Shown: positions 1-64,000 of the stretch, one piece after another
How positions within the stretch are numbered: position 1 is the stretch's first letter
Layout: each line of letters begins with the position of its first letter
Assembly: GCA_001769385.1 (NCBI GenBank)
Contig: MEPB01000006.1
Span: forward strand, 24,182 to 88,181
From: Bacteroidetes bacterium RIFCSPLOWO2_12_FULL_35_15
GTDB taxonomy: Bacteria; Bacteroidota; Bacteroidia; 2-12-FULL-35-15
Length of the DNA: 64,000 nucleotides
Direction: 5' to 3'
The notes under the pieces: generated by a model
What the model saw: the letters and a program-made list of their open reading frames with translations, nothing else
Told to the model about the DNA's origin: nothing
Database searches by the model: none
Translations under genes and position numbers: made by a program

Positions 1-289
1 GGCCGCCATGGCAACGAACTCCGCTAAACCGTTTTCCATGACTAAGAATACTAAAGTCAGGCTGGTTATAAATAAGCGGCATAACGCGTTTAAAATGTGG
101 TGAAAACGTAAGTATCACATCATATATGTCAGCAGGAATACACGTCATTCCATCAACCTTAACGCCATCACCTCTTATTTCATCTTCCAATTGATAACAC
201 AACCATTTGCTATCAGCAAACACATCACTGATGATGTTTCTGTGAGCTCCGGTATTGTAAATTTTACGTTGCGAAATAAATGTTAGCAT
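1..289 (-). CDS. Partial ORF: N-terminus at 289, runs off the window start. Last gene of the tail/lysis operon, possibly an endolysin-like hydrolase.
   Basis: My translation of the minus strand from the ATG at 287-289 is MLTFISQRKIYNTGAHRNIISDVFADSKWLCYQLEDEIRGDG...HGKRFSGVRCHGG, with no stop before position 1. It sits immediately after a holin-like gene. The function is a guess. Confidence 0.3.
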   Translation of the reverse strand, partial: MLTFISQRKIYNTGAHRNIISDVFADSKWLCYQLEDEIRGDGVKVDGMTCIPADIYDVILTFSPHFKRVMPLIYNQPDFSILSHGKRFSGVRCHGG

Positions 290-291
290 GA

Positions 292-498
292 TCAGATCTC
301 CTCGCTTTTTTTATTTGATTTGTTTTTATAATGTGCATGAATTTTAATTCCGTAATATAATAAAATAATAGCTGATACAGCGCATTTCAGAACAATATCT
401 AAACTTGTAAATAATGCAGTTAAACCACCTGCACCAACTACGGCAGCTTTTATTTCTTCGGAATGTTTATCCGCTAATTGAATGAATATTTGTTTCAT
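292..498 (-). CDS. Small membrane protein, holin-like (two predicted TM helices and a charged C-tail).
   Basis: The 68-aa product has hydrophobic stretches AAVVGAGGLTALFTSLDIVL and CAVSAIILLYYGI followed by KIHAHYKNKSNKKSEEI. It lies at the distal end of the tail operon. Confidence 0.4.
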   Translation of the reverse strand: MKQIFIQLADKHSEEIKAAVVGAGGLTALFTSLDIVLKCAVSAIILLYYGIKIHAHYKNKSNKKSEEI

Positions 499-510
499 AA
501 ATATATATTT

Positions 511-891
511 TTAAATATCAAATTTCTTTCTGCTGTCACCAGTTGCAATGGATACTTCCAATAATGATCTAATACTTACACCGTTATCAGTTGCCCAAAT
601 TAAAAACTCTTCTTGACCAATAGCAGTGTCATAACCCTCCTGATCTTTATCAACAATCACTCCTGTTTGCGCATTTACTTTTGTTTCGTTATCTGCTGTT
701 AATGTAACCGGATAAGGATTAAATCGTGATGTTCCTACAACAGGAGTTCCATCAGCATTGAAGTAACGCACTTGTATTTTATGTTCAACAGAAAAACTTT
801 CGTCATCTTGTTTGAATGATAAATGTTTTGCTTTTCTTTTCAATCCGCTAACAGGGCAGTTTGAAATATTTTTTTCGATGTTTAAAGGCAT
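511..891 (-). CDS. Hypothetical phage protein.
   Basis: 126-aa ORF in the tail/lysis operon with no recognisable motif. Confidence 0.4.
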   Translation of the reverse strand: MPLNIEKNISNCPVSGLKRKAKHLSFKQDDESFSVEHKIQVRYFNADGTPVVGTSRFNPYPVTLTADNETKVNAQTGVIVDKDQEGYDTAIGQEEFLIWATDNGVSIRSLLEVSIATGDSRKKFDI

Positions 892-912
892 GATAAATAT
901 TTTAGTTTTAAA

Positions 913-1665
913 TTAAACGCCCCATTTATTAAAAAGATATTGACGAATTGCATTGTAATTGGCATCTGATAAAAAAGTATTGGCATGAATCACTTCACAT
1001 AAATTAAAACTTGATAAAGCAAGTCCACTAGCTTTTCCACCAATTGTAAAATAATTAGAAGATGTGCAATCTGTCATAGCTGCCGATGCAAGGGCGCTAT
1101 TAACTCCATCGCAAGCAACTTTCATTTTAGATGTGTCTTTTCTTACGACAAAACAAATCATCTTTACAGTTGCTGGTGTTGTAATAGGGAAGTATGACCA
1201 TGAAGGCGAAACAGAATTATTGCTGCCCATACATCTCCAACCAGCCCCATTTGCCCAATTAGCAATAGTAAAATTCGGAACAACTGTGGATGCCCATGCC
1301 GAATTAACTATGTTTAGATCATATCCAACAGGCGTCAGTGTTAAGTTTTTAATTACCAAAAAAACTGTTTTTGTTGTCCCTGTCACTCCTGCTACATTTG
1401 CTGCCTCAATATAATCGGACGTGCCATTAAGTAAAATCGTATTCTTCCCACTAACAACCGTATCTTTTTTGAAAGTTCCTGTTCCTGTGAAAACAACTCC
1501 ACCTATCTTATCTTTAATTGTTGTTACCGCTGTTCCATCTGCAATAATTCCTCCCGAATTGATAGTGCTCATATCGTTTCCATCCAACCACAGATTTACA
1601 CCTGCAATTTTATTCGGCAGCTTTGATGCGATAATTATTTTATTTGTTGCTCTATAAACTGGCAT
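913..1665 (-). CDS. LamG/concanavalin-like tail fibre or receptor-binding protein (paralogue 1).
   Basis: N-terminal motif KIAGVNLWLDGNDMS and C-terminus ...YLFNKWGV, both typical of LamG_3-type phage RBPs. It is a paralogue of the upstream ORF, and the stop of one abuts the start of the other. Confidence 0.45.
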   Translation of the reverse strand: MPVYRATNKIIIASKLPNKIAGVNLWLDGNDMSTINSGGIIADGTAVTTIKDKIGGVVFTGTGTFKKDTVVSGKNTILLNGTSDYIEAANVAGVTGTTKTVFLVIKNLTLTPVGYDLNIVNSAWASTVVPNFTIANWANGAGWRCMGSNNSVSPSWSYFPITTPATVKMICFVVRKDTSKMKVACDGVNSALASAAMTDCTSSNYFTIGGKASGLALSSFNLCEVIHANTFLSDANYNAIRQYLFNKWGV

Positions 1666-2391
1666 TTATGCTATCCCCCATTTAGTTTTCAAATAGTATT
1701 CTACTTCTAATATTTCAGGAATACTCAATCTTCTATTAAAAATTATTACCTCATATACTCTATTTGGAGTTGTAACGGACGAAAATCCACCATTACCCAT
1801 GTAAATTCTTGCAGCACTGTAAGAAGGGTTTGATGACTGAGATACTAATAATGGAACCTTTCTGTTACTCCTAAAAACAAGTGGGTAACCAGCGATACCT
1901 GTTTGATTCATCATATACAACCTCTTATTAGTAACCATCGTATTGTCACGCAAATTCCCAACAGCGCCACCGGATGAATCATAAGTAAGAACTTGCGTAC
2001 CAGTATTTGAATCGCCACGTACCTGATGCAACAATGCCGTTAATGTAGCGGTGTAGTTCATTCCGAAAATCAACTCATTAGCTGAACCTCCCGAAACATA
2101 ATTACAATGCGCACCTACTGAGAATGCTGTTAATTCGGATACACCGACTAAACTTGTTATTCCTGTTTTTGAATAGGAACTGTAAGTGCCTTTTATAGTC
2201 AGGAAAGGATAACCGGATGCATCAACTCCTGTTTTCCCCTCTGTTCCTGTCAATGTCAAATCATTATTTCCGGTTTTATCTTTGAAGGTACTAACAACAG
2301 TATTCACAGCTAATGATTTGTAGTCAGAAGCATCCCACCATCCGGCAAGTCCACTTATCTTATTTGGAAATTGTGCGCCTATCGTTCCCAT
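1666..2391 (-). CDS. LamG/concanavalin-like tail fibre or receptor-binding protein (paralogue 2).
   Basis: N-terminal KISGLAGWWDASDYKS and C-terminus ...YLKTKWGIA. It overlaps the 856-aa tail gene by 1 nt. Confidence 0.45.
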   Translation of the reverse strand: MGTIGAQFPNKISGLAGWWDASDYKSLAVNTVVSTFKDKTGNNDLTLTGTEGKTGVDASGYPFLTIKGTYSSYSKTGITSLVGVSELTAFSVGAHCNYVSGGSANELIFGMNYTATLTALLHQVRGDSNTGTQVLTYDSSGGAVGNLRDNTMVTNKRLYMMNQTGIAGYPLVFRSNRKVPLLVSQSSNPSYSAARIYMGNGGFSSVTTPNRVYEVIIFNRRLSIPEILEVEYYLKTKWGIA

Positions 2392-4961
2392 TATGCAAGT
2401 CTTTCAAATGTGGTGGAACAATTTGTTATGCTACCTGATGCGTCACTATGCTGAGCATTAACTACTATATCATTATCAATTGTTGTGTCTAGTGTTTGCG
2501 CTGCGAAAGAACTTACCAATTGGTAAGGCGCTAACGCTCCTAATTGAACAATGTTAAACGTTCCTAACCCCAAAACACTTCCAGAAGCTCCGGTATCAAC
2601 AATTTGAATTTCATAATCTATCTCAAAATAATCATCTGTGTATATTGAATTAACAGCTAATGGCGTAGCAGATGTTAATGTAACTCCTCCTATTTTTATT
2701 TCAATTAATAAAGTGTCAACACTACTGATGGACGTATATTTACCACGTATTTTTAAACGCAATACTTTTCCGCTTGTCATGCTATTTGCGAATACTCTTA
2801 ACGGTGTAGCTGTTGCACCGATATAATCACCTGCTGTTGTAGAAAGTATGGATGTCTTCGTAACTCCTGTAACTGTTTTCGCTCTGTATTGTCGAAAGAA
2901 AACACCACTTAACCAATCGAAAGTAAAACCGTTTTGAGCGTAATTAAATGCTTTCTGATTAACGTCATGAATATCAACAGTACTTATCTCTTGCGCATAA
3001 TCAGTAACACCACTCATGTTACCCATTACTGAATCAGTAGGAATTAATCCTTCATCCACAATAGTTGCATCCCATGTAGAACCATTATATGCGAACTGAG
3101 CCACTTGATATTGGCGAGTCATTGTAATAGATGCTACCGATGTTATAATTACACCTGCACCAGTATCAACTTTTCTTATGTAAAACACAAACCCTGCAAC
3201 ACCTGTTGGATAGGTACAAGTTAATGCACTTGCACCTGTTGTTACATTATATGTTACTCCATTCTCTGTGGCTGCAACTGTCCAACCTGCTGACTTAGCA
3301 ATACCTCTGGAATCGTAATCAAAAACAAAAGTTTTAGTAATGGAGGCATCTCTGAATTTCTTTGCCGAACCGTTATACCATTCCATTCCGTTTAGTAATC
3401 CCGATGTTACATCAACTCCTGCGATATACCGTTGATGTGCTACGGATGCTGTGGAAGCAGGCATCGCTATAAAAGCATTAGTAGGTGCGCCAGCTCCTCC
3501 AACCCCTAAATTTCCAAGGAATGACCAGTTACCGGAAGTGTCCAATGTTGCTTTTATAACATTATATACTTTAATAAGAAAACTCTTATTATCATTTGTA
3601 CCGATAATTGCATTGCCTCCAAAACTATTACCACCTTGAGTAAATGCATTAACAACACTTGATGCAGTCCAAGCCCCTGTGTTGTATGCCCCGGTATAGG
3701 TAAATTGATTATTAGGTGCAGATAAAGAATTTACAACTACGACATTACCTGCTACAGGTGTAGTATAAACCCATGCGGCACTTACCGATTGTGCAATTTT
3801 ATTTTCGCTTCCAACCCAAGCACCTGATAAACCGGCTGCCGGCAATAAGTATCTTTCGCCTTCAACAAATGCCGGAGGCGCTGTAATTGAATTACTTATT
3901 ACAGGATCTAACCAGGAGGATGTGCCATCAGGGACAATGTCGCTTAACATAGCAACCATCCCATCCTTATCAGGATAGGTGTAAGTACGAGCAGCCGTAT
4001 TAGCATTTACAAAGAATGAAGTAAATGTACCGGCTGTATTAACAAATTTTATTTTGAAAGCATCCCAAACAGCAGCCAAAACACGGGCAACGGTAAAATA
4101 CAGATTGGTTAACCCTTCTGGCACATCATCCGTTGTTCCAGGGCTTGCAGTAATGGCAGTATAAACCGTTCCAGTCCATCGATATTGCAAATTATCATCA
4201 ATGGTAATATATATTTTCCCTGTTTCTCCGGCACCTGGCAATGCTGCGTAATTAGCATATTCCAGTACATCATCCACATAACTTGGCAAATAAGCTGCAT
4301 CTATTTTTGATGAAGAATTTAACGGAGCATAGCCACTCGCTGCGCCTTTATTTGTTATTAATTCAAAATCTGATTCAGCGTGAGCTCCAGCAACCATATT
4401 GCTCGATGCGTCAATTACTGCCATTTTAGAAGGCGCTAACTGTGGTAAGTTGATAATCGGAGCATTTAGGGATATCATGCCGGTATGCCGCAAAGCGGCA
4501 ACAGCATCATTTATTTCAAGCCATCCATAATTCGTATCTGCAAAATATTTAAGTAAAATTCCGGTGTCGTAAGCACTAAGTTGTGAGAATCCCAGCAAAA
4601 AAGTTCTGACAATATTGGCTTGATTATATAGGTCAATATATGATTTGCCATCCAAAGAAGAAAAAGTTTTGCTATTCGCTATATAAATTTTATTTGCGTC
4701 CTGGCTTAAATGACTATCACCCAACGACCCTGCATTATTATAAGGAAGAACTCCGGATGTAGGATTAATTGAACCTGCAGGAACATAATTCAATGCGCTC
4801 CATGCAAGAACCCCATCAGCAAATTTAAATCTTCGTTGATTTGTTCCGGAATATAAAAGATCAGAAGTTATTAAAATTCTTTTTTCAGAATAAACAGTTG
4901 TATCAGCTGCCCATGCCGCTGCTGTTTGAACTACTATCTGACTTTGTATATAAAAATCCAT
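2391..4961 (-). CDS. Large tail fibre/tail protein.
   Basis: 856 aa, Gly/Thr/Ser/Asn-rich and beta-rich, upstream of the two LamG-like genes in the same operon. Confidence 0.5.
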   Translation of the reverse strand: MDFYIQSQIVVQTAAAWAADTTVYSEKRILITSDLLYSGTNQRRFKFADGVLAWSALNYVPAGSINPTSGVLPYNNAGSLGDSHLSQDANKIYIANSKTFSSLDGKSYIDLYNQANIVRTFLLGFSQLSAYDTGILLKYFADTNYGWLEINDAVAALRHTGMISLNAPIINLPQLAPSKMAVIDASSNMVAGAHAESDFELITNKGAASGYAPLNSSSKIDAAYLPSYVDDVLEYANYAALPGAGETGKIYITIDDNLQYRWTGTVYTAITASPGTTDDVPEGLTNLYFTVARVLAAVWDAFKIKFVNTAGTFTSFFVNANTAARTYTYPDKDGMVAMLSDIVPDGTSSWLDPVISNSITAPPAFVEGERYLLPAAGLSGAWVGSENKIAQSVSAAWVYTTPVAGNVVVVNSLSAPNNQFTYTGAYNTGAWTASSVVNAFTQGGNSFGGNAIIGTNDNKSFLIKVYNVIKATLDTSGNWSFLGNLGVGGAGAPTNAFIAMPASTASVAHQRYIAGVDVTSGLLNGMEWYNGSAKKFRDASITKTFVFDYDSRGIAKSAGWTVAATENGVTYNVTTGASALTCTYPTGVAGFVFYIRKVDTGAGVIITSVASITMTRQYQVAQFAYNGSTWDATIVDEGLIPTDSVMGNMSGVTDYAQEISTVDIHDVNQKAFNYAQNGFTFDWLSGVFFRQYRAKTVTGVTKTSILSTTAGDYIGATATPLRVFANSMTSGKVLRLKIRGKYTSISSVDTLLIEIKIGGVTLTSATPLAVNSIYTDDYFEIDYEIQIVDTGASGSVLGLGTFNIVQLGALAPYQLVSSFAAQTLDTTIDNDIVVNAQHSDASGSITNCSTTFERLA

Positions 4962-5144
4962 TTTCTTACCAATTTATATTTACAACTTCCGCATCTAATG
5001 CGCTTGAAATAACTGAGCCTTGCAATACACCATTCAAAAAAACATTAACGGTTCCTCCACCGGTAGCAACCAAAGCTTTTTCCATAACTAAGTCAACAGC
5101 TATTTCAATGTTATTTACAATTTCTATGTCAACTGTATCAGCCA

Positions 5145-5540
5145 TTATGGAAGTGTTAGTGTAGAAGTAATTGAATCTTTCAGCGTGAATAAATATTTTT
5201 TTGTAATGCTGTCGTATTTTGAATCATCTGTTACGCCTGCGTCTGTCTTCCTAACTAATACCTCAATGTTTTTTTTACTCAAACTTCCGGTTTTTGTATC
5301 GGTACTATCGATGGCAATTATTAAAATACCGGTAGCCTGATCTGTAACGTCAATGCTCTTCCATCCGGCTGAAACGGTACGCGAATATTTTTGAAAAACA
5401 GAGTTGTCCTGATTATAAATTACAATCACAATATTATTATATCCGATGGAAAAATCAAGAGGAGCTCCAAGGGCATTTTTTACAGTCAACCTAAAGGTTT
5501 TATCCTCGTTCCGATAAACTATTTCTTCACGCTCGTTCAT
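5145..5540 (-). CDS. Hypothetical phage structural protein.
   Basis: 131-aa ORF in the tail module. Confidence 0.4.
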   Translation of the reverse strand: MNEREEIVYRNEDKTFRLTVKNALGAPLDFSIGYNNIVIVIYNQDNSVFQKYSRTVSAGWKSIDVTDQATGILIIAIDSTDTKTGSLSKKNIEVLVRKTDAGVTDDSKYDSITKKYLFTLKDSITSTLTLP

Positions 5541-5594
5541 TGTAAAATTTTTATTTAAAATTAATTTTCAAACATCCGAATAAAAAGGACAGCC

Positions 5595-6125
5595 CTAAAA
5601 CGTCCACTTGGTTTCATCTTCCCATTTACTTTCATCCAACTGATCCGATTTGTTCGTGCTGATCACATGATTTACAATCCATCCGAACCATCCATCGAAC
5701 ACGGGTCCTACAGGCGTTAACCGGATGCTATTTAATTGCAAATGTTTGATCAGGTTTTCAGGAGAAGGTTGTGCTGAGTCAAATGCTTTTCTCCGATCAT
5801 TTTTCAGTTTCGTAACCATGTCCCAGGCTATTTCAAACATTTCATTTCCGGCCGCTTCAATTTGAGTCCAGTCAGCTGAATTGCATTTTTTTAAAATAAG
5901 TGCTCCGCCATTTAATTGAAGCATCACATTGTCCGAATCATTGTCAATTGGACTATATTCAGGCTCTTGCAATGCAATCATCGGAGAATTAATATTTTTT
6001 AATTCAGTCAACACAGCTTCAGGACCAAACGTGCAAAAATGAATACTCGTTTCATCAACATGCGCTATCGACTTATGCCTGATGGCAGCGTTTTTCCAAT
6101 AAGTTTTGTGTTCTGATGGATTCAT
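5595..6125 (-). CDS. Hypothetical phage protein.
   Basis: 176-aa ORF; start/stop overlaps with the neighbouring ORF (ATGA). Confidence 0.4.
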   Translation of the reverse strand: MNPSEHKTYWKNAAIRHKSIAHVDETSIHFCTFGPEAVLTELKNINSPMIALQEPEYSPIDNDSDNVMLQLNGGALILKKCNSADWTQIEAAGNEMFEIAWDMVTKLKNDRRKAFDSAQPSPENLIKHLQLNSIRLTPVGPVFDGWFGWIVNHVISTNKSDQLDESKWEDETKWTF

Positions 6126-6931
6126 TTTTTAGGGTTTTTCAGATTAACTATTTCTTTAAATATTAATGATAGATCGGTAGTACTTGTTTCGCTGAAGTTT
6201 CCAAATTTCCCGCCACTCATGGCAACAATCACATCTATCCAGGTTGATTTTGAAGCGGCCGCTTCTGTCTCTTTGGTAAATATTTCGGGATAACGGCTTA
6301 CAATTAAAGTCCTGCAACCGATATAGAACAATAGTATTGCATGCTTTTCAGTATGCTTTAAGCGGCTAACATAGTTGGCCGTTTGTTCAATTCTATTTTT
6401 ATCGAATGCATCACGTTTATCATCGCCATTTTTTTCACTTCCTTGTCGGTAAAGCACTGCAATCAGTTGATCTAAAAACAAAGTGTCTTTTGTGGTGTTG
6501 TAATGCAGATACATGCTATCCGCAAAACTAAATTCATCAGCGCGGATTCCGGAAAGTTTATCAGGCGGACCGTAAAAAGTCCGGAAGTGTATTTTTACTT
6601 CCGGGAAAGGATTTTTAGTTAAGGCATTTGCATCGAAAATAAAATTAGTAAGCGATGCCAGATCATACAACGATTCATTGGAGAGTTGTTTGATGTAATA
6701 CAATCTTCGTGCATAATCCCATATTTTATTTCCATCCATCAACTTAAGGAATAGCAATGACTTTGCTTTTATCAGCGTCATATTATTTTGTGCTAACAGT
6801 TGCCAGGCTTCCCAGTATTCGGCAACATAAAGCAATTGTTTTTTGCTCAATTCATTCCAGGAAGACGGGAGCGAAATAGTTTCGCTCACCGGTTTTCCTT
6901 TTCTGAAATATTTTAATTCGAATGATATCAT
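6122..6931 (-). CDS. Hypothetical phage protein.
   Basis: 269-aa ORF, translationally coupled to its neighbours. Confidence 0.4.
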   Translation of the reverse strand: MISFELKYFRKGKPVSETISLPSSWNELSKKQLLYVAEYWEAWQLLAQNNMTLIKAKSLLFLKLMDGNKIWDYARRLYYIKQLSNESLYDLASLTNFIFDANALTKNPFPEVKIHFRTFYGPPDKLSGIRADEFSFADSMYLHYNTTKDTLFLDQLIAVLYRQGSEKNGDDKRDAFDKNRIEQTANYVSRLKHTEKHAILLFYIGCRTLIVSRYPEIFTKETEAAASKSTWIDVIVAMSGGKFGNFSETSTTDLSLIFKEIVNLKNPKK

Positions 6932-7260
6932 ATTTCTGGTAATTCAATTGTTAGATTTTTTAATTCATGAGAGCAATCTCCGCAGAACTTTATTTTACCA
7001 TTAGTTATTATGAAGTGGCAGTGATATGAGTTCTCTGGATTTGACAACCACTCTTCGTTACCTTTAACATTTACATCGACAAACCTTCCGGCTTTTTCAT
7101 TTATAGAAGGCGTAAATGTTGGATTATTTACGTCTCCATTAAATCCCCATTGTGCATTTTGCTGATTTGGAACTATTGTATTGATATAATGATCATGCCC
7201 AGCTGGGCAACGGAAGTAATATGTTCCATGATCCTTGTCGTATAGCTTTACCTTTGCCAT
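6928..7260 (-). CDS. Hypothetical Cys/His-rich small protein (possible metal-binding).
   Basis: 110 aa containing FRCPAGHDHY, HCHF and CGDCSHE. Confidence 0.35.
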   Translation of the reverse strand: MAKVKLYDKDHGTYYFRCPAGHDHYINTIVPNQQNAQWGFNGDVNNPTFTPSINEKAGRFVDVNVKGNEEWLSNPENSYHCHFIITNGKIKFCGDCSHELKNLTIELPEI

Positions 7261-7854
7261 TTATTTCTTAAATTTTAATTTAAAATATGCCCCAAGTTCT
7301 ATTCGCTTTTGGATAAGATCATAGCGAACATCATACAACGTATTTTTTTTCGTCTGAAGTAAAATAGATACCCCACAACCTGCATTATTACCTATTGTAT
7401 TAGCGCCTGCAAATATTCCCGGATACAAAGCCATCCGTTTTTTAGGCACTTCAACAGGCTTGTTGATAATTGTTGTACTCGTTATTGGCTTAAGCCACTG
7501 ATAAGTGAATGTGCGGTTGATGATACTATTTTGCGAAACCGAATCGCAGATGACGGCTCGTAAATTTGTATCTGCAATAACTTGTTTGTAATAGTTGATG
7601 TTGAAATACTTTTGCAGTATTGCAGCGGTATCAACGTGTGCAGGAAGTTCTACAATTACAGTTGCGCCCGGTACCGGAAATGGTTTTGGTACGGGAATAT
7701 TTTTCGGGATGGTATCGTAAGTAGTAATGCTAATAGTATCCGATGTGTTTTTTACTTCCGGACAATTCCCTGTTCCGCAGCGCTGCAAAAACAATACAAG
7801 CATGATCGCAAATCCTGCCCATCCAATGATTGTTATTTTAGTTTGATTGCTCAT
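7261..7854 (-). CDS. Secreted/membrane-anchored phage protein.
   Basis: N-terminal hydrophobic segment ITIIGWAGFAIMLVLFL. Confidence 0.4.
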   Translation of the reverse strand: MSNQTKITIIGWAGFAIMLVLFLQRCGTGNCPEVKNTSDTISITTYDTIPKNIPVPKPFPVPGATVIVELPAHVDTAAILQKYFNINYYKQVIADTNLRAVICDSVSQNSIINRTFTYQWLKPITSTTIINKPVEVPKKRMALYPGIFAGANTIGNNAGCGVSILLQTKKNTLYDVRYDLIQKRIELGAYFKLKFKK

Positions 7855-7869
7855 GTTTTATTATTTTAT

Positions 7870-8865
7870 TTATCCCATAAAAAAGTTACCACTCTCACTA
7901 TCATTTGTAAACGAATGATCCGTTGTATCACTATCATATACATCACTGGCGGCATAAGTCGCATAGTCAGCAATGTTAGTCGCTAAAAATTCTTTCAGTT
8001 TTTTACTATATGTTTTTGCGTCATTTTCGGCAGCCATTTCAAGTTTAAAGATCATGGCATCTTTAGCCGGTTGTTTTTGCGAAACAACCTGGGCGTTCCC
8101 GGTATTGTTAAAATTCAAAATGCCTCGTTCATCAATACTTACCGATAATTCGGTAAATGCGCGTTTCATCGTGAATGGCACTAAAGCCTTTTGAATTAAT
8201 GCAACCACTTTCAGGTTATTTGCAGATAAATTATTAGCAATGTGCTGAGTCATCAGCTCATTGTAAAAACTTTCACCGATTATCGCTGTAATATCAAATT
8301 CCTGTGCCTTTTTCATAGCACTTCGCAAGGCAATAAAATTCAAACGTGAATTTCCGATGGGCGAAAACAAGTCCGAAAACTGTTTTGTAGTAGTAATAAA
8401 ACACTCTTTAAATACTGTATAAGCGGATGATGCAGCCCATAAAGCAAATGTTGCCTTGTTTTCTTCCAGGTAATCCAGCAACGCATCCATTGCACTACCC
8501 GAAGAGCGTAAAACGCTGCGGGATAGATCATCAATTTGCCACTGAAAAGCCGTCTTTAAAGTTTCAGTGGTGTTAATCCGGATACCATTATCACCCATGG
8601 AAACTTGTCCGGTTGGGATCCACAGGAAAAGCATGTAATGCACAATTACTTCCTGGCATTTCTCCAGCAATTCAGTTTGTTTGGCTGATAAGGTTGGAGT
8701 AGTAACATTGTAAGCCGCACTCAATGCATCGTATTCTGTCTTACTCATGTTCGGAATAAGGAAATCACGCTCCGCTTGCTTGATGTATGGCGTAAATGAT
8801 GTGAAGGAGGATGAACCAATAATTGGCACCACTTTTTTAATATCAGCTATCGATTTTAGTAACAT
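7870..8865 (-). CDS. Hypothetical phage structural/morphogenesis protein.
   Basis: 331-aa ORF between the portal-like and tail genes. Confidence 0.4.
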   Translation of the reverse strand: MLLKSIADIKKVVPIIGSSSFTSFTPYIKQAERDFLIPNMSKTEYDALSAAYNVTTPTLSAKQTELLEKCQEVIVHYMLFLWIPTGQVSMGDNGIRINTTETLKTAFQWQIDDLSRSVLRSSGSAMDALLDYLEENKATFALWAASSAYTVFKECFITTTKQFSDLFSPIGNSRLNFIALRSAMKKAQEFDITAIIGESFYNELMTQHIANNLSANNLKVVALIQKALVPFTMKRAFTELSVSIDERGILNFNNTGNAQVVSQKQPAKDAMIFKLEMAAENDAKTYSKKLKEFLATNIADYATYAASDVYDSDTTDHSFTNDSESGNFFMG

Positions 8866-8869
8866 GGTT

Positions 8870-9124
8870 TTAAGTATTTTTTATTTTAGTTGCTGTGCCT
8901 GTTATTACATGATTCTTTTTATCCGTAGCGTTTATTGCAACATTACCATCCATTAGAAATACTACCGTACCTCCATGTTTTCCTAATTCTCGTTTTTGTA
9001 GGTAATCCATTAAATTAGAGTAAGAAGTCAAAGAGTTTATTTTGCTTTGATTACGCGTATCAGTCAGGCTTAGATTGAACATGGTTTTTATAGGTATTAG
9101 GTTATGCAATTTTTTTAGTTTCAC
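8870..9124 (-). CDS. Hypothetical small protein.
   Basis: 84-aa ORF. Confidence 0.3.
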   Translation of the reverse strand: MKLKKLHNLIPIKTMFNLSLTDTRNQSKINSLTSYSNLMDYLQKRELGKHGGTVVFLMDGNVAINATDKKNHVITGTATKIKNT

Positions 9125-10436
9125 TTCCTTTATCCAGCGTAGTCATAAATTGATTTCTGAAACGAAATTCTATTTCCGGATCCCAACCGTTGAATTCAAT
9201 AATTAAATTGTTCAGCGGCTCTAAAATCAAATCCTGACGGGATTTATTAGTCATCACATGCAAGTTGTAAGCTTCGCGGATGTTTGAACCTGCACCGCCC
9301 ATTCCATTGTTTGGCATGGTCCCAACTAATGCCGGATGTAGTCCGATGGCTGACATCGTTCTAAGCGAAGCATCTTTACCATCTTCCAGATACTTTCCAT
9401 CTTTAATTTTATCGTCAATGGCTTCGATCTGAATCAAATTAAATTCTTTTCCACCATTACCGCCATTAAACTCATGATGCACAACACTGATAAGTGATCG
9501 CCCTGCTTTTTCAGCTCCCATCAATGTATCTTGCATCGACTCTATTTCTTTTTTCTTAATGTTTGTCTTATCCTTGTCCGGCATTTTCGCCCAGCCGTCA
9601 AACTTCTTTTCCCAATACATGTTGCTGATCCGGATGTGATATTTGATAGTCATTTGATTCGCCAACAAAGCTTTTTTAAATTTCGGAATAGCTTCCGCAA
9701 CCGCTAACCATCCGCTTTCACGCAGCGAGTTCCAACTGGCAAGCTGATAAAATTTATTTCCAGGCTGCGCATAATTCAGCGGATAGATATAGTTGGTCCC
9801 TTTTAAATTTTCTTTTAGTTGTTGTGCAGGATTGTAGTATGCATCCAGTACCGGAAGTTTTTTTGTAAACGGATCGTTCGCTTTTCCATCAGGCCATTGC
9901 GCATTGATGTAGCAATTATCAATCATTCCCGATTTGCTGTTCTGAACGCCCCACCTGCATTCTTCAGCAGCTTGCGAACAGATCTGAAGTATTTCCGTTC
10001 CTCCGATATTCAAAACTATTTCAGGGAAAACATTATAAAACCAATACACATCGGTTGCCGATTCCTGCAGGTAGCGATTGATATTAGAATGCTTCAACCA
10101 TGCTTTGATTTCCACATTGTTTGCTTTATCAACCGGTACCAATTTGCTGTCATCTTCCGGATCAGGAGTTCCCCAGATCAAACCACCGGCATAAAGTAAA
10201 CCAGCTTGTTTCTCCAGTAACATTCCAAGCTCCGTGTTTTTGCGTACATCAGCAATTACCAGTTGTGGAAAATCATTGTCTTCGCCCCAAAATAATATTT
10301 CATTTTTTGCAGCAAGTTTATTTATTGAGGAAGATGGCCGTGTGGTATTGATTACATCGGTAGATATCGATGCACTAACGCCAGGCATGTAACTAAAACG
10401 ATAATCCTCACTGAATAATACTTCTTTATTTTCCAT
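9102..10436 (-). CDS. Putative portal protein.
   Basis: 444 aa, a plausible portal size, sitting between the terminase and tail genes. No diagnostic motif was seen. Confidence 0.35.
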   Translation of the reverse strand: MENKEVLFSEDYRFSYMPGVSASISTDVINTTRPSSSINKLAAKNEILFWGEDNDFPQLVIADVRKNTELGMLLEKQAGLLYAGGLIWGTPDPEDDSKLVPVDKANNVEIKAWLKHSNINRYLQESATDVYWFYNVFPEIVLNIGGTEILQICSQAAEECRWGVQNSKSGMIDNCYINAQWPDGKANDPFTKKLPVLDAYYNPAQQLKENLKGTNYIYPLNYAQPGNKFYQLASWNSLRESGWLAVAEAIPKFKKALLANQMTIKYHIRISNMYWEKKFDGWAKMPDKDKTNIKKKEIESMQDTLMGAEKAGRSLISVVHHEFNGGNGGKEFNLIQIEAIDDKIKDGKYLEDGKDASLRTMSAIGLHPALVGTMPNNGMGGAGSNIREAYNLHVMTNKSRQDLILEPLNNLIIEFNGWDPEIEFRFRNQFMTTLDKGSETKKIA

Positions 10437-10693
10437 TAGATAATTACTTTTTTGTGATTGAGTTCGGTTATAAGGTGAATGTGTACAGGATAAGGGTGGT
10501 CAGCGCTATTCTCCTGGCGAACAGTGATCAGGTCATTACGCTTCATGTTGTATTTCGCACCGGTTTTAAAAGCAGCTGTTAACTCAATGAGTTCACCGCC
10601 TGTGTTTTTCGATAAATTGCAGGTAACAAATTTGAGTTGAAAAGCTTTTTTTGAAGCTTCCATTTGTCTTAGTGCATCGCCCAGTGTTATCAT
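10436..10693 (-). CDS. Hypothetical small protein.
   Basis: 85-aa ORF whose stop overlaps the start of the downstream gene. Confidence 0.35.
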   Translation of the reverse strand: MITLGDALRQMEASKKAFQLKFVTCNLSKNTGGELIELTAAFKTGAKYNMKRNDLITVRQENSADHPYPVHIHLITELNHKKVII

Positions 10694-10779
10694 ATTACGA
10701 ATTTGCGAACACAGCGCAAATAAATAAAGGACAGGTTATGAAAACAAAAAGCATCCCGGTTAGAGATGCTTTTTATTTC

Positions 10780-11106
10780 TTATGAATTTGTCACAATGGA
10801 ATTCCACCATACCCATTTCCGGTCAACATCAGGATCCACATACAACGGTTTTAGAATACTCAGATAGATGATCGTTCCCTTCGGTACAAACGTATTATCT
10901 GAAAGCGTACCCATAAATAATGGAACAGTTCCATTATGAAGCTGAACTGGCGCTTCGTAAACAATCAGGTAACTAACATCAACCATCGGTAACTCATACG
11001 AACTTTCAATTTTCGGGACCTTCTTTGCGCCCGTATCTGCGCTGATCACGCTAAAACATCCAAACAATAGTAAGAATGAGATAGAAATTAATACTTGTTT
11101 TTTCAT
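10780..11106 (-). CDS. Putative lipoprotein.
   Basis: Signal peptide with a lipobox-like LLFGCFSV. Confidence 0.4.
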   Translation of the reverse strand: MKKQVLISISFLLLFGCFSVISADTGAKKVPKIESSYELPMVDVSYLIVYEAPVQLHNGTVPLFMGTLSDNTFVPKGTIIYLSILKPLYVDPDVDRKWVWWNSIVTNS

Positions 11107-11258
11107 AAACCAAAACTATTAAGAGGGCAGGCATATTTAAAGGACAGGTATTTATCCGGATGTGTACCGTTTACACTTGATTTTTTTGCTACTTTTTGTA
11201 TCAAGACAAAAAGTAGGGCGGGCGCCCTTTCTCCGCTTGTTGGTAAGCAGATAATGTA

Positions 11259-11720
11259 CTACTTTAAAAACTCGTTACACATAGCCATCTGTAAGGATTT
11301 AAGCACTTTTATTTTGTCGTTGCAATTGCGTATCACTTCGTCAATCAGTGCCGTATTTTTTAAATACTTATCCTTTTCAGGCTTGTGTTTTTCTATCCCT
11401 TCAAAAATTACGGTTTGAATATCTCCAATCCTAATGAATGGAACAACAGAACCGCCAATATGAATATCAAACTTTCTACCCTTGTACAACAAATGCACAA
11501 TATCAAACAGGTGAGGAGCATCAGAATAAACGGCCACGCAATTTTTTATTGGTTGCCGTAATGGTCGCCCACTATGTAAGCCTTTAGATTGAATATAGAA
11601 ACATGGTGTTAAACTCATTTTGTTTGGGAAGGTCTGCAAGGAAAATTTAAATTTTCCCATTCGTAATAAACATATCAAAAATAGAAAGTGCAACATAGTA
11701 GTTATTTGCTCCTGGTGCAT
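11259..11720 (-). CDS. Hypothetical protein with an HsdS-like target-recognition-domain signature.
   Basis: PFIRIGDIQ plus a C-terminal helix IDEVIRNCNDKIKVLKSLQ resemble type I R-M S-subunit TRDs. The match is weak. Confidence 0.25.
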   Translation of the reverse strand: MHQEQITTMLHFLFLICLLRMGKFKFSLQTFPNKMSLTPCFYIQSKGLHSGRPLRQPIKNCVAVYSDAPHLFDIVHLLYKGRKFDIHIGGSVVPFIRIGDIQTVIFEGIEKHKPEKDKYLKNTALIDEVIRNCNDKIKVLKSLQMAMCNEFLK

Positions 11721-11904
11721 TTCTTCTTATTTTTCTTAGGTAGGTTAAAAAATCTTTTTCATTAAAAATATTATTTAAGCCACGCTGGCTCAATTGTTCA
11801 ATAACAATAGATTTCATATATTTGTACTCCGATTAGTTTGAATTTGCGTTTGAGGTAATTTGGAAAAAACGCCCCGATGGTTACAGCCAAAGGGGCGTTT
11901 GCTT

Positions 11905-12297
11905 TTAGATAACGAAACTTAATACTTCCGCTTCTGAAACATCAATTAAAGAATCAAGCTTCACTTTTGCATACGTCAAAAGTTCTTTAATCACTCCATT
12001 GTTAGCAATTTCAAAGGATTTCATACCACTTTTAAAAACAATAGTGCAACCCTGAGTGCCATCATCCGCAATGATGAATTTTGCTAACTGGCTTTTTTTG
12101 TCCGTCAAAACCTCATGACGTTTCGCCAAGATTTCAAACTGTTCAGCCTTTTTAATTCGGTCAATCGCTGAAACCTTTTTTTCTTCCGCTATTACTTCGT
12201 TTAAAGGTTTTGTAATTACAGTTACTAAACCATTTTTTCCATTTGTAGATGCTTCCATTTTAGGCGCACTTGCATTTTTTTCTTTTGTTACAATCAT
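11905..12297 (-). CDS. Hypothetical protein.
   Basis: 130-aa ORF preceded by the conserved upstream motif. Confidence 0.35.
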   Translation of the reverse strand: MIVTKEKNASAPKMEASTNGKNGLVTVITKPLNEVIAEEKKVSAIDRIKKAEQFEILAKRHEVLTDKKSQLAKFIIADDGTQGCTIVFKSGMKSFEIANNGVIKELLTYAKVKLDSLIDVSEAEVLSFVI

Positions 12298-12325
12298 TTT
12301 TTTTTGCGTTTAAGTATTTGATTAT
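12298..12325 (-). promoter_or_regulatory. Conserved upstream motif copy (variant).
   Basis: Plus-strand tttttttttgcgtttaagtatttgatt immediately 5' of the 12297 start codon. Confidence 0.4.
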
Positions 12326-12694
12326 TAATTATTTAACACCATAAAGATACAAAACAACAAAACGTTTTCCAAATTTTTACAAACTTTAATAACCTGATAC
12401 ACAGACGCTTACAACTATTTTAACATGATTTATATCACCTTTTACGCAAATAAATTGCATAACTTTTTGATTTTTAGAGCCTTAAATAATTTTTTCTTTT
12501 CAAAAACACAAAAATATCTCGATAGAGCCCGTCACGCGCTATGGAAGAAATGGAAGTTTCCAAAATTTAAAAACGTTATATGAGCCGTATCTATTGATAG
12601 TAGAGGGGTTTAAAGCCTTTGAACGCCTTATTTGATAGGTGTTACAGGGTTGCACATAAAAAAACAGTCCTTAGGGTAGTGATGCTGTGAAAGT

Positions 12695-14200
12695 TTATTG
12701 TGGTAAGTTGTAGTCTCCGGATGATGTACTTAAACTTCCTGCATACTTAGCGAATCCAAGTGTATCATGTGCATCACTAAAGTGTGTAGTCTCGGACTGA
12801 TCTAATTTCTTTACGCGCTCAGGGCGCTTATCTTTCTCAAATCCATTCTTACCTTCAACTATACCGGCATTGTTCATGGATAGTATCAGGTGCTTACAGT
12901 TAGACTCGTTATACCTGAACACAGGCAACCTACTGTCATTCTCCTGATGTGCCAGGTACCAGAAGTTATATCTATCCTTATGATCAGGAATAGGCCCTAT
13001 ATCATGCTCATTGATAGTCCACTTATTAGCCGTAAGCACTCTAACTACCATATCCCTGAATGTCTCAGTATGTCCTCTGCCTTTAGCAGATTGATCATAG
13101 TAGTAGTTAACTACCTTGCAACCGTGCTCCTTATAATAGTCGCACCAATCCTGTATAGTAGTGTCAATGTTGAATGGCGAAAGTCTGTGCAATGCACTGA
13201 GGTATCTGAACTCACGGCCTACCTCCTGGCATGTAACCACGCCATTGAATGACGCACCATAATCACATGCGATATCCAGTGGCTCTGAATGAACACGGTC
13301 GCCATCGGCTAAGCAATTAGCTGCTTTCGCTTTTGCAAAGTTATAATCAAGCGATATCAGGAATGAGTTATTGAAAGCATCACGACAATGTTTATCCTCT
13401 TTAAATTGCGGATAAAAGCCTCCTTCGATTCTTCCCGGGCGAATGTTTAGAATTTCCGCATCATAAATCATTTTAGTAAGTACGCGCTTATTTTCCTTAA
13501 ACCATTTAGCACCAAGATTTTTAAAGTTGTGGAACGCATCAGCACGCAGATACATGATACTTGCCGGATCCTTGATCGCTTCCTCTTCCATTTTAAACAA
13601 CCACTTTCCTTTTGCAGTCATTGGAACAGATGTTGCGTACAGCGTATTTTCATGAAGCGGTGACTTTCCGAATATATCTTTATTCCCCCTTATGGTCGCA
13701 CCAACATTGTTGAATAACCGATCGTAATCAAACAATGCGGCCTCATCACCTATGGCGCCATCCACATTATTACCACGACCACCATCAACCATGTCTAAAG
13801 AAACCATCACAAACGTTGTCCCATTAAACCAGTGGATCGCATTGGTATAATCTAAAATAGGCTCATAAGCTTCTTTCCATTTCCATTTTGCCGGTGCTCT
13901 TCGCCCAACAAAATAATGCTTGTCTTTATAATATCCTAAGCGCGCGAATCCCTGAATGGTAGATGGTAGTGTTCGCGTAAGCATTTGGGAATAAGTTGCA
14001 CCAACCAGGGCAATTTTAGAACGCGGAAGCTCTGTAACAAAGTCAACTGCCTTCTTAGCAATTACGGTACTCTTACCTGTTCCGCGCGCCCACTCCAGAA
14101 ATATATGAGGCTGTGGAGCCATGATTGCCAATACCTGTGGAATATTGTATTCAATTGGATCCTGTTCGCCAATAATATATTTTGAGTAGTGTACTGCCAT
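12695..14200 (-). CDS. terL: Terminase large subunit.
   Basis: Walker A LEWARGTGKST and Walker B IGDEAAL; 501 aa. Confidence 0.8.
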   Translation of the reverse strand: MAVHYSKYIIGEQDPIEYNIPQVLAIMAPQPHIFLEWARGTGKSTVIAKKAVDFVTELPRSKIALVGATYSQMLTRTLPSTIQGFARLGYYKDKHYFVGRRAPAKWKWKEAYEPILDYTNAIHWFNGTTFVMVSLDMVDGGRGNNVDGAIGDEAALFDYDRLFNNVGATIRGNKDIFGKSPLHENTLYATSVPMTAKGKWLFKMEEEAIKDPASIMYLRADAFHNFKNLGAKWFKENKRVLTKMIYDAEILNIRPGRIEGGFYPQFKEDKHCRDAFNNSFLISLDYNFAKAKAANCLADGDRVHSEPLDIACDYGASFNGVVTCQEVGREFRYLSALHRLSPFNIDTTIQDWCDYYKEHGCKVVNYYYDQSAKGRGHTETFRDMVVRVLTANKWTINEHDIGPIPDHKDRYNFWYLAHQENDSRLPVFRYNESNCKHLILSMNNAGIVEGKNGFEKDKRPERVKKLDQSETTHFSDAHDTLGFAKYAGSLSTSSGDYNLPQ

Positions 14201-14802
14201 TATTTAACCTCCTCCGACTCTACATCTTCAACATCCTTGAAATTCAACATCTTTGATGGCATTTTTGCAGATAGATTAATTGCTCCATCTTTCAGTAATG
14301 AAACCAGTTGTTTTTGTAGGTCGGAAGGTAAAACAATGCTGTATTTGTGTGGCTCAAAGTCGCTGAAATCAGGCATGTCGTTCATGTCTAATTCAGGACC
14401 AACAATTTCAAGATGACATTTCAATGCCATACTTATTTTTTTGTTATCCCTTGAATTAAGTGCTATCTCAAGGTTTTTACGACTTAACTCCAACAGATAT
14501 GCAATTTCATACGGTCGATTAACCTTAATCATCTGACCAAAAATATATTGCGTTTCAGCAATGCAATACCTGGCCTTACGTTCGGACATTTCGTATTTAT
14601 CTTTCAGGAATCCAATCACCGCTGAATGCTGATTATAGCGCATCAGCATGTTATTGATAATAATATACCGTTCGTAATTCTCGCGCGTTTTTGCAGGCAA
14701 TTTGCTATCATCCGGATTCTCCAGGAATGCAATGATCAGATCTGCTTCCCGGAAGCCTTTTAAATTTTTAGCTGAAGGAATTAATTTTCTGTTTTTTTTC
14801 AT
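14200..14802 (-). CDS. Putative terminase small subunit.
   Basis: 200 aa, directly upstream of TerL and overlapping it (ATGA), with an acidic C-tail. Confidence 0.4.
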   Translation of the reverse strand: MKKNRKLIPSAKNLKGFREADLIIAFLENPDDSKLPAKTRENYERYIIINNMLMRYNQHSAVIGFLKDKYEMSERKARYCIAETQYIFGQMIKVNRPYEIAYLLELSRKNLEIALNSRDNKKISMALKCHLEIVGPELDMNDMPDFSDFEPHKYSIVLPSDLQKQLVSLLKDGAINLSAKMPSKMLNFKDVEDVESEEVK

Positions 14803-15059
14803 ACGCTGATACCATGAAGTTTTGTGTTTTCAATTATCTGCAGGGCTGAAATTTGTGCCGGTGACGAACCATTAATTGCCAGCTCAAATACACTTCTTCT
14901 TACCAAAGCTTCTTGCTTTAATCTTCCGCGCTGATAATGAATCTTGAAGTCTTTATTATCAATAGATTTCTCTTCTAATTCAAGGATAATCGCAATTTCT
15001 TTTGGAGAAAAGAAAAGTCCGGCATACTGCTCAACTTGGTTTTGAACTTCTGTATTCAT
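14799..15059 (-). CDS. Hypothetical small protein (possible HTH).
   Basis: 86-aa ORF coupled to the TerS-like gene. Confidence 0.3.
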   Translation of the reverse strand: MNTEVQNQVEQYAGLFFSPKEIAIILELEEKSIDNKDFKIHYQRGRLKQEALVRRSVFELAINGSSPAQISALQIIENTKLHGISV

Positions 15060-15071
15060 GTTTTTAAACTT

Positions 15072-15665
15072 TTAGTAAACTTTTTTACCATTAATTACAT
15101 CCATAATCCATTGCTTGTGAAAATTCATGCTATGCTCATTTCCCATAATGTAACCGCATTCAATGCGCGGATTGTTGCTCATGTTGGCTGAGCTAACAAC
15201 AGAAGCCTTTAACCGCTCACCATCAATTACCATCACCTTTGCATGACACTTGGTAAGCACATAGCCGGTTGCAAACTTTTCAATAAAATCAAAGTGTTTG
15301 GCATCCAGTGTCCGGATCCGATAATCGAAAACAAAATATAAATTGCGGATAGCGCCTGATTGCTTGAGCGCATACAGGATGCGCGCAGGCTCTTCTTTCA
15401 GTGTCCAGGTACTAATATAAACATCTGCTGGTCCCGATTGTTCAAGCAAATAAGTAAGTAACTCGTGCATGCTAAATTCACCTGCAGTACAAAATTCAAC
15501 AAACCGATTGGACAAATTTCGTCCAATTAGTTTTGTCAGCAATTCCGATGCTTTGCAACGTATTTGATAGGACAATTCAAATGAATTATCCGAAGCAGAA
15601 GCTTCCAGCTTCGTAGCTTTTTCAGAAAGTTTTTTATCAATATCACTTATCTCAAACAGCGCCAT
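15072..15665 (-). CDS. Phospholipase D-family (single HKD) nuclease-like protein.
   Basis: HKD motif CHAKVMVIDGERLKASVVSSAN. Confidence 0.55.
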   Translation of the reverse strand: MALFEISDIDKKLSEKATKLEASASDNSFELSYQIRCKASELLTKLIGRNLSNRFVEFCTAGEFSMHELLTYLLEQSGPADVYISTWTLKEEPARILYALKQSGAIRNLYFVFDYRIRTLDAKHFDFIEKFATGYVLTKCHAKVMVIDGERLKASVVSSANMSNNPRIECGYIMGNEHSMNFHKQWIMDVINGKKVY

Positions 15666-16275
15666 TTGTAAGTTTTATTAGTTCCATATCTATTTCCGCT
15701 ATTCTGGTAACGGTATAATTATAATCAGCTACCCGCTTTTTATTTGATTTCAGTTTACTTCTTTGCACGCGAAGCCTTCGTGCTTCATCTTTCAATTGAA
15801 GCGCTTTAAGCGCAACATTTTCAGTGTTGTATTCGGGAATTTCTTTTTTGATTTCAATCGGAAGAAGATCTTTCCCGGTTGTTTTAAATTCGTCCAGGCG
15901 GTTAAAAATATTCCTACGCTGTTCCACAAGCTTCAATACATCCTTCGCAATTTTAAAGCGATCAGAATTTGTTCGTACAATAGCTAATTGTGCATGTAGA
16001 TAACCGATCTTACGAATCAGCTCACCAAGTTTATCAAATTCGGTTTGCAGCTGCAGAGGAAAATCATCACGATTGTATTTTGAAATTTTCCGCTCCGGGA
16101 CCAGGACGGAAATTGCGCGAAGCTCAGAGTCTAATTTTTCTTTTGTGTAAATATTAGCACCTGATTGAAACAAAGCTTTCAGTGTATTGTTTGAACCGTA
16201 TTTCAGGTAAAAATCAACACCCTGCTTGTATTCTCTTCCGGATGCAACCCATTTGGTATAAAAAGAAATTTCCAT
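15652..16275 (-). CDS. Hypothetical protein.
   Basis: 207-aa ORF with a charged C-terminal region. Confidence 0.4.
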   Translation of the reverse strand: MEISFYTKWVASGREYKQGVDFYLKYGSNNTLKALFQSGANIYTKEKLDSELRAISVLVPERKISKYNRDDFPLQLQTEFDKLGELIRKIGYLHAQLAIVRTNSDRFKIAKDVLKLVEQRRNIFNRLDEFKTTGKDLLPIEIKKEIPEYNTENVALKALQLKDEARRLRVQRSKLKSNKKRVADYNYTVTRIAEIDMELIKLTNGAV

Positions 16276-16318
16276 ACCGTAAACTTACAGTATGGAAATT
16301 TCCAATCAGAGGACAACC

Positions 16319-16603
16319 TTAAGCCAACTTAACTAACCATTGTAATTTTGCATCATCACCAATGGCCGAATAACTATATCCGTTATCTTTTAATAATTTA
16401 TACATTTCACTGCTATCCAGCATAGCGGCAAGCGGATAATGTTGTGTAATGCGTTCAATGAAATCAACTGTTGACAAACATAAATCAGCTTCTCTTATAC
16501 TTGCAACAGGAATATACTTTTCCTTTATCGCAAACATGATATCTTCTAATTCGGCTCTGAAATTTATTTCTTCAGGGGATTGTTTTTCTTCGTTTATAGA
16601 CAT
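16319..16603 (-). CDS. Hypothetical protein.
   Basis: 94-aa ORF. Confidence 0.35.
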   Translation of the reverse strand: MSINEEKQSPEEINFRAELEDIMFAIKEKYIPVASIREADLCLSTVDFIERITQHYPLAAMLDSSEMYKLLKDNGYSYSAIGDDAKLQWLVKLA

Positions 16604-16743
16604 GGTTGCGGAAGTATGGTGCCAGGATGTGTCTATAATTAATACCGAAGTAATAAATATCGAAGAGTGTTACCACATCTTCCATCCTGGCATTTTTAAT
16701 TATCAATTTTAAGCGGTAAAATTATAGACAGGACAAAACTAAT

Positions 16744-16777
16744 AAAAAAAGCCACGCATTACTGCATGGCCTTTTTT
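16744..16777 (-). terminator. Rho-independent terminator-like hairpin flanked by an A-run and a T-run (bidirectional).
   Basis: aaaaaaaGCCACGCAttacTGCATGGCCtttttt, immediately after the 16800..16997 gene. Confidence 0.5.
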
Positions 16778-16799
16778 AAAAATAATTTAAAACCCTAAA

Positions 16800-16997
16800 C
16801 TAAACCCTTTTTGTTACAGGGGGTTCAACCCTGCTAATCACTTCCGCTCCGGCTTTAATAAAAGCATCTGCCTGCGCTACGCTGCATGTGCTTAAATCAA
16901 TGCTCACGTTTCCGTGAACATATTTTCCGGGTCCGTAGCCTGGCGACATCTTGAATTTCCCTTCAAGCTTTGTCGATAATTTTAATGGTTCTGCCAT
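16800..16997 (-). CDS. Hypothetical small protein.
   Basis: 65-aa ORF at the end of the head operon, followed by the terminator. Confidence 0.3.
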   Translation of the reverse strand: MAEPLKLSTKLEGKFKMSPGYGPGKYVHGNVSIDLSTCSVAQADAFIKAGAEVISRVEPPVTKRV

Positions 16998-17033
16998 TTT
17001 AAATAGATATTAAATGAATACTTGATTGAATTA

Positions 17034-17573
17034 CTAAACTGCAGGAACCAACGAAACAGTGCTTGTGTAAACATAGTTTACAGGAGCCATGCTGCTGATC
17101 TCAAACTCGTGTCCGCGAACTCCGCCACTGTTTGTACCGGAATTAAATTTCGGCTTGAACTGTGCGTAAAAATCAGCGCTTCCGATTTGAATCATTGTTC
17201 CATCTGCTAAGGGAACAAGAACGAGCATTTGGTCATTTTTTACTAAGCTTGCAAAACCGATCGCTTCTTTTTTCGCTCCCGGATGGAAAATTTTTGCAAG
17301 TTGGCCAAAACTGTGACCATCGCGCTCTCCTTGAACGTTGAATTCAACACTTCCTTTGTCAAGTGTGCAATACAATTGGTTCCAGCATTTGCCGACAACA
17401 AAAGTATGTGCAGTTGCAATTTCGACTTTTGCACCCGGAGTTACCGCTGCAGGATTTGGAACCTGAATGGCCAAAAAATCCCTGATTGGCGCAAAAAATA
17501 TTTTTTGTTTGGTACCACCCATGTTGTCTTCTTGACCATCCGGTGTTCCTAAATCTTCATATGCTATTACCAT
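17034..17573 (-). CDS. Hypothetical phage structural protein (head-associated).
   Basis: 179-aa ORF downstream of the capsid gene. Confidence 0.4.
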   Translation of the reverse strand: MVIAYEDLGTPDGQEDNMGGTKQKIFFAPIRDFLAIQVPNPAAVTPGAKVEIATAHTFVVGKCWNQLYCTLDKGSVEFNVQGERDGHSFGQLAKIFHPGAKKEAIGFASLVKNDQMLVLVPLADGTMIQIGSADFYAQFKPKFNSGTNSGGVRGHEFEISSMAPVNYVYTSTVSLVPAV

Positions 17574-17626
17574 GATTAAAAATTTTTTATGTTTAAATAC
17601 TTTATTGAATTGTCAAAAAAATTTCC

Positions 17627-17914
17627 TTAAATCTCTTTAAGAAAACTGCTGCCGGACTCAACCAACTCAGCCACTAATTTTTTATTGGCAGACAGGTCTT
17701 CGGCTTTTACTTCTTTTTTATTGTGGAAAAAAGATTTCGGAACTACTTCGTATTTCTTTTCGTCATGTTCTACCACATGCTTTAATTTAGCAGAGCTTGA
17801 AAGGCTGCCTAGCTTCTTGCTTAATTCAGCAATTACAGCGTCTTTTTCGTCACACTGTTTTTGTAATTCTTCAACCTCAGTTAATTCAGTTGGAGCGTTT
17901 TTTGTTTTTGCCAT
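17627..17914 (-). CDS. Hypothetical charged/coiled-coil protein.
   Basis: 95 aa, Lys/Glu-rich. Confidence 0.35.
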   Translation of the reverse strand: MAKTKNAPTELTEVEELQKQCDEKDAVIAELSKKLGSLSSSAKLKHVVEHDEKKYEVVPKSFFHNKKEVKAEDLSANKKLVAELVESGSSFLKEI

Positions 17915-17997
17915 TTTTATAAAAATAAAATTGTTTTAATTCCGTGAACTGCAATAAAACTAAGCGAAGCAATATGCTTCGCTTAGAATTTTTTTTC

Positions 17998-19068
17998 TTA
18001 CGCCTGATCGTTAACGTAAAGTGTTTCAAGGTCAGATATTTCGCAACCTTGTCTCCACTTAACAATAGCTTTGTAGCCATGCAAGGTATCAACCACTTTA
18101 CCAATCTTGTTAAAGTCGCCTTCCATGTTGGTACCGAAAGCAAGGTTCTCGCGTTGTGTTACAATAACACGTCCGCTGTCTCCCATCCAGGTGCATTCTT
18201 CAATACCCCATTTTTTACCGCTTCCGTAGATGTACTTTTTACCATCACCCATATCGGATGTAGCAACTGTACCATAAGTAGTACGCTCATGTTCAACATA
18301 CGCGCGGAATACATCAGGTGCAACACGGAATGTACCACCCAAATTACGGTGAGTAACAGTCATTCCATTGTACATCAACTCCAGTTTTGTTAATGCGTTT
18401 GCATTGGTGATTGCACCGGTAGCAATCAGGTTTGCACCTGCAATTCCACCTCCGGTAATTTCATCAGCAATGATGGTTCCCCATCCTGAAGAAATCACAA
18501 CATCATCCGCATCAACCCATTTTGCAGGGTGAGTAGCAGGAGATTCACCAGCAGCAGTGATCACTGCACATTTGTAAACTACTTCTCCATAATTTACATA
18601 ATCACCTACAGCATACGCTAACAAAGCGTCAAACGCAGCAGCATTTCCGTTGTAGTCACTCAAATAAATGTTGTCATTTATTTCCTGAGCAATTTTTTTC
18701 ATTTCCTGTTCCCAGATCCATTGAGAAAACGGAATGTCTTTCGCGTTTGGGTCCAACTGATCTCCTGCAAAAGTTCCGCGGGCCTCTTCCGGGATGATGG
18801 TAATGATTTTCATTCCTTCATACACCAATAATTTTCTGCCTGAAAAATCACGATTAGTTCCTTTCGGAGTTTCCACGTTCAGGTTCAAAGGACGGATTCC
18901 TTTGTTTACAGTCATTTTTGGTAATAACATACCAAATGATGATACGTTACGTAATACACGAACTTGTGGAATGAAATCCATTCCGTTCAATGCTTGTGCA
19001 ATCAATTGCTTGTCGAACTGACCAGCGTATTTTAGGATTGCATCAAATGTTGTTGCTTTTGTTGCCAT
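17998..19068 (-). CDS. Putative major capsid protein.
   Basis: 356 aa, immediately downstream of the prohead protease-scaffold gene; its position and size fit an HK97-like MCP. Confidence 0.5.
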   Translation of the reverse strand: MATKATTFDAILKYAGQFDKQLIAQALNGMDFIPQVRVLRNVSSFGMLLPKMTVNKGIRPLNLNVETPKGTNRDFSGRKLLVYEGMKIITIIPEEARGTFAGDQLDPNAKDIPFSQWIWEQEMKKIAQEINDNIYLSDYNGNAAAFDALLAYAVGDYVNYGEVVYKCAVITAAGESPATHPAKWVDADDVVISSGWGTIIADEITGGGIAGANLIATGAITNANALTKLELMYNGMTVTHRNLGGTFRVAPDVFRAYVEHERTTYGTVATSDMGDGKKYIYGSGKKWGIEECTWMGDSGRVIVTQRENLAFGTNMEGDFNKIGKVVDTLHGYKAIVKWRQGCEISDLETLYVNDQA

Positions 19069-19132
19069 TATTTTTTTAATTAATTGTGAATACTATTTTT
19101 TTACTTTTTTACTGATTGCGTTTAAGGCTATT

Positions 19133-20452
19133 TTATTTGCGTGGACCGTAAAGCTTTTCGCGTGAAGCGCGTACTTCATCATCCACATCACAGGAGAAAT
19201 CGGATTCTTTTTCTTCTGCAGTCGTGGTGTCGGTAACTTTTTTTATAGGAGCTGTTGCACCCGGATGTTTCGCTTTCAAATCAGCTAACTCAGTATCGGC
19301 ACTTGTTTTTGCTGTAGTTAGTGTTTGAATAGAAGTGTTGGCGGTTGCCAATTCTCCTTCAGCTTTTTCAGCGCGTGCAATAGCTGCCGTTAAATCTGTT
19401 TTTGCTTGAGCAAGCGTTGCAAGCTCCGCGTTCATCTGACTTAAATGATCTTCAGTCAAAACCGTTTCATCGGCTTTAAAAGTGGAATCTTTACCAGAAA
19501 AAAAGGCCGTAATTGCAGCCCAACTTAATTTTGATTTCATGTTTGATTGATTTTGGTTTGTATTACTTGATTGATTGAACTCTTGTGAATTGGCAAGCTC
19601 CTGAGCGCGCGCAATAGCTTCATCGAATGTTTTAAATCCATCTATAAGCCCGACACTGATTGCGTCCTGAGCCATAAACATTTTCCCTGATAAAGTTTCT
19701 TTTTGATTTAGTCTATCGCCCCTGTTTGATTTTACAGCTCCTACAAATACATCATTGATAGAATTCAGCGTTGCTTTAAGCGCATCGTATTTACCCTGCC
19801 TGGCTTGTATAAACTCTTGATTTTTTTGAGTACTTGCATCAGCATATATTTCATGAAAAACGACACCTTGCTTTTCATACATCGCTTGGAGATCTGCAAA
19901 ACTTACCATTGTACCAATGCTTCCTATACGGTCCGTTTTGTTGGATGCGTAAATTTCAGTTGATGCAGAAGCAAACCAATAGCCTGCGCTTGCGAGCAAT
20001 CCATCGACAAGAGTAAGTACAGGTTTTTGAGTTTTCGCTGCGAGAACAGCCTCGTGAAGCCCTTCTGTTCCATTTACTGTCCCTCCGGGAGTATCATCTA
20101 CCATCAGGATAGAACCAATATTAGGATTAGCAGCAGCAGACTGAACTAATGAAATATATGTTTGTGTTCCAGGAGCTCCGCAATTATCGTGTTTCATGAT
20201 CGGACCAGAAACATATATTACAGCTGTTGAACGGGAAGAAGAGTTGCTAAATGGTTTTGTGTCTTTTGAAGAAAAAGAAACGGCTCCAACGTTATCTATT
20301 GAAAAGTATTTTGCAACGACATTTTCTTTATCTAATACATTGAAGTTTCCTTTTAGAATACTATCTATTAAAAGAAACTGAGAATCTGCGTATGACTTTT
20401 CAATCAACCAGATACCATTTGTAATTTCTAAAAAAATATTATGTTTTGACAT
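19133..20452 (-). CDS. S49 (SppA/ClpP-fold) prohead protease fused to a coiled-coil scaffold-like C-terminus.
   Basis: SppA-like core (TLVDGLLASAGYWFASAS...IGSIGTM) and a C-terminal Ala/Glu/Leu/Thr-rich heptad region. Confidence 0.7.
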   Translation of the reverse strand: MSKHNIFLEITNGIWLIEKSYADSQFLLIDSILKGNFNVLDKENVVAKYFSIDNVGAVSFSSKDTKPFSNSSSRSTAVIYVSGPIMKHDNCGAPGTQTYISLVQSAAANPNIGSILMVDDTPGGTVNGTEGLHEAVLAAKTQKPVLTLVDGLLASAGYWFASASTEIYASNKTDRIGSIGTMVSFADLQAMYEKQGVVFHEIYADASTQKNQEFIQARQGKYDALKATLNSINDVFVGAVKSNRGDRLNQKETLSGKMFMAQDAISVGLIDGFKTFDEAIARAQELANSQEFNQSSNTNQNQSNMKSKLSWAAITAFFSGKDSTFKADETVLTEDHLSQMNAELATLAQAKTDLTAAIARAEKAEGELATANTSIQTLTTAKTSADTELADLKAKHPGATAPIKKVTDTTTAEEKESDFSCDVDDEVRASREKLYGPRK

Positions 20453-20518
20453 AGCTTCATTATTGAACTATGCCAAAATTCTAACAACCGGAAGGTTTAT
20501 TAAAGGACAGAAAAACGA

Positions 20519-21028
20519 CTATATATCATACACATAAGCCGGATGTGTTCCATCACCGAAGAAGCTGATGTTATAACCTGCAAGCTCCGGAATGTTTGAT
20601 TTTGTATTTAACGAATATTTGAAACGGACAGGCTCTTCAATAGAACCAATTATTTTGCGCAACTTATTGCTATCAGTATAGTCAACAATGAATTTACCAT
20701 TGCGCATTTCATTAAATATTTTTGTTTTTTCAATGGTATCTTTTGGCGAAAATGCTGAAATGTTTCTTTTGTAAACAGTACCACTATTGGTATCTTCAGT
20801 AGGCTCCGCATAACCGATGGTACCTAAAGTTGCATACACTTCGTACCATCTGCAATTTGCTTTTAATGTTATTTCGGTAGTAATAGCGCCATCAATAGCG
20901 TCATCTATACTTTCAACATCATCAGCTTTAGCAATTTTAAAGCGGATTATTCCGCCTAAATTATCATCTTCAAATAGGGTTATATCGTCCATTTTTATTG
21001 AGTTTTTGTACTGTTTTTCGGGACACAT
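20519..21028 (-). CDS. Hypothetical protein.
   Basis: 169-aa ORF. Confidence 0.4.
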   Translation of the reverse strand: MCPEKQYKNSIKMDDITLFEDDNLGGIIRFKIAKADDVESIDDAIDGAITTEITLKANCRWYEVYATLGTIGYAEPTEDTNSGTVYKRNISAFSPKDTIEKTKIFNEMRNGKFIVDYTDSNKLRKIIGSIEEPVRFKYSLNTKSNIPELAGYNISFFGDGTHPAYVYDI

Positions 21029-21042
21029 GTCCCATAAATTAA

Positions 21043-21507
21043 TTATATCAATGATACCAAAGGCTCTAAGCCTTTCTCGTGTCGGTAGTAATCTTTTTTG
21101 ATAGTTTCGTACGGCAGAACGGTCTCATCCATGTTAAATTTGTCGTATGCAAACAGGATCGCTTCTTTCTTTTTTATCTTTTTTATTTCCATCAATGTAT
21201 CGATCATAATTCGCATTTGCATTTTTAAATGACACTCCACAAAACGGTTGAACTCAACAATATTTGTTTTTGTGAGCACACAACCCTTCCTCAGAAAAAC
21301 TTCTTCCACAATTTTAACCGTGATCAGATCCGAGTAATACGCATTGCAATCAGCAATGCGTTTATCCTTTGTAGTTTTCGGATCACCCACAAGTTGGTAA
21401 AAATACTTTCCTATTGCGCTGTCTCTCCTCATCAATGCAGGAGTTCCAAAACAATTTTCAATATGTTTTCTTACGTATGGTTTTGCCGGAATAGATGCTG
21501 TAAACAT
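21043..21507 (-). CDS. Hypothetical protein.
   Basis: 154-aa ORF just downstream of the iteron-like region. Confidence 0.4.
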   Translation of the reverse strand: MFTASIPAKPYVRKHIENCFGTPALMRRDSAIGKYFYQLVGDPKTTKDKRIADCNAYYSDLITVKIVEEVFLRKGCVLTKTNIVEFNRFVECHLKMQMRIMIDTLMEIKKIKKKEAILFAYDKFNMDETVLPYETIKKDYYRHEKGLEPLVSLI

Positions 21508-21539
21508 AAATAGCGAGTTAGGTTAGTATCTGTTTTTTT

Positions 21540-21930
21540 TCTGGACTACTGGACTGAATACATTTATACATAGTAATTTACCAATAAACACTGGACTTTG
21601 CAATAGTCCAGACGATTTTTTTTGAAAAGCACTGTTAAACAGTCCAATTGACGATATTCAATTAAATATATTGATGCTCTAAGTATTCCGATCATAAAAA
21701 AAGTGGACTATTTTCGCTTAGTCCACAATAGGACTAATTAGTACTATTTTAAAAACCACTTAAAAGCACTGCCATTATTGCAGCACATAAACATTCAGTC
21801 CAAAAGTCCACTTTTTTACATCTTTTATAGGTGACTATTAAACAAAGAAATAAGGAATAAAAAAGAATATATATACTGTATGCGCTGATCTAAAAATTTA
21901 CATCAGAAAACATCACAAGTGGACTTATTG
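21540..21930. repeat. Iteron-like cluster of about 11 TGGACT/AGTCCA hexamers (many as GTGGACT/AGTCCAC) in a 610-bp non-coding gap.
   Basis: ctggactactggactg, cactggactt, atagtccagac, acagtccaatt, agtggactat, ttagtccacaatAGGACTaat, ttcagtccaaaagtccactt, agtggacttatt. Confidence 0.6.
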
Positions 21931-22016
21931 CATTGGCGGGCTTCTTTTGACACCCCTGCGCTAAAAACAACCTTTCAGGGGAGAGGGGTAAAGGGGAGAG
22001 GAAGGTAAATTAAAGG

Positions 22017-22049
22017 CATAAAAAAGGCTCAACAATGTACTGTTGAGCC
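22017..22049 (-). terminator. Rho-independent terminator for the 22120..22608 gene.
   Basis: Perfect hairpin GGCTCAACAatgtacTGTTGAGCC, with a T-run on the minus strand (A-run 22017-22025 on plus). Confidence 0.6.
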
Positions 22050-22119
22050 AAATTAATAAGATACATCCCATTGTGTGAGATACGCGCTAAGAAGTTACAT
22101 TACTGTGTTTGATTCAAGT

Positions 22120-22608
22120 TTAAATCTTGTTTCCATTTGTTAGTTTTCCAGTCCCGCCACAACTTTTGCAGGCTCCCGGGTATGGTTCTATGCTTGTTGA
22201 TCTTGTTTGTTCAAAACCTCTGTCTTTTCCATTGCCACGGCAATCCGGACATTGGAAAGGAAGCTCTTCAATGAGCTGCCCCTTATCAAAATTTAATTGC
22301 AACTCGAATATAAGATCCTTTCTTTTTAGCCTGGTACAATATTCATGGGCAATCACTAATTTATCTTCATAGCCGGGCACAACTGTAATTCCTCTGTATT
22401 GTAATCCTTTTTTAATTTCAACAGTTTCAGGTTCTCTGTAAAATTTTCGCAAGTAATCAATGTGCATTCCGATAAAATACTCAGGCGCAAATATTTTCAC
22501 TCTTTCCATGTCGCAGAAATTACGCAAAGTGATGTGCGCTGAATGGTATAGTTTGTGCAAAAGCTGTTCGGTAATGCCTTCTGTATAAATAATACTTCTT
22601 GTTTCCAT
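22120..22608 (-). CDS. Hypothetical protein with a C-terminal CxxC...CxxC zinc ribbon.
   Basis: FQCPDCRGNG...CKSCGGTG. Confidence 0.4.
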   Translation of the reverse strand: METRSIIYTEGITEQLLHKLYHSAHITLRNFCDMERVKIFAPEYFIGMHIDYLRKFYREPETVEIKKGLQYRGITVVPGYEDKLVIAHEYCTRLKRKDLIFELQLNFDKGQLIEELPFQCPDCRGNGKDRGFEQTRSTSIEPYPGACKSCGGTGKLTNGNKI

Positions 22609-22760
22609 ATTTCAAATTTATTAATTATTTACCAATTTCAATACATGTAAAATCAATTTGCTCTACTCCCGGGTGTTCTGCAAACTGCCAGATGCCTACA
22701 ATTTCATAAGTGCCTAGTTTCGAAATATAAATCAGTTTCCCTGATTCCGATATAAACAAG

Positions 22761-23078
22761 TTAGATTCCATCTTTTATTTTTTTATAGATCAACAGCATT
22801 AAATATTCGCTATTAGACCCCGATTTAAACTCAGTTAAAAACTCGCTGGCGGAAACTCCATTTGATGCATAAGTCACAATGCTTCCCAGATCAAAAATAT
22901 GGATCCTGGCCACATCAATTAATTTTGCGTAAAACTTATTATTCGTATCCGGATCACAAATGATCACATCCATTGGTAAATCTTTTTGAGGAATTAAATG
23001 TTCCGGAGCCAAATTGAGGCTGTAAATAATATCTGCCTGCAGCTTATTATTTATGTTTTGTATGTTGATTGTTTTCAT
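22761..23078 (-). CDS. Hypothetical protein.
   Basis: 105-aa ORF overlapping its neighbour by 4 nt. Confidence 0.3.
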   Translation of the reverse strand: MKTINIQNINNKLQADIIYSLNLAPEHLIPQKDLPMDVIICDPDTNNKFYAKLIDVARIHIFDLGSIVTYASNGVSASEFLTEFKSGSNSEYLMLLIYKKIKDGI

Positions 23079-23767
23079 CGCGTAATTTTTTTGAATTCAA
23101 TTACCCATACCCAGGGATTTGCAAACCATGACGCTACTCCATTTGTTTCATACCACAATGATTCAAACGAATCCCTTGCAGTATAGCATTCGCTAACTGA
23201 GTTTTTAAGGTAATTTTTATATGTATTAATAGTTTTTGTATTCCCCCATTTATTTCCATCCCAAACCTGAATATCTTTCAGGTCGTCATCCTGTGGAAAT
23301 AATAATACTCCTTCAGCTTTCGCATCTTCTTCTGTAATATCATGTAATCGTTCAACTCTGATATTAGTGATTTCAAGCCATATACGGGCATATGATTTAG
23401 GCATATGAATAGATGGCTTCCATTTAGACAGTCCGGATGGAACTTCTCTGTTTACATAGTTGGCTTTAAAAAAATGAAACCCTGATGTCAATCCTATTGC
23501 GAAAGTTTCTCGCACCCAAAGCAAATCACCAATTTTGCCGTAAGGGCATTTGATTACATCAGTTACTTCATATCTTTCCACTTCTCCAGGAACTACAAAC
23601 CTTGCAACAAAGTCTCCTTGTTTTTGCCAGTTATTGCTTTTTACAATTTCAGTTGCTTTTATATTTATTTTTTCTAATCCTCTTGTTCTCCTGGTCTTTG
23701 ATTTTGTTTCGTTATCAACAGCAATCACCATTGGTGTGCTGAATAATATTGGAATTTCTTTTTTCAT
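23075..23767 (-). CDS. Hypothetical protein (possibly ASCH-like).
   Basis: 230 aa with a weak ASCH-like N-terminus (PMVIAVDNETKSKTRRTRG). Confidence 0.3.
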   Translation of the reverse strand: MKKEIPILFSTPMVIAVDNETKSKTRRTRGLEKINIKATEIVKSNNWQKQGDFVARFVVPGEVERYEVTDVIKCPYGKIGDLLWVRETFAIGLTSGFHFFKANYVNREVPSGLSKWKPSIHMPKSYARIWLEITNIRVERLHDITEEDAKAEGVLLFPQDDDLKDIQVWDGNKWGNTKTINTYKNYLKNSVSECYTARDSFESLWYETNGVASWFANPWVWVIEFKKITR

Positions 23768-23790
23768 TGCTTTGCGTTTAAGGGTTATTA
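23768..23790 (-). promoter_or_regulatory. Conserved upstream motif (minus-strand sense ...TAATAACCCTTAAACGCAAAGC-aATG).
   Basis: One of at least 9 copies of the motif (TT)GCGTTTAAGG(G)TT found 1-12 nt upstream of minus-strand start codons. Confidence 0.45.
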
Positions 23791-23791
23791 A

Positions 23792-24121
23792 TTAGTTAAC
23801 TTTTTCAAAAATTAATCTCCAGTATTCAGTTCGTTTTACTTTCGAACATTCTATTCCTATGATATTCATTCTTTCTGTTGCGCCATCAGGATGAAGCAAT
23901 AATATTTCTTTTGCTTCACTGATTACTTTTCCGAAAAATTCTTTTATGTCAATCCAGTTTCTATTCCCATCGGAATATTCTACCTCTATCAACTTTTCAT
24001 TTTTATCGTAATCACATGGTGTAATTCCTTTTGGAATTTTCCTTGTAAATCCCGGGTGAGAAAACCTTGAATCCATCGATTCTTTTATTAAATGGTGAAT
24101 GGGTATTTTAATGAAGTCCAT
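23792..24121 (-). CDS. Hypothetical protein.
   Basis: 109-aa ORF preceded by the conserved motif. Confidence 0.35.
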   Translation of the reverse strand: MDFIKIPIHHLIKESMDSRFSHPGFTRKIPKGITPCDYDKNEKLIEVEYSDGNRNWIDIKEFFGKVISEAKEILLLHPDGATERMNIIGIECSKVKRTEYWRLIFEKVN

Positions 24122-24145
24122 TTTGTTTTGCGTTTAAGGGTTTAT
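24122..24145 (-). promoter_or_regulatory. Conserved upstream motif copy.
   Basis: Plus-strand tttgttttgcgtttaagggtttat immediately 5' of the 24121 start codon. Confidence 0.45.
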
Positions 24146-24153
24146 ATTGATTA

Positions 24154-24426
24154 TTATTTATAGTGGTATTTCTTGAATTTCTCATAAAGTACATCAGCAG
24201 CTGCTCTCACTTCATCAATTGTTTTTCCTTTTAATTTTTCCAGCTCATCATAAAGCTTATCGGCTTGTTTTCTGTTTTTAAAGACAATTGGAAATTTAAA
24301 CTCTCCGGATTTCTTTTTTCCAAATCTTAGCACTGGACAGTATAAGTCGATATACGGTTTTTTTATAGTCATCATGGGCTGCAAGTGAACAAATCTTAGT
24401 GCTTCTGTTTGATTTAAATTTTTCAT
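24154..24426 (-). CDS. Hypothetical protein.
   Basis: 90-aa ORF preceded by a motif variant (cgtttaaggttagtatc). Confidence 0.35.
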   Translation of the reverse strand: MKNLNQTEALRFVHLQPMMTIKKPYIDLYCPVLRFGKKKSGEFKFPIVFKNRKQADKLYDELEKLKGKTIDEVRAAADVLYEKFKKYHYK

Positions 24427-24621
24427 TTTTTTTCGTTTAAGGTTAGTATCTCAATTTTCTCTTTTAACTCAATTATTTTTTGAATATATTCAGCTTGCTC
24501 AGCAGCAATTTTCTTATTCAGATTATTGCCAATTGTAATTAACTCAGTTGAGTTTTTATCTGTTATTAATGCTGCTGTTAGAATAGCTGCGTGTATTTCG
24601 TTTTTTGAAGTTTTTCATGGT

Positions 24622-25047
24622 TTATAATTTAGTACGCATTTCAATTTCTATTTTGGCCAGGTTAATTATTTGTCCGATTGAACTGGATATTTCTTTTGCC
24701 TGAGGCACGTATTCTTTATCGGCTTTCACTTTTTCGATATTATCTAATAGAGTATCCCTGAGCTTCGACATTATGCTTAATGGAATAGTTTGTGATTTGA
24801 GAATTACTGCCGTGTTTTTATTTAGTTCAGTAACATCACCGGAGATCGCCACTTCAACTTCAATGTGATTCTGAAATAAAATATTTAAATCAAATAATGT
24901 TGTCATGATCCACTCTGAATCTGTGGCAATATGAATCACGTCATTATCCTGCCTGAAGGATTGAAATAATAATATCTGATCGTTTTTTTTGTTTTTAAAG
25001 TGCTTCCCCATCATGGATTGCAGCTTTTTAATTTTGTCGTTGCTCAT
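24622..25047 (-). CDS. Hypothetical protein.
   Basis: 141-aa ORF. Confidence 0.35.
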   Translation of the reverse strand: MSNDKIKKLQSMMGKHFKNKKNDQILLFQSFRQDNDVIHIATDSEWIMTTLFDLNILFQNHIEVEVAISGDVTELNKNTAVILKSQTIPLSIMSKLRDTLLDNIEKVKADKEYVPQAKEISSSIGQIINLAKIEIEMRTKL

Positions 25048-25852
25048 GTTTTTTAATTTGTCGGTTTAACATTAATTCATTTCTTTTTAGTTCAATTAAT
25101 TCGGGATATTTTAATAATTCTTTTTTCAATTCCGGTTTTTTAAATGCCAGCAATCCGGCTACGTATCTATCACTTAAGGCCATATTTGATGATGCTGCAT
25201 TTAGCATTGCGTTTTCCGCCCTGGTAATTAATGATAAATTTTCAAGTGTAACATTGGTTGTGTCTTCATCTAAAAATCTCAAAACAAATCCTTCAGGTAC
25301 CGGTCCGAAATGTTGTTCAAATAACCATGGTCCATAATGAACAAATCCGGATCCTGTTTTTATTACTTTAAATGGCCTGTTATAATCGCGATCGTACCAG
25401 GTGCGAATATCACCAACTTTCAAAACTCTTCCTTCCCAGCATTTCCAATGACTATCAGCATATCTGCGCATATCAACATTTCGTACTTTAATTTCAGATT
25501 TTTCAATTTCTGTTCGTTTCAGTTGCAGATACCTTCTTTTCTTCTCAACATGTTTTTGCCTCCATCCTTTATTTTTATTGTAGAAAACATTGAATAGTTC
25601 AGCGATTTCCGTGTCACCCAAAACTTTATAAAACTTCTTCAGGAAATAAATCTGATCATCATTCCAGTATTCCAGATCCATTCTTTTCAATCCAAGTTCA
25701 TAAAGTTTTGTCCGGGTTGTAGTAAGTCTTAAATTCAAAGCATTAGCCAACTCGCTATTTGTCATCGATTGATAATTTGCTTTTAAAAAGCAAAGCATAT
25801 CATCTGTCCAGACAGTTTCATTGTACACGTATTTCCCGTTTTTATATGGCAT
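25028..25852 (-). CDS. HNH homing-endonuclease-like protein.
   Basis: C-terminal WLFEQHFGPVPEGFVLRFLDEDTTNVTLENLSLITRAENA is HNH_3-like. Confidence 0.5.
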   Translation of the reverse strand: MPYKNGKYVYNETVWTDDMLCFLKANYQSMTNSELANALNLRLTTTRTKLYELGLKRMDLEYWNDDQIYFLKKFYKVLGDTEIAELFNVFYNKNKGWRQKHVEKKRRYLQLKRTEIEKSEIKVRNVDMRRYADSHWKCWEGRVLKVGDIRTWYDRDYNRPFKVIKTGSGFVHYGPWLFEQHFGPVPEGFVLRFLDEDTTNVTLENLSLITRAENAMLNAASSNMALSDRYVAGLLAFKKPELKKELLKYPELIELKRNELMLNRQIKKHEQRQN

Positions 25853-25853
25853 A

Positions 25854-26159
25854 CTATGTAAATATTAATCGTTTATTTTCTTTGATAATTTTTGATTCAA
25901 AAGGAAATCCATTTTCAGGGACCTGCTGGATCTGATCCATCAAGGCGCCCGAACCGGTAAATACAACATGATATGCTGCACCAATCATAATTTGTAAATG
26001 CAAACACTTTCCATTGCTTTTATCCTTTGCGTATTTTGATTCTACAATCCGGAAAGCGTGCACCATTATTTTATTATTCAGGATGTTATCCATTTCTATT
26101 TTGGTTCCGATAAAAGATTTTGAAGCAGTTTCGATACCGAATTCGCTAAACTTTTTCAT
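25854..26159 (-). CDS. Hypothetical protein.
   Basis: 101-aa ORF directly downstream of the RT. Confidence 0.35.
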   Translation of the reverse strand: MKKFSEFGIETASKSFIGTKIEMDNILNNKIMVHAFRIVESKYAKDKSNGKCLHLQIMIGAAYHVVFTGSGALMDQIQQVPENGFPFESKIIKENKRLIFT

Positions 26160-27105
26160 TTGCTATTTTCTTTTTTAGATTAATACAATTGGCGTGATTT
26201 AACCATCCATTATAGGATGCTAATGATTGCCGGTTTTTGTTTTTGGATATCATCCGGAAACAGTTTTGTTTTATTCGCTTCCTTAATCGAACATGTGTGT
26301 GGTAAAATACATAACCAACAAAATCAACTCCGCGATATTCAACCGGAAATACCTGGTAGTTTTTTTTAACTGTTAATTTTAAATGTTCCTGCATGTATTT
26401 TTTTATATCAGCAAGGATGGCGTGTAAATAGGGTTTATTATCAGAAAGGATCACAATATCATCAGCATACCGGAAATAATACTTCACTGCTTTATCTTCT
26501 TTTATCCAGTGATCGAGATAGGTGAGATAGAAATTTGCAAAATATTGACTTAAATAATTTCCAATTGGTAGTCCCGGTGCGCTATCAATAATTTCATCAA
26601 GCAAAATCAATAAATCAACATCCTTTATTTTTTTTCGAAGCATGTATTTTAAAATATCATGATTCACATTCGGATAAAACTTCGTTACGTCAAGTTTTAA
26701 GCAATATTTTGTTCCCTGCTTATCAACTAATGCTTTTTTGAATGAACGTACGGCTGCATGTATTCCTTTCCCTTTTATACAGCTATATGTATCCGCAGTA
26801 AATGTTGAAACAAAAATCTTTTCCATTACATTCATAATCGCATGATGAACAATTCGATCAGGAAAGTATGGCAAACAAAATATTTCGCGTGGCTTAGGAT
26901 CTGTAATCATAAAAGTTTTATACTCGGATGTTTTATAGGTTTTGTTTTTCAGCGATTCATGAAGCTGTAGTATTTTTTCTTCACGATTCTTATCAAATAG
27001 CTGAACACCGTATTGATGTTTTTTGCCTTTTCTGGCATTTGCATCAGCAGCATATAAATTTTCAATGCTGATGATCTTATCGTATATGTTTCCTGTTCTT
27101 TTCAT
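26146..27105 (-). CDS. Diversity-generating-retroelement-type reverse transcriptase. The likely true start is Met at 27105; the ORF track extends it to 27309 across the TR-like repeat.
   Basis: N-terminal MKRTGNIYDKIISIENLYAADANARKGK, the catalytic FRYADDIVIL, and the DGR-diagnostic LPIGNYLSQYF (I/LGxxxSQ in place of the group II QG motif). About 320 aa and no maturase or endonuclease domain. Confidence 0.75.
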   Translation of the reverse strand: MKRTGNIYDKIISIENLYAADANARKGKKHQYGVQLFDKNREEKILQLHESLKNKTYKTSEYKTFMITDPKPREIFCLPYFPDRIVHHAIMNVMEKIFVSTFTADTYSCIKGKGIHAAVRSFKKALVDKQGTKYCLKLDVTKFYPNVNHDILKYMLRKKIKDVDLLILLDEIIDSAPGLPIGNYLSQYFANFYLTYLDHWIKEDKAVKYYFRYADDIVILSDNKPYLHAILADIKKYMQEHLKLTVKKNYQVFPVEYRGVDFVGYVFYHTHVRLRKRIKQNCFRMISKNKNRQSLASYNGWLNHANCINLKKKIANEKV

Positions 27106-27215
27106 TCCTTTGCTTTCACGGTCGTTTTCGTTTTCACTACCAACGCCCAATCTTTTAAACTTTATTTTTTGCCCTGTTGGCAAGGTTTGCATTGTTATTA
27201 AATTATTCCCAGCAT

Positions 27216-27284
27216 AGGTGGGAGCCGCAATCCGTACCCGTGTGCCAACCATCGTAATTCGAGTACGAGAAGCCGAAGCCCGAC
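27216..27284 (-). repeat. Copy A of a 69-bp repeat, the DGR template-repeat (TR) candidate. It lies in a non-coding context 5' of the RT.
   Basis: aggtgggagccgcaatccgtacccgtgtgccaaccatcgtaattcgagtacgagaagccgaagcccga. Its flanks are unique and its 3' (sense) end differs from copies B and C. Confidence 0.55.
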
Positions 27285-27321
27285 ACATCAAACAGCTCAT
27301 CCAATGCACAACCCAATTTCA

Positions 27322-27696
27322 TTACATTAAATAATAATCAATGTATAGTTGTTTAAATTGCTCTACCGCATATAAGCATAAATCACTTGATTTAAAGCAA
27401 AGGCGGGAGCCGCAATACGTAAGCGTGCTCCAACCAGCGTAAGCCGAGTCCGAGACGCCGAAGCCCGATGGCTTTTCGTTAGAGGCATCTACTTCAAACC
27501 ATGGGAAGTATTTCCATTCATTTTTATTATTCCAGTTTGGTTCCCATCCTTCATTCAATGCCTGAGTGATGATGATAAGTTTATAATGGGATAACAAAGC
27601 TTTCTGATGCTTTTCAGGAAGCGCACTTACATCAGGTAATGTTTCAGAAGTGTTTAATGCTTTGCACGCATCTTCAAATGTTTTGATTTTGTTCAT
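27322..27696 (-). CDS. DGR variable target protein 2 (small; C-terminal variable region).
   Basis: Paralogue of 27704..28189 (IKTFEDAC, NEGWEPNWNN..EWKYFPWFE). Its C-terminal ...PSGFGVSDSAYAGWSTLTYCGSRLCF is encoded by repeat copy B. Confidence 0.6.
   Translation of the reverse strand: MNKIKTFEDACKALNTSETLPDVSALPEKHQKALLSHYKLIIITQALNEGWEPNWNNKNEWKYFPWFEVDASNEKPSGFGVSDSAYAGWSTLTYCGSRLCFKSSDLCLYAVEQFKQLYIDYYLM
27401..27469 (-). repeat. Repeat copy B, the variable-repeat (VR) candidate at the 3' end of target 2.
   Basis: aggcgggagccgcaatacgtaagcgtgctccaaccagcgtaagccgagtccgagacgccgaagcccga. Confidence 0.6.
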
Positions 27697-27703
27697 TTGT
27701 TTA

Positions 27704-28189
27704 TTATTTGATTGTTAAAAATTGATTGTATAAGTCGATGAATTGTGTCCCGGCATAAATGGCTAACTCTTTATTTTTAAAGCAAAGGCGGGAGCCGCAA
27801 GTCGAATGCGTGAACCAAATACCGTAATCCGAGTACGAGAAGCCGAAGCCCGACTTGTTTGCTTCAAACCAAGGGTAATATTTATATTCACTGGAGTTGT
27901 TCCAATCCGGCTTCCACCCTTCGTTCAATGATCTATTGATGATTGAAATTTTCAGAAATGCTTGCGCAGCCAATAATTCTTCATCAACTCCACTATAATT
28001 CAATAATATTGACTGGCTTTCTGTAGTTCCAACTTCATCACATGCATCTTCAAATGTTTTTATTCGATCCATAATGTTTTGTGAAAGGATCTCTTTGCCG
28101 ATTAAATTTTCAAGCAAAGATTTTCCGCTTTTGTCAGCGGATCTGTATGCTTTTAAGGCATTTGATTTTTTAATGTTGATTGTTCCCAT
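27704..28189 (-). CDS. DGR variable target protein 1 (small; C-terminal variable region).
   Basis: Its C-terminal ...KSGFGFSYSDYGIWFTHSTCGSRLCF is encoded by repeat copy C. Confidence 0.6.
   Translation of the reverse strand: MGTINIKKSNALKAYRSADKSGKSLLENLIGKEILSQNIMDRIKTFEDACDEVGTTESQSILLNYSGVDEELLAAQAFLKISIINRSLNEGWKPDWNNSSEYKYYPWFEANKSGFGFSYSDYGIWFTHSTCGSRLCFKNKELAIYAGTQFIDLYNQFLTIK
27786..27854 (-). repeat. Repeat copy C, the VR candidate at the 3' end of target 1.
   Basis: aggcgggagccgcaagtcgaatgcgtgaaccaaataccgtaatccgagtacgagaagccgaagcccga. Confidence 0.6.
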
Positions 28190-28256
28190 TTTGGTTTTTT
28201 GTTTAAGGTTTATATTTATTTAATATTCATTTTTGAAAATTTGCTTTTCATAAAAC

Positions 28257-31200
28257 TCAAAACGGCATATCATCACTCTTCTTAGGCAATACACCAACTT
28301 TCGAATCAAACACCGTAAAGTATTCTACATTATTTCGTTTATCGCGGCCGCCATCTTTATCACCGGTATCGTTATTTGCAATGGTTGGATTAAATACATA
28401 TCCTTTGTATAAGCAATATCTTTTTATCGAACGCTTGAATACACGCGTATCCATGTATTTATTTTGTTTTTGTTCTGGGAATGCTGCATAGAAATCTTCG
28501 AGCATTATTTTTCTATCGAACGGTTTATTTAAGTGGTAATTAATTTTTCCTGTTTGTGCATCATCCTCGTTATCGTGATCATAATACGATTCTGCCCACT
28601 CAAGAAAGATCTCACCAATTTGCTGACGTAACCTGCGTTTTTCCAAACGTTCCATTGGAGCTTCAACCAAACCGTGTTCAAAATAAATTTGTACACAGTT
28701 GGCAGCGAAATTGTAAAATCGATTCCACTGGTCATCGCTCCACTCGCTAAAAAACATGCAGCCGTGTTCATCAACCGGTTGATATTTTGCACTGTAATAA
28801 TCACTGAAAGCCATTTTAAACTGACGCGCTTCAAAACTTCCACCTTCGCCATTCAGCGCATGGTTAGTCGTTATTAAAATCTTTGGTGATTCTTCAGGTG
28901 TTAATCTGAAGGAAGGCTTACCTTTTGGATTTATTTTCCAGTTTCCGCCAATGTGACTAAACCAGTTTTCGAAATCGAAATTCACTCGCACGTCATCAAT
29001 ATTCACAACGCGTGTTCGCTCGTTTACTTCTTCCAGGATAAATTTATCTTCAGCGATATCCTTTTGTTTTCCCGGGATAATAACAGTCGGAATAAGTTTT
29101 TCAAGAGCTGTACCGTTTAATGATTTTCCGCTGCGTCCATTACTATCTCCAACTTCCGATTGAACGCCATCCATGGCAATTACTGCTTTTGCTCTGTTTG
29201 CATCAAAATAATCATGAAGTAAAAAACCGAAGCCACAGCATTTATTTATAAAGTGCATCATCAGATCTTCTTTTTTCAGATCCGACAATTCTGTTTTTGG
29301 AGTATTCGGTTTTTTGATTTTAAAAATGCCTTCATGCGTATCGCGCCAGTGGAAATTACTGGTGTTCATGTAATATTGATAAAACATACATTTCTCAGCT
29401 TCTTCTTTTCCTTGCGGGTATTCAATGCTGAATTTTTTATCTGCATCCTGTTTTACTCTTATGTTTAAAGGTTTTATTGTTGCGCTGAAATCTTTTATCT
29501 TATCTTTCCATACATGGCCATCCAGTTCGGTTATTTGTTTTTCTTCAACTCCTTCAGATGTAATTTTCCAGTACACTTTGTTAAAATACATAAACTGGAT
29601 TCCTTTATCCGATTTGTGAAATTTTAGTGTAATAAAATCGAGGTTGTTAAAATTGTCCAGGTACATGCGATATCCTCTGAAAAACATTTCCTGAACATTC
29701 TTTTTCTGCAAAGCAAACTTTACAAAATCACTTAAATAATCTTTGATTTGCGAAGGCTTTACAACTCGCACAACGTTATCTTCAACGCGGATAAAATTAA
29801 ATTCACCATCTCCCTGTAATGCGTACCGGCCAAACTTTTTATTTTGAAGGAACATGCAGCACTCTACATATTTAAAAGTGGTTACAGTTTCGGTACCATC
29901 GCCTTTTTTCTTGGTGTATTCTTCCCAGAACTGTTCTTCATGCGAAATTGGTTGCGCAAGCTCCAGTTCGTTTTCTTCATTAAAATGAAATTTTTCACGG
30001 CCAATCAAAAACACTTTTCGTTCCTTCAATAAGTCCATGTGATGTTTGGCAAACTCCACATTACTATCCAGGTGAAAGAATTCTTTGCGTAATTTAAATT
30101 CGTTATACGCTGTAATATTGTGGCAATTCACGTAATGTCCAATTCCTTGCGGATGCAATTTTGCATCTTCAAAATCTTTCAGGAACAGATCTTCCTGGCC
30201 CTCTAGTGTGTATTTCAATAAATCATCAACGCCCTTTTGTTTATGTTCTTTGCGCACATACGCAAAATAAATTTGCAAGTGGATCCCGGAACTGTTTAAC
30301 GCATGAAAATATTTACGGAAATTCATAATAGCAGCAACGAAGCTTCTTGGCCGCTGATCTACCGGAGCATCAATACTTGATCCGATATCGCAAAAGTCAG
30401 CATCAACAAAAAATACCACTTCTTCTACTTCGCATTGCTTTACAATCAGTTGGTATTCGTGTGCTAACTGTCCGCTGTTAGCGATATTGTGAATACCCAT
30501 GATGCCAACACTATCTAAACCGTGTTTCGTGCTTTTGTCGGCTTTTTTTTCGCCTTCCTGAGTAGCCAGGCATTTTATTTTAATTCTGTTTTTATATTTA
30601 GTGCGGATGGTTTTATTAATCCAAATTCGGGATCCCGAATTGTAGGGGCTTTTATATTTAGTGGGCCGTCCGTTTTTATCAGGCCATAACTCAGGATGTT
30701 GGTAGCGGATTCGAATAAGCGGAAAATCTTTAGATGTTCCTTTTCGATTATACAACATCGGATTGTTATTCAAATCCATGTAATGCAAAATCATATCATC
30801 ACCACTGGGATCAATTTCCCAACGCTCGTTCAGTGTTCCTTTTTGATATCGGTCAATTTCAATGGTAGTTTCATCGTTATTCCCTTTTTTCTCATCACGC
30901 TGATCAGCATCATTTAATCCGGAAGCCGCTAATTGTTGATCGCGGAAACTACTTTGTTTCTCAGCTTTCTTTTCTTTTTTAGCTGGCTGCTTTGGTTGTA
31001 TTAATGGTAATTCTGCTTGTTCGTATTCCAGATTTATATTTAGTCTGTCTGCTAAAAACTTCATGGTTTGCAACCAATCCAAGTTTTTAACTTTCGTTAC
31101 AAAACCAACATAACCAACACCGGCAGTATCACAGCTCCAACACTTCCATATTCCTTTTTGCTTACTTACATTAAATTTCTTTTTTGAATTGCAAAACGGA

Positions 31201-31307
31201 CAATCCCCAACTCCTTTATTTGACAGGGTAACATAATCACCAATCACATCCAGGATAGCTCCTTTGGTTTCAATTTCTATTTTACAATTTTCGGTTATAT
31301 AGGTCAT
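28257..31307 (-). CDS. DNA primase-helicase (zinc-finger primase N-terminus plus P-loop helicase C-terminus).
   Basis: CPFCNSKKKF...KCWSC zinc motif, and Walker A GDSNGRSGKS in the C-terminal half; 1016 aa. Confidence 0.7.
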   Translation of the reverse strand: MTYITENCKIEIETKGAILDVIGDYVTLSNKGVGDCPFCNSKKKFNVSKQKGIWKCWSCDTAGVGYVGFVTKVKNLDWLQTMKFLADRLNINLEYEQAELPLIQPKQPAKKEKKAEKQSSFRDQQLAASGLNDADQRDEKKGNNDETTIEIDRYQKGTLNERWEIDPSGDDMILHYMDLNNNPMLYNRKGTSKDFPLIRIRYQHPELWPDKNGRPTKYKSPYNSGSRIWINKTIRTKYKNRIKIKCLATQEGEKKADKSTKHGLDSVGIMGIHNIANSGQLAHEYQLIVKQCEVEEVVFFVDADFCDIGSSIDAPVDQRPRSFVAAIMNFRKYFHALNSSGIHLQIYFAYVRKEHKQKGVDDLLKYTLEGQEDLFLKDFEDAKLHPQGIGHYVNCHNITAYNEFKLRKEFFHLDSNVEFAKHHMDLLKERKVFLIGREKFHFNEENELELAQPISHEEQFWEEYTKKKGDGTETVTTFKYVECCMFLQNKKFGRYALQGDGEFNFIRVEDNVVRVVKPSQIKDYLSDFVKFALQKKNVQEMFFRGYRMYLDNFNNLDFITLKFHKSDKGIQFMYFNKVYWKITSEGVEEKQITELDGHVWKDKIKDFSATIKPLNIRVKQDADKKFSIEYPQGKEEAEKCMFYQYYMNTSNFHWRDTHEGIFKIKKPNTPKTELSDLKKEDLMMHFINKCCGFGFLLHDYFDANRAKAVIAMDGVQSEVGDSNGRSGKSLNGTALEKLIPTVIIPGKQKDIAEDKFILEEVNERTRVVNIDDVRVNFDFENWFSHIGGNWKINPKGKPSFRLTPEESPKILITTNHALNGEGGSFEARQFKMAFSDYYSAKYQPVDEHGCMFFSEWSDDQWNRFYNFAANCVQIYFEHGLVEAPMERLEKRRLRQQIGEIFLEWAESYYDHDNEDDAQTGKINYHLNKPFDRKIMLEDFYAAFPEQKQNKYMDTRVFKRSIKRYCLYKGYVFNPTIANNDTGDKDGGRDKRNNVEYFTVFDSKVGVLPKKSDDMPF

Positions 31308-31320
31308 AAATAATTTATAA

Positions 31321-31632
31321 TTAGGTTAGTCCATCACAAAAGTTTGACAAGGCATGATCTATTTGATCTAATAAGTCTTCATGTTTTTCAATTGTCATTG
31401 AACTTTTTATTGTTTCCGAAGGAAAATTTTTAGCACGCAAAACAATTGCTTTGCTTTTTATTCTTAATGCCTCAAGTCCTTCAATAATCAATTTTTCATC
31501 TGTAGCAGTTAATCTTAAATTAATTGAGCGGTCATTTTCTCTTTCAATTGGCGAACTATAAATACCCGAACTATATTCTTTTTGGCGGGCAAGCTCCATT
31601 GCTTTTTTTGTAAAATCGGATATCTCAGTCAT
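31321..31632 (-). CDS. Hypothetical protein.
   Basis: 103-aa ORF. Confidence 0.35.
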   Translation of the reverse strand: MTEISDFTKKAMELARQKEYSSGIYSSPIERENDRSINLRLTATDEKLIIEGLEALRIKSKAIVLRAKNFPSETIKSSMTIEKHEDLLDQIDHALSNFCDGLT

Positions 31633-31635
31633 GGT

Positions 31636-31824
31636 TTAATAAATTTTTAATATTCCGTTATGTGATTTTCCTTCTAAATCTTCAATTGCACTTTCTACGC
31701 CTGCTTTCAAGTAACCATAAGCTACCGCAGCATTATATTCGCGGCTATTTTCCTCTGCTCTGTTTAAATTATGTTTTAAATAATTTATAAGGCTTTGTTT
31801 TTCTTTTGCTGATAATCCTGCCAT
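31636..31824 (-). CDS. Hypothetical small protein.
   Basis: 62-aa ORF. Confidence 0.3.
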   Translation of the reverse strand: MAGLSAKEKQSLINYLKHNLNRAEENSREYNAAVAYGYLKAGVESAIEDLEGKSHNGILKIY

Positions 31825-32078
31825 TGTTATAATTTTTAGTTATATAATTCTATTAGTTGAAGCATTACATTAGCGCGCTTTTCAATCACTTTTAATTTCT
31901 GATGAACATGCTGCAGTAATCTTTTTTGTTTAATTTTCTTTTGCTGATGCCAGCGCTGTTTGTTGGTGAATACTGTCATGGGCTATAAATGGTTTATAAT
32001 GCGGACGGCTTAAAGTCAGGTAGCACTGCCATTGAAATATAATTTCGTCTAATGCTTTTTCGATGTCAGATTTCTTTT

Positions 32079-32393
32079 TCATCGTTTATAAGATCTGGCA
32101 ACATCAATGATCATATTTAATTTTTCCAACTCACCGGCATAAGATCTATTAGTCATCACCGGAAGAATATTTTTCAGATCCTCTTCATGAAAATTAACCA
32201 GCCAGCATATTTGAAACATAGTATATTTCGAACAATCCTTTCCAACCGATTTATACAAATCATACACCTTAGCCATCGATCTTGCAACCTGTGGTTTTTT
32301 ATAGTGATCGCTTAATTTTTCCAATACACGCTTATGGTTTATCCACAATTGTATTTTAAAAGCAAATTGCTGTTTAGTTAGTGGCTGATTCAT
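32079..32393 (-). CDS. Hypothetical protein.
   Basis: 104-aa ORF. Confidence 0.35.
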   Translation of the reverse strand: MNQPLTKQQFAFKIQLWINHKRVLEKLSDHYKKPQVARSMAKVYDLYKSVGKDCSKYTMFQICWLVNFHEEDLKNILPVMTNRSYAGELEKLNMIIDVARSYKR

Positions 32394-32664
32394 TTTCGAT
32401 AGAATTAGTAAGGTTTACAACTAATTGAATAAGGTCGTTTACGGTTTTTAATTTATTTACATCATCGTATGCCAATGCTATTTCAAATGCGCTTTCTACT
32501 TCATAACCTATGGTCATCATATCTAATGAATCAGCTCCAATGTCTTCTGCAAAGCGTGATGTTTCGGTAATTTGTGAAACCGGTGTTCCGGTCACATCAA
32601 AAATTATTTCAATAATTTTCTTTTCCGGTTGTAGTCTGTTTATTTCTGTCATGGTAGGTATCAT
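32374..32664 (-). CDS. Acyl-carrier-protein-like (phosphopantetheine-attachment) protein.
   Basis: FAEDIGADSLDMMTIGYEVESAFEI matches the ACP DSLD Ser motif and helix II. Confidence 0.45.
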   Translation of the reverse strand: MIPTMTEINRLQPEKKIIEIIFDVTGTPVSQITETSRFAEDIGADSLDMMTIGYEVESAFEIALAYDDVNKLKTVNDLIQLVVNLTNSIENESATN

Positions 32665-33020
32665 TAGAAGTTTAGGTGTAAATGTTTTTCAATAAATATG
32701 GAGTAGGGGTGAACGGCAATAAAGCCCCATCTGCGTGCAGTATCAACTTCCATTTTTGCACCTTCTGATTGATCCCAATCATTTAGAGTTACCAATACAT
32801 CAGCAACAGGTAATACTTGAAAACAAGCACGCATACAAGCTAACCAGTGTTCGTGATCGCTTGTGTAAAATTCCCGTGGAATCGATTGGCAGATCTCATG
32901 TGGATTTAACACAATGTATCCCAGCGTTTCGAGGTTTTTTTGTGCTTCTTCAAATGTTACGAAGTTTCCGCCTATCACTTTGGAAATCGGGCCAGAGATG
33001 TAAATTGTTTTTTTACTCAT
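32664..33020 (-). CDS. DUF4406/nucleoside-2-deoxyribosyltransferase-like protein.
   Basis: N-terminal MSKKTIYISGPIS... Confidence 0.4.
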   Translation of the reverse strand: MSKKTIYISGPISKVIGGNFVTFEEAQKNLETLGYIVLNPHEICQSIPREFYTSDHEHWLACMRACFQVLPVADVLVTLNDWDQSEGAKMEVDTARRWGFIAVHPYSIFIEKHLHLNF

Positions 33021-33045
33021 AATTGTTTTGCGTTTAAGGGTTAGT
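33021..33045 (-). promoter_or_regulatory. Conserved upstream motif copy.
   Basis: Plus-strand aattgttttgcgtttaagggttagtatt immediately 5' of the 33020 start codon. Confidence 0.45.
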
Positions 33046-33071
33046 ATTAAAGTTTGCTCCGGGGGGAGTGA

Positions 33072-33329
33072 TTATTTTTTCTTTTCTAACTGTTCTTTAA
33101 ACAGGATATACTCAGGCTCAGCAAAAATTTCACAAAGCACTGCACGGCATAATTTCGGAACAGGAGTTATGCCCTGGCACCAATTGAAAAATACTGTTGA
33201 ATTAACACCGCATTCATCCATCACCTTTTTTTTAATGATGGGTGCGTCAATTCGTGAAAGCAACATATATTTTTCCTTCAGTTTAGTTTCAAAATGTGGC
33301 TTTTCAATTATTTCCTTGATTTTCGTCAT
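33072..33329 (-). CDS. Putative Cro-like/early regulator.
   Basis: 85-aa ORF divergent from the XRE repressor gene. Confidence 0.3.
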   Translation of the reverse strand: MTKIKEIIEKPHFETKLKEKYMLLSRIDAPIIKKKVMDECGVNSTVFFNWCQGITPVPKLCRAVLCEIFAEPEYILFKEQLEKKK

Positions 33330-33394
33330 TGTTGTATTGTGATTTTATAATTATGTCATATATTTATAATGCAAACTAAACGAAATTATAGTTA

Positions 33395-33416
33395 CGACTA
33401 AAATATATTTTAGTCG
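33395..33416. promoter_or_regulatory. Perfect palindromic operator candidate in the divergent regulatory gap.
   Basis: CGACTAAAATatATTTTAGTCG, 10-bp arms, between 33329 and 33445. Confidence 0.5.
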
Positions 33417-33444
33417 AGTTGTTAACACGATTTCAACAACCGCC

Positions 33445-33801
33445 ATGAAAGAAGCAATAGATTTATATCTAAAGAAGCGTGGAAAGACAATAAAGGATAT
33501 ACTTCCAGAGATTGGAATGACAGAGGCCGGTTATTATGCTGCTATCAGAAATGATAGTATGAAAGTAATTACACTGCAGAAAATTGCAAAAGCTCTTTCA
33601 GTCTCCATTTGCCAATTTTTTACCGAAAATGACAATAATCTGACGGAGCCGAAAGCTGATTCTGGGAATGACACCGAAATTGTAAAAACATTGAAACGAA
33701 CAATAAAGGCGCAAGAAATTGCAATGGAGGCAATGCAGGTAACAATTAACATGCTTCAAAAGGAAGAAGCACGCCAAATAACTTATAGTAAAAAGAAATA
33801 A
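33445..33801 (+). CDS. XRE-family helix-turn-helix repressor (phage CI-like).
   Basis: HTH_XRE signature KTIKDILPEIGMTEAGYYAAIRNDS..ITLQKIAKALSVSICQFF. It is the only plus-strand gene in the phage region and is divergently arranged from the lytic genes. Confidence 0.6.
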   Translation: MKEAIDLYLKKRGKTIKDILPEIGMTEAGYYAAIRNDSMKVITLQKIAKALSVSICQFFTENDNNLTEPKADSGNDTEIVKTLKRTIKAQEIAMEAMQVTINMLQKEEARQITYSKKK

Positions 33802-34269
33802 TAAAAAGATTGAATTCATACAGCGTTAGCTGATCTTGTCCGTTAAAAACCGCGAACTTTTAAAATCACACAAGAACAAGCCCAAACGTTCACGCAAAGC
33901 GTGGGCAGGCTTATTTGTGTGTGATGCGTGCTTCGCGGTACGTTAACGGCATGGGTATAGTTCTAGCTCACGCTGATTTTTTAAAAGCTTATGAGTGCGT
34001 GTAAAGGTTGCGAACTATTCGATTTATTGATAGAACTAAATAAAGCTCTGGAGAAAACAATAAAGAACCAGAAAAAAGCAATAAAACTGCTTACCAAGAA
34101 TCAACAATTAAAAATGGATTTTAACCCGAATTAACGCACTAAATAAAATGCGCCAAGTGAGTCAAGTGCGCCACGAGTGCGCCAAAAATGAAAACACAAA
34201 ATATAGCAATATCAGTATGTACAGGAAATTATACGGAAGATTTGAATCCCTTCGCGGTCACAAAAATTA

Positions 34270-34297
34270 AAGCCCTTGATTTCAAGGGCTTTTTTTA
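34270..34297. terminator. Bidirectional terminator hairpin.
   Basis: AAAGCCCTTGAtttCAAGGGCTTTTTTT, between the phage region and the end of the T9SS gene. Confidence 0.55.
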
Positions 34298-34381
34298 TGA
34301 TATTTTTGATTTTTATCTATTATGATTTTTCATATGTAAAGTCTAATGAATATTAAATTTATTCTGAAGACTACTAAAGAA

Positions 34382-37300
34382 TTATTTTACTACTAATCGT
34401 TTATGTATTATTTCGTTTTTACTTGTTGCTGTTACCATATAAACACCTGAAGACAGTCTTGTTAAAGGATCTATTGCGGTAATAGTTTGGTCAGTGGTTT
34501 TTGTAATAATTTTAGAATAAACCTCTTGCCCTGTTGCATCATAAAGAACAACCAAAATTTCTTCATTTTCATTTCCTGTTAACAAAATATTAAATCCATT
34601 TCCATCGTTTGGATTTGGAAATATATTTACAGAAGTTCCTGCTTTCTTATAATCTATTGAAACTATATTGGAGTAATTCCTATTCCCATCATAATCTGTT
34701 TGTTTTAATCTGTAATAAGAAGTCCCGGCATAAGGATTTAAATCCACCTCTGAATAATACAATGTGTTTGTACTTGTTCCTGCTCCATCAATGGTTATGA
34801 CAGATTCAAAATTGGCTGCGTCAATACTTTTTTCTATTGTGAAGTAATCATTGTTTTTTTCAGAAGCTGTACTCCAGGCTAAATCAACTGTTTTTGATGA
34901 ATTTAATTTTGCATCAAAAGTTAATAATTTTATTGGCAAAGGGTTTAATCCAATACGTGATCCAAATGTAAACGGACTGAATGAGTTCATAACATCAGAT
35001 GTTATATTTCCAGGACTTGCTGCAGTAATAGATGATTGCCCTGCATTTTCCCATGCACTACCATTCCAGTGGGCAACATTCAAATCGGAAGAGTAATTAT
35101 TTATAAAGCTTCTGGCAGCATCTTCCCAAAATAATTGTACCGGCACATCTGAAGTTCCTGTGTTTCTATCACATGTCCAATATTCAACTATACTTACATT
35201 ATTTAATACCGGTGCCGGAATGGTTGCCATAGATAAAAAGTCAACATAGGGTGTGTCAAAATATTGAGCAGTAAATGCGTCTGTTGCATCTGAAGGGGTC
35301 CCTATTCCCAATCGAGCCCAGGTACTGCCTTTCCCAATTGGAAATACAAAGGCTTGGTTTCCAATTTTTTTCATTGGCCCATTTACAAAACTTGTGTTTG
35401 TTCCCGCTGTAGAGGTGGCGTTGTCTGTTAGTGTTAAAATATTTGTTGATGTTGTGTTTATTATTCCATCGGTCATTGTCAAGCTTCCGGTAACCGTAAG
35501 AGGAATTAAAAGTGTTGTTGTTGATCCAGGTTTGTTTTGTTCAAGATGATCAAAAGTTATGGAACCTAATGTACTGTTAATTGTAGCTGGTGTACTACTA
35601 AAAAAAGTAACTACTTGTCCTGTGGTTGTTAAATTCCCATTCAAAATAAGATTACCTCCAATAGTTAGTGGTTTATTATAAGTTAAATCAGCTCCTGTTG
35701 CAATAGTTAGGTTATAATAATTACCTATACCGGTTCCATCAACAACAACAGGATTCCCTGTAAATGTTACCGTAGAAGTATTTCCGTTAAATACACCATT
35801 GTTTGTAAAGTTCCCTGCAATTGTATGACTAAGACTTGTTCCTGCATTAAAAGTTGAACCTGTTCCTATTAATACATCCTGAAGATTCCAGGAGTTAGGT
35901 GGAGTGATGCCGGTTGTATTGGTATTTGATATTTCTAAAAAATTGAAAACAGGGGCATTATCCAAAATGGTAATGGGCTCTGTTCCTCCAAATTCAACTT
36001 CTCCTGTACTTAAAAAACTTCCTCCAACGTCATCAAGCCGGATAGTGGCTTCAGCAGAAAACGGGGGCTGAGGCATAAAATAGATTTTGTAATTACTTAT
36101 TACATTTCCATTATTAGTAAAATTCCCATAAAATGTATGTTTTAAAGAACCACCATTAAAAGTAGCTCCTGCTCCTACTGTGAAAGAACCGTAAACAGAC
36201 CAAGGTTCTGATGCTGTTATTCCTGCTGTGTTATTAATGTTTACAGTAGCAAATATAGGAGGAGTATTACTGTTTAGAATGGGAGCAACAGTTCCATTAA
36301 AATTAATTACTCCGGTTGAAGTGGATGTCATTGCGTTTATTAACTGCAATGTTTGGACTCTTGTTCCAGTAAATGTTACCGCACCACTGCTAAACAAAGT
36401 TCCCTTATTTGTGCAATCACCATTAAAACTAACAGTAGATGATCCCCAATTAACTGAGCTTAAAGTATCCACAAAAAAATCACCTGAAATGGATATGTTA
36501 GAATTTAAAAAAGTATATGAACCGCCTGAAGCTACCAGGTTATCCAGAGTAGCATTTCCCGAAAATGTTTTAGATATGCCACTTAATATAAGTGTGCTTT
36601 TATAAGTAGAATAAGTACCATTATTTGTTAAATTTCCATATACAGTGACAATGTTTGAATCACAATAAATTGTTGCACCTGAGTTTATTGTAAGATCCCC
36701 TTTAATCAGTACAGTTCGCAAATGAAAATGTTTTTTGTTACTTCCACCATTGGATATGAGTAGATTTCCAAATTCAGTTGCTAAAATATGCTGGTGCATT
36801 GTACCGTTAAATTCGACCGTACTTGATGCATGCATAACATTGGTTATAAAGTTGGTTGGAAAATTAGTTGCTCCTCCCACTTTCAGGTAGGAAGCAGAAT
36901 CAAGCATAAATGTACCACCGGGATTGCTTCTGTTTGCATTATACATTGCCAGGTCCATTGTTCCTTTACTGATCAGCAGGTCGCTGTTTATTATTAAATT
37001 TCCACTAAGAGATAAGGAACCTGAGGGTTTGTTTACAATTAGAATATTAAATGTATTCGCATTTACAAATTGATCGGTTGTTCCATTAAAATTTACAGAT
37101 CCGGAGTTGGTTGTAAATGTTCCGTTGTTCGTCCAGCTTCCCATTAAATTAATCCTGGCTCCGAATTCAATGAAATTGGTATTGGAACCAATTGAAATAT
37201 TTCCGGCAACTGTCAGTGTATCAGAAATTGCCAGTTCACCTCCTATGCCGGTGCTTAAATTTCCATTAATAACTGTCGGGAAATTAATTTTTGCCCGTTC

Positions 37301-40300
37301 AGTAGACTTTTCGATTGATAAATTATTATAGATAACAGGTGCTACAATTTGCCTTTCTGTTCCCGAATAAATAACAGTACCCGACCCTGCCGTAAAGCTT
37401 CCTGAAGTATAGTTGTAAGCTCCATTTATTGTAAGTGTCCCGTTTCCTGTAAAATTAATCGAACCGGTCGCACTTTGGTTTAGATCATTATTAATCATAA
37501 CAGAGCCGTTTCCAATTTTCAATTGAATATCATGGCCATTCGTTCCATCACTTAAATTAATGTTTGTTCCTATTATTAATGCATTTGAGGAGACATCAAT
37601 CACATGCGATGCAGGATCAATCCAATTTCCATTCACAGCTCCAAGAATGCTCAGTGAACCACTGATTAAGGTAAGTGTGCTTGCCTGTATACTTCCATAT
37701 TGCAAAACACTAACTGTTCTGGTTGAGCTAATTGTCGGATTATAGATAAAGCCCGTTTGCCCTATTTGTGCCTCATCCGTTGACGTTGGAATTCTGTTTG
37801 CCATTGATTCTCCTGAAATGGTAGTCCAGTTTGCGGCATTTTCCCATGCTGAACTTACAGAACCATTCCAACGGACAACATTTTTTATCCCGGCCAATGT
37901 CCACCTTCCTTCAAGAGCTGAAATTCCGGTTTTTTCTACAAAATTTAAGGCTGTATCTTTTGTAGTATAACCAATACTATCCCAAACATTACTATCCGAA
38001 TTGTAATTAAATTCGTTTAAGTTAGGTTCGTTCACAGCATTCAATTCGTTGTGGTCGTAATGCAGACGCAATGTGGAGGAGCTGAAAGTCCCTGCAGGTA
38101 TTGTAATGTTATATTCCCGGTTAAGACATTCTTGTCCGACATTAAAGTCGGGTACATTTGCAAGAGTTACAACCTCTGTAACAGAAGTCAGAGATACTGA
38201 TGGGTTGATGAATGTAATTGCATTTTGTGCACTTTCAAAATAATAAGCAGTGCCGTCAATAAAAGTATGATTGTGAGTGATTGTACCAATAATAATACCT
38301 GCACCAATGCGTGTGTCTGTAATTGTTACCGCATTAGTTCCTGTCTGTATGGTGCCATTCGTTACTGTTAAATTTGTAACTGTAATATTATTTGACAGTG
38401 TCAAATTAATGAATAAGCTATTTTTATTTACGATAAGATTATTAAATTCGGTTGCTCCCGCTATCGTTGCCGAATTGCCTCCTAACAATTGAATGGTTGA
38501 TGTTCCATCAGTAAAAGTTCCGCTGTTTGTAAAATGGCGATATATGGTATGTGTGAAAGAGGAAGCATCGAATGTCACACCGAAATTAATTGTAAAGTCA
38601 TTGTTAATTATAAGCTCATCAATAGGAGTTTTTATGCCTCCGTTGGAAAGTATAAGGTTGTGATAAGTAGTATTAACAAGTGACTGAGCTGTAGGTGAAT
38701 TATACACCACTGTGTTAGGAATATTTGTAGTTACATTTAATGTCCCGGTTTTAGTGAATACATTAGCAATACATAAAGTTGCATTACTTCCAAGAAGTAC
38801 TGTTTTGGTTGCGTTAATCGTAACATTAAATAAATTTGCTGTTCCCGAAAGAGCTGTAGTTCCATTCATTGTTGTTGTTCCTGCCGTTGCAGTAAAGCTT
38901 CCTGAACTTGCTACAGAAAGATTCGACAATAAAGTATAATTACTTGCTGTTGAAATTGTTCCCAAAATACTTAAAGCAAAAAAAGTAATTGCGCCATTTC
39001 CTGAAATTGTTTTTGTAACACCATTAAAAGTGATTGTTCCTGCACTTGCAGCAAATGAATTATTTACACTAAGGTTCCCGGAAATAGTAATGTTTGATGC
39101 TGTCGTTATGCTGCCTGTAATGATGCAATTATATAATAAAAGACCAGGGCCTGATATTGTTTTTCCTGTTCCCGACATTGTAAGTGAGCCTCCTGTTGAA
39201 TGAATGAAATTTGCGGTAAGGGAGGTACTTATATTCCCGGAGACATTTATGGAAGTATTTCCGGAAGCATTTATTCCTGTGGCTGTGAAAGCAAGATTAT
39301 AGAAATTATTCGTTCCTGTACCACTCAGTACAACATTTGTTCCTGAAAATGTAACTGTGGAAGTGTTTCCATTAAAAGTTCCGGAATTGTTCCAATTGCT
39401 GATGAATTTATGAGTAAATGTCCCTCCATCAAATGTGGATGCAGCATCCAGAACCACGTTCCCGTTTACAGTAATGTTTTGTGCAGCAAAAAATGTAACA
39501 CTTGTACCTGTCCCGACAGTGCTTGTTAAATTTCCTGATATTGTGATTGCCGTGGCAGGCATGGTTTTTACAACAGCTCCTGTAGTGCCGCTAAATGATA
39601 GGTTTCCATAAGCTGCTGCTAAAACAATTTGATTGTTTCCGTAATACTCTACCGTACTGGTAGTGGAAAGGGAAATGGTTGAATAATTGCTTGGGAAAGT
39701 AGTTGTTCCTCCGATTCTAAGTTTAGCGCCAGCAGCAACAATAACTGAACCTCCTGTATTAGTATTGCCTCTGTTAGCAGTGAAAGTTAGTAAATCAAGT
39801 GTCCCGGCATCAATATATATCTTTCCTGAAGAGGAGGAGGAAGAATTTAAAGCAGGTAAATTTCCTGTTAAAGTTTTTGTCATACCCCCGCTAACGTGCA
39901 GATAGCCATATGTTAGGATATTTGTAATGTTTTGGTTTATAACAGAGGATGCGTAGTTTACAGTACTTGTAGCATTTAATGTGATTGTACCTGACAATGA
40001 ATAGTTATTTGTGAAATTTAGTGTTTTGACGAATATGACTCCAGCTGAATTCACCGTTAATGTTGCGTTACCGGACACTAAACAGGAAGCTGTTGGGTCG
40101 AGTGAACCATTGACAGTTAGCATAGTATTGATTGAAATATTGTTTGCTAATGTTACTAAACTTCCCGCATTAATAGCTAATCGTTGAAAAGCCGTTACTC
40201 CGGTAAGGGTTTGTGTTGTTCCCAAAAAAGTCACAACCGCAGTTGCATTGCTTGCAGAGTAGGTGCCTGCATTGTTCCAATTCCCTTTAATTGAAATGGA

Positions 40301-40633
40301 TGTTCCTGCACCTGTATGCAAAATTGTTCCATTGCCACCAATAGTAACATTACCCGAAATAGTAATGTTTTTTGTAACCGTCAATGTGGATACTTTCGTA
40401 CTACTTCCAATAATTAAGGACTTACAATTAACAGGGGTAGTTAATGAAGGTTGAAAAGATCCTGTGAAATTGGCATCCCCAATTATAGCATCAACAGTAG
40501 AATTAGGTATTCCTGCTGTCCAGTTAGAAGGAGAGCTCCAGTTTGTGCTGACAGTACCTTTCCAGGAAGTTTGAGCGGTGATATTACTCATTATCATGAG
40601 TAAAAGCGATATACTATAAATGAACTTTTTCAT
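34382..40633 (-). CDS. Giant secreted repetitive beta-rich surface protein with a T9SS C-terminal sorting domain.
   Basis: N-terminal signal peptide MKKFIYSISLLLMIMSNITAQ, a 2083-aa body made of Gly/Asn/Thr/Ser repeats, and a C-terminal ~80-aa Por/T9SS CTD-like segment (...SGVYMVTATSKNEIIHKRLVVK). Confidence 0.75.
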   Translation of the reverse strand: MKKFIYSISLLLMIMSNITAQTSWKGTVSTNWSSPSNWTAGIPNSTVDAIIGDANFTGSFQPSLTTPVNCKSLIIGSSTKVSTLTVTKNITISGNVTIGGNGTILHTGAGTSISIKGNWNNAGTYSASNATAVVTFLGTTQTLTGVTAFQRLAINAGSLVTLANNISINTMLTVNGSLDPTASCLVSGNATLTVNSAGVIFVKTLNFTNNYSLSGTITLNATSTVNYASSVINQNITNILTYGYLHVSGGMTKTLTGNLPALNSSSSSSGKIYIDAGTLDLLTFTANRGNTNTGGSVIVAAGAKLRIGGTTTFPSNYSTISLSTTSTVEYYGNNQIVLAAAYGNLSFSGTTGAVVKTMPATAITISGNLTSTVGTGTSVTFFAAQNITVNGNVVLDAASTFDGGTFTHKFISNWNNSGTFNGNTSTVTFSGTNVVLSGTGTNNFYNLAFTATGINASGNTSINVSGNISTSLTANFIHSTGGSLTMSGTGKTISGPGLLLYNCIITGSITTASNITISGNLSVNNSFAASAGTITFNGVTKTISGNGAITFFALSILGTISTASNYTLLSNLSVASSGSFTATAGTTTMNGTTALSGTANLFNVTINATKTVLLGSNATLCIANVFTKTGTLNVTTNIPNTVVYNSPTAQSLVNTTYHNLILSNGGIKTPIDELIINNDFTINFGVTFDASSFTHTIYRHFTNSGTFTDGTSTIQLLGGNSATIAGATEFNNLIVNKNSLFINLTLSNNITVTNLTVTNGTIQTGTNAVTITDTRIGAGIIIGTITHNHTFIDGTAYYFESAQNAITFINPSVSLTSVTEVVTLANVPDFNVGQECLNREYNITIPAGTFSSSTLRLHYDHNELNAVNEPNLNEFNYNSDSNVWDSIGYTTKDTALNFVEKTGISALEGRWTLAGIKNVVRWNGSVSSAWENAANWTTISGESMANRIPTSTDEAQIGQTGFIYNPTISSTRTVSVLQYGSIQASTLTLISGSLSILGAVNGNWIDPASHVIDVSSNALIIGTNINLSDGTNGHDIQLKIGNGSVMINNDLNQSATGSINFTGNGTLTINGAYNYTSGSFTAGSGTVIYSGTERQIVAPVIYNNLSIEKSTERAKINFPTVINGNLSTGIGGELAISDTLTVAGNISIGSNTNFIEFGARINLMGSWTNNGTFTTNSGSVNFNGTTDQFVNANTFNILIVNKPSGSLSLSGNLIINSDLLISKGTMDLAMYNANRSNPGGTFMLDSASYLKVGGATNFPTNFITNVMHASSTVEFNGTMHQHILATEFGNLLISNGGSNKKHFHLRTVLIKGDLTINSGATIYCDSNIVTVYGNLTNNGTYSTYKSTLILSGISKTFSGNATLDNLVASGGSYTFLNSNISISGDFFVDTLSSVNWGSSTVSFNGDCTNKGTLFSSGAVTFTGTRVQTLQLINAMTSTSTGVINFNGTVAPILNSNTPPIFATVNINNTAGITASEPWSVYGSFTVGAGATFNGGSLKHTFYGNFTNNGNVISNYKIYFMPQPPFSAEATIRLDDVGGSFLSTGEVEFGGTEPITILDNAPVFNFLEISNTNTTGITPPNSWNLQDVLIGTGSTFNAGTSLSHTIAGNFTNNGVFNGNTSTVTFTGNPVVVDGTGIGNYYNLTIATGADLTYNKPLTIGGNLILNGNLTTTGQVVTFFSSTPATINSTLGSITFDHLEQNKPGSTTTLLIPLTVTGSLTMTDGIINTTSTNILTLTDNATSTAGTNTSFVNGPMKKIGNQAFVFPIGKGSTWARLGIGTPSDATDAFTAQYFDTPYVDFLSMATIPAPVLNNVSIVEYWTCDRNTGTSDVPVQLFWEDAARSFINNYSSDLNVAHWNGSAWENAGQSSITAASPGNITSDVMNSFSPFTFGSRIGLNPLPIKLLTFDAKLNSSKTVDLAWSTASEKNNDYFTIEKSIDAANFESVITIDGAGTSTNTLYYSEVDLNPYAGTSYYRLKQTDYDGNRNYSNIVSIDYKKAGTSVNIFPNPNDGNGFNILLTGNENEEILVVLYDATGQEVYSKIITKTTDQTITAIDPLTRLSSGVYMVTATSKNEIIHKRLVVK

Positions 40634-40979
40634 AGAAAATCAGGTTTAAAGTTTGTTCCTTTTTTCAAAAAACGTTGTAGGATTTTTTGTGATCAGAGTT
40701 ATATTTTCGGTGTAAAATCCTATGTAAAATTGATAAGGATTGCACTGAAATTATTTACGAAAAAACTCTTTTTCTTACATCTGTAACTATTAAATGATTG
40801 TTTTTGTTAGAATTTATGACGAGGGTTATGATTTGATATAAAACGATTTGAGATTGACATTTTAGTGTGCATTCATGAGTTCTTGATTTTAGTATTTAAT
40901 GGTTAAAAGAATCTGGTAAATTATTTTAAAATCTTCTTGTCATATATTTTCAGTAATTTGTACAACCAAACTAAAACCA

Positions 40980-41924
40980 ATGAACCCATACGCAATAGCA
41001 ATACATGGTGGTGCAGGCACCATTCTTCGCTCAACGATGACCCCTGAAAAAGAAGCCAATTATAAAAATGGATTAGAAGAAGCGATTAATTCTGCTGAGA
41101 CAATATTAAAAAAAGGTGGAACTTCTATTGATGCTGTGGAGGCTGCAATTAAAACATTAGAGGACAATCCTCTTTTCAATGCCGGCAAGGGCGCTGTATT
41201 TACGAATGAAGGGAAAAACGAGATGGATGCTTCCATCATGAATGGAAAAGATCTGATGGCTGGTGCTGTTTCCGGAGTAAGTAATATAAAAAACCCAATT
41301 AGCTTATCGAGGGTGGTAATGGAAAGATCGGAGCATGTTTTCTTATCCGGAAAGGGAGCTATGGATTTCGCAAAAAAAAATAATTTTGAATTTTTGCCTG
41401 ATGAGTACTTTTTTGTTCAGATGCGTTACGATCAGCTACAACAAGCTAAAGAAACCGATAGCATTGTTTTAGATCATTCTGAAAATAAATTTGAAAATGG
41501 TGAAAAAAAATTCGGAACAGTTGGTGCTGTTGCTTTAGATATTCATGGAAACATTGCCGCAGGAACAAGCACCGGAGGTATGACAAATAAAAAGAATGGA
41601 CGTGTTGGCGATACTCCTGTCATTGGTGCCGGTACCTATGCAAATAATAAAACCTGTGCTGTTTCTTGCACCGGGCACGGTGAGTTTTTTATCCGTTCCG
41701 TTGTAGCGTATGATATATCCTGCTTAATGGAATATAAAGGTTTAACATTAAAACAAGCCTGCGATTATGTGGTGAATGACAAATTAGTTAAAATTGGTGG
41801 CGAAGGTGGACTTATCGCGCTTGATGCAAAAGGGAATATTGAATTGCCATTTAATTCAGAAGGAATGTACCGCGCCATGAAAAGATCAGATGGGGATATT
41901 TATATTGGAATTTACAGGGAGTAA
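40980..41924 (+). CDS. iaaA: Isoaspartyl peptidase/L-asparaginase (Ntn hydrolase, plant type).
   Basis: IAIHGGAGTI and the autoproteolytic site GTVGAVALD. Confidence 0.85.
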   Translation: MNPYAIAIHGGAGTILRSTMTPEKEANYKNGLEEAINSAETILKKGGTSIDAVEAAIKTLEDNPLFNAGKGAVFTNEGKNEMDASIMNGKDLMAGAVSGVSNIKNPISLSRVVMERSEHVFLSGKGAMDFAKKNNFEFLPDEYFFVQMRYDQLQQAKETDSIVLDHSENKFENGEKKFGTVGAVALDIHGNIAAGTSTGGMTNKKNGRVGDTPVIGAGTYANNKTCAVSCTGHGEFFIRSVVAYDISCLMEYKGLTLKQACDYVVNDKLVKIGGEGGLIALDAKGNIELPFNSEGMYRAMKRSDGDIYIGIYRE

Positions 41925-41960
41925 TCTATATTTAAGTAAAACCGGCAGTGTTAATGAAGG

Positions 41961-41984
41961 CAGGATGTATTTCCTGTTTTTTTA
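41961..41984 (+). terminator. Rho-independent terminator after the asparaginase gene.
   Basis: CAGGAtgtattTCCTG followed by TTTTTTT. Confidence 0.55.
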
Positions 41985-42383
41985 TTATTTATAGGAACTA
42001 TCTGATTTATTATAAAAAATGGTTTTAAAAAGTTTTCTTCCTAAACCTGTTTTATAAAAGATTGTATTTATATATTTTGTTATTTTTATTGCAGAACAAA
42101 TTTTTTTAAATGCCTTTATTCTATTGAGGTATTTCCCTTCATTTACATCACTTCACAATCTATTTTATACCTCGCCTTTTTAGGTTTTTTAATCCGGTAA
42201 AAATACTTTGCCCGGAATTTCAAAAGCATGATTTTGCGCATGTTTTTAAAAAAAAGAATTATTGATATTTGAACAATTCGAGTTTTATTAAAAAGTGTAG
42301 TTTCAATAATTTTGTTTATCTTTTTTGAATAGATTTAATAAACAAATTATTAGTATTCAATTATTCTGAATTTTTAAATATAA

Positions 42384-44075
42384 ATGGAAAAACTTTTACA
42401 TAAATCGGAAATAGAACTCGGAAATTTTGCTGTTTCAATTTTAAATAAACCATTCACAGGTCCTGATGGAGTTATCCATTCGAATACTGCCCAAGTGGAT
42501 TTCTTTGATAGTAGAGGAAAAAAAATTAATGTAGTCGAATATGGTTATAAAACCAGGGAAGAGATTTTCAAGTTAATTGATTCTCAAAATCTCAATCTTA
42601 ATTATTGTTATGTAAATAATTTTTCCCTGCCGGAATATCGTAAAATCAGTCACCTTCCGGCCAATGAGCCGATTCCCTTTTTAACATTTTCAGCAAAAAA
42701 TAGTTTTTTTGATTGTGATCACACAACAGATTTTTCTTTTGCTGTATTTCAAGCCGCTAAAATAAGTTTTGAATCAACAATTTTTGGCGATGGATTTGTA
42801 AATTTTACCGGAGTAAAGTTTGCTGATTCAACTGTAAGTTTCAGACGTACCCGTTTTGGGGATGGGACCATTGATTTCCGTTTTGCGGAGTTTGGTGAAG
42901 GAAATCTTAGCTTTCATTATTCACATTTTGGTCTTGGTGATGTTTCATTCGTAAATACAAATTTTGGCGACAGCAATGTCGATTTTCAATCTACCACGTT
43001 TGGCGATGGCAATATTGATTTTAAGTACGCGAAGTTTGGGAAAGGTGATATTTCTTTTGAAAAAACAATTTTCGGGAATGGAAAAAAAGATTTTAAAGCT
43101 GTTGAATTTGGCGAGGGAAAAGTGGACTTTAAAAGAGTTCAATTTGGCAATGGTGATATTTCATTCGAAGGCGCAGAGTTTGGTGCAGGCAAAATTAGTT
43201 TTAGGCTTTCAACTTTCGGCAAAGGTCATATTAGTTTTGAAATGGCTGACTTTAGAAAGACGGAGGTGTCTTTTGAAAAAGTGGAGTTTGCTTCTGGCCG
43301 GGTAACTTTTCGGGATGCTAAAGTAGATCAGATCACATTTAAGGCAAGTCAACTGGATGCCTATTTTGATTTTAAATTTTCTCAATGTAACTATCTCGAT
43401 CTTACCGAAACTATTATAAGAGATGTTATCGATTTTCTTTCTGATGATGTGAAAACAAACATTAAACTCCTGAATTTTTCGGGAATGAAAAATTTCGGGA
43501 GAATAATTATTGACTGGAAAGATAACGATGTTAAGGCAATTATCTATAATCAAAAAGAAACTTCTTTTCGTCAAAAAGCTAACCAGTTTAGAGTTTTGAA
43601 AGAAGAGTTCCATAGTGCAGGAAAATACAATGATGAGGATAGAGCGTATGTCGAATTTAAACGTTGTGAACAAAAAGCTCATTTAGAAGTGGACTTGAAG
43701 GAACACCCTTTGAATTTTCTTTGGGCCTACCCATCCTATTTTTTTAAGTGGTTAATATTTGATAAAATGGGCAAATATGCAACAAACCCGATGCGTGTGA
43801 TTCTTAGTGTGCTAATTGTTTACTCTGTTTATGGTCTTTTATATTTTGTTATGCCTATGTTTTGTGACGCTTCTCTTGAATCGTCATACCAATTAAAAGA
43901 TGCACATTCTATTGGTGTGGCATTCTACTATAGTGCCGTTACCTTTTTTACCATTGGATTTGGGGATTATTATCCGATGGGATATTTAAGAGTTTTAGCT
44001 GCTACCGAAGGTTTTTCCGGAGTCTTTTTGATGTCCTATTTTACGGTTGCCTTTGTTAGGAAAATTTTAAGATAA
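42384..44075 (+). CDS. Pentapeptide-repeat protein fused to a K+-channel-like pore domain.
   Basis: Many A(D/N)FxG-type repeats (e.g. TIFGDGFVNF, TRFGDGTIDF, TNFGDSNVDF), then C-terminal TM helices containing TIGFGDYYP. Confidence 0.55.
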   Translation: MEKLLHKSEIELGNFAVSILNKPFTGPDGVIHSNTAQVDFFDSRGKKINVVEYGYKTREEIFKLIDSQNLNLNYCYVNNFSLPEYRKISHLPANEPIPFLTFSAKNSFFDCDHTTDFSFAVFQAAKISFESTIFGDGFVNFTGVKFADSTVSFRRTRFGDGTIDFRFAEFGEGNLSFHYSHFGLGDVSFVNTNFGDSNVDFQSTTFGDGNIDFKYAKFGKGDISFEKTIFGNGKKDFKAVEFGEGKVDFKRVQFGNGDISFEGAEFGAGKISFRLSTFGKGHISFEMADFRKTEVSFEKVEFASGRVTFRDAKVDQITFKASQLDAYFDFKFSQCNYLDLTETIIRDVIDFLSDDVKTNIKLLNFSGMKNFGRIIIDWKDNDVKAIIYNQKETSFRQKANQFRVLKEEFHSAGKYNDEDRAYVEFKRCEQKAHLEVDLKEHPLNFLWAYPSYFFKWLIFDKMGKYATNPMRVILSVLIVYSVYGLLYFVMPMFCDASLESSYQLKDAHSIGVAFYYSAVTFFTIGFGDYYPMGYLRVLAATEGFSGVFLMSYFTVAFVRKILR

Positions 44076-44111
44076 ATTTTAATAAATAAAATAATTTGAT
44101 AAATTAATTAA

Positions 44112-46259
44112 ATGCGCTACAAACTAGGAATTGATATTGGCGGTACGTTCACAGATCTAATTTTAGTCTCTGATGAAGGAACAACCACCATCCACAAAAC
44201 ACTTTCTACCCCTCTTGATCCCTCTATTGGATTTATTAATGGTATCAGCGAACTGGCTGAAATGATAAAGTTGCCTTTCGGGAAATTTATTAATTCCATT
44301 GATACCATTGTTCATGGAACCACAGTAGCAACTAATGCTTTGCTTACTTTAAGAGGAGCAAAAACAGCACTTGTTACCACCAAAGGTTTTCGTGATGCAT
44401 TGGAAATGAGAAGAGGAATTCGTGAAGAACAATATAATAATCATTATAAAAATGTAACACCGCTTGCGCCTCGCTATTTACGATTTACTATTGATGAACG
44501 TATTGATGCCGAAGGAAAAGTGTTGAATAAATTTGATGAAAAAGAACTTCTCTCCATCATTAAAAAAATAAAAGAAGAAAAGGTAGAGTCTGTTGCCATT
44601 TGTTTTTTGAATTCATTTAAAAATGATATCCATGAACGTAAAGCAGTCAGGTTTTTAAGAAAAGCATTGCCAGGAATCTTTGTAACTGCTTCATTCGAAG
44701 TATTGCCATCCATTCGTTTTTATGAGCGTGTGAGTACAACTGTTGTTAGCGCATTTGTTGGACCGATCGTTGCAAATTATTTTGATAAACTTACACAAAA
44801 GTTAAAAGGCATTGATTTCAAAGGACAATTACTGATCATGCAATCAAACGGTGGAGTGGTAACACCGGATGTTGTGAAGAAAACACCAGCAGTTACTGTT
44901 CTTTCAGGACCTGCAGCAGCACCAACCGCAGGAGCATTTTATTCTGCTTTGTTAGGATATAAAAATTGCATCACGGTGGATATGGGTGGGACGAGCTTTG
45001 ATGCTGCTCTGGTAATTGAAAACCAAAGTGTAACCAGTACCGAAGGAAGTATTAATCGCTATCGCATTGCATTGCCATCATTGGATATTATTACAATTGG
45101 TGCCGGTGGAGGAAGTATTGGCTGGATAGATAGTGGAGGTCTTTTACAAATGGGACCTCAAAGTGCTGGCGCATTGCCTGGTCCGGCTTGTTACGATAGA
45201 GGAGGGGAACTTCCTTCCTGTACAGATGCTGATCTGGTTCTTGGATACCTGAATCCTGATTTTTTTGCGGGAGGGAAATTAAAATTAGATAAAGCAAAAG
45301 CTGTAAAAGCGATCAAAGAGGAACTTGCTGCTAAACTTGGTTTAACGGTTGAAGAAGCTGCCGCAGGAATGTATCGTATCATCAATAGCAACATGGCGCA
45401 AGGTGTTCGTCAGGTTTCAGTAGAGAGAGGTTATGATCCACGCGAATTCTTGTTTATTGTTGCCGGTGGTGCAGGATCCATACATTCTTCTGAAATATGT
45501 AAAGAATTAGAAATCTCCATGTTCCTTGTTCCGAATGTGTCTTCTATTTTTTGTGCAGCAGGGATGTTGCTGGGTGATCTGAAACATGATTATATCCGTT
45601 CGTATTTCACTTCTTTCAATAATATTAATAAAAATAAATTCCTTACACTATTTAATGAAATGAAAGAAGAGGGTATGAAAACATTGATTGAAGAAGGAAT
45701 TAAAAAGAATAAGATCGAGTTTTATCCTGTGTTGGATATGCGTTATCTGGGGCAATATCACGAAGTGCAATTACAAGCTGATTGGAAAGATGTTACCAAC
45801 TTTAAATTGGATAATATTTTTGAAACGTTCCATAAAGAACATAACCGGCAGTTTGGTTATTCCTTGAAAGAGGAAGGAACTGAAATGGAACTTATCAATG
45901 TGAGATTGAGAGTGATCGGACAAAATGAAAAACCAAAATTTTTATCGGGAAATAATAATTCTGTTTCTGCAGAATCTGCGATCAAAGAAAATCGTGATGT
46001 GTATATTCCTGAGTTGAATAAATACAAAAAAATTCCTGTTTATGATGGTGATAAAGCTATATATGGTGCACAAATAAAAGGTCCTTGCATCATTGAAAAA
46101 ATTACCACTTCAATTTTTGTTAGTGAGAATTACGATTGTATTGTAGATAATTTTGGATCGATCATCGTGTATGAAAAGGGAATGATTACAGAGATTTCTA
46201 AGAAGATTTCAACGATTAAATTGAATAAAACAGAAAAAGAATCAGCAATTAAAAATTAA
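44112..46259 (+). CDS. hyuA: Hydantoinase/oxoprolinase family protein, A subunit.
   Basis: N-terminal MRYKLGIDIGGTFTDL; 715 aa. Confidence 0.85.
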   Translation: MRYKLGIDIGGTFTDLILVSDEGTTTIHKTLSTPLDPSIGFINGISELAEMIKLPFGKFINSIDTIVHGTTVATNALLTLRGAKTALVTTKGFRDALEMRRGIREEQYNNHYKNVTPLAPRYLRFTIDERIDAEGKVLNKFDEKELLSIIKKIKEEKVESVAICFLNSFKNDIHERKAVRFLRKALPGIFVTASFEVLPSIRFYERVSTTVVSAFVGPIVANYFDKLTQKLKGIDFKGQLLIMQSNGGVVTPDVVKKTPAVTVLSGPAAAPTAGAFYSALLGYKNCITVDMGGTSFDAALVIENQSVTSTEGSINRYRIALPSLDIITIGAGGGSIGWIDSGGLLQMGPQSAGALPGPACYDRGGELPSCTDADLVLGYLNPDFFAGGKLKLDKAKAVKAIKEELAAKLGLTVEEAAAGMYRIINSNMAQGVRQVSVERGYDPREFLFIVAGGAGSIHSSEICKELEISMFLVPNVSSIFCAAGMLLGDLKHDYIRSYFTSFNNINKNKFLTLFNEMKEEGMKTLIEEGIKKNKIEFYPVLDMRYLGQYHEVQLQADWKDVTNFKLDNIFETFHKEHNRQFGYSLKEEGTEMELINVRLRVIGQNEKPKFLSGNNNSVSAESAIKENRDVYIPELNKYKKIPVYDGDKAIYGAQIKGPCIIEKITTSIFVSENYDCIVDNFGSIIVYEKGMITEISKKISTIKLNKTEKESAIKN

Positions 46260-46649
46260 TGAATAAGGAAGATAGAGATCCATTGACAGAAAAAATTATT
46301 GCTTGTGCCTTTCAAGTGCATAATGAGATTGGCCCAGGCTTTCTTGAAAAAATATATCATAAGGCCATGATTCTTTTTTTTAAAATTGATGGATTAGATG
46401 TTGAAACAGAAAAGTAATTTAATGTGATATTTTAAAATGAAAATGTTGGAAAATTTCGTTGTGATTTGGTTGTGGAAAATAAAGTAAATAGTGGAGTTCA
46501 AAGCAGTATCAGGATATCTTCCTGTTTTGTTTGAGCATCAGGTTCTTTCTTATCTAAAAGCATCAGGAAAAAGTACAGGCTTAATTATAAATTTTGGAAA
46601 TAAAAGTTGTGAAATAAGAAGATTAATATCAAACCAAAAATCGATGTAA
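46259..46649 (+). pseudogene. Frameshifted GxxExxY-family gene remnant.
   Basis: Frame 1 gives MNKEDRDPLTEKIIACAFQVHNEIGPGFLEKIYHKAMI...ETEK*. Other frames downstream encode GKFRCDLVVENKV... and ...SYLKASGKSTGLIINFGNKSCEIRRLISNQ. It is collinear with the intact paralogue at 49026 but is broken by stops and frameshifts. Confidence 0.55.
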
Positions 46650-46679
46650 TCTTTCTTTAATCTTGTAATCTTATTTAAT

Positions 46680-48350
46680 ATGAAAGTAGATAAAATATTA
46701 ATTTCCATTTTCCAGCGTTCCTTCAAATCCATTACAGATGAGATGAGTATTTCGCTGACTAAAACTACACGATCTCCAATTCTTTGTGAAGCGAAGGATT
46801 TTGTAACGGGTCTGTATGATGCAAAAGGACAGATGTTAGAGCAAACAGAGAATCTTCCGATCCTGTCTTTTTCTTTGGGGCCTGTTTGTAAACATCTTTT
46901 AGAAGTATATGGAAAAGAAATTTATCCCGGTGATGTGATTATTCACAATGATGTATTCACCATGGGAAATCAGAATAATGATGTGGCCATTTTCAAACCA
47001 ATATTTTTGGGAGAAACATTAATTGGTTGGTCTGCTGCAAAAGGGCATCAGGCCGATATTGGGGGGGCAGTTCAAGGTGGTTATAATCCAAATGCAACTG
47101 AAGTTTGGCAGGAAGCAATTCGTATTCCGGCAACCAAATTGTACGACAGAGGCAAACTTCGTAAAGATGTTTGGAATCTGATCTTTGCAAACATTCGTTT
47201 GAATATTGTGGAACAGGATATCAAAGCACAGATCGGTGCTTGTACGCTTGGAGAAAGGCGTTTTCAGGCTTTTGTGGAGAAATACGGATTAGAATGTTTT
47301 GAACTGCACAAGCAAGAGTTGTTCAATGCAACTGAAAAAATGATGCGTCAGGAAATAAAAGAAATTCCAAATGGAGTTTATTTTGGCGAAAGTATGGTGT
47401 ATTACGATGGAAAACATCCCGGAAGTAAATTCCCTATTAAGGCAAAAATAACGGTGAAGAATGAGGACATTGAATTTGATTTTTCAAAATCATCACCTCA
47501 AACAACAGGCTTTGTAAATGGAATTTATACATCAACCTGTTCTGCAATAACACTTACTTTCCTTCAAATGGTGAATCCAAATATTCCGCACAACGAAGGA
47601 ATGATCAAGCCTTTAAAATATATTGTACCGGAAGGTACAATTTTGAATGCCCGATATCCGGCCGCAACAACTTTTGGAAATCATTTATGTCCGCAAGTGG
47701 CTGATAGTATTTTTAAAGCATTGTCAAAAGCGGTTCCTACACGTATCACAGCGGGTTGGAATCATTTGCTTTGTTCATTGTTCACAGGAAATCATCCGCG
47801 AACAAATCGCAAATACGTGGACATCTGTTTCCTGGGAATGAAAGGTGGATCAGGTGCAATGTTAGGGGATGACGGGTATGATCACATTGGAATGATAGAT
47901 GCATCGGGTGGTGTGCTTGATCAGGATTATGAAATGTATGAGCAGCAAACTCCGCATTTAATAATGAAACATGAATATCTCTGCGATTCGGCAGGAGCAG
48001 GCAAATGGCGAGGTGGATTGGGAACAGAAACTATAATTAAAGTGGGAGCTAACAATACGAAAATGGTAGTGTTTGGTGATGGTGATGTGGTTCCTGCTTA
48101 TGGATTAAAAGGTGGTAAAGAAAGTATCTTGAATATTCTTGAATTGCGTTACCCGAATGGAAAAAAGAAAAGACCATACAGCAAAGATATTGTGGACGAT
48201 ATTCCTTCCGGAACTATTTATTATCAAGTTGCCGGTGGTGGCGGAGGTTACGGAAATCCAAAAGAAAGAGGAAAAGAGCAAGTGAAGATGGATGTGAAAA
48301 ATGGAATTGTTTCTAAGAAAGTTGCTGAGAAAGTTTATGGAGTAAAATGA
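46680..48350 (+). CDS. hyuB: Hydantoinase B/oxoprolinase family protein.
   Basis: 556 aa, paired with hyuA, with conserved Gly-rich segments (DGYDHIGMIDASGG...). Confidence 0.8.
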   Translation: MKVDKILISIFQRSFKSITDEMSISLTKTTRSPILCEAKDFVTGLYDAKGQMLEQTENLPILSFSLGPVCKHLLEVYGKEIYPGDVIIHNDVFTMGNQNNDVAIFKPIFLGETLIGWSAAKGHQADIGGAVQGGYNPNATEVWQEAIRIPATKLYDRGKLRKDVWNLIFANIRLNIVEQDIKAQIGACTLGERRFQAFVEKYGLECFELHKQELFNATEKMMRQEIKEIPNGVYFGESMVYYDGKHPGSKFPIKAKITVKNEDIEFDFSKSSPQTTGFVNGIYTSTCSAITLTFLQMVNPNIPHNEGMIKPLKYIVPEGTILNARYPAATTFGNHLCPQVADSIFKALSKAVPTRITAGWNHLLCSLFTGNHPRTNRKYVDICFLGMKGGSGAMLGDDGYDHIGMIDASGGVLDQDYEMYEQQTPHLIMKHEYLCDSAGAGKWRGGLGTETIIKVGANNTKMVVFGDGDVVPAYGLKGGKESILNILELRYPNGKKKRPYSKDIVDDIPSGTIYYQVAGGGGGYGNPKERGKEQVKMDVKNGIVSKKVAEKVYGVK

Positions 48351-48351
48351 A

Positions 48352-48453
48352 ATCTACGAAATACGAATGGGTACGAATATACGAAAACGATAAAATGATG
48401 ATCTACGAAATACGCCCTTCGACAAACTCAGGGTGACTACGAATATACGAATG
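48352..48453. repeat. TACGAAT heptamer repeat array (intergenic).
   Basis: ctacgaaatacgaatgggtacgaatatacgaaaacg...atctacgaaatacg...gactacgaatatacgaatg. Confidence 0.7.
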
Positions 48454-48603
48454 AAAAAAAATAATTTAAATATTGAATGATTTGCGTTAGGGATAGCAGC
48501 GGAAATCCTTTTGAGAGGAACGAGCAAAAGATTGAAGCGAATAGCCCGACCCGCAGGGTAACGCCCAAAATAGAATAATAAGATTATTTAAAAAATTATA
48601 AAT

Positions 48604-49014
48604 ATGCAGCATACCACAATTTTACCGGATGGTTGGCCAACACCAAAAGGATATTCCAATGGAATACTTGCAGCAAAAGGCAGAGTACTTTTTTTAGCTG
48701 GTCAGGTAGGTTGGACCCCTGAAGAAAAATTCGCAAGCGATAAACTGATCCCACAGTTTGAACAAGCATTAAAAAATATTGTTGCTATTGTAAAACAAGC
48801 AGGTGGAAAACCGGAAGATATTTGCAAGATGACTTGTTTCTGCAAAGACAGAGCACAATATTTAGAAAGCAGAAGAGAGTTAGGAGCTATCTGGAAAAAT
48901 ATCATGGGAAAACATTATCCCTGCATGAGTATGATTTTCGTGGTGGATTTGTTGGATCATCCTGCATTAATCGAGATTGAAGCTACAGCAGTTATTCCTA
49001 CTAATAACGAATAA
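48604..49014 (+). CDS. RidA/YjgF/TdcF-family protein.
   Basis: 136 aa, YjgF-like. Its stop codon lies within a TACGAAT-type repeat (aacgaaTAAacgaattacgaATG). Confidence 0.7.
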   Translation: MQHTTILPDGWPTPKGYSNGILAAKGRVLFLAGQVGWTPEEKFASDKLIPQFEQALKNIVAIVKQAGGKPEDICKMTCFCKDRAQYLESRRELGAIWKNIMGKHYPCMSMIFVVDLLDHPALIEIEATAVIPTNNE

Positions 49015-49025
49015 ACGAATTACGA

Positions 49026-49439
49026 ATGAGAGTTGTGTTAAAAAAAGAAAATTTGTTATATCCTGAACTATCTTTTCAGGTTGTAGGAGTTTTATTTGAA
49101 GTAAGTAATACATTAGGATATGGCTATCTGGAAAAATATTATCAAAAAGCAATTGCAGCATTACTTAAAAAATCAAATATAAATTTTAAGGAACAGGTTA
49201 AAGTTGAAGTAATAATTGGAGATGAAATTATAGCAGAAGGTCGTGCGGATTTCATAATTGATGAAAAAATTATTTTGGAAATTAAAAAAGGTGATTCATT
49301 CCGGAAAGATAATATTGATCAATTGCACAGTTATTTAAAAATGACCGGAATGGAGCTTGGCATCCTTGCGAATTTTACATCAAAAGGATTACTTTATAAA
49401 AGAATCGTAAATATTCGTAATTCACAAATTCGTAATTAG
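49026..49439 (+). CDS. GxxExxY-family protein.
   Basis: GYGYLEKYY motif; its C-terminal residues and stop are encoded by the ATTCGTAA repeat. Confidence 0.7.
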   Translation: MRVVLKKENLLYPELSFQVVGVLFEVSNTLGYGYLEKYYQKAIAALLKKSNINFKEQVKVEVIIGDEIIAEGRADFIIDEKIILEIKKGDSFRKDNIDQLHSYLKMTGMELGILANFTSKGLLYKRIVNIRNSQIRN

Positions 49440-49546
49440 TAGAACGATGGACTTAAATATTCGTAATTAGTAAATTCGTAATTAGTAGAACGATGGACTT
49501 AAATATTCGTAATTAGTAAATTCGTAATTAGTAGAACGATGGACTT
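49409..49546 (+). repeat. 3 x 46-bp tandem repeat built from ATTCGTAATTAGTA units. Each copy ends in ...agaacgATGGACTT, and the third copy supplies the start codon of the acyl-CoA dehydrogenase.
   Basis: Copies at 49409-49454, 49455-49500 and 49501-49546. Copies 2 and 3 are identical and copy 1 differs at 3 positions. Copies 1 and 2 encode only the mini-ORF MDLNIRN*. Confidence 0.8.
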
Positions 49547-50669
49547 TGAATTAAACGAAATACAAAAACAAATTCAACAAACTTTTCGAGACTTTACCGA
49601 TAGGAGAGTAAAACCTGTTGCTGGTAAATTAGATGAAGAAAAAAAGTTTCCTCACCAGCTTTTTAAAGAAGCCGGGGATCTGGGATTTTTTGGGATGCGT
49701 TATCCTGAAAGTGCAGGAGGAAGCGGATTGGATATTGTTTCCTACTCATTAGCTGTAATTGAAATGGCAAGAGGATCCTTGTCGCTGGCTGCTGTTTGTA
49801 CCATGCAATCATTAATGGGAACCTACTTTCTTTATCGTTTTGGTAATAAAGAGATCATTGAAAATTATTTTGATGAAGCCCTGAAAGGTAATAAAATTGG
49901 TGGTATTTGCATGACGGAGCCTAATGCAGGTTCCGATTTAATGGCAATTAAAACACTTGCAAAAGTTACTGATGATGGCTTTATTCTTAGCGGACAAAAG
50001 ACCTGGATCACATCAGCTCCGGTTGCTGATTTTTTTACGGTGCTTGCACGAACCGATAATCATGAAAAACTCTCCATATTTTTTGTGCCTGCTGATTTGA
50101 AAGGAGTGATTGTTGGAAAAAGTATTGAGAAAATGGGTGTGCGAGCTTCCGTAACCAGTGAAGTAGCTTTTGTTGATGTTCAGCTCCCGAAAAAATATTT
50201 GCTTGGCGAAATTGGTGGAGGAACAAAATGCCTTATTGAAATTCTTGCCGAGATCCGGATCATGACCGCTGCTCTTGCTATCGGAGTTGCAACAGCAGCT
50301 TATGAAGATGCTTTGAAATATGCCAATGAGCGTTCACAATTTGGAAAACCAATTGGGAAATTTCAGGCTGTACAAATGAAATTTGCGGACATGGCAGTGA
50401 AACTGGAAACATCCAAACATTATGTGATGTATGCAGCAAGCTTAAGTGATAAAAATCTCCCGCGTCAGAAAGAAGCAATGATAGCAAAGCTCTATGCTTC
50501 GGAATGTGCAGTAAATATATGTGATGAAGCATCCCGTGTACTTGCTTCTTATGGTTACGCAGTTGAATATAATGTAGAAAGGTATTTACGGGATTCTCGT
50601 TTTACGTTGATTGGTGGGGGAACCTCAGAAATATTAAAAATAAATATTGCAAAAGAATTAGGACTATGA
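49539..50669 (+). CDS. Acyl-CoA dehydrogenase.
   Basis: ACAD fold motifs: CMTEPNAGSDL, a C-terminal RYLRDSRFTLIGGGTSEI, and catalytic Glu context. Confidence 0.85.
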   Translation: MDFELNEIQKQIQQTFRDFTDRRVKPVAGKLDEEKKFPHQLFKEAGDLGFFGMRYPESAGGSGLDIVSYSLAVIEMARGSLSLAAVCTMQSLMGTYFLYRFGNKEIIENYFDEALKGNKIGGICMTEPNAGSDLMAIKTLAKVTDDGFILSGQKTWITSAPVADFFTVLARTDNHEKLSIFFVPADLKGVIVGKSIEKMGVRASVTSEVAFVDVQLPKKYLLGEIGGGTKCLIEILAEIRIMTAALAIGVATAAYEDALKYANERSQFGKPIGKFQAVQMKFADMAVKLETSKHYVMYAASLSDKNLPRQKEAMIAKLYASECAVNICDEASRVLASYGYAVEYNVERYLRDSRFTLIGGGTSEILKINIAKELGL

Positions 50670-50675
50670 GAAGTT

Positions 50676-50826
50676 CTACGAATTACGAATTAAACGAATT
50701 ACGAATGAGATTTTCCAATTTATCAGATGTTTACGTTAGTATTTCATCTTTATTCGTAATTCGGCCATTCGTAATTAGTAGTGTAATATATTCACTTTTA
50801 TTTGCAGTTTGTTCATTCGTAATAAA
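50676..50826. repeat. TACGAAT/ATTCGTA inverted heptamer array (intergenic).
   Basis: ctacgaattacgaattaaacgaattacgaatgag ... ttattcgtaattcggccattcgtaattagt ... cattcgtaata. Confidence 0.7.
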
Positions 50827-50837
50827 TAGGTAAAAAT

Positions 50838-52238
50838 ATGAGTAATATAAAATCATACGGAATCGCATTACCTCATTTCAGAATCGAGGATACTATTCTT
50901 CACCCCAAAGGAAAGAAAGGCATAACAAAGTCAGTTTGTTTTTCTGATGAAGATTTGATCACACTTGCTTTTCAGGCAGCATCAAACTGTTTGGATGTCA
51001 GTTCGAGCGGAGTCGAGAACTCAAATCTCAAATCTAATATTGATGCAATTCTCTTTGCCTCATCAACTCCGGTTTTTAAAAATCGGTATCATGCTTCTTT
51101 TCTTGCTGATCAATTAGGTTTACTTCATGGCATTTTAGCGCTTGATCTTATAAATTCAGCCCGAAGTGGAACGGATGCCCTGTTATTGGCAAATACATTA
51201 ATTGATTTCGGTAAATACAAAAATATTTTGGTGCTTGCTTCTGATGTTCATTTTCCTTCAATCGGAAAAGAGCTTTCAACTCCCTTCGGTCATGCTGCCT
51301 GTGCAATTTTGATAGGTAATGAAAAAGGTATTGCAGAATTTACTTCAGCCAAATCATACAGTTCTTCACTGGCTGAAGAATTTTCTTACAAAGGAAATAC
51401 TATTCAGTATGATCCTCGATTTAGCCGTGATGCAGGATTTAAAGCAAACCTGACTTCTGCACTTAAAAGTTTTGCGTCTAACCCAAAATCGATTGATGCT
51501 GTAATTTTAAATTCTCTTTATGCTCGAATGGCAGGAGGGATTTTTGCGAAAGCTGGTTTTGAAGAAACACAATTTGCAATGGACACCCTTTCTTCCAAAC
51601 TAGGAAATACAGGTGCTGTTCATGCGTTACTGCTGTTAGTGAATGAAATTGAAAACGAAAAGAAAACCATCTTACTTGCAGATTACACAAACGGAACAAA
51701 CTTTTTTGAAATAAAAAATCAAGGTTCCAATTCTGAAAAAGTACTGCAAGAGCAATTGAAAAATTTCGAATTAATTAATTCTTATCAGGATTATTTATTG
51801 TTGCGCAAAACAGGAAATTTCAATTCAGCAAAATACGAAACCAAAGAAATGTTTTCTTCTGAAATGATGCAGGAACGTGAGAAAGACACCTTGCAATATC
51901 TGAAAGGTTTGAAATGCGATAAGTGCGGAACCATTTATTATCTGAAATCTACTCGATGTAAAAATTGTAAAGAAGAAAATTTTTCAGATGTTCAATTATC
52001 AAAAACTGGAATTGTTTATACCTTAACAAGCGAACATTATTTTCCAAGTTCATTCCCTCCAATTCATATGTTGGTAATTGATCTGGATGGTGGGGGAAGG
52101 GTTACAGTTCAACAAACTGATACCATGTATCCTGAAAAAAATAAAATAAAGATCGGTTCGAAAGTGAAATTGGTTTTACGAAAAATGATTGAGAATGATA
52201 TGAAACCAAATTATTTCTGGAAGGCTGTAAATCTATGA
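50838..52238 (+). CDS. HMG-CoA-synthase-like (thiolase-fold) protein fused to a C-terminal DUF35-type Zn-ribbon/OB-fold domain.
   Basis: N-terminal SYGIALPHFRIEDT and a C-terminal zinc ribbon CDKCGTIYYLKSTRCKNCKEE. Confidence 0.5.
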   Translation: MSNIKSYGIALPHFRIEDTILHPKGKKGITKSVCFSDEDLITLAFQAASNCLDVSSSGVENSNLKSNIDAILFASSTPVFKNRYHASFLADQLGLLHGILALDLINSARSGTDALLLANTLIDFGKYKNILVLASDVHFPSIGKELSTPFGHAACAILIGNEKGIAEFTSAKSYSSSLAEEFSYKGNTIQYDPRFSRDAGFKANLTSALKSFASNPKSIDAVILNSLYARMAGGIFAKAGFEETQFAMDTLSSKLGNTGAVHALLLLVNEIENEKKTILLADYTNGTNFFEIKNQGSNSEKVLQEQLKNFELINSYQDYLLLRKTGNFNSAKYETKEMFSSEMMQEREKDTLQYLKGLKCDKCGTIYYLKSTRCKNCKEENFSDVQLSKTGIVYTLTSEHYFPSSFPPIHMLVIDLDGGGRVTVQQTDTMYPEKNKIKIGSKVKLVLRKMIENDMKPNYFWKAVNL

Positions 52239-52240
52239 AA

Positions 52241-52297
52241 TACGAATTGATACGAATAGAATCTACGAATACGAATTAGTACGAATATACGAATAGA
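52241..52297. repeat. TACGAAT heptamer array (intergenic).
   Basis: aaatacgaattgatacgaatagaatctacgaatacgaattagtacgaatatacgaatag. Confidence 0.7.
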
Positions 52298-52333
52298 TGA
52301 AATTAAGAATGTAAAATTCACAATTAAGAATTA

Positions 52334-53506
52334 ATGAAAGATATAGCAATAATAGGCATTGGAGTAACAAAGTTCGGTGAATTGTTTCATCAGAGTTATG
52401 ACGACTTGGTGCGTGATGCCGCGATGCAAGCTGTGAACGATGCTCAGATCAATATGGATGAAATTGGGGCTGCATGGCTTTCAACTGCATTCCCTGAAAT
52501 AGGTGTTTTTAAAGGTAGAAGCGGAATGGATCTGTCTGAGCCACTTTCTTTGTATAATATTCCTGTAACAAGGGTTTCAAATTTTTGTGCCTCAGGCGCA
52601 GATGCTATACGCAATGCCGTGAATGCATTACGTGCAGGAGAATGTGATGTAGCGATGGCATTGGGAGTGGAGAAGCTTCGTGATCGCCAACCGCAGGATA
52701 GTATTGTAAAAATGATGGTTGAATACGGACATCCGTTTTTACAAAAAGGATTTACAGCTGCCGGTACATTTGCTGTATATGCAAACCGGATGATGAAAGA
52801 ATTTGGTGTAACCCGTGAAGATATTTCAAACGTTTCGGTGAAAAATCATTTTCATGGTTCATTAAATGAAAAAGCATTCTATCGTAAACCATGCACACTT
52901 GAAGAAGTAATGAGATCACAAATGGTTGCTGATCCTCTTACCGTTTTGGATAGCTGCCCGACCACTGATGGTGCAGCTTGTGTGATAATTGTGCGTGCGG
53001 AAGATGTGAATAAAAATAAACACAAGCCTGTTTTTATTAAAGGTGTTGGACTTTCTGTTTCAACAGGATGGGATCTTCCTTTCTTCGATCCCAATCATGA
53101 TTTTCTTTCTTTTGAAGCCACACGCAATGCAGCAAAAATGGCTTATAAACAAGCAGGTATTACAAATCCAATTGAAGAACTGGATTTGGTGGAAGTACAT
53201 GATTGTTTTTCAATAGTCGAATTATTAACTTATGAAGATCTCGGATTATGCAAACAAGGGGAAGCAAAAGATCTGATACGAGGAAAAGAAACACAACTCG
53301 GAGGGAAAATTCCTGTGAATGTGAGTGGTGGACTTTTATCTTGTGGACATCCGGTTGGTGCAACAGGAATAAGAATGGTGGTTGAAGTTTCCAATCACTT
53401 GCGCAATTCTGCAGGTGAACGACAAGTGAAAAAAGCAAAAAGAGGATTAACACATAATATTGGAGGTCCAGGTGCTATTGCATCGGTGATCATTCTGGAA
53501 AATTAA
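52334..53506 (+). CDS. Thiolase, SCP-x/non-specific lipid-transfer type.
   Basis: Active-site region NFCASGADAIRNAV and C-terminal GGLLSCGHPVGATG. Confidence 0.75.
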   Translation: MKDIAIIGIGVTKFGELFHQSYDDLVRDAAMQAVNDAQINMDEIGAAWLSTAFPEIGVFKGRSGMDLSEPLSLYNIPVTRVSNFCASGADAIRNAVNALRAGECDVAMALGVEKLRDRQPQDSIVKMMVEYGHPFLQKGFTAAGTFAVYANRMMKEFGVTREDISNVSVKNHFHGSLNEKAFYRKPCTLEEVMRSQMVADPLTVLDSCPTTDGAACVIIVRAEDVNKNKHKPVFIKGVGLSVSTGWDLPFFDPNHDFLSFEATRNAAKMAYKQAGITNPIEELDLVEVHDCFSIVELLTYEDLGLCKQGEAKDLIRGKETQLGGKIPVNVSGGLLSCGHPVGATGIRMVVEVSNHLRNSAGERQVKKAKRGLTHNIGGPGAIASVIILEN

Positions 53507-53509
53507 ATT

Positions 53510-53630
53510 TTACGAAAATACGAATGAATACTAATCTCCGAATAAAGTAAAATGCAAAATCCGAAATTAAAAATTGGATTAATTCGATTCATAAATTCGT
53601 ACAATTGGTATTTCGTAAAGCAAACTAAAT
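53510..53630. repeat. TACGAAA/TACGAAT and ATTCGTA/TTTCGTA heptamer array (intergenic).
   Basis: ttacgaaaatacgaatgaatac...aattcgattcataaattcgtacaattggtatttcgtaaag. Confidence 0.65.
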
Positions 53631-53640
53631 TATATAAAAG

Positions 53641-54024
53641 ATGAAAGTACTACTTAGCAAACCCGGACTTGATGGTCATGATGTAGGAGTGAAAGTATTG
53701 GCTCACGGATTAATTGATGCAGGATTTCAGGTTGTTTATACCGGACTCCGGAAAACAATTGAAGAGATCGTTGATATAGCTGTAAAAAACAAAGTGGACA
53801 TTATAGGTATGTCGATACTCTCCGGGACACATTTAGTTCTTGCGCAAAGAATGAAAGAAGTTCTTGCGGAAAGAAAACTTAATATTCCATGGTTTGTCGG
53901 AGGAAATATTCCTGCAAAAGATATTGAAAAATTGAAAAAGCTGGGAGCACACAATGCATTCGCTACCGGGAGTAAAGTGGCAGATGTGGTTAATTATTTT
54001 AATTCGATAAAAGTAAAAGCATGA
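53641..54024 (+). CDS. Cobalamin-binding small subunit of an acyl-CoA (methylmalonyl-CoA-type) mutase.
   Basis: DxHxxG B12-binding motif (LDGHDVG); 127 aa. Its stop overlaps the start of the large subunit. Confidence 0.85.
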   Translation: MKVLLSKPGLDGHDVGVKVLAHGLIDAGFQVVYTGLRKTIEEIVDIAVKNKVDIIGMSILSGTHLVLAQRMKEVLAERKLNIPWFVGGNIPAKDIEKLKKLGAHNAFATGSKVADVVNYFNSIKVKA

Positions 54025-55643
54025 GCACAACAAAAACAAAAAAAACGGCTGAAGATCTGGGTGTAAAAAGAGTATATTTAGAATCAGGTCTTGAAGTTGA
54101 CCCTGTTTATACTGCAAGCGATACCGAAAATTCAAATAGTAAGAATGAAATGCCTGGAGTATATCCTTTTACCCGTGGTATTCATCCTACCATGTATCGT
54201 AATAAACCCTTTACGATTCGTCAGTATGCGGGTTTTGCTTCTCCTGAGGAAACTAATGAACGGTTTCAGTTTTTGATAAAAAATGGTCAGTCAGGATTAA
54301 ATGTGGCCTTTGATCTTCCAACTCAATGTGGTCTGGATTCAGACGACCTAAGAGCATTTGGTGAAGTAGGGAGAGTGGGTATGTCAATTGATACACTTCA
54401 TGATTTCGAAATTGCTTTTAAAAATATCGATCTTGATAAAATTACAGTTTCCATGACTATCAATGGTACTGCAATTATTTTGATTGCTATGTATATCGCC
54501 ATGGCAGAAAAAGCCGGATATGATATTTCAACGTTGAGAGGTACCGCACAAAATGATATTTTAAAAGAATTTATCGGTAGAGGAACATGGATCTTTCCGG
54601 TAGATAAATCGGTGAAATTGGTGGTAGATACCATTGAGTATTGTGCTAAACACGTACCTAAATATAGTCCTGTTAGCGTTTGTGGTTATCATATCCGGGA
54701 AAGTGGTGCTAATCCGATCCAGGAAATGGCTTATGCTTTCTGTATTGCAAAAGCTTATACGGATGGCGCCTTGAGTAGGGGAATTACCATTGATGATTTT
54801 GCATCACGATTGTCTTTCAATTTTGATATTTATGGAAATCTTTTTGAGCAGGTTGCAAAGTTCCGTGGTGGAAGAAGATTATGGGCAAAAATAATACGTG
54901 AAGAGTATGGTGCTAAAAAAGACAGCTCCTGCTGGTTACGGATGATCGCTGGTGGTGGCGGTGGCGGATTGACGAAAGAACAACCTGAAAATAATATTGT
55001 GAGAAGCGCATATTATGCATTGATCAGTGCTTTATCAGGAACCCAAACCATGGCGCTTTGCAGTTATGATGAAGCCTATACCATTCCTACAGAACACTCA
55101 GCTGAAATTTCATTACGTACCATGCAGATCATGATCCATGAAATGGGTATTTGCGATACTGTTGATCCATTGGGTGGTTCATACTATGTGGAAGCATTGA
55201 CCGATAAGTTTGAAGAAGAAATTAAGAAAGAAATGAAGACCGTTGAAAAATGGGATGGGATCGTGAATGCTGTTGCCACAGGGAAAATCCAAGAGTCGGT
55301 TTCTAAACAGGCTTATGTTAGAGAAATGGGAATGCAAACAGGAAAAGTCCCTAAAGTGGGAGTAAATATTTATACGAGAGAAGAAGAAGCGAAAGAGGTT
55401 GAATTTCATCCATACAATTTAGATGCAGCAAATGCTCAAATTGGAAAATTGAAAACAACAAAAGCTGCAAGAAATGCTGAAAAAGTAAAAGCTTGTCTGG
55501 CATTGGTAAAACAAGATGCAATCGATGATAAAAATTTGATGCCGGCAATTATTGCAGCTGTAAAAGAATATTGTACTGTTGGCGAAATTGTAACAGCCAT
55601 GAAAGAAGTATATGGAGAATTTAAAGAACCAATTTTCTTTTAA
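54021..55643 (+). CDS. Acyl-CoA mutase large (substrate-binding TIM-barrel) subunit. Substrate specificity unknown.
   Basis: 540 aa with methylmalonyl-CoA-mutase-like segments (YPFTRGIHPTMYRNKPFTIRQYAGF...). Confidence 0.8.
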   Translation: MSTTKTKKTAEDLGVKRVYLESGLEVDPVYTASDTENSNSKNEMPGVYPFTRGIHPTMYRNKPFTIRQYAGFASPEETNERFQFLIKNGQSGLNVAFDLPTQCGLDSDDLRAFGEVGRVGMSIDTLHDFEIAFKNIDLDKITVSMTINGTAIILIAMYIAMAEKAGYDISTLRGTAQNDILKEFIGRGTWIFPVDKSVKLVVDTIEYCAKHVPKYSPVSVCGYHIRESGANPIQEMAYAFCIAKAYTDGALSRGITIDDFASRLSFNFDIYGNLFEQVAKFRGGRRLWAKIIREEYGAKKDSSCWLRMIAGGGGGGLTKEQPENNIVRSAYYALISALSGTQTMALCSYDEAYTIPTEHSAEISLRTMQIMIHEMGICDTVDPLGGSYYVEALTDKFEEEIKKEMKTVEKWDGIVNAVATGKIQESVSKQAYVREMGMQTGKVPKVGVNIYTREEEAKEVEFHPYNLDAANAQIGKLKTTKAARNAEKVKACLALVKQDAIDDKNLMPAIIAAVKEYCTVGEIVTAMKEVYGEFKEPIFF

Positions 55644-55714
55644 ACTGTTGCGGAATATGAATAAAGAAAAAAAAACATTTTGCGTCTTTGCGCCTTAGTG
55701 GCAAAAAATAATAA

Positions 55715-56947
55715 ATGAAAAATAGAAATCAAATTACCGTATTATCTTTAGAACAAGCATTGGCTTTGCCTTTCGCTACCGAACGAATGGTGCAGCAAGG
55801 TTGGCGGGTAATTCGTATTGAGACTCCTTCCGAAGATGGTGGTGGAAATGCTGGTGATCCGAATCGTTATATAGGTTCTGATCTGGGTTATCATGATCTT
55901 CATTCCTATTACATTGCTCCGAATATAGGCAAAGAAGCAATTACGATAAATCTGAAAAAGAAAGAAGGACAAGATCTTCTTCTGAAAATAATTAAAGAAT
56001 TGAATGTGGATGTGTTTATGTGTAACACCTTACCAAAACGTTACAAACAACTTGGAATAGATTTTAATACACTTTCACAAGCTAATCCAAAATTAATTTG
56101 GTGTGGTATTTCTGCCATGGGGCCTGATTATCCGGAGCGCGCTGGTTACGATCCTGCATTGCAGGCATTGATGGGTTATACGTTTATGACGGGGGAACCG
56201 GATGGAAAACCTGTTCCTTGCGGAATCCCTATCATCGATCTGAAAGCAGGTGATGAAGCATTTACCCAAGTGATCTTGGCGATGCTGGAACAAAAAAACT
56301 CTCCTGTGGGAAGGGTTGGGGTGGGGGCAGGAAAAGAAATTCATATTTCCATGGCGCAATGTGCTGCCAGTTGGCTCATTACCGCTTTACCTCAATTGGC
56401 ATTTGTAAAAAACGAAAGCGAACTTTTTACGCGTAGTGGAAACGAACATCGCAGTTTTATTCCTTGCAATGCTTATCCGACAACAGATGGGTTTGTATAT
56501 CTCGCTATCGGGAATGATTTGCAATGGAACAAATTCACTTCACTAAAAGGATTCGAGAAATTGTTTTCTGAGAGTAGAAAAACAAATGAAGGCCGCATGA
56601 AGGATAAAGAGAATATTTATCATGAGATCGGTGAGATAACAAAGAATTATACAACAAAAGAATTTTCAGATCTGTGTTTGTCGATTAATTTATCTGTTGC
56701 TCCTGTTAACTCTATCAAAGAAGTGGCGGCATTAGAGTTTGTGAATAAGAACATGCTGAAAACGAGTCTTCCAGATGGAAGAGAAGCAAAACTTTCACCC
56801 GCATCATACAATACTGAATATTTAGAAAAAAATAATTTTTTATTAAAGTGTTCACCACGATTGGGAGAACAAAATGAGATCGTTTATAAAGAAATTGGAT
56901 ATAGTGAAAGTGAAATTAAGCAGCTTGAAGAGGAAAGAATCATTTAA
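55715..56947 (+). CDS. Family III CoA-transferase (CaiB/BaiF-like).
   Basis: 410 aa, CaiB-like fold. Confidence 0.75.
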   Translation: MKNRNQITVLSLEQALALPFATERMVQQGWRVIRIETPSEDGGGNAGDPNRYIGSDLGYHDLHSYYIAPNIGKEAITINLKKKEGQDLLLKIIKELNVDVFMCNTLPKRYKQLGIDFNTLSQANPKLIWCGISAMGPDYPERAGYDPALQALMGYTFMTGEPDGKPVPCGIPIIDLKAGDEAFTQVILAMLEQKNSPVGRVGVGAGKEIHISMAQCAASWLITALPQLAFVKNESELFTRSGNEHRSFIPCNAYPTTDGFVYLAIGNDLQWNKFTSLKGFEKLFSESRKTNEGRMKDKENIYHEIGEITKNYTTKEFSDLCLSINLSVAPVNSIKEVAALEFVNKNMLKTSLPDGREAKLSPASYNTEYLEKNNFLLKCSPRLGEQNEIVYKEIGYSESEIKQLEEERII

Positions 56948-57052
56948 TAAAATTTGATATGTAAACCCCTGTCAGGGTTTCAAACCCTGACAGGGGTATT
57001 ATTGCTTGGTTTAAGATGTATGTGATAATCAACAATTCTAATTTCCCAATAA

Positions 57053-60000
57053 ATGCAAAAACAGACCATTGACATATTAACTTCTTTCAGTAAAGCACAA
57101 AAACGTTGTGTTATGGGAAATGTTGCTGTTGCTCGTGGAGCGATTGAAGCAGGAGTGAATGGTGTATTCTCCTATCCGGGAACACCTTCCACAGAAATTT
57201 CAGAAGTATTTAATTTTGTCAATGATTTTCAAAGTAAAAAAGATTTTCAAAAAAAATATCCTAAACAAACCGAACATAAAATTTATTTTGAATACAGCAT
57301 CAATGAAAAAATTGCATTAGAAAAAGCAATTGCTTATTCCATAGGAAATAAAAGTGCCATGTGTGTGATGAAAAATGTGGGGATGAATGTGGCCTCGGAT
57401 GCTTTGATGAGCGTTACCTATCAAACAATTATTGCTCCTTTGGTTATTGTTCTTTGCGATGATCCGGGCTGTTTTTCTAGTTCAAACGAACAGGATTCTC
57501 GCTATTGGGGAAAATTTGCTTCTGTCCCAATGTTTAATCCGGCATCTCCGGAAGATGCATTATTAATGACAAAAACAGCTTTCTCGCTTTCTGCTCAATT
57601 ACGATTACCGGTTATTGTTCGTATGACTACTCGTGTAGATCATTCTCGCGGAGTGATTTCGTATGGTAATTTTGATCCGAAAGAAACAATTGCTCATTTT
57701 GATAGATTACCTCAACATATTAATATTCCTGCACGTACAGCAACCGCTCATAAAACATTACTAGATAAACTAGATTCGGAACTTTTTGTTATACTGAATA
57801 AAAAGTTCAATACTGTTTTTCCATCTGTTAAAACCGGGAAGGAGCAAATGGGAATTATTGCGAGTGGTGTTTCTTTGGTGTATGCTCAGGAATTGTTATC
57901 AAGAAACAGCGAAACAAAAAATATTTCTGTTCTAAAAGTTGGTGTGATTCATCCTTTCCCTGAAAAAGATATTTTAACGTTTTTAAAGAAAGGAATTAAA
58001 AGAGTTTTAATTCTTGAAGAACTGGATCCACTCCTTGAAAATGATGTTCGAGTGATCATTCAAAAAAATAAAATTGATTGCGAAGTTATTGGGAAAGGAT
58101 ATTCAGGATTAAATGTTACGGGTGAATATACGTTGGATATTATTAGAAATGTTCTTGAAAAATTTACATCTTATTCTTTATGCAAAAAAGAAAATCAACC
58201 ATTACCTGATGTCGATAAACTCCTTGCCAGTTTACCGCCTCGTCCGCCAACACTTTGTGCAGGATGTCCTCATCGGGCAACATTCTATGCACTTAAATTA
58301 GCTGTCCCTCGGGAGAATGGAAATATTATTTTGTGTGGAGACATCGGCTGTTCAGGATTGGGAGCATTACCTCCAATTCAAATGATCGATACGATCAACC
58401 ACATGGGAATGAGTGTATCGATGGCACAAGGACTTTCGGAGGCAATGCATTTGAAACCAGAACAAGGGAAAGTTATAGCGATGCTGGGTGATGGAACATT
58501 TTTTCATTCCGGTGTGGCATCTTTGATCAATGCAATTTATACACGTGCAAATATTACGGTTATTATTTTTGATAACAGAACTATTGGAATGACGGGCCAT
58601 CAGGATCATCCCGGTGCCACTCAACATTCAAAATATCAACAGATTGATATTTATTCGTTGGTAAAAGGATTGGGAGTGGAATGTGTTGAAACCATGATGC
58701 CTTTTAATTTGAAGGATACTTATGAGAAAGTAAAAAATGCAATTAACCATATAGGGGTTTCTGTTTTAATTGCAAGGGCTCCTTGTATTTTCCTTCCTGA
58801 ATTTAAAGATGGGGCACTCGTTAGAAAGAGTTTGCATGTTGACCAAAGCAAATGCAATACCTGTTTTAATCATTGCGATGTAAGTATTTCATGTTCAAAA
58901 GAATATTCGGGGAAAGAAAGTCTTGATCGCGCAAGAGCAAAAGTTGTTGCAAAAGTACAGGTGTATGCCCAGGAACAATTATGCCCGGCAAACATTTGTA
59001 ATCACGGATTTTTTAATTCTATCCTAAGTAAAAATTATAAATCAGCTTTAGAAATTGTTAGGGATAAAATGTTGTTTGCCGCTGTATGTGGGGATGTTTG
59101 CCATAAACCGTGTGAATCGTTGTTCAGAACTGAGAATGGGAAATCTGTTCCGATAAAAAAATTAAAAAACTTTGTTAGCAACATTGAAGATAATTTCAAT
59201 GATTTTTCGAAACAAATTTCACGAGCAAAAGTTTCAAATAAGAAGAATAAAAAGATTGCTGTTATCGGTTCAGGTCCTGCAGGGTTAAGTTCCGCATATG
59301 ATCTTGTTCAGGCAGGATATGATGTAACTGTTTTTGAGAAGAACGCTTCCGCTGGGGGAATGATCCGTTTTGTTATTCCTGATTTCAGGATGAACAAAAA
59401 TAATATGGACAAGGAAATGAATGTGCTGAAGGAAATGGGTGTTCGTTTTAAATTTAATTCAATTCTTGGAAAAAATATTACGATAGAAAAACTTTCAAGC
59501 GATTACGATGCGGTTATTCTGGCAATAGGAATGTGGGATTCAGCGACATTAGAGATTGTTGAAAAAAATGTTTCTATTGGCAAAAAGTTTGACGCGATCA
59601 ATTTCTTACGTTCCTACAATGAAAAGAATCTTAAAATAAAATCAGGTTCAACAATATTTATTGTTGGTGGTGGAAATAGTGCCATGGATGCTGCAAGAGC
59701 TGCAAAAAAATTCAACAAAAAAAATAATGTAATAGTTTCTTGCATTGAAAAGACAGATTCAATGCCGGCATTTGTGCAGGAAGTAGAAGAAGCAAAAAGG
59801 GAAGGCATCCGCATTATTGATGGTTGTTTTGCAGATTTGATCGTTGAAAAAAAGAATAAAATATCGATCTCATTAAAATCGTTTGATAAGAAGAAATATC
59901 TTGAAACTATAAAAGCTGATTATATAATTACAGCAATTGGCCAACGTGGCGATGCATCTGCATTAAATGAAAAATTAAGCCTGGATACAAATTTCAGAGT

Positions 60001-60415
60001 TAAGTCTGCAAGCAAGTACAAAAATGTTTTTTTTGCTGGTGATATTGCTTCAGGTAATCATATTTCTTTGATTGGTGCTATTGGCAGTGGAAAGAAAGCT
60101 GCAGTGAATGCAAGAAAGTTATTGGAAGGATATAAGTTTGAATACGAAGGAGAGTTTGCTTTAGATAAGTTGTCGAATTCTGAGAATGGAAATAAAAATA
60201 TACTTAAGAAATTTGAAACCATAGATTTTGAAATTGAAAATGTTCATGACTTTAATTTATATCAACCTTGCGCCAAGTGTGATCATTGTATCGAAAATTT
60301 TGGTTGTCCGGCTATGGTAAAAGTGAATGGAAAAATAATAATTGATGATAAACGCTGTACCCGTTGTGGTTTGTGTATAGATGTTTGTCCGAATGGAGCT
60401 ATTGATTGGGTTTAA
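57053..60415 (+). CDS. iorA: Indolepyruvate/2-oxoacid:ferredoxin oxidoreductase alpha subunit fused to a GltD-like FAD/NAD(P)-binding domain and a C-terminal 4Fe-4S ferredoxin.
   Basis: IorA motifs (CAGCPHRATFYALK and a TPP-binding region) within residues ~1-650. Then KKIAVIGSGPAGLSSAYDL...VGGGNSAMDAARAA (glutamate synthase small-chain-like), ending in CTRCGLCIDVCPNGAI. Confidence 0.7.
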   Translation: MQKQTIDILTSFSKAQKRCVMGNVAVARGAIEAGVNGVFSYPGTPSTEISEVFNFVNDFQSKKDFQKKYPKQTEHKIYFEYSINEKIALEKAIAYSIGNKSAMCVMKNVGMNVASDALMSVTYQTIIAPLVIVLCDDPGCFSSSNEQDSRYWGKFASVPMFNPASPEDALLMTKTAFSLSAQLRLPVIVRMTTRVDHSRGVISYGNFDPKETIAHFDRLPQHINIPARTATAHKTLLDKLDSELFVILNKKFNTVFPSVKTGKEQMGIIASGVSLVYAQELLSRNSETKNISVLKVGVIHPFPEKDILTFLKKGIKRVLILEELDPLLENDVRVIIQKNKIDCEVIGKGYSGLNVTGEYTLDIIRNVLEKFTSYSLCKKENQPLPDVDKLLASLPPRPPTLCAGCPHRATFYALKLAVPRENGNIILCGDIGCSGLGALPPIQMIDTINHMGMSVSMAQGLSEAMHLKPEQGKVIAMLGDGTFFHSGVASLINAIYTRANITVIIFDNRTIGMTGHQDHPGATQHSKYQQIDIYSLVKGLGVECVETMMPFNLKDTYEKVKNAINHIGVSVLIARAPCIFLPEFKDGALVRKSLHVDQSKCNTCFNHCDVSISCSKEYSGKESLDRARAKVVAKVQVYAQEQLCPANICNHGFFNSILSKNYKSALEIVRDKMLFAAVCGDVCHKPCESLFRTENGKSVPIKKLKNFVSNIEDNFNDFSKQISRAKVSNKKNKKIAVIGSGPAGLSSAYDLVQAGYDVTVFEKNASAGGMIRFVIPDFRMNKNNMDKEMNVLKEMGVRFKFNSILGKNITIEKLSSDYDAVILAIGMWDSATLEIVEKNVSIGKKFDAINFLRSYNEKNLKIKSGSTIFIVGGGNSAMDAARAAKKFNKKNNVIVSCIEKTDSMPAFVQEVEEAKREGIRIIDGCFADLIVEKKNKISISLKSFDKKKYLETIKADYIITAIGQRGDASALNEKLSLDTNFRVKSASKYKNVFFAGDIASGNHISLIGAIGSGKKAAVNARKLLEGYKFEYEGEFALDKLSNSENGNKNILKKFETIDFEIENVHDFNLYQPCAKCDHCIENFGCPAMVKVNGKIIIDDKRCTRCGLCIDVCPNGAIDWV

Positions 60416-60459
60416 AATATGATTCGGTGAAATGAATAAAATTATTTATGTTTAGTAGG

Positions 60460-60545
60460 GCTTTGCGTTTTCTTTGCGATTTTTTTTCTTTGCGAACTTT
60501 GCGAGAAATAGGTCACGCAAAGAACACAAAGATTTTCGCAAAGTA
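60460..60545. repeat. CTTTGCG/CGCAAAG heptamer array forming a nested palindrome.
   Basis: gctttgcgttttctttgcgattttttttctttgcgaactttgcgagaaataggtcacgcaaagaacacaaagattttcgcaaag. Confidence 0.6.
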
Positions 60546-60595
60546 TTAAGAACGCATGAACTGGAATAAAGGTTTTAATATTTAGATAACAGTGG

Positions 60596-61189
60596 ATGAC
60601 AAAAAAAAGTAAAATTATTATTGCCGGTGTAGGAGGACAAGGAGTTGTTTTTCTTACCGAAATTCTTGTAGATGCAGCTATTCGTGCCGGAATAAATGCT
60701 GCAACAAGTGAAATTCACGGACTTTCACAACGTGGTGGTTCTGTAGTAGCAGGAGTGACATTCGGAGAAAATACATTTGGATTTGTTGAAAATGCTGCAG
60801 CGGATTTTTTACTTGGATTGGAATTGTTGGAAGCACAACGTGCATTAAATTATTTACATTGCAATAGCATTGCAATTGTTGACAATACAAAGATACTTCC
60901 TCATTCTGTAAATGCCAAAAAAGGAGTTTATCCTGATACTGAAAAGTTTATCAGTTATTTGAAAAAAAATATCAAAGGAACTATTTTTATTGAGGAAGAA
61001 TTTTTAGGTTTGACACCTGTGATGCGTAATTTAGTTGTCTTGGGAAAAGCGGCATCAGTAAAAAGTTTTCCGGTAAAATCGAAATTTATTGAAGAAGCAA
61101 TTAAAAATAATACCAGAGGTGATGCTGAAAAATCACTTAAGGTTTTTAGGGAAGCATTGAATAGTGTAAACAAAATTAAAGCAGTTTAA
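60596..61189 (+). CDS. iorB: Indolepyruvate oxidoreductase beta subunit (2-oxoacid:ferredoxin oxidoreductase gamma-type).
   Basis: 197 aa, N-terminal IIIAGVGGQGVVFLTEIL. Confidence 0.75.
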   Translation: MTKKSKIIIAGVGGQGVVFLTEILVDAAIRAGINAATSEIHGLSQRGGSVVAGVTFGENTFGFVENAAADFLLGLELLEAQRALNYLHCNSIAIVDNTKILPHSVNAKKGVYPDTEKFISYLKKNIKGTIFIEEEFLGLTPVMRNLVVLGKAASVKSFPVKSKFIEEAIKNNTRGDAEKSLKVFREALNSVNKIKAV

Positions 61190-61226
61190 AATAGGTCATA
61201 CAATATTACATTGTCATTAAGTGAAA

Positions 61227-61307
61227 AATATTCGACCCCGAAGGGGGCGCATGTTAATAGCAAAATAAGATATTTCTATAAATATTAGACCCCGAAGGGG
61301 TCGAATA
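61227..61307 (+). terminator. Pair of related GC-core hairpins (REP-like; probable terminator after iorB).
   Basis: aatattCGACCCCgaaGGGGGCG and aatattaGACCCCgaaGGGGTCgaata. The 5' half of the first is complementary to the 3' half of the second. Confidence 0.45.
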
Positions 61308-61347
61308 AAATATGTTTAAAAATAATATTTAATAATGTTTTTATAAA

Positions 61348-61854
61348 ATGAGTAAAAAGAAAAAATTAGTTGTTCAGAATGTGGAAGTAACTTTTATTTT
61401 GAATGGAAAAAAGGTTACAAAACAAATTCGCCCTTCTCTGTTATTGATTGATTTTATTCGGGACGAATTATCTCTGGCTGGTACTAAACCTGGCTGTTTA
61501 GAAGGTGAATGTGGTGCTTGTTCTGTATTGATTGATGGTGCAGCAGTAAATTCATGTATGTATCTGGCAATAAATATTCATGGTAAAAATCTAACGACTA
61601 TTGAAGGATTATCTGATGTTAATGGCTTGGATCCGGTTCAGGATTCTATGATAAAACATGGCGCTGTGCAGTGTGGATTCTGTTCTTCCGGTATGACAAT
61701 GAGCATTAAATCGATGCAGATCAAATATAAAAAAGATAAAAAGAAGCCATCAAAAGAGGAGATAAAAAAAGGTTTGGAAGGGAACTTATGCAGATGTACC
61801 GGATATGTGAAAATTATTGAAGCAGCAGAAGCAGTGATAAATAAGGTTAAATAG
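61348..61854 (+). CDS. (2Fe-2S)-binding small subunit of a xanthine dehydrogenase/CO dehydrogenase-family molybdoenzyme.
   Basis: GCLEGECGACSV, CGFCSSGM and LCRCTGY motifs. Confidence 0.85.
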   Translation: MSKKKKLVVQNVEVTFILNGKKVTKQIRPSLLLIDFIRDELSLAGTKPGCLEGECGACSVLIDGAAVNSCMYLAINIHGKNLTTIEGLSDVNGLDPVQDSMIKHGAVQCGFCSSGMTMSIKSMQIKYKKDKKKPSKEEIKKGLEGNLCRCTGYVKIIEAAEAVINKVK

Positions 61855-61898
61855 GATAAAATTTTCGATTCAAAATAAATAAATATTATTTTATTAAT

Positions 61899-64000
61899 AT
61901 GAGTAAAAAATTAAATGTAATTGGAACACCAATACCGAAGATAGATGCAGGTATTCGTATCACGGGAAAAGCGGTTTATGGTCAGGATGTAAAACTACCG
62001 GGAATGCTTCATGGTGCTATTCTTCGTGCTGAGTATCCATGCGCGGAATTTACAATTGATGTTTCTGCTGCAAGAAAATTGCCCGGAGTTATTGCTGTTA
62101 TTACAGCGGATGATATTGATTGCAATAACATTAGCTATAAAAAGGATCATCCGATATTAAAAAAAGGAGAAGTAAATTGTATTCGTGATGAAATAGCAGC
62201 TGTTGCCGCTGAAAGTAAAGAGATCGCTGAAAGAGCCATTAAACTTATCAAAGTAAAGTACAAAGAAAAGAAAGGGATTTATGATCCTTTCGATGCATTA
62301 AAGCCTAATGCTCCTCTTGTAAATAAATATTTGAAGGATAGTAAATTCGCGAAAAACATTTCTGATATTTTCTTCTACGAACATGGAAATCTGGAAGAAC
62401 AAAAAAAGAAAAGCGCTGTTATTATCAGCAAACGTTTCGTATTACCTCGCGTAACACATTGTTGTATGGCAACAAGCAACATCACCGCTGATTATTCCTC
62501 TGTCACCAAACGCTTAACATTATATAGTTCAACACAAGTTCCGTTTTTATATCAACGCGACATGGCACATGCTTTGAAAATGAATGCCTCCGATATTCGT
62601 GTTATTCAAGTGGTGATCGGTGGCGGATTTGGAAGTAAATTAGATATGTATCCTTTTGAACCAATTGCTGCTATTCTTTCTATAAAAACAGGAAAGCCTG
62701 TTCAGATAATTTTTGACCGTGAAGAGGAATTTATTGCTTCACCTACGAGGCAGAATATGGTGATTGACTTAATAGCAGGGGCTGATAAAAATGGGAAATT
62801 CACTTTTCGTGATGTTACTATTGTAAAAGATAATGGTGCATTCACTTCCTGGGGCGCAACCACTCCTTTTGTAATGATGCAGACTTTTTCATCACTCTAT
62901 CAAATGCCTGCTTGTCGGTTTGAATCAAAAGCCGTTTATACAAATAATATTTCAGCAGGTTCTTTCCGTGGTTATGGGAATCCACAAGCTGCTTTCGCTA
63001 TCGAAAGTTGTATTGATCTGATGGCCGATAAATTAGGAATGGATAAAGCAGAAATTCGTTTGCTTAATGCAAATTATGCAGGTGAAATAACAGGACAAGG
63101 AATGCACTACGACACTTGCGGACATATAGAAGCCTTGAAAACCGTTATTGAAAAATCGGATTTACGAAATACAAATAAAGAAACTTTACGAAATACTAAT
63201 AAATACGAATCTACGAATAAAGAAAAAGAAACAGTCAACACAGATTCGTATATTCGAAAAAATCCGTATTTCGTAGATAATGTAGATAGATATAAGCGGG
63301 GAGTGGGAATTGCTTCGATGATGCATGTTGGGGGTGGTGCTAAAATTTATCGATCAGATGGTTGCGGAACTACCTTAAAATTGGATGATTACGGACATCT
63401 GACTTTAATTACAGGCTCGAGCGAGATCGGTCAGGGCTCCGAAACTGTTTTGGCAATGATGGCTTCAGAGGAACTTACAATTCCAATGAATAAAATAAAA
63501 GTTATTAATACGGATACGGATGTAAAGCCTTGGGATGTTGGGGTGCATGCATCCCGTACCAGTTTTGTAGCAGGGAATTCGGTGTTAGGTGCTGTTAAAA
63601 AATTAAAAGAAAAATTAAATCAAAAAGCTGCTGTACTTTTAAAATGTACGATTGAGAATTTGATCTATGAAAATGAAGAAATAAAAAATAGTGACGGAAG
63701 TAATTCTGTTCGAATAGAAAAAGTGGTTCGTGAAATGCATTTTGGAGGACAAAATGAGCTGTGTACGGTAAACCATTTTTATGAACCAACAAGTGATTTT
63801 CAGGATAAACAGTTCAAAGGAAATGTTTCAGGTACTTATGCATTTGCTGCGCAGTCAGCTGAAGTGGAAGTGGATACCTATACCGGAAATATTAAGGTAT
63901 TAAATATTCATGTTGCACAAGATGTGGGTAAAGTATTGAATCCACTAAACATCATGGGACAAATTGAAGGAGGTGTTTTGACTGGAGTGGGTTATGGAAT
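61899..64000 (+). CDS. Molybdopterin-binding large subunit of a xanthine dehydrogenase/aldehyde oxidase-family enzyme (3' end beyond the window). It contains an in-frame TACGAAT-repeat insertion.
   Basis: The product begins MSKKLNVIGTPIPKIDAGIRITGKAVYGQDVKLPGMLHGAILRAEYP. Typical MoCo-enzyme segments: RGYGNPQA, GSSEIGQG and VHASRTSFVAG. There is no stop through 64000. Confidence 0.85.
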   Translation, partial: MSKKLNVIGTPIPKIDAGIRITGKAVYGQDVKLPGMLHGAILRAEYPCAEFTIDVSAARKLPGVIAVITADDIDCNNISYKKDHPILKKGEVNCIRDEIAAVAAESKEIAERAIKLIKVKYKEKKGIYDPFDALKPNAPLVNKYLKDSKFAKNISDIFFYEHGNLEEQKKKSAVIISKRFVLPRVTHCCMATSNITADYSSVTKRLTLYSSTQVPFLYQRDMAHALKMNASDIRVIQVVIGGGFGSKLDMYPFEPIAAILSIKTGKPVQIIFDREEEFIASPTRQNMVIDLIAGADKNGKFTFRDVTIVKDNGAFTSWGATTPFVMMQTFSSLYQMPACRFESKAVYTNNISAGSFRGYGNPQAAFAIESCIDLMADKLGMDKAEIRLLNANYAGEITGQGMHYDTCGHIEALKTVIEKSDLRNTNKETLRNTNKYESTNKEKETVNTDSYIRKNPYFVDNVDRYKRGVGIASMMHVGGGAKIYRSDGCGTTLKLDDYGHLTLITGSSEIGQGSETVLAMMASEELTIPMNKIKVINTDTDVKPWDVGVHASRTSFVAGNSVLGAVKKLKEKLNQKAAVLLKCTIENLIYENEEIKNSDGSNSVRIEKVVREMHFGGQNELCTVNHFYEPTSDFQDKQFKGNVSGTYAFAAQSAEVEVDTYTGNIKVLNIHVAQDVGKVLNPLNIMGQIEGGVLTGVGYG
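63162..63275 (+). repeat. Intragenic TACGAAT/ATTCGTA heptamer array, in frame.
   Basis: gatttacgaaatacaaataaagaaactttacgaaatactaataaatacgaatctacgaataaag...cagattcgtatattcgaaaaaatccgtatttcgtag. It translates in the gene frame as ...SDLRNTNKETLRNTNKYESTNKEKETVNTDSYIRKNPYFVDNV... Confidence 0.7.

What the first reader, a model, noticed from the sequence alone, without database searches (positions are those of the whole stretch)
27216..27284. The TR candidate does not obey the adenine-only rule. It is either a drifted/inactive DGR or the real template lies elsewhere.
I took copy A as TR and compared it on the sense (minus) strand. Of about 16 mismatched columns against the two VRs, only about 8 fall on A positions of copy A. 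The rest fall on G, C or T positions, for example TR ggt versus VR att, TR cac versus ttc/agc, and TR gat versus act/tat. The union of variable positions is fully consistent with an unseen Asn-rich template: (a)tc tcg (a)ac tcg aat tac aat aat tgg aac acg aat acg aat tgc ggc tcc cac. So copy A may be a decayed template, a third degenerate VR, or the element may use a second template not obvious in the window. In the target frame copy A contains a 39-codon mini-ORF with a stop right after the repeat: MKLGCALDELFDVSGFGFSYSNYDGWHTGTDCGSHLCWE*.
Basis: seen in the sequence. Interest (0 to 1): 0.6.

Follow-up and report, generated by a model that had tools for sequence, protein, structure and literature searches.

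The report
Retroelement template mutated by itself
The odd repeat is the real template of a prophage diversity-generating retroelement, but about half of its key adenines were overwritten in the retroelement's own mutation style, which explains the broken adenine-only rule and shows how such elements can decay.

Summary
Copy A (27211-27283, minus strand) differs from the two variable repeats at 16 columns, and only 8 of these are adenines in copy A.

Copy A is nevertheless the true template repeat (TR). It lies in the conserved TR position upstream of the reverse transcriptase (RT), with the TR-type 3' end and an intact structured spacer.

The closest relative with DNA (L038, RT 82% identical) has identical TR flanks. 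Copy A differs from it at 9 positions, and all 9 are adenines there (P about 2e-6). Both window variable repeats fit the L038-type template (27 of 28 mismatches on A).

So the TR itself was adenine-mutagenised after the variable repeats were last written. The extent, 9 of 20 adenines, fits a single round. The most likely route is misdirected retrohoming of its own cDNA.

No fourth copy was found in the window or the two fetched flanks, which together appear to hold the whole prophage. A second, independent case (L024) exists. Among 42 related templates, only these two break the rule.

This is a known kind of element caught in a rarely documented failure state.

The parts
27704..28189 (-). Target gene 2 (161 aa), a small, mostly helical protein of unknown function that carries VR C
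   Evidence: ORF. phrog_11581, no Pfam family. About 870 homologues. AF2 model with pLDDT 84 and no PDB fold match.
27781..27853 (-). Variable repeat C
   Evidence: Repeat family D2. 13 of 13 mismatches against the L038-type TR lie on A, but only 7 of 13 against copy A.
27322..27696 (-). Target gene 1 (124 aa), a paralogue of target 2 that carries VR B
   Evidence: 48% identical to the 161-aa paralogue.
27396..27468 (-). Variable repeat B
   Evidence: 14 of 15 mismatches against the L038-type TR lie on A, but only 6 of 12 against copy A.
27211..27283 (-). Template repeat (copy A), eroded. Nine former adenines are now G, T or C at window positions 27274, 27265, 27250, 27249, 27244, 27238, 27237, 27232 and 27226.
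   Evidence: Flanks are identical to the L038 TR, and the 9 differences all fall on L038-TR adenines.
27206..27220 (-). TR-type 3' end (IMH*-like): CAC CTA TGC TGG GAA. Both VRs have CGC CTT TGC TTT AAA here.
   Evidence: The same TR/VR distinction is seen in relatives.
27106..27205 (-). TR-RT spacer with two conserved helices (27170-27182 and 27119-27149), all 12 predicted pairs formed in the window
   Evidence: RNAalifold on 18 loci: 10 of 12 pairs show compensatory changes. Window coordinates.
26146..27105 (-). Reverse transcriptase (319 aa), intact, with IGNYLSQ and YADD motifs
   Evidence: RVT_1 at 4e-18. Best PDB hit 8ub7_A at 4.7e-44 over the full length. Sequence.
25854..26159 (-). orf101, a basic 101-aa protein overlapping the RT stop. 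Candidate accessory factor; no Avd was found in the cassette.

Best explanation
The locus is a diversity-generating retroelement (DGR) in a prophage of a Bacteroidota genome. On the minus strand the order is target 2 (VR C), target 1 (VR B), TR (copy A), structured spacer, RT, orf101.

Copy A is the element's own, orthologous template repeat. Its ancestor looked like the TR still carried by relative L038: TTC AGC TTC TCG AAC TCG AAT TAC GAT AAT TGG AAC ACG AAT ACG AAT TGC AGC. That ancestral TR templated VRs B and C by ordinary adenine-specific mutagenic retrohoming.

Later, an adenine-mutagenised copy of the template was written into the TR DNA itself. The most likely route is misdirected retrohoming or recombination of the element's own cDNA into the TR. 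This converted 9 of its 20 adenines (7 A>G, 1 A>T, 1 A>C), about what one round of DGR reverse transcription produces.

Neither VR has been rewritten since, so they now disagree with the TR at G, C and T positions. The RT, spacer and orf101 look intact, so the element could still fire. Its coding repertoire would be about 2.5e5 rather than about 5e10 peptide variants.

What is shown:
- TR identity and orthology.
- Adenine-only erosion.
- VRs fitting the ancestral template.
- No other copy found.
- Recurrence of the same state in L024.

What is inferred:
- That the donor was cDNA rather than a VR.
- The order of events.

Confidence that copy A is the true TR and was eroded specifically at adenines is about 0.9. 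Confidence in the whole statement, including the cDNA route, is 0.6.
For: 1. Position and flanks. Copy A lies about 100 nt upstream of the RT start, as the TR does in the related loci that carry a repeat. The sequence around it is nearly identical to L038: the 35 nt upstream and the roughly 50 nt of spacer downstream each show a single mismatch. The cassette as a whole is only 79% identical.
2. The TR-type 3' end CACCTATGCTGGGAA, against CGCCTTTGCTTTAAA in the VRs, is shared with relatives.
3. Copy A differs from the L038 TR at 9 of 73 positions, all adenines in L038. P = 1.7e-6 given 20 A in 73 nt. L029 and more distant TRs also have AAY at those codons.
4. Window VRs against the L038-type TR: 27 of 28 mismatches on A. 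Against copy A: 13 of 25.
5. Relatives obey the rule. 40 of 42 distinct TRs have 87-100% of mismatches on A.
6. Independent replicate. The L024 TR differs from the sister TR L025 at 17 sites, all adenines (P = 2e-12). The L024 VR fits the L025 TR at 22 of 22 mismatches but its own TR at only 10 of 21.
7. The extent of change, 9/20 = 45% here and 17/31 = 55% in L024, matches the roughly 50% substitution per cDNA reported for bRT-Avd, with 0-0.5% at other bases (PMC6182149).
8. The changed bases do not match either extant VR (4/9 for B, 3/9 for C; read). In L024 the match is 6/17. A VR rewritten after the event would carry the TR's new non-A bases, so neither resident VR can be the donor.
9. Both AGC>GGC changes fit the clade's mutational bias. 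Adenines followed by G become G in 91% of 197 VR cells.
10. No fourth copy was found in the window or in the fetched flanks L033/L034/L036/L037.
11. The same TR and VRs appear in assemblies from different runs and assemblers, so this is not an assembly artefact.
Against: - There is no direct evidence of cDNA integration into the TR. Only consensus assemblies were available, with no read-level data.
- The window's IMH*-like end is the same as in L038, whose TR is intact. Nothing in the sequence explains why homing was misdirected here, so it would have to be a rare stochastic event.
- The ancestor is inferred from relatives whose cassettes are only 79% identical, not from a near-identical genome.
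- A donor VR that has since been lost, or one from a co-infecting phage, cannot be excluded.
- The MAG outside the window and about 17 kb of flanks could not be searched for a trans-acting template.
Confidence: 0.6

Rival explanations
1. The TR was overwritten by homologous recombination or gene conversion from a variable repeat (VR to TR), not by free cDNA. The donor would be a third VR that is now lost, or the VR of a co-infecting related phage.
For: - TR and VR share 73 nt at 82-84% identity, with exact stretches of up to 24 nt.
- Some relatives carry three targets (L005, L009, L029, L040), so a lost third VR is conceivable.
- Copy A has G at both AGC sites, as every VR does.
Against: - The changed bases match neither resident VR (4/9 and 3/9, read; L024 6/17).
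- The resident VRs cannot have been rewritten afterwards without inheriting the TR's new bases.
- The closest relative L038 also has only two targets.
- The G at AG sites is explained by a clade-wide mutational bias.
- Copy A has 45% of its adenines changed, compared with 65-80% in the VRs of the window, L038 and L029.
Confidence: 0.22
2. Copy A is not the template. It is a third, degenerate VR or a truncated target gene, and the working template lies elsewhere and acts in trans.
For: - Copy A sits in an ORF-like frame with a 39-codon mini-ORF.
- Trans-acting TRs are documented in other bacteria (PMC10907252).
- The rest of the MAG could not be searched.
Against: - Copy A has TR-specific flanks on both sides, orthologous to the TRs of L038 and L029, including the CTGGGAA tail and the structured spacer.
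- There is no homology to the target genes outside the 73 nt.
- The mini-ORF is not conserved.
- No further copy was found in the window, up to the integrase on the left, or in the host flank on the right.
- Per Wu et al., remote elements are not expected for phage-borne DGRs.
Confidence: 0.04
3. Copy A is the working template as it stands, and the non-A mismatches come from non-canonical (non-adenine) mutagenesis by this RT or from errors during integration.
For: Non-A-to-N differences are reported in 23% of DGRs, with up to 11 in one target, and have been attributed to such causes (PMC5758913).
Against: - The non-A mismatches fall only on positions that are adenines in the orthologous TRs.
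- Forty related elements with similar RTs show 87-100% A specificity.
- The VRs fit the ancestral template almost perfectly.
Confidence: 0.03
4. This is ordinary neutral drift of a dead DGR, or an assembly chimera between TR and VR reads.
For: - The VRs are identical in all assemblies, so there is no sign of current activity.
- Repeats are hard to assemble.
Against: - Drift would hit all bases and the flanks. Here 9 of 9 changes are on A, and there are 0 changes at 53 non-A positions of the core.
- The RT, spacer helices and orf101 are intact.
- The identical sequence was recovered from different runs and assemblers: MEGAHIT k141, a scaffold assembly and Logan.
- TR and VR share only 11 nt at the 3' junction, which is short for the k-mer lengths I assume these assemblers use.
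Confidence: 0.03

Closest known systems
Bordetella phage BPP-1 DGR (prototype: mtd-VR, avd, TR, brt)
   Same: It has an RT homologous over its full length to the best PDB hit, a 328-aa RT that I believe is bRT. A TR lies just upstream of the RT. The VR sits in the 3' part of the target ORF. Relatives show A-specific TR-to-VR differences concentrated in AAY codons. The TR and VR have distinct 3' ends (IMH*/IMH-like). The TR-RT spacer is structured.
   Different: No Avd is present; a conserved basic OB-like 101-aa ORF follows the RT instead. There are two tandem paralogous targets. The targets are small helical proteins, not C-type-lectin tail fibres. No GC-rich hairpin was found after the VRs. 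The TR itself carries the mutagenesis signature.
Avd-less 'lineage 3' DGRs of Bacteroides, their relatives and crAss-like phages (Wu et al. 2018, PMC5758913; crAssphage LMMB, PMC7290462)
   Same: The host is Bacteroidota. The architecture is target-VR-TR-RT without avd. The RT gene is 65-67% identical in DNA to crAss-like phage RT genes.
   Different: Lineage 3 VRs are described as the CLec3 class in tail-collar fibre proteins. Here the targets belong to an uncharacterised family of 124-161 aa (phrog_11581). The small ORF after the LMMB RT is unrelated to orf101. Formal placement in the lineage-3 RT tree was not tested.
Engineered BPP-1 constructs in which the IMH determines the direction of transfer (Doulatov et al. 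2004, as summarised in PMC3240598 and PMC5703328)
   Same: They establish the principle that the TR is protected from being a recipient only by its IMH* end, so a TR can in principle become a target of mutagenic homing. My recollection, not verified here, is that replacing IMH* by IMH made the TR itself variable.
   Different: Here the event is natural and the IMH*-like end is unaltered. It apparently happened once and was captured in a prophage lineage. It also happened independently in L024.
DGRs with 'non-A-to-N' TR/VR differences in surveys (Wu et al. 2018), and degenerate DGR loci (Thiohalocapsa PB-PSB1, PMC10907252)
   Same: The operational symptom is the same: VRs that disagree with the nearby TR at non-adenine sites.
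   Different: Those cases were attributed to RT or integration errors, independent mutations, missing machinery or trans templates. Here, comparison with orthologous TRs shows that the template itself changed, specifically at adenines, while the machinery is intact.

Membership tests
Diversity-generating retroelement (DGR) | Reverse transcriptase of the DGR clade | tested here: met
   RVT_1 at 4.4e-18. Best solved-structure hit is 8ub7_A (328 aa) at 4.7e-44 over residues 2-306, against 1e-17 for retron and group II RTs. The IGNYLSQ and YADD motifs are visible in the sequence. That these motifs are DGR hallmarks, and that 8ub7 is bRT, rests on my own knowledge. No RT phylogeny was built.
Diversity-generating retroelement (DGR) | VR differs from the cognate TR only (or almost only) at TR adenines | tested here: not met
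   With the present copy A, 13 of 25 mismatch cells are on A. This is the anomaly under study. By this operational criterion the locus would be rejected by standard DGR finders.
Diversity-generating retroelement (DGR) | VRs carry the signature of adenine-specific mutagenesis from the element's template lineage | tested here: met
   Against the orthologous L038-type TR, 27 of 28 mismatches are on A, at codon positions 1-2 of AAY codons. 40 of 42 related TRs meet the rule directly.
Diversity-generating retroelement (DGR) | TR is non-coding and adjacent to the RT; VR lies in the 3' part of a target ORF | tested here: met
   The TR is about 100 nt upstream of the RT start. The VRs encode residues about 77-100 of the 124-aa target and about 113-136 of the 161-aa target. 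The mini-ORF over the TR is not conserved.
Diversity-generating retroelement (DGR) | IMH at the VR 3' end differs from IMH* at the TR 3' end | tested here: met
   The TR has CACCTATGCTGGGAA and both VRs have CGCCTTTGCTTTAAA. The same pattern occurs in relatives. Function was not tested.
Diversity-generating retroelement (DGR) | Accessory protein Avd | tested here: not met
   There is no Pfam or NCBIfam hit for the cassette neighbours. The conserved neighbour orf101 models as a beta-rich, OB-like fold rather than a four-helix bundle. Avd is absent from 26% of DGRs and from lineage 3, so it is not strictly defining. The rest of the window was not scanned for Avd.
Diversity-generating retroelement (DGR) | Hairpin/cruciform immediately downstream of the VR (BPP-1 type) | tested here: not met
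   No GC-rich inverted repeat is shared by the regions downstream of VR B and VR C. In BPP-1 this element enhances homing but is not strictly required (PMC12875486).
Diversity-generating retroelement (DGR) | Ongoing diversification (VR variants within or between samples) | tested here: inconclusive
   The target proteins form single-member 90% clusters, and the VRs are identical in all assemblies found. Only consensus sequences from related samples were available, with no reads.
C-type-lectin-fold DGR variable proteins | The target adopts a CLec (or Ig) fold that displays the VR | tested here: not met
   [not shown]

The most novel reading that the evidence does not exclude
Misdirected retrohoming into the template ('TR self-mutagenesis') may be a recurrent natural decay route of DGRs. 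It is seen twice independently among 42 related templates here. It may account for a share of the 'non-A-to-N' DGRs that surveys attribute to sloppy RTs or discard.

In addition, this Bacteroidota phage clade may represent an undescribed DGR design. It has no Avd, a conserved basic OB-like protein after the RT, tandem small helical targets of no known fold placed next to replication genes, and near-deterministic A>G at 5'-AG-3' template sites.
Probability: 0.45. Interest if true: 0.6.

Novelty: new member of a known kind. Interest (0 to 1): 0.5.

Why it matters
DGRs depend on an invariant master copy. How well that copy is protected in nature, and how DGRs die, is poorly documented.

This locus and L024 give sequence-level evidence that the template can be hit by the element's own adenine mutagenesis. 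The predicted repertoire falls by about five orders of magnitude while all the genes stay intact.

In practical terms, the 'mismatches must be at TR adenines' filter used by DGR finders will miss or misclassify such elements. Comparing a TR with its orthologues can separate template erosion from RT infidelity.

The clade also offers an Avd-less system with a candidate new accessory protein and a new target family for experimental study.

Tried and rejected
- Searched for a fourth copy with the repeat finder, two degenerate patterns allowing 3 mismatches and fuzzy regexes. The fuzzy search covered the window, about 9 kb to its left and about 8 kb to its right. Nothing was found beyond A, B and C.
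- Searched IMG/VR for exact 36-mers of the intact and the eroded TR. There were no hits.
- The closest RT (P0002, 82% identical) had no DNA on file. A genome-contig scan then supplied L038.
- Comparing copy A with a 12-locus family consensus gave only a weak signal (Fisher P = 0.01), because lineage-specific differences blur it. The comparison with L038 was decisive.
- My first automatic survey was contaminated by VR-VR paralogue hits. I redid it with a positional filter.
- Considered a selected VR as donor because copy A has G at the two sites where all VRs have G. I set this aside after finding that AG>GG is a clade-wide bias that includes synonymous sites.
- Pfam, PHROGs and NCBIfam gave no function for the targets or orf101.
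- The small ORF after the crAssphage LMMB RT is unrelated to orf101.
- I could not verify the identity of PDB 8ub7 from the literature tools.
- The supplements of Wu et al. are not held, so I could not test whether their 'CH1' genes correspond to this target family.
- No paper was found that describes natural TR erosion. The searchable library is incomplete.

Full report
**1. What is in the sequence**

The window holds three copies of a 73-nt repeat: A 27211-27283, B 27396-27468 and C 27781-27853. Two degenerate patterns each find exactly these three sites, against zero expected from shuffles.

All the coding is on the minus strand. Reading 5' to 3' on that strand, the order is:
- a 161-aa ORF (27704-28189) containing copy C;
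- a paralogous 124-aa ORF (27322-27696) containing copy B;
- copy A;
- about 100 nt of spacer;
- a 319-aa reverse transcriptase (RT; 26146-27105, Pfam RVT_1 4e-18);
- a 101-aa ORF that overlaps the RT stop.

In the gap-free alignment, 16 columns of the 73 vary. Copy A has an adenine in 8 of them and G, C or T in the other 8.

**2. Copy A is the template repeat, by orthology**

Scans with the RT protein fetched 27 viral, 6 genomic and 34 metagenomic loci. Exact-protein look-ups added several more.

In the relatives that carry a detectable repeat, it sits in the same place, about 100-190 nt upstream of the RT start. One to three further copies lie inside upstream small ORFs that are homologous to the window's two targets.

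The copy next to the RT ends in ...CAC CTA TG in many of the closer relatives, while the copies inside the ORFs there end in ...CGC CTT TG. The window shows the same distinction.

Homology between copy A and B/C stops at the edges of the repeat, whereas B and C continue to be similar as paralogous genes.

The spacer between copy A and the RT folds into two helices. Ten of the 12 predicted pairs show compensatory changes across 18 loci, and all 12 pairs form in the window.

The mini-ORF over copy A is not conserved, because L029 has an in-frame TAA. It is a by-product of the template's origin from coding sequence.

**3. The decisive comparison**

L038 comes from a Bacteroidetes MAG. Its RT is 82% identical and its cassette is 79% identical in DNA over 2430 nt. 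Its TR flanks are nearly identical to those of copy A: about 35 nt upstream and about 50 nt downstream, with one mismatch each.

Copy A differs from it at nine positions:
- AGC>GGC (twice)
- AAC>TAC
- AAT>GGT (twice, two changes each)
- AAC>CAC
- AAT>GAT

All nine are adenines in L038. With 20 A in 73 nt, the chance of that is 1.7e-6. None of the 53 non-A positions differs.

L029 (RT 77% identical) and more distant relatives also have AAY at these codons. The window state is therefore the derived one.

Measured against the L038-type template, VR B has 14 of 15 mismatches on A and VR C has 13 of 13. Against copy A the figures are 6 of 12 and 7 of 13. L038's own two VRs (30 of 31 on A) and L029's three VRs (46 of 47) obey the rule.

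**4. How unusual this is in the clade**

I ran a filtered automatic comparison of the repeat next to the RT with its upstream copies. It gave 42 distinct templates, including the window.

Forty have 87-100% of mismatches on template adenines and a template A content of 20-35%. The window (52% on A; A content 15%) and L024 (48%; 12%) are the only outliers.

L024 is an independent replicate in a different sub-clade. Its TR differs from that of its sister L025 at 17 of 117 positions, all adenines in L025 (P = 2e-12). Its VR fits the L025 TR at 22 of 22 mismatches and the L023 TR at 23 of 23, but fits its own TR at only 10 of 21.

**5. No other template, and not an artefact**

The window lies in a prophage of 'Bacteroidetes bacterium RIFCSPLOWO2_12_FULL_35_15'.
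- An integrase lies about 9 kb to the left of the window start (L033).
- Host genes take over to the right of about 34-41 kb.
- Neither the window nor the extra flanks contain a fourth copy.

The same TR and the same VRs occur in every assembly found: a MEGAHIT assembly (L028, 100% identical), a 156.8-kb scaffold from another assembly, the NCBI MAG, and a Logan assembly of a different run (L079, 100% identical over 6164 nt). An assembly chimera is therefore very unlikely. At consensus level there is also no sign of current VR turnover.

**6. Mechanism**

The change is confined to adenines, it affects 45% of them here and 55% in L024, and it leaves the flanks untouched. This is the signature of DGR reverse transcription. 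For the Bordetella enzyme, about 50% of template adenines are substituted per cDNA, against 0-0.5% at other bases (PMC6182149).

The direction of transfer in DGRs is set by the IMH at the VR 3' end versus IMH* at the TR end (PMC3240598, PMC5703328). A TR is therefore protected only by a few base differences. Here those amount to two differences within the shared stretch, followed by divergent sequence after TGC.

I infer that a mutagenised cDNA was once integrated into the TR DNA, by leaky homing or by recombination.

The alternative is conversion from a VR, which I judge less likely for three reasons:
- The nine new bases match VR B at only 4 sites and VR C at only 3. In L024 the match is 6 of 17.
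- A VR rewritten after the event would carry the new non-A bases, and neither does.
- The closest relative also has only two targets.

One apparent argument for a VR donor is that copy A has G at the two AGC sites where every VR has G. This dissolves on inspection. Across 40 loci, template adenines followed by G are G in the VR in 91% of 197 cells, compared with 23-36% G in other contexts. In the L023-L025 clade, four of the five AG-context sites that are G in all three VRs are synonymous third codon positions (read from the sequences). This points to a mutational bias. It resembles the effect of the base 3' of the adenine, and the slippage model, described for bRT (PMC12875486).

**7. Consequences for the element**

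The RT (IGNYLSQ and YADD motifs present), the spacer and orf101 are intact. The TR retains 11 adenines.

If the element fires again, the VRs would become fixed at Gly (GGT) in two former Asn codons and restricted in two others. The number of encodable peptides drops from about 4.7e10 to about 2.5e5.

Because both VRs still carry states that the present TR cannot encode, the TR hit is the most recent DGR event in this lineage.

**8. Comparison with what is known**

The element works like a DGR and belongs to that family by RT homology, architecture and descent. The best PDB hit is a 328-aa RT, 8ub7_A, at E 4.7e-44, against 1e-17 for retron and group II RTs. However, in its present state it fails the operational criterion of adenine-only TR/VR differences.

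It resembles the Avd-less Bacteroides and crAss-like 'lineage 3' elements in host, architecture and lack of avd. Its targets are different: a family of about 870 small proteins (phrog_11581) with no Pfam family. The AF2 model (pLDDT 84) is mostly helical and has no PDB fold match.

A basic 101-aa protein follows the RT in 18 loci and models as a weakly OB/SSB-like fold.

Surveys report non-A-to-N differences in 23% of DGRs and attribute them to RT or integration errors or to unrelated mutations (PMC5758913). I found no paper describing natural adenine-specific erosion of a TR, but the searchable library is incomplete.

**9. Verdict**

- Observation: confirmed.
It is a decayed template, but the decay is self-inflicted and adenine-specific rather than drift. 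No other template was found.
- Nature of the feature: an ordinary kind of element, a DGR, caught in a rarely documented failure state, with an independent second example.
- Interest: moderate.

Noticed in passing
[not shown]
   Followed up: partly
[not shown]
   Followed up: partly
40 related loci (L001-L075), TR/VR pairs; in the window, the two AGC codons of the ancestral TR (27274, 27226): Template adenines followed by G (5'-AG-3') are G in the VR in 91% of 197 cells and stay A in only 6%. In other contexts G makes up 23-36%. Many of these sites are synonymous third codon positions. This suggests a near-deterministic, slippage-like A>G bias of this RT clade. The counts are not corrected for shared ancestry of sites.
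   Followed up: partly
L024:2948-3064 (TR) versus L025:3264-3380 and L023:3766-3882: This is a second, independent eroded template. Seventeen differences from the sister TR all lie on adenines. The L024 VR matches the sister's TR perfectly at non-A sites but does not match its own TR.
   Followed up: yes
window 27106-27205 (minus strand); alignment A4: The TR-RT spacer forms two helices (27170-27182 and 27119-27149). Ten of the 12 pairs show compensatory changes across 18 loci. It is probably the RT-recruiting and priming RNA structure of this clade. No Rfam search was run.
   Followed up: partly
window 26146-27309 (minus strand): Public gene calls extend the RT to 384 or 387 aa from GTG codons upstream, reading through the TR in another frame. 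This is an annotation artefact. The conserved start is the ATG at 27105.
   Followed up: yes
window 1 to about 33000, plus L033: The DGR lies in a prophage of a Rifle-aquifer Bacteroidetes MAG. The integrase is about 9 kb left of the window start. Tail and tape-measure genes, primase and an HNH gene are present. Host genes follow to the right: a 2083-aa T9SS-sorted protein at 34382-40633, then asparaginase, hydantoinase and acyl-CoA genes. The exact att sites were not determined.
   Followed up: partly
window 48345-48413, 49404-49546, 50743-50838, 52224-52293, 63157-63217: Families of AT-rich repeats are built on ATTCGTA/TACGAAT motifs, including three tandem 46-nt units at 49404-49546. They lie within and between host metabolic genes (the 49404-49546 units overlap ORF ends). 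Function unknown.
   Followed up: no

What the first reader, a model, noticed from the sequence alone, without database searches (positions are those of the whole stretch)
27322..28189. DGR targets are tiny paralogues with conserved W/F-rich cores and a C-terminal ...CGSRLCF scaffold
Both targets share IKTFEDAC and NEGW(E/K)P(N/D)WNN..E(W/Y)KY(F/Y)PWFE, then the variable stretch, then CGSRLCFK, followed by a short helical tail. Known DGR targets usually display their VR on a C-type-lectin or Ig-like fold of at least 100 aa appended to a larger protein. Here the whole protein is only 124-161 aa and sits in the early/replication module rather than among the tail fibres. This hints at diversification of a small binding module such as an anti-defence or regulatory binder, rather than a receptor-binding protein.
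Basis: inference. Interest (0 to 1): 0.55.

Follow-up and report, generated by a model that had tools for sequence, protein, structure and literature searches.

The report
Tiny DGR-diversified phage proteins, now frozen
Two small neighbouring prophage genes belong to a very large, unnamed family of proteins whose binding loop is rewritten by a mutagenic reverse transcriptase, and they sit among replication genes rather than tail genes; in this prophage the mutagenesis template has itself been overwritten, so the system looks switched off.

Summary
ORFs 27322-27696 (124 aa) and 27704-28189 (161 aa), minus strand, are 49% identical paralogues with the stated motifs. Each carries a 73-nt repeat, and a third copy (the TR) lies upstream of a DGR-type reverse transcriptase.

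They belong to a very large unannotated family (phrog_11581, no Pfam; 5,283 50%-identity clusters). It occurs mostly in Bacteroidota (pro)phages, usually as tandem long and short copies followed by TR, RT and a conserved 101-aa ORF. No Avd is present. RT linkage holds in 43 of 80 viral loci and 58 of 80 genome loci. In phages Versailles and LoVEphage, distant homologues are remote second targets sharing one TR with a tail-fibre gene. The LoVEphage homologue has 37,449 variants.

New here: the window's TR differs from the nearest relative's TR at 9 sites, all adenines. The VRs differ from that relative's TR almost only at adenines, but from their own TR at G, T and C too. The TR was therefore overwritten and the cassette looks frozen.

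Function is inferred, not shown: an intracellular diversified binder. Benler 2021 described a similar non-structural target, probably a distant homologue.

The parts
27704..28189 (-). Long-form DGR variable protein (161 aa). A helical N-terminal extension of about 38 aa precedes the common module: IKTFEDAC helix, long helix, W/Y/F-rich NEGWKPDW..YKYYPWF segment, VR, GSRLCFK, two C-terminal helices.
   Evidence: ORF. 100% identical to OFY87870.1 of Bacteroidetes bacterium RIFCSPLOWO2_12_FULL_35_15, with 872 homologues. phrog_11581 E=8.4e-35. AF2 pLDDT 84.4, pTM 0.74. No Pfam or NCBIfam match.
27322..27696 (-). Short-form DGR variable protein (124 aa): the same module without the N-terminal extension.
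   Evidence: ORF. 49% identical to the long form. 3,083 homologues, mostly 124-128 aa. phrog_11581 E=1.5e-30. AF2 pLDDT 85.9, pTM 0.79.
27781..27853 (-). VR2: variable repeat in the long-form gene, encoding SGFGFSYSDYGIWFTHSTCGSRLC. Its 3' end GCGGCTCCCGCCTTTGCT is the IMH-like boundary.
   Evidence: Repeat family D1. 13 differences from the TR of nearest relative L090, all at TR adenines.
27396..27468 (-). VR1: variable repeat in the short-form gene, encoding SGFGVSDSAYAGWSTLTYCGSRLC.
   Evidence: Repeat family D1. 15 differences from the L090 TR, 14 at adenines and one T>G.
27211..27283 (-). Template repeat (TR). It starts 37 nt after the short-form stop codon and lies about 105 nt upstream of the RT start. 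It is degenerate, with 11 adenines instead of about 20, and encodes SGFGFSYSNYDGWHTGTDCGSHLC instead of the ancestral SGFSFSNSNYDNWNTNTNCSSHLC.
   Evidence: It differs from the L090 TR at 9/73 positions, all adenines (hypergeometric P=1.7e-6). The same sequence is found in six independent assemblies.
26146..27105 (-). DGR-type reverse transcriptase, 319 aa from MKRTGNIYDK. The listed 387-aa ORF starting at GTG 27309 is a spurious extension that reads through the TR.
   Evidence: RVT_1 E=5.8e-18. The translation contains IGNYLSQ and YADD. 50-57% identical to annotated DGR RTs of crAss-like phages. 55-82% identical to RTs next to homologous targets, with alignments starting at residue 1.
25854..26159 (-). 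Conserved basic 101-aa ORF (pI 9.3) overlapping the RT stop codon. It is a candidate accessory protein of this cassette type and is not Avd by sequence.
   Evidence: phrog_19665 E=3e-7. Homologues lie directly after the RT in 20 of the 43 RT-bearing loci in the IMG/VR set and 49/58 RT+ genome loci. No Pfam or PDB match. pI.
28257..31307 (-). Context: 1016-aa primase-like replication protein immediately upstream and co-oriented.
   Evidence: Zn_ribbon_DnaG E=2.9e-14.
25028..25852 (-). Context: HNH_3 endonuclease gene immediately downstream of the cassette.
   Evidence: PF13392 E=2.1e-11. In the RT-less relative L015 an HNH-type gene occupies the place of TR+RT.

Best explanation
The two ORFs are tandem long and short paralogues of a very large, unannotated family of small DGR variable proteins. 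With the TR, a DGR-type RT and a conserved 101-aa ORF they form a compact, Avd-less DGR cassette. It sits in the replication module of a roughly 44-kb Bacteroidota prophage and has no tail-fibre target.

Shown:
- Each protein carries a C-terminal-proximal VR of about 12-14 hypervariable residues alternating with conserved scaffold residues.
- The VR is clamped by the invariant GSRLCF.
- The VRs were written by adenine-specific mutagenic retrohoming from an AAY-rich ancestral TR.
- The TR of this prophage has since been overwritten by an adenine-mutagenised, VR-like sequence. It lost 9 of 20 adenines but keeps its TR-type 3' end. The present VRs therefore cannot come from it, and no variants are seen.

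Inferred:
- The proteins are soluble and cytoplasmic (no signal peptide or transmembrane segment).
- They are non-structural and act as a pair, possibly a heterodimer, since natural fusions exist.
- They are a diversified ligand-binding module directed at an intracellular partner, meaning a host or rival-phage factor in defence, counter-defence or takeover. They are not receptor-binding proteins.
- The TR corruption most likely arose by VR-to-TR gene conversion or by aberrant homing of cDNA into the TR.
For: Identity and architecture.

Family size: 5,283 clusters at E<=1e-3; 872 and 3,083 close hits.

Same cassette elsewhere:
- The RT lies about 220 nt downstream of 1-4 tandem targets in 43/80 IMG/VR loci and 58/80 genome loci.
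- 70/80 genome loci have at least two copies.

Adenine-only mismatches in relatives.

Massive VR-restricted diversity in distant homologues:
- The LoVEphage small protein cluster has 37,449 members.
- The Versailles-type cluster has 11,135 members.
- 14 LoVEphage-cluster members are near-identical (a few single substitutions), with the variation concentrated in the VR, residues 131-163.

Gut clade: scaffold 98.6% identical, with 37 distinct VRs in 50 loci.

Window VRs against the ancestral-type TR of L090: 13/13 and 14/15 differences at adenines. Window TR against the L090 TR: 9/9 at adenines, P=1.7e-6.

Frozen state:
- TR, VR1 and VR2 are identical in independent assemblies.
- Both 90% clusters have a single member.

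Non-structural context, repeated in other lineages:
- Here the genes sit between the primase and the HNH, protease and terminase genes.
- L089: between an ssDNA-binding protein gene and PolA.
- Versailles: among SbcC-like, RecT-type, NinB and replisome-organiser genes.
- The B. uniformis prophage L001.
- LoVEphage: among methyltransferase and RtcB genes.

No other VR copy in the whole prophage.

Soluble and mildly acidic, with no hydrophobic segment.

Tandem fusions.
Against: - No experiment or expression data bear on function or localisation.
- Phage DGRs overwhelmingly target receptor-binding proteins. In Versailles and LoVEphage the small protein shares its TR with a tail-fibre gene, so a virion-associated role is not excluded.
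- No similarity to any known defence or anti-defence protein was found (PADLOC).
- The fold of the VR-bearing part is poorly modelled (pLDDT 55-73). Surface exposure of the variable residues is inferred only from the alternation pattern.
- 'Frozen' rests on a few assemblies of related groundwater samples. The look-up of these assemblies was by exact match to the short-form protein, which biases VR1 towards identity.
- The RT ORF is intact, so residual activity with the depleted TR is possible.
Confidence: 0.75

Rival explanations
1. The small proteins are virion-associated adhesins or tail-fibre accessory proteins (receptor-binding function, as for classical phage DGR targets) that merely happen to be encoded outside the structural module.
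For: In Versailles and LoVEphage one TR serves both a tail(-collar) fibre gene and the small protein, with 11 and 14 mismatches in Versailles and 17 for the small protein in LoVEphage, all at adenines. The Versailles homologue was annotated 'tail protein' by its depositors. A phage gains most obviously from diversifying host recognition. hhalign gives a weak hit to the tail-collar family (probability 40%, E=3e-4).
Against: The similarity to the tail proteins is confined to the 38-aa VR that the shared TR writes. The gene position inside replication or recombination operons is conserved in at least five unrelated phage backbones. phrog_11581 has no structural annotation. In the window prophage the tail module carries no VR at all.
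Confidence: 0.2
2. The module is a minimal, highly derived C-type-lectin (FGE/DUF1566-like) domain, so the family is an ordinary CLec DGR target stripped of its N-terminal partner domains.
For: The order of elements (short N-terminal segment, helix, long helix, Trp-rich segment, irregular region, VR, terminal strand G-S/F-R-L-C) parallels the CLec layout, as far as I recall it. GSRLC/GFRLC closes the VR in both the small proteins and the tail-fibre targets of Versailles and LoVEphage. Roux 2021 (PMC8144416) argues that unassigned VR domains are probably CLec variants. Benler 2021 (PMC8008677) calls the Quimbyvirus target CLec-containing.
Confidence: 0.35
3. The cassette in this window is still an active DGR, and the non-adenine TR/VR mismatches reflect ordinary drift or a non-canonical mutagenesis spectrum.
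For: The RT ORF is full length with intact IGxxxSQ and YADD motifs. The TR retains 11 adenines and its TR-type 3' end.
Against: All 9 differences between this TR and the closest relative's TR fall on adenines, whereas drift would be spread over all bases (P=1.7e-6). The VRs match the relative's TR, not their own, at non-adenine positions. One homing event from the present TR would have erased those mismatches. No VR variants occur in six assemblies or in the 15-billion-protein collection.
Confidence: 0.1
4. The shared repeat only reflects gene duplication (paralogy) plus a pseudogene fragment upstream of the RT, and involves no retrohoming.
For: The three copies are adjacent, and the two genes are clear paralogues.
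Against: The third copy sits at the conserved TR position, 178-195 nt upstream of the RT start in dozens of relatives, and is AAY-rich there. Differences are adenine-specific. Hypervariation is restricted to the repeat in otherwise 98.6-100% identical proteins.
Confidence: 0.02

Closest known systems
Second, non-structural DGR target of 'Quimbyviridae' gut phages (Benler et al. 2021, PMC8008677). The LoVEphage protein QVQ57199.1 is probably the same gene.
   Same: A small hypervariable protein encoded far from the tail genes, among methyltransferase, RtcB and nuclease genes. It is written by a DGR TR with adenine-only mismatches (17/17 in LoVEphage). It is detectably homologous to the window proteins (28-31% identity, E 1e-9 to 1e-13) and has the same IKTYEDAC ... 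YxYxPWF ... VR ... GSRL ... helices layout.
   Different: In those phages it is a remote second target that shares a TR with a tail-collar fibre gene next to the RT. Here and in about 100 related loci the small proteins are the only targets. They occur as tandem long and short paralogues directly upstream of TR-RT, with a conserved 101-aa ORF. I did not test whether LoVEphage QVQ57199.1 is the Quimbyvirus ORF. That equation rests on the matching neighbourhood.
Bordetella phage BPP-1 DGR (mtd-avd-TR-brt), the reference DGR
   Same: RT with the DGR signature. TR immediately upstream of the RT. [quoted passage not shown] Adenine-specific information transfer. A GC-rich VR 3' boundary that differs from the TR (IMH vs IMH*).
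   Different: The BPP-1 target is a 381-aa tail-fibre tip protein with a solved C-type-lectin fold, and Avd is essential (established knowledge). Here the targets are 124 and 161 aa and non-structural by context. No CLec fold was recovered. There is no Avd but an unrelated basic 101-aa ORF after the RT. The TR is corrupted.
Cellular DGRs that diversify putative intracellular sensors of conflict systems (for example PMC10907252) and small CLec-only targets of CPR/DPANN genomes (own knowledge)
   Same: DGR diversification of proteins that are not surface adhesins. They are thought to recognise variable intracellular or invading ligands.
   Different: Those targets carry recognisable CLec VR domains, often fused to STAND NTPase, kinase or effector domains, and are chromosomal. 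The present family is phage-borne. It has no effector domain and consists only of the about 125-aa module, with or without a 38-aa extension.
phrog_11581 (PHROGs v4, unknown function)
   Same: Both window proteins match it (E 1e-30 to 1e-35).
   Different: The PHROG carries no functional or DGR annotation.

Membership tests
Diversity-generating retroelement (DGR) | Reverse transcriptase of the DGR type ([ILV]GxxxSQ in motif 4, YxDD catalytic motif; related to known DGR RTs) | tested here: met
   IGNYLSQ and YADD are present in the translation. RVT_1 E=5.8e-18. 50-57% identity over 97-100% of the length to annotated DGR RTs of crAss-like phages, with Bordetella phage records among the 107 hits.
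Diversity-generating retroelement (DGR) | Imperfect TR/VR repeat, with the VR at the 3' part of a target ORF and the TR non-coding next to the RT | tested here: met
   Three 73-nt copies at 82-84% identity. Two lie inside the target ORFs and one is intergenic, about 105 nt upstream of the RT start.
Diversity-generating retroelement (DGR) | TR-to-VR differences confined to adenines of the element's own TR | tested here: not met
   Against the window's own TR, VR1 has mismatches at G7, A6, T2, C1 and VR2 at G8, A7, C1, T1.
Diversity-generating retroelement (DGR) | The same criterion, applied to the ancestral-type TR (closest relative L090, RT 82% identical) | tested here: met
   VR2 13/13 and VR1 14/15 differences at adenines. 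The window TR itself differs 9/9 at adenines. L090, L091 and L092 have 14-17 differences per VR, all at adenines apart from at most one non-adenine difference in some VRs.
Diversity-generating retroelement (DGR) | IMH / IMH* asymmetry at the 3' end of VR and TR | tested here: met
   All VRs end GCGGCTCCCGCCTTTGCT and the TRs end GC(A/G)GCTCCCACCTATGCT. This includes an invariant synonymous CTA>CTT difference that protein-level selection cannot explain. A downstream cruciform was not supported, with z-scores of -0.96 and 0.16.
Diversity-generating retroelement (DGR) | Accessory variability determinant (Avd) gene | tested here: not met
   There is no ORF between target and RT, only about 220 nt holding the TR. 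No Avd-like Pfam hit was found for any cassette ORF. The conserved 101-aa ORF after the RT has no Pfam or PDB match.
Diversity-generating retroelement (DGR) | Ongoing diversification (population-level VR variants) | tested here: not met
   Window: TR, VR1 and VR2 are identical in six assemblies, and both clusters have one member. Relatives: met. Clusters of 37,449 and 11,135 variants, and 17 distinct VRs in 17 RT+ gut loci.
C-type-lectin-fold DGR variable proteins (Mtd/TvpA type) | Structural similarity of the VR-bearing domain to the CLec fold | tested here: not met
C-type-lectin-fold DGR variable proteins (Mtd/TvpA type) | Sequence membership in FGE-sulfatase, DUF1566 or other CLec Pfam families | tested here: not met
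   No Pfam match at E<=1 apart from noise. No PDB sequence match. hhalign to the tail-collar target family gave only 40% probability over 58 columns.
C-type-lectin-fold DGR variable proteins (Mtd/TvpA type) | Variable residues form one solvent-exposed face | not testable with these tools
   Model coordinates are not returned. The only indirect evidence is the i/i+2 alternation of high and low entropy across residues 88-95 of the short form.
phrog_11581 | Significant match to the family HMM | tested here: met
   E=8.4e-35 (long form) and 1.5e-30 (short form).
Non-structural second DGR target of Quimby-like Bacteroides phages | Homology to the hypervariable small protein encoded among methyltransferase and RtcB genes | tested here: met
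   tblastn hits to LoVEphage, BI-TP1 and PV4-TP1 at 28-31% identity over 98-100% of the query, E 1e-9 to 1e-13. Neighbourhood. 17/17 adenine mismatches to the LoVEphage TR. The identity of this ORF with the published Quimbyvirus ORF was not tested.

The most novel reading that the evidence does not exclude
The family is a previously unrecognised, non-CLec minimal scaffold for DGR hypervariation. On this reading the phage encodes an intracellular 'antibody-like' binder, working as a long/short heterodimer and expressed with the replication genes. Its specificity is continually re-drawn to track variable host or rival-phage factors (anti-defence, takeover or exclusion). The cassette type uses the basic 101-aa protein in place of Avd. 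The window would additionally record a natural case of a DGR destroying its own template by homing or gene conversion into the TR.
Probability: 0.3. Interest if true: 0.85.

Novelty: new variant of a known kind. Interest (0 to 1): 0.6.

Why it matters
Phage DGRs are understood almost entirely as tropism-switching devices acting on tail fibres. This family shows otherwise. Thousands of Bacteroidota (pro)phages, including abundant human-gut phages that can be cultured (Versailles, LoVEphage relatives), invest the same machinery in a roughly 125-aa cytoplasmic-looking protein encoded among replication genes. They diversify it as heavily as the tail fibre: 37,449 variants against 42,382 in public data. 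Many cassettes have these small proteins as their only targets.

That makes an open question directly testable in available phage-host pairs: what would a phage need to re-recognise inside the cell at this rate? It also offers a very small natural scaffold for binder engineering.

The corrupted TR in this window is a clean natural example of how a DGR can be silenced, while the RT-less relatives show RT loss. It also shows that the barrier protecting the TR from being rewritten is not absolute.

Tried and rejected
- Megablast of 20 kb around the locus against GenBank phages: no match.
- First automated TR searches were confounded by VR-VR hits and an over-strict motif. They were replaced by a position-anchored scan and by direct comparison with the closest relatives.
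- Profile against PDB sequences: only noise.
- Pfam on the tail-fibre targets of Versailles and LoVEphage, to establish a CLec VR domain by proxy: no CLec family hit.
- hhalign of the small family against the tail-collar family: 40% probability, inconclusive.
- PADLOC scan of the cassette and neighbours: only the RT matches generic RT models.
- DNA hairpins downstream of the VRs (cruciform element): small AT-rich stems, not better than shuffles.
- Assembly artefact as the cause of the odd TR: rejected, because the same 100-nt TR occurs in six independent assemblies.
- A remote tail-fibre VR in this prophage: rejected after scanning the window and the 10 kb beyond its left edge, up to the integrase.
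- The literature (tentaclins, TGPI phages, the LoVEphage paper) does not describe this family.
Full report
**1. What is at the coordinates**

On the minus strand the window encodes, in order:
- a 1016-aa primase-like protein (28257-31307, DnaG zinc ribbon);
- a 161-aa ORF (27704-28189);
- a 124-aa ORF (27322-27696);
- a 220-nt spacer;
- a reverse transcriptase (RVT_1; real start MKRTGN at 27105, stop at 26146);
- a 101-aa ORF overlapping the RT stop (25854-26159);
- an HNH_3 endonuclease gene (25028-25852).

The two small ORFs are 49% identical.

A 73-nt direct repeat occurs exactly three times. One copy lies in each ORF (27396-27468 and 27781-27853) and one lies in the spacer before the RT (27211-27283). 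The RT carries the IGxxxSQ and YADD motifs. It is 50-57% identical to annotated DGR RTs of crAss-like phages.

**2. Genomic setting**

Window positions 1 to about 34000 are a prophage transcribed on the minus strand:
- small early genes and the primase;
- the cassette;
- HNH, then head maturation protease (19133-20452) and large terminase (12695-14200);
- tail genes.

From 34382 onward the genes are bacterial: a T9SS-sorted 2083-aa protein, asparaginase, hydantoinases and beta-oxidation enzymes.

The source contig (156,803 bp, Bacteroidetes bacterium RIFCSPLOWO2_12_FULL_35_15) continues beyond the left edge. That stretch holds more tail genes, a tape-measure protein and an integrase. Neither the window nor this extra 10 kb contains another copy of the repeat. 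The two small proteins are therefore the only targets of this DGR, and no tail-fibre gene is diversified.

**3. The family**

Neither protein matches Pfam, NCBIfam, PADLOC or any PDB sequence. Both match phrog_11581, a family of unknown function.

The family is very large:
- 872 close homologues of the long form and 3,083 of the short form;
- 5,283 50%-identity clusters at E<=1e-3 in a profile search of 1.84 billion representatives, of which 3,478 are at E<=1e-10.

Members are almost always 120-165 aa. The only larger ones among the top hits are tandem fusions of two modules, for example P0063 (282 aa, a long-type module plus a short-type module).

In species-representative genomes, 170 loci encode a relative (from 197 pattern matches). 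These lie mostly in Bacteroidota: Chitinophagaceae, Flavobacterium, Chryseobacterium, Elizabethkingia, Apibacter and Bacteroidales. Some are in Ignavibacteria.

**4.

- Of the 80 best IMG/VR loci (out of 517), 43 have a homologous RT (55-70% identity) immediately downstream of one to three tandem targets.
- Of 80 genome loci fetched with only 4-kb flanks, 58 have the RT. Of these, 49 also have the 101-aa ORF. Seventy loci have at least two tandem copies.
- The TR always lies 178-195 nt upstream of the RT start. In relatives it is AAY-rich, for example SGFSFSNTNYDNWNTNTNVSSQLC.
- TR-to-VR mismatches in relatives are essentially adenine-only.

RT-less loci are explained, not contradictory:
- In a human-gut clade whose scaffold is 98.6% identical, 50 loci carry 37 different VR peptides.
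- The 17 RT+ loci in that clade all have unique VRs. The 33 RT- loci have only 20 distinct VRs, nine of them shared by 2-4 loci.
- In the one RT-less locus compared directly (L015), TR and RT are replaced by an HNH-type endonuclease gene.

In other phages the RT is simply remote:
- In Bacteroides phage Versailles, one TR next to the RT at 54 kb matches the VR of a 453-aa tail protein (11 mismatches, all A). It also matches the VR of the 193-aa small homologue at 10 kb (14 mismatches, all A).
- In LoVEphage, the TR next to the tail-collar fibre gene matches the small homologue with 17 mismatches, all A.

These distant homologues are massively diversified in nature:
- The 90% cluster of the LoVEphage small protein has 37,449 distinct members.
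- The Versailles-type cluster has 11,135 members.
- For comparison, the LoVEphage tail-collar fibre cluster has 42,382.
- Fourteen sampled members of the LoVEphage small-protein cluster are near-identical, with a few single substitutions. The variation is concentrated in the VR, residues 131-163.

**5. The twist in this window: a corrupted template**

Against its own TR, VR1 and VR2 differ at G, T and C as well as A. That is not how a working DGR looks.

The closest relative (L090, RT 82% identical, target 76% identical) has the TR TCGGGCTTCAGCTTCTCGAACTCGAATTACGATAATTGGAACACGAATACGAATTGCAGCTCCCACCTATGCT. Compared with it:
- window VR2 differs at 13 positions, all adenines;
- window VR1 differs at 15 positions, 14 of them adenines;
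- the window 'TR' differs at 9 positions, all adenines (7 A>G, 1 A>T, 1 A>C; hypergeometric P=1.7e-6).

Five adenines that are invariant in ten relatives' TRs are lost. The 3' end of the copy (CAC CTA TGC TGG) is still TR-type.

So the VRs are genuine products of an ancestral AAY-rich TR, and the TR itself was later rewritten with an adenine-mutagenised sequence. Both AGC>GGC changes recreate the Gly residues found in every functional VR. I therefore favour VR-to-TR gene conversion over integration of raw cDNA. This is inference.

A single homing event from the present TR would reset all non-A positions of a VR. That has not happened, so no fixed homing has occurred since.

Supporting the frozen state:
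- The same TR, VR1 and VR2 occur in six independent assemblies. This is biased for VR1, because the look-up was by exact protein match.
- Both proteins are the sole members of their 90% clusters.

The cassette therefore looks frozen, although the RT ORF is intact.

**6. Fold**

AlphaFold2 with family alignments gives confident models: long form pLDDT 84.4, pTM 0.74; short form 85.9, 0.79. Each model has:
- a short helix (FEDAC...);
- a long helix ending in ALNEG;
- a well-predicted but irregular Trp/Tyr/Phe/Pro-rich segment;
- a low-confidence VR (pLDDT 55-73);
- a single beta-bridge between KY(F) and C(F)K;
- two C-terminal helices.

The long form adds a helical N-terminal extension. Column entropy alternates high and low across residues 88-95 of the short form. 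That fits an extended segment showing every second residue on one face, which is inference.

It is not excluded either:
- the VR region is poorly modelled;
- the order of elements resembles a CLec domain;
- the GSRLC/GFRLC closing motif is shared with tail-fibre VRs that use the same TR;
- profile-profile comparison with the tail-collar family gives a weak 40% hit.

**7. How it most likely works**

Shown: a compact cassette (targets, TR, RT, 101-aa ORF) of a widespread type. Targets are written by adenine mutagenesis. Both paralogues are targeted in relatives. There is no Avd.

Inferred:
- The proteins are soluble, mildly acidic (pI 5.3-5.9) and lack signal or membrane segments.
- Their genes lie inside replication or recombination operons in at least five unrelated phage backbones.
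- Long and short copies co-occur in most loci and are sometimes fused.

I therefore read them as an intracellular, probably heteromeric, diversified binding module. Its ligand would be a variable host or competing-phage factor in defence, counter-defence or takeover. I cannot tell which.

The main rival is a virion-associated adhesin encoded away from the tail genes. It is kept alive by the TR shared with tail fibres in Versailles and LoVEphage. However, the similarity to those tail proteins is limited to the 38 residues written by the TR.

The basic 101-aa ORF (pI 9.3) is a candidate functional replacement for Avd. This rests only on conserved position.

**8. Relation to what is known**

Benler et al. 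2021 (PMC8008677) reported that Quimbyvirus DGRs have a second hypervariable target. They describe it as distal to the structural genes, next to methyltransferases, a nuclease and a tRNA ligase, and proposed a role in phage-host conflict. The LoVEphage homologue sits in exactly such a neighbourhood, so it is probably the same gene. I did not test that equation.

Roux et al. 2021 (PMC8144416) catalogued DGR targets. They noted that most have no recognisable domain outside the VR and that viral targets are mostly tail proteins. The LoVEphage, TGPI and tentaclin papers do not describe the small family.

What seems not to have been described:
- the size and coherence of the family;
- the dedicated Avd-less cassette with tandem long and short targets and the 101-aa ORF;
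- the failure to recover a CLec fold;
- the overwritten TR.

I rate it a new variant of a known kind.

**9. Verdict**

Interest is 0.6. The window's own copy is a frozen relic. It nevertheless points to a very large, heavily diversified and experimentally tractable family whose function is unknown.

Noticed in passing
window 27211-27283 (-): The template repeat is itself adenine-mutagenised. It differs from the TR of the closest relative (L090) at 9/73 positions, all adenines, and has lost five adenines that are invariant in ten relatives. The 3' end remains TR-type. This is a natural case of a DGR template being overwritten, by VR-to-TR conversion or by aberrant homing.
   Followed up: yes
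window 25854-26159 (-): A basic 101-aa ORF (pI 9.3, phrog_19665) overlaps the RT stop. It is conserved directly after the RT in 49/58 genome loci and in 20 of the 43 RT-bearing loci in the IMG/VR set. It has no Pfam or PDB match and is a possible Avd substitute in this cassette type.
   Followed up: partly
L015:10508-11400 vs L012:10508-11960; window 25028-25852 (-): In an RT-less gut relative (L015) the TR and RT are replaced by an HNH/NUMOD4-like endonuclease gene. The window also has an HNH_3 gene right after the cassette. Homing endonucleases may mediate gain or loss of the RT module.
   Followed up: partly
window 26146-27309 (-), 27363-27488 (-), 27763-27891 (-): Mechanical ORF artefacts. 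The 387-aa 'RT' ORF starting at GTG 27309 reads through the TR. The 41- and 42-aa ORFs inside the targets are the same repeat read in another frame (RASASRTR...).
   Followed up: yes
P0063, P0121-P0127 and others: There are natural single-chain fusions of two modules (247-353 aa). In P0063, the one inspected, a long-type module is followed by a short-type module. This suggests the tandem paralogues act together.
   Followed up: partly
L082:7001-7585 (LoVEphage), L083:6001-6582 (Versailles), L088:8625-9944, L084:3389-4750: In two Bacteroides phages with complete GenBank genomes (Versailles has a named host), one TR writes both a tail(-collar) fibre VR and the small early-region protein. The small protein's 90% clusters hold 37,449 and 11,135 variants, comparable to 42,382 for the LoVEphage tail-collar fibre. 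The depositors annotated the small protein as 'hypothetical' or 'tail protein'.
   Followed up: yes
window ~34000-34400 and 34382-40633 (-); L085:20193-20753: The prophage-host junction lies near 34 kb, next to a 2083-aa T9SS-sorted protein gene. The integrase lies about 10 kb beyond the left edge of the window. No tRNA gene occurs in the window. Attachment sites were not mapped.
   Followed up: no
L038:10483: This gut locus retains a TR with adenine-dominated mismatches to both VRs (15 of 28 and 11 of 20 mismatches at A, in a 96-nt window that includes flanks), but no RT hit within 4.6 kb downstream. It may be an intermediate in RT loss.
   Followed up: no
L145, L151, L162, L169: A few family members sit on contigs binned to Firmicutes (Christensenella, Borkfalkiaceae, Clostridia) or Methylacidiphilales MAGs. 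This reflects either a wider host range or mis-binned phage contigs.
   Followed up: no

What the first reader, a model, noticed from the sequence alone, without database searches (positions are those of the whole stretch)
44112..64000. Composite catabolic island: hydantoinase A/B, RidA, ACAD, DUF35-HMGCS-like and SCP-x thiolase, B12 acyl-CoA mutase, CoA-transferase, IOR, and a Mo-hydroxylase
This gene set suggests a multi-step pathway. The Mo-hydroxylase would hydroxylate a ring, the ATP-dependent hydantoinase/oxoprolinase would open or carboxylate it, and a reactive enamine/imine would be handled by RidA. The IOR would oxidise a 2-oxoacid to an acyl-CoA, and the B12 mutase would rearrange the carbon skeleton. 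The ACAD and the DUF35/thiolase pair would then do beta-oxidation-like cleavage, with the CoA-transferase cycling CoA. The combination is not a textbook operon. It is reminiscent of nicotinate or purine fermentation chemistry, but in an apparently aerobic T9SS-bearing Bacteroidota.
Basis: inference. Interest (0 to 1): 0.5.

Follow-up and report, generated by a model that had tools for sequence, protein, structure and literature searches.

The report
Oxygen-independent tryptophan/auxin breakdown gene cluster
This is the Bacteroidota version of the known "iaa" gene cluster, which breaks down the plant hormone indoleacetate without oxygen; here it appears to start from tryptophan, so it is a variant of a described pathway and not a new one.

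Summary
The gene list is real. All genes lie on the + strand from 44112 to the window end and continue about 3.4 kb further.

It is not an unexplained composite. Nine proteins are full-length orthologues (35-66% identity) of the iaa cluster of Aromatoleum evansii, which degrades indoleacetate anaerobically to 2-aminobenzoyl-CoA:
- hydantoinase-like lactamase IaaC/E
- decarboxylating benzylmalonyl-CoA dehydrogenase IaaF
- B12 mutase IaaG/H
- CoA-transferase IaaL
- a three-subunit Mo-hydroxylase

Diagnostic residues fit. The ACAD has GGG in place of YEG. The mutase keeps the carboxylate-binding Tyr/Arg and carries a Gly run shared with A. evansii IaaH. The ACAD-mutase-hydantoinase core is syntenic in Bacteroidota, Alphaproteobacteria, Betaproteobacteria and Desulfobacterota.

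Differences from the canonical cluster:
- There is no CoA ligase, binding protein or regulator. An IOR (alpha subunit fused to a GltD-like NAD(P) flavoprotein) and a HisC-family aminotransferase stand in their place, which suggests entry from tryptophan via indolepyruvate.
- An SCP2-type thiolase with an inactive PhlA/HMGCS-like-DUF35 fusion replaces the classical thiolase.
- A conserved Rid-family protein lacks the RidA catalytic Arg.
- No hydratase/dehydrogenase is encoded here.

Verdict: new variant of a known kind, moderate interest.

The parts
44112..46259 (+). HydA: alpha subunit of an ATP-dependent hydantoinase-like lactamase (IaaC orthologue, predicted 2-oxoindoleacetyl-CoA gamma-lactamase)
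   Evidence: Pfam Hydant_A_N/Hydantoinase_A/Hydant_A_C. Caprolactamase alpha model 699 bits, below the 1000 cutoff. 52% identity over 692 aa to A. evansii IaaC position. IaaCE function from PMC8453981 and PMC5214803.
46259..46649 (+). Decayed (frame-broken) GxxExxY/PDDEXK_3 gene in the HydA-HydB spacer; not part of the pathway
   Evidence: Two short ORFs in different frames carry the N-terminal GPGFLEKIY motif and the C-terminal LINFG-type end. Relatives have HydA and HydB adjacent or overlapping.
46680..48350 (+). HydB: beta subunit of the lactamase (IaaE orthologue)
   Evidence: Pfam Hydantoinase_B 469 bits. 63% identity over 553 aa to A. evansii.
48604..49014 (+). Rid/YjgF-family protein, not a canonical RidA; conserved accessory of Bacteroidota iaa-like clusters, function unknown
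   Evidence: Pfam Ribonuc_L-PSP. TIGR00004 53 bits against a cutoff of 106. Met aligns with the catalytic Arg of YabJ. 78-88% identical in L005, L117 and L118, always between HydB and the ACAD. Absent from A. evansii L115.
49026..49439 (+). Intact GxxExxY / PD-(D/E)XK_3 small gene, an inserted passenger
   Evidence: TIGR04256 100 bits, PF13366. Absent at this position in L005.
49408..49546 (.). Three tandem 46-nt copies, each containing the ACAD start ATGGACTT; part of a genome-specific TACGAAT-rich repeat filling the cluster's spacers
   Evidence: D1; 38 matches against 9.0 expected, 30 of them in 47-64 kb. Absent from relatives.
49539..50669 (+). IaaF-type acyl-CoA dehydrogenase (decarboxylating (2-amino)benzylmalonyl-CoA dehydrogenase)
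   Evidence: The C-terminal motif is IGGGTSEI instead of YEG; the signature is defined in PMC8360864. 59% identity over 375 aa to an A. evansii protein whose close relatives UniRef names benzylmalonyl-CoA dehydrogenase. It falls in the GGG clade of an 89-sequence NJ tree.
50838..52238 (+). PhlA/HMGCS-like domain (no nucleophilic Cys) fused to a DUF35 Zn-ribbon/OB domain; probable non-catalytic partner of the thiolase
   Evidence: Pfam zf-ChsH2 and OB_ChsH2_C. Best PDB matches are PhlA, archaeal HMGCS 6esq_I, DUF35 6esq_E and BbsA 7pxp. Ala aligns with the HMGCS Cys, where PhlA has Gly.
52334..53506 (+). SCP2-type thiolase, predicted to cleave 2-aminobenzoylacetyl-CoA
   Evidence: Thiolase_C_1 and Thiolase_N. 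PRK06157 416 bits against a cutoff of 403; BbsB model 204 bits. NFCASG, HDCF and GHP motifs are present.
53641..54024 (+). B12-binding small subunit of the mutase (IaaG orthologue)
   Evidence: PF02310, TIGR00640. 46% identity to A. evansii.
54021..55643 (+). Mutase large subunit (IaaH orthologue; (2-aminophenyl)succinyl-CoA to (2-aminobenzyl)malonyl-CoA)
   Evidence: PF01642 614 bits. 66% identity to A. evansii IaaH. Tyr89 and Arg207 (P. shermanii numbering) are kept, and HSQTSGWS is replaced by IAGGGGGG. The Gly run is shared with A. evansii, L005, L006, L009, L117 and L120, but not with ICM-type neighbours.
55715..56947 (+). Family III CoA-transferase (IaaL orthologue, phenylsuccinyl-CoA transferase)
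   Evidence: PF02515. 48% identity over 411 aa to the A. evansii gene at the IaaL position. IaaL function from PMC8360864.
56965..56997 (+). 15-bp-stem G+C-rich hairpin after the CoA-transferase gene; possible terminator or attenuator between two sub-operons
57053..60415 (+). IOR alpha (TPP) fused to a GltD-like FAD/NAD(P)-binding and Fe-S module
   Evidence: TIGR03336 589 bits (residues 17-615) and PRK12771 284 bits (598-1117). Pfam TPP_enzyme_C, Fer4_20, Pyr_redox_2, Fer4. The fusion is widespread in Bacteroidota.
60596..61189 (+). IOR beta subunit
   Evidence: PF01558; IOR beta models 116-130 bits, below cutoffs.
61348..61854 (+). 2Fe-2S subunit of the xanthine-dehydrogenase-family Mo-hydroxylase
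   Evidence: Fer2_2. 44% identity to A. evansii.
61899..64000 (+). Mo-cofactor large subunit (cut by the window end; 793 aa in full), with a 26-aa in-frame insertion at 63182-63278
   Evidence: Ald_Xan_dh_C, MoCoBD_1, MoCoBD_2. 49% identity over 803 aa to A. evansii. The insertion is seen in the alignment. Full length taken from L001.

Best explanation
The region is a Bacteroidota version of the iaa pathway, the oxygen-independent degradation of indole-3-acetate to 2-aminobenzoyl-CoA. It is joined to an aminotransferase/IOR entry module, so the likely substrate is tryptophan (or free indole-3-pyruvate).

Proposed sequence:
(1) The HisC-family aminotransferase, just beyond the window, converts Trp to indole-3-pyruvate. 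Inferred.
(2) IOR alpha-GltD plus IOR beta oxidatively decarboxylate it to indoleacetyl-CoA and pass electrons to NAD(P)+ through the fused flavoprotein. The family assignment is shown; the acceptor is inferred. This replaces the CoA ligase IaaB of Aromatoleum.
(3) The three-subunit Mo-hydroxylase hydroxylates C2 of the indole ring to give 2-oxoindoleacetyl-CoA. By orthology.
(4) HydAB (IaaCE type) opens the lactam using ATP, giving (2-aminophenyl)succinyl-CoA. By orthology.
(5) The IaaL-type CoA-transferase moves CoA to the other carboxyl group.
(6) The B12 mutase (IaaGH type) rearranges the product to (2-aminobenzyl)malonyl-CoA.
(7) The GGG-type ACAD (IaaF type) oxidises and decarboxylates it to 2-aminocinnamoyl-CoA.
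(8) Hydration and oxidation are done by enzymes not encoded here. Relatives carry a fused 3HCDH/ECH gene in the cluster.
(9) The SCP2-type thiolase, with the inactive PhlA-like/DUF35 partner, releases acetyl-CoA and 2-aminobenzoyl-CoA.

The role of the Rid-family protein is unknown.
For: Orthology of nine proteins to the A. evansii locus L115. That locus encodes CoA ligase, HydA, HydB, ACAD, B12 subunit, mutase, Mo FAD/2Fe-2S/large subunits, CoA-transferase and a binding protein. Identities are HydA 52%, HydB 63%, ACAD 59%, MutS 46%, MutL 66%, CoAT 48%, Mo-S 44%, Mo-L 49% and Mo-FAD 35%, all near full length.

A. evansii (as Azoarcus evansii) is a strain in which the pathway was described (PMC8453981). 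Close relatives of its ACAD are named benzylmalonyl-CoA dehydrogenase by UniRef.

Published signature: the IaaF subclass has GGG in place of YEG and always lies in iaa operons (PMC8360864). The window ACAD reads IGGGTSEI. In a tree of 89 ACADs, all GGG sequences but one (L049) form one clade with the window. Six of the eight loci in that clade have mutase and/or hydantoinase neighbours.

The Deltaproteobacteria locus L008 has an ETF pair beside the ACAD, as the paper reports for sulfate reducers.

Mutase signature: Tyr/Arg kept, plus a Gly run shared with A. evansii IaaH.

The same gene order from HydA to Mo-S occurs in the Flavobacteriales MAG L005.

Entry module: IOR alpha-GltD, IOR beta and the aminotransferase form a stand-alone three-gene unit in Panacibacter ginsenosidivorans (63/56/55% identity). 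In the close relative L120 they again bracket the Mo genes. Another Bacteroidota locus carries a different two-subunit 2-oxoacid oxidoreductase inside the cluster. No CoA ligase is found in the window or in the next 10 kb.
Against: No enzyme of this organism, or of any Bacteroidota version, has been assayed. In Aromatoleum the Mo-hydroxylase and lactamase steps are, as far as I could read, assigned from induced proteins and not from purified enzymes.

The hydratase/dehydrogenase needed for step 8 is missing from the window and from the 10 kb downstream.

No ETF or other acceptor for the ACAD is encoded.

The aminotransferase passes the hisC equivalog cutoff (296.5 against 276.55), so it could simply be the histidine-biosynthesis enzyme.

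The IOR/aminotransferase unit also exists on its own, so its adjacency here could reflect a separate function.

IOR alpha and beta score below the NCBIfam equivalog cutoffs, so substrate preference among arylpyruvates is open.

The fate of 2-aminobenzoyl-CoA is unknown. A strong hairpin after the CoA-transferase gene may split the cluster into two transcripts.
Confidence: 0.75

Rival explanations
1. The cluster degrades exogenous indole-3-acetate (auxin), exactly as in Aromatoleum. The IOR/aminotransferase genes are an adjacent but independent aromatic-amino-acid module. Activation would be by CoA transfer or by a ligase encoded elsewhere.
For: The IOR alpha-GltD/IOR beta/aminotransferase unit stands alone in Panacibacter. 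A 15-bp hairpin separates the CoA-transferase gene from IOR alpha. IaaL is reported to have intermolecular CoA-transferase activity as well (PMC8360864). L117 and L118 have a core without IOR within 10 kb.
Against: There is no CoA ligase, binding protein or transporter in the window or downstream. The Mo-hydroxylase genes lie between IOR beta and the aminotransferase in two genomes. A different 2-oxoacid oxidoreductase is recruited into the cluster in another lineage. IaaL's reported intermolecular partners are phenylsuccinate and succinate, not indoleacetate.
Confidence: 0.15
2. The same enzyme logic acts on a different substrate, for example another oxindole or N-heterocyclic arylacetate, or substituted indoles such as 5-hydroxyindole derivatives. 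The match to iaa would then be paralogy and not shared function.
For: Identities to Aromatoleum are 35-66%, not near-identity. Accessory genes differ: the Rid protein, the PhlA-like/DUF35 fusion and the CysK-like gene. IOR enzymes accept several arylpyruvates (my own knowledge).
Against: The subclass signatures are retained: GGG in the ACAD, and Tyr/Arg plus the Gly run in the mutase. All nine core components are present together. The ACAD clade is monophyletic in the sample and always iaa-linked according to the literature.
Confidence: 0.07
3. One reading: a new composite pathway with nicotinate/purine-fermentation-like chemistry, assembled as an island.
For: The Mo-hydroxylase plus B12 mutase combination also occurs in nicotinate fermentation (my own knowledge). 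Best NCBIfam names are generic: caprolactamase, 4-hydroxybenzoyl-CoA reductase and xanthine dehydrogenase, all below cutoff.
Against: Each core gene has an orthologue in the iaa cluster in the same local order. G+C content is uniform with the flanks. Synteny is conserved across phyla.
Confidence: 0.03

Closest known systems
[quoted passage not shown] 2012; Schuhle et al. 2016, 2021)
   Same: Nine orthologous proteins: IaaC, IaaE, IaaF, IaaG, IaaH, IaaL and three Mo-enzyme subunits. The local order HydA-HydB-ACAD-(...)-MutS-MutL is the same. The IaaF GGG motif and the mutase Tyr/Arg plus Gly-run signature are shared.
   Different: No CoA ligase IaaB, binding protein IaaM or GntR-type regulator. 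An IOR (alpha fused to a GltD-like module) and an aminotransferase take their place. An SCP2-type thiolase with a PhlA-like/DUF35 partner replaces the classical thiolase. A Rid-family protein is added. No 3HCDH/ECH gene lies nearby. The CoA-transferase sits before the Mo genes instead of after them. Passenger genes and repeats occupy the spacers.
iaa-like operons of strict anaerobes (Desulfatiglans anilini, other sulfate reducers, Ferroglobus placidus) with a dedicated ETF
   Same: GGG-type ACAD next to the mutase, CoA-transferase and hydantoinase genes (L007-L009). Tryptophan degradation involving IOR has been proposed for F. placidus (Aklujkar et al. 2014, cited in PMC6737245; the details are from my memory because the paper is not in the library).
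   Different: ACAD identity is only about 46%, the motif is YGGGTHE, and an ETF alpha/beta pair and a GntR regulator are present. The window has no ETF.
PhlACB acyltransferase of Pseudomonas and the archaeal thiolase/HMG-CoA synthase/DUF35 complex (PDB 5m3k, 6esq); BbsAB benzoylsuccinyl-CoA thiolase (7pxp)
   Same: The three-part architecture of SCP2-type thiolase, HMGCS-fold protein and DUF35 Zn-ribbon/OB protein. As in PhlA, the HMGCS-fold part lacks the nucleophilic Cys. BbsAB shows that DUF35 plus an SCP2-type thiolase can cleave an aromatic 3-oxoacyl-CoA.
   Different: Here the HMGCS-fold and DUF35 parts are fused in one 466-aa chain. Sequence similarity is low (43-47 bits). No complex or activity has been shown.
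Caprolactamase CapAB and 5-oxoprolinase/hydantoinase family
   Same: The same two-subunit ATP-dependent lactam hydrolase family, with full-length matches. PMC8453981 lists IaaCE as a homologue.
   Different: Scores are below the caprolactamase equivalog cutoffs (699 and 394 against 1000). The proteins are closer to IaaCE (52% and 63%) than the 36-37% reported between CapAB and IaaCE.
Methylmalonyl-CoA, isobutyryl-CoA and 2-hydroxyisobutyryl-CoA mutases
   Same: The same fold and split small/large subunit organisation as HCM/ICM. Tyr89, Arg207 and His244 are as in MCM.
   Different: The MCM segment HSQTSGWS is replaced by IAGGGGGG. The ICM signature (Phe/Gln) and the HCM signature (Ile/Gln) are absent.

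Membership tests
iaa (anaerobic indoleacetate degradation) cluster | IaaF-subclass ACAD: GGG replaces the YEG active-site motif | tested here: met
   IGGGTSEI at the C-terminus. The criterion is from PMC8360864.
iaa (anaerobic indoleacetate degradation) cluster | The ACAD groups with Aromatoleum IaaF and not with other ACAD subclasses | tested here: met
   59% identity over 375 aa to A. evansii P0382. It falls in the GGG clade of an 89-sequence NJ tree. The nearest 50%-cluster representatives are GGG-type. The tree is a quick distance tree on a non-exhaustive sample.
iaa (anaerobic indoleacetate degradation) cluster | Two-subunit hydantoinase-like lactamase (IaaC/IaaE) directly upstream of the ACAD | tested here: met
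   52% and 63% identity to the A. evansii genes, in the same order.
iaa (anaerobic indoleacetate degradation) cluster | Split B12 mutase IaaG/IaaH for an aryl-substituted succinyl-/malonyl-CoA | tested here: met
   46% and 66% identity. Tyr/Arg retained and the Gly run shared with A. evansii IaaH. Activity not testable here.
iaa (anaerobic indoleacetate degradation) cluster | Family III CoA-transferase IaaL | tested here: met
   48% identity over 411 aa.
iaa (anaerobic indoleacetate degradation) cluster | Three-subunit xanthine-dehydrogenase-family Mo enzyme | tested here: met
   Mo-S 44%, Mo-L 49%, Mo-FAD 35%. The FAD subunit and the end of Mo-L lie outside the window.
iaa (anaerobic indoleacetate degradation) cluster | Indoleacetate-CoA ligase IaaB, binding protein IaaM and cluster regulators | tested here: not met
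   tblastn with the A. evansii ligase and binding protein finds nothing in the window or in L001. No regulator family is found among the cluster ORFs.
iaa (anaerobic indoleacetate degradation) cluster | Beta-oxidation hydratase/dehydrogenase for 2-aminocinnamoyl-CoA in or near the cluster | tested here: not met
   Absent from the window and the 10 kb downstream. Present in relatives L005, the P0116 locus, L117 and L118, and upstream in A. evansii.
iaa (anaerobic indoleacetate degradation) cluster | Induction by indoleacetate and conversion to 2-aminobenzoyl-CoA | not testable with these tools
   The organism is an uncultured MAG.
RidA enamine/imine deaminase | Catalytic Arg (Arg105 of E. coli/Salmonella RidA) and a score above the TIGR00004 cutoff | tested here: not met
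   Met aligns with the Arg of B. subtilis YabJ. 53 bits against a cutoff of 106. That this Arg is essential is my own knowledge.
HMG-CoA synthase | Nucleophilic Cys of the condensing-enzyme active site | tested here: not met
   Ala aligns with the Cys of archaeal HMGCS 6esq_I. HMGCS models score 52-91 bits against cutoffs of 244-353.
Methylmalonyl-CoA mutase proper | Equivalog-level score and the MCM active-site segment | tested here: not met
   PRK09426 509 bits against a cutoff of 876. HSQTSGWS is replaced by a Gly run.
Isobutyryl-CoA / 2-hydroxyisobutyryl-CoA mutase | Phe or Ile at MCM Tyr89 and Gln at Arg207 | tested here: not met
   Tyr and Arg are present. The highest PDB score, to HcmA, reflects the split-subunit family and not the specificity residues.
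Indolepyruvate:ferredoxin oxidoreductase | Equivalog-level match of the alpha and beta subunits | tested here: inconclusive
   Alpha 589 bits against a cutoff of 651, beta 116-130 against 205-238. The family assignment is clear; substrate and acceptor are not. The alpha subunit carries an extra GltD-like module.
4-hydroxybenzoyl-CoA reductase / xanthine dehydrogenase | Equivalog-level score | tested here: not met
   441 against 995 and 409 against 780 bits (on the 700 residues available).

The most novel reading that the evidence does not exclude
Abundant uncultured soil and groundwater Bacteroidota carry a self-contained, oxygen-independent tryptophan-to-anthraniloyl-CoA pathway. It differs mechanistically from the Aromatoleum prototype at three points:
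- an NAD(P)-linked IOR fusion makes indoleacetyl-CoA directly, with no ATP-consuming ligase;
- a fused inactive-HMGCS/DUF35 scaffold with an SCP2-type thiolase does the final cleavage;
- an Arg-less Rid-family protein performs a pathway step not yet assigned, for example handling the 2-hydroxyindole/oxindole tautomers or an amino-aryl intermediate.

If true, these bacteria would be unrecognised sinks for tryptophan and auxin in low-oxygen habitats.
Probability: 0.4. Interest if true: 0.55.

Novelty: new variant of a known kind. Interest (0 to 1): 0.38.

Why it matters
The iaa pathway has been studied in denitrifying Betaproteobacteria and inferred in sulfate reducers and one archaeon. I found no paper in the searchable library that reports it in Bacteroidota.

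Close homologues of the signature ACAD are very common in metagenomes. At least 120 distinct 90%-identity clusters have 76% identity or more to the window protein; where a source names them they are mostly Bacteroidota (one carries a Competibacteraceae label). If the assignment holds, Bacteroidota could be major anaerobic or microoxic consumers of tryptophan and auxin in soil, sediment and aquifers.

The variant also offers handles on open points of the pathway:
- what re-oxidises IaaF, since no ETF is encoded here;
- how indoleacetyl-CoA is formed without a ligase;
- what Rid-family and PhlA-like/DUF35 proteins do in aromatic acyl-CoA metabolism.

For annotation, the genes are currently named generically (acyl-CoA dehydrogenase, FAD-dependent oxidoreductase, hypothetical protein) and could be renamed.

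Tried and rejected
(1) Genome-contig scan with an alignment of GGG-type ACADs. Only 8 of the 80 loci were relevant and Aromatoleum was not returned.

(2) Metagenome scan with the published iaaF forward-primer sequence ATGGACTTCGATCTCACCGACG (from PMC8360864). It gave 32 loci, all ordinary ACADs sharing the N-terminus MDFDLTD, and none was IaaF.

(3) tblastn of the ACAD against plasmids returned only hits of about 40% identity or less in unrelated contexts.

(4) The original 2012 paper (PMC3370604) is not held. The gene-by-gene description of the cluster therefore comes from the A. evansii locus itself and from secondary papers.

(5) I considered the TACGAAT repeats as a conserved operator and rejected this. 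They are absent from the clusters of relatives L120 and L005.

(6) I considered HCM because it gives the highest PDB score and rejected it on the specificity residues.

(7) I considered a recent horizontally acquired island. There is no compositional break and no integrase in 40-64 kb, and synteny is shared with other Bacteroidota.

(8) The sigma-70 promoter scan is uninformative: 59 sites found against 73 expected, and Bacteroidota promoters differ.

Full report
OBSERVATION

All lie on the + strand between 44112 and the window end.

Three things were missed:
- IOR alpha is a 1120-aa fusion. Residues 17-615 match IOR alpha (TIGR03336, 589 bits). Residues 598-1117 match a GltD-like NAD(P)/FAD plus Fe-S module (PRK12771, 284 bits).
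- A small GxxExxY/PDDEXK_3 gene sits between the Rid gene and the ACAD (49026-49439). A frame-broken second copy fills the 420-nt HydA-HydB spacer.
- The cluster does not stop at the window end.

The ACAD is 100% identical to a protein of 'Bacteroidetes bacterium RIFCSPLOWO2_12_FULL_35_15'. The same contig continues with the rest of the Mo large subunit (793 aa), a CysK-like PLP enzyme, the FAD subunit of the Mo enzyme, a HisC-family aminotransferase and two unknown ORFs before the strand flips (L001). The unit therefore spans roughly window 44112 to 67370. G+C content is flat across the boundary.

WHAT IT IS

The gene set recalled the iaa cluster for anaerobic indoleacetate degradation, so I tested that.

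The literature gives a sequence criterion. IaaF, the decarboxylating benzylmalonyl-CoA dehydrogenase, and all members of its subclass carry GGG where other acyl-CoA dehydrogenases have YEG, and all are encoded in iaa operons (PMC8360864). The window ACAD ends ...RFTLIGGGTSEILK.

A search of 50%-identity representatives showed that its nearest single-domain relatives are GGG-type.

A scan of species-representative genomes returned only eight relevant loci, because the tool used a generic ACAD motif. Even so, in a distance tree of 89 ACADs, all GGG sequences but one (L049) form one clade with the window protein. Within that clade, six of the eight loci have mutase and/or hydantoinase genes beside the ACAD:
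- Sphingomonadales MAG L006: HydA-HydB-ACAD-MutS-MutL-Mo FAD-Mo 2Fe-2S-Mo large.
- Deltaproteobacteria MAG L008: CoA-transferase-ETF beta-ETF alpha-ACAD-GntR-MutS. This matches the published remark that strict anaerobes add a dedicated ETF.

Searching with the L006 ACAD retrieved proteins at 77-79% identity. Sources name them 'benzylmalonyl-CoA dehydrogenase [Aromatoleum sp.]', and the hits include proteins of Aromatoleum evansii and A. toluvorans.

The A. evansii chromosome locus (L115) reads: GntR regulator, thiolase, AMP-binding CoA ligase, HydA 708 aa, HydB 564 aa, ACAD 377 aa, B12-binding subunit 142 aa, mutase 537 aa, Mo FAD subunit, Mo 2Fe-2S subunit, Mo large subunit 802 aa, family III CoA-transferase, periplasmic binding protein.

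The window proteins match nine of these nearly end to end:

| Protein | Identity |
|---|---|
| HydA | 52% |
| HydB | 63% |
| ACAD | 59% |
| MutS | 46% |
| MutL | 66% |
| CoA-transferase | 48% |
| Mo 2Fe-2S | 44% |
| Mo large | 49% |
| Mo FAD | 35% |

Secondary literature identifies IaaCE as the hydantoinase-like, ATP-dependent 2-oxoindoleacetyl-CoA gamma-lactamase (PMC8453981, PMC5214803). It gives 2-aminobenzoyl-CoA as the end product of the iaa route (PMC12852158).

THE MUTASE

Aligned to solved structures, it keeps the Tyr of RQYAGF and the Arg of F(I/M)xR. These are Tyr89 and Arg207 in P. shermanii MCM, the carboxylate binders by my knowledge of that structure, and His244 is also kept. It therefore acts on a dicarboxylyl-CoA and is not ICM (Phe/Gln) or HCM (Ile/Gln).

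The MCM segment HSQTSGWS is replaced by IAGGGGGG. The same Gly run is present in A. evansii IaaH (MIAAGGGGG), L005, L006, L009, L117, L118 and L120. It is absent from ICM-type mutases that sit beside non-GGG ACADs. A run of glycines there would enlarge the pocket, which fits an aryl substituent. That last point is inference.

WHAT IS DIFFERENT FROM THE PROTOTYPE

(1) Entry module. No CoA ligase, binding protein or regulator is found by tblastn in the window or in the next 10 kb. IOR alpha-GltD, IOR beta and, after the Mo genes, a HisC-family aminotransferase are present instead.
- In the cultured Panacibacter ginsenosidivorans these three genes form a stand-alone unit (63%, 56% and 55% identity).
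- In the close relative L120 they again enclose the Mo genes.
- In a third Bacteroidota lineage a different two-subunit 2-oxoacid oxidoreductase is inserted next to the ACAD.

An arylpyruvate-to-arylacetyl-CoA step is therefore repeatedly recruited. It would deliver indoleacetyl-CoA, the first CoA-bound intermediate of the revised pathway, without a ligase.

(2) Thiolase. The thiolase is SCP2-type, with NFCASG, HDCF and GHP motifs. It is preceded by a fusion of an HMGCS/PhlA-fold domain with a DUF35 Zn-ribbon/OB domain. The best structural relatives by sequence are PhlA, the archaeal HMGCS and DUF35 proteins of the thiolase/HMGCS complex, and BbsA. The HMGCS nucleophilic Cys aligns with Ala here and with Gly in PhlA, so the domain is probably a scaffold.

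(3) Rid-family protein. It lies between HydB and the ACAD in the four Bacteroidota loci where that interval could be read (absent in L003) and is 78-88% identical among them. It is absent from A. evansii. Its function is open.

(4) Missing hydratase/dehydrogenase. The fused 3-hydroxyacyl-CoA dehydrogenase/enoyl-CoA hydratase lies directly upstream of HydA in L005 and the P0116 locus, inside the cluster in L117 and L118, and upstream in A. evansii. It is missing here. The pathway as encoded in this stretch is therefore incomplete.

MECHANISM

The best-supported reading is:
Trp -> indolepyruvate (aminotransferase) -> indoleacetyl-CoA (IOR, electrons to NAD(P)+ via the fused flavoprotein) -> 2-oxoindoleacetyl-CoA (Mo-hydroxylase) -> (2-aminophenyl)succinyl-CoA (ATP-dependent lactamase) -> CoA shift (IaaL type) -> (2-aminobenzyl)malonyl-CoA (B12 mutase) -> 2-aminocinnamoyl-CoA + CO2 (GGG ACAD) -> [hydratase/dehydrogenase encoded elsewhere] -> 2-aminobenzoyl-CoA + acetyl-CoA (thiolase complex).

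- Shown here: orthology, signatures and synteny.
- Taken from the literature: activities of IaaF, IaaL and IaaB in Aromatoleum, and the pathway scheme.
- Inferred: substrate identity in this organism, tryptophan entry, the NAD(P) acceptor, the thiolase substrate and co-transcription.

One caution concerns direction. IOR can also run reductively in methanogens to assimilate arylacetates (PMC6737245). A fused NAD(P)-type flavoprotein argues for the oxidative direction on thermodynamic grounds, which is my inference.

COMPARISON AND NOVELTY

The cluster passes six of the sequence-testable defining features of an iaa cluster. It fails those concerning the uptake/activation module and the nearby beta-oxidation genes (see the membership table).

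It works like, and is homologous to, the iaa pathway, but with a swapped entry module, a different thiolase system and an extra conserved protein. Tryptophan degradation via IOR and iaa-like genes has, to my memory, been proposed for Ferroglobus placidus (Aklujkar et al. 2014; not readable here), so the idea itself is not new.

I found no report of the pathway in Bacteroidota in the searchable library. Yet the ACAD has at least 120 distinct close homologue clusters, which are mostly Bacteroidota where a source names them.

I rate it a new variant of a known kind. A specialist would be interested but not astonished.

OTHER OBSERVATIONS

- The spacers of this copy of the cluster are unusually long and filled with a TACGAAT-rich repeat. 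There are 38 matches in the window against 9 expected, 30 of them in 47-64 kb. They include three tandem 46-nt copies that duplicate the ACAD start, and an in-frame 26-aa insertion in the Mo large subunit. Relatives lack the repeats.
- Small passenger genes (GxxExxY here, 23S_rRNA_IVP-family in a relative) occupy the same kinds of intergenic sites.
- The first ~32 kb of the window looks like a prophage. It carries a reverse transcriptase and nearby diverged repeats.

Noticed in passing
window 48350-53601 (intergenic spacers) and 63182-63278: The heptamer TACGAAT (either strand) occurs 38 times in the window against 9.0 +/- 3.0 expected. Thirty of the matches lie in 47-64 kb, almost all in spacers between cluster genes. 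Relatives L120 and L005 have the same genes tightly packed and lack the motif, so this is a genome-specific repeat expansion and not a conserved operator.
   Followed up: partly
window 49408-49546: Three tandem 46-nt copies, each containing the ribosome-binding region and the first codons (ATGGACTT) of the ACAD gene. Only the last copy continues into the full ORF.
   Followed up: partly
window 63182-63278 (inside the Mo large-subunit ORF): An in-frame 26-residue low-complexity insertion (…KYESTNKEKETVNTDSYIRKNPYFVD…) relative to the A. evansii and L006 orthologues. It coincides with TACGAAT repeat copies, so the repeat appears to have inserted into a coding sequence without breaking the frame.
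   Followed up: partly
window 46259-46649 and 49026-49439; P0116 locus: One decayed and one intact GxxExxY/PD-(D/E)XK_3 gene are inserted between pathway genes. A related Bacteroidota cluster has 23S_rRNA_IVP-family small genes at equivalent intergenic sites. This suggests that small selfish or passenger genes home into operon spacers.
   Followed up: partly
L001 13000-13875 (about window-equivalent 64347-65222, outside the window): A CysK/CysM-like PLP enzyme (308 bits, below the cysteine synthase cutoff of 344) is nested between the Mo large subunit and the FAD subunit genes. It is absent at that position in the close relative L120 and in A. evansii. Its role is unknown.
   Followed up: no
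window 56965-56997 and 61229-61307: A 15-bp-stem G+C-rich hairpin lies right after the CoA-transferase gene. A pair of GACCCCGAAGGGG(T/G)C hairpins lies between IOR beta and the Mo 2Fe-2S gene. These may be terminators, attenuators or REP-like elements.
   Followed up: no
window 1-32000 (all on the - strand): A prophage-like block: DUF2793 tail-fibre-like protein (2391-4961), DUF6712, S49 prohead-protease-like peptidase (19133-20452), HNH endonuclease (25028-25852), reverse transcriptase (26146-27309) and a 1016-aa primase-like protein (28257-31307).
   Followed up: partly
window 27211-27854: Three diverged copies (72-82% identity) of a 74-136-nt segment lie beside the reverse transcriptase. 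The last copy is inside the 3' end of ORF 27704-28189 (-). This is a candidate diversity-generating retroelement, although the substitutions did not look restricted to one base.
   Followed up: no
L120 5481-9878; L005 465-3529: Relatives carry BcrAD_BadFG-type ATPase genes in or next to the cluster: a 1465-aa BcrAD_BadFG/DUF2229 protein in L120, and HGD-D plus a BcrAD/ketopantoate-reductase-like fusion in L005. These may be dehydratase- or benzoyl-CoA-reductase-like enzymes acting on pathway products. They are absent from the window.
   Followed up: no
L009 about 10640 (mutase large subunit): The Deltaproteobacteria MAG mutase has an in-frame stop inside the conserved RQY motif (TIW*YTGF). This could be an assembly error, a pseudogene or recoding.
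   Followed up: no
window 34382-40633 (-) and 42384-44075 (+): A 2083-aa protein with a T9SS C-terminal sorting domain, and a 563-aa protein with only a C-terminal ion-channel domain, flank the cluster upstream. In relatives the 3HCDH/ECH gene occupies the position directly upstream of HydA.
   Followed up: no
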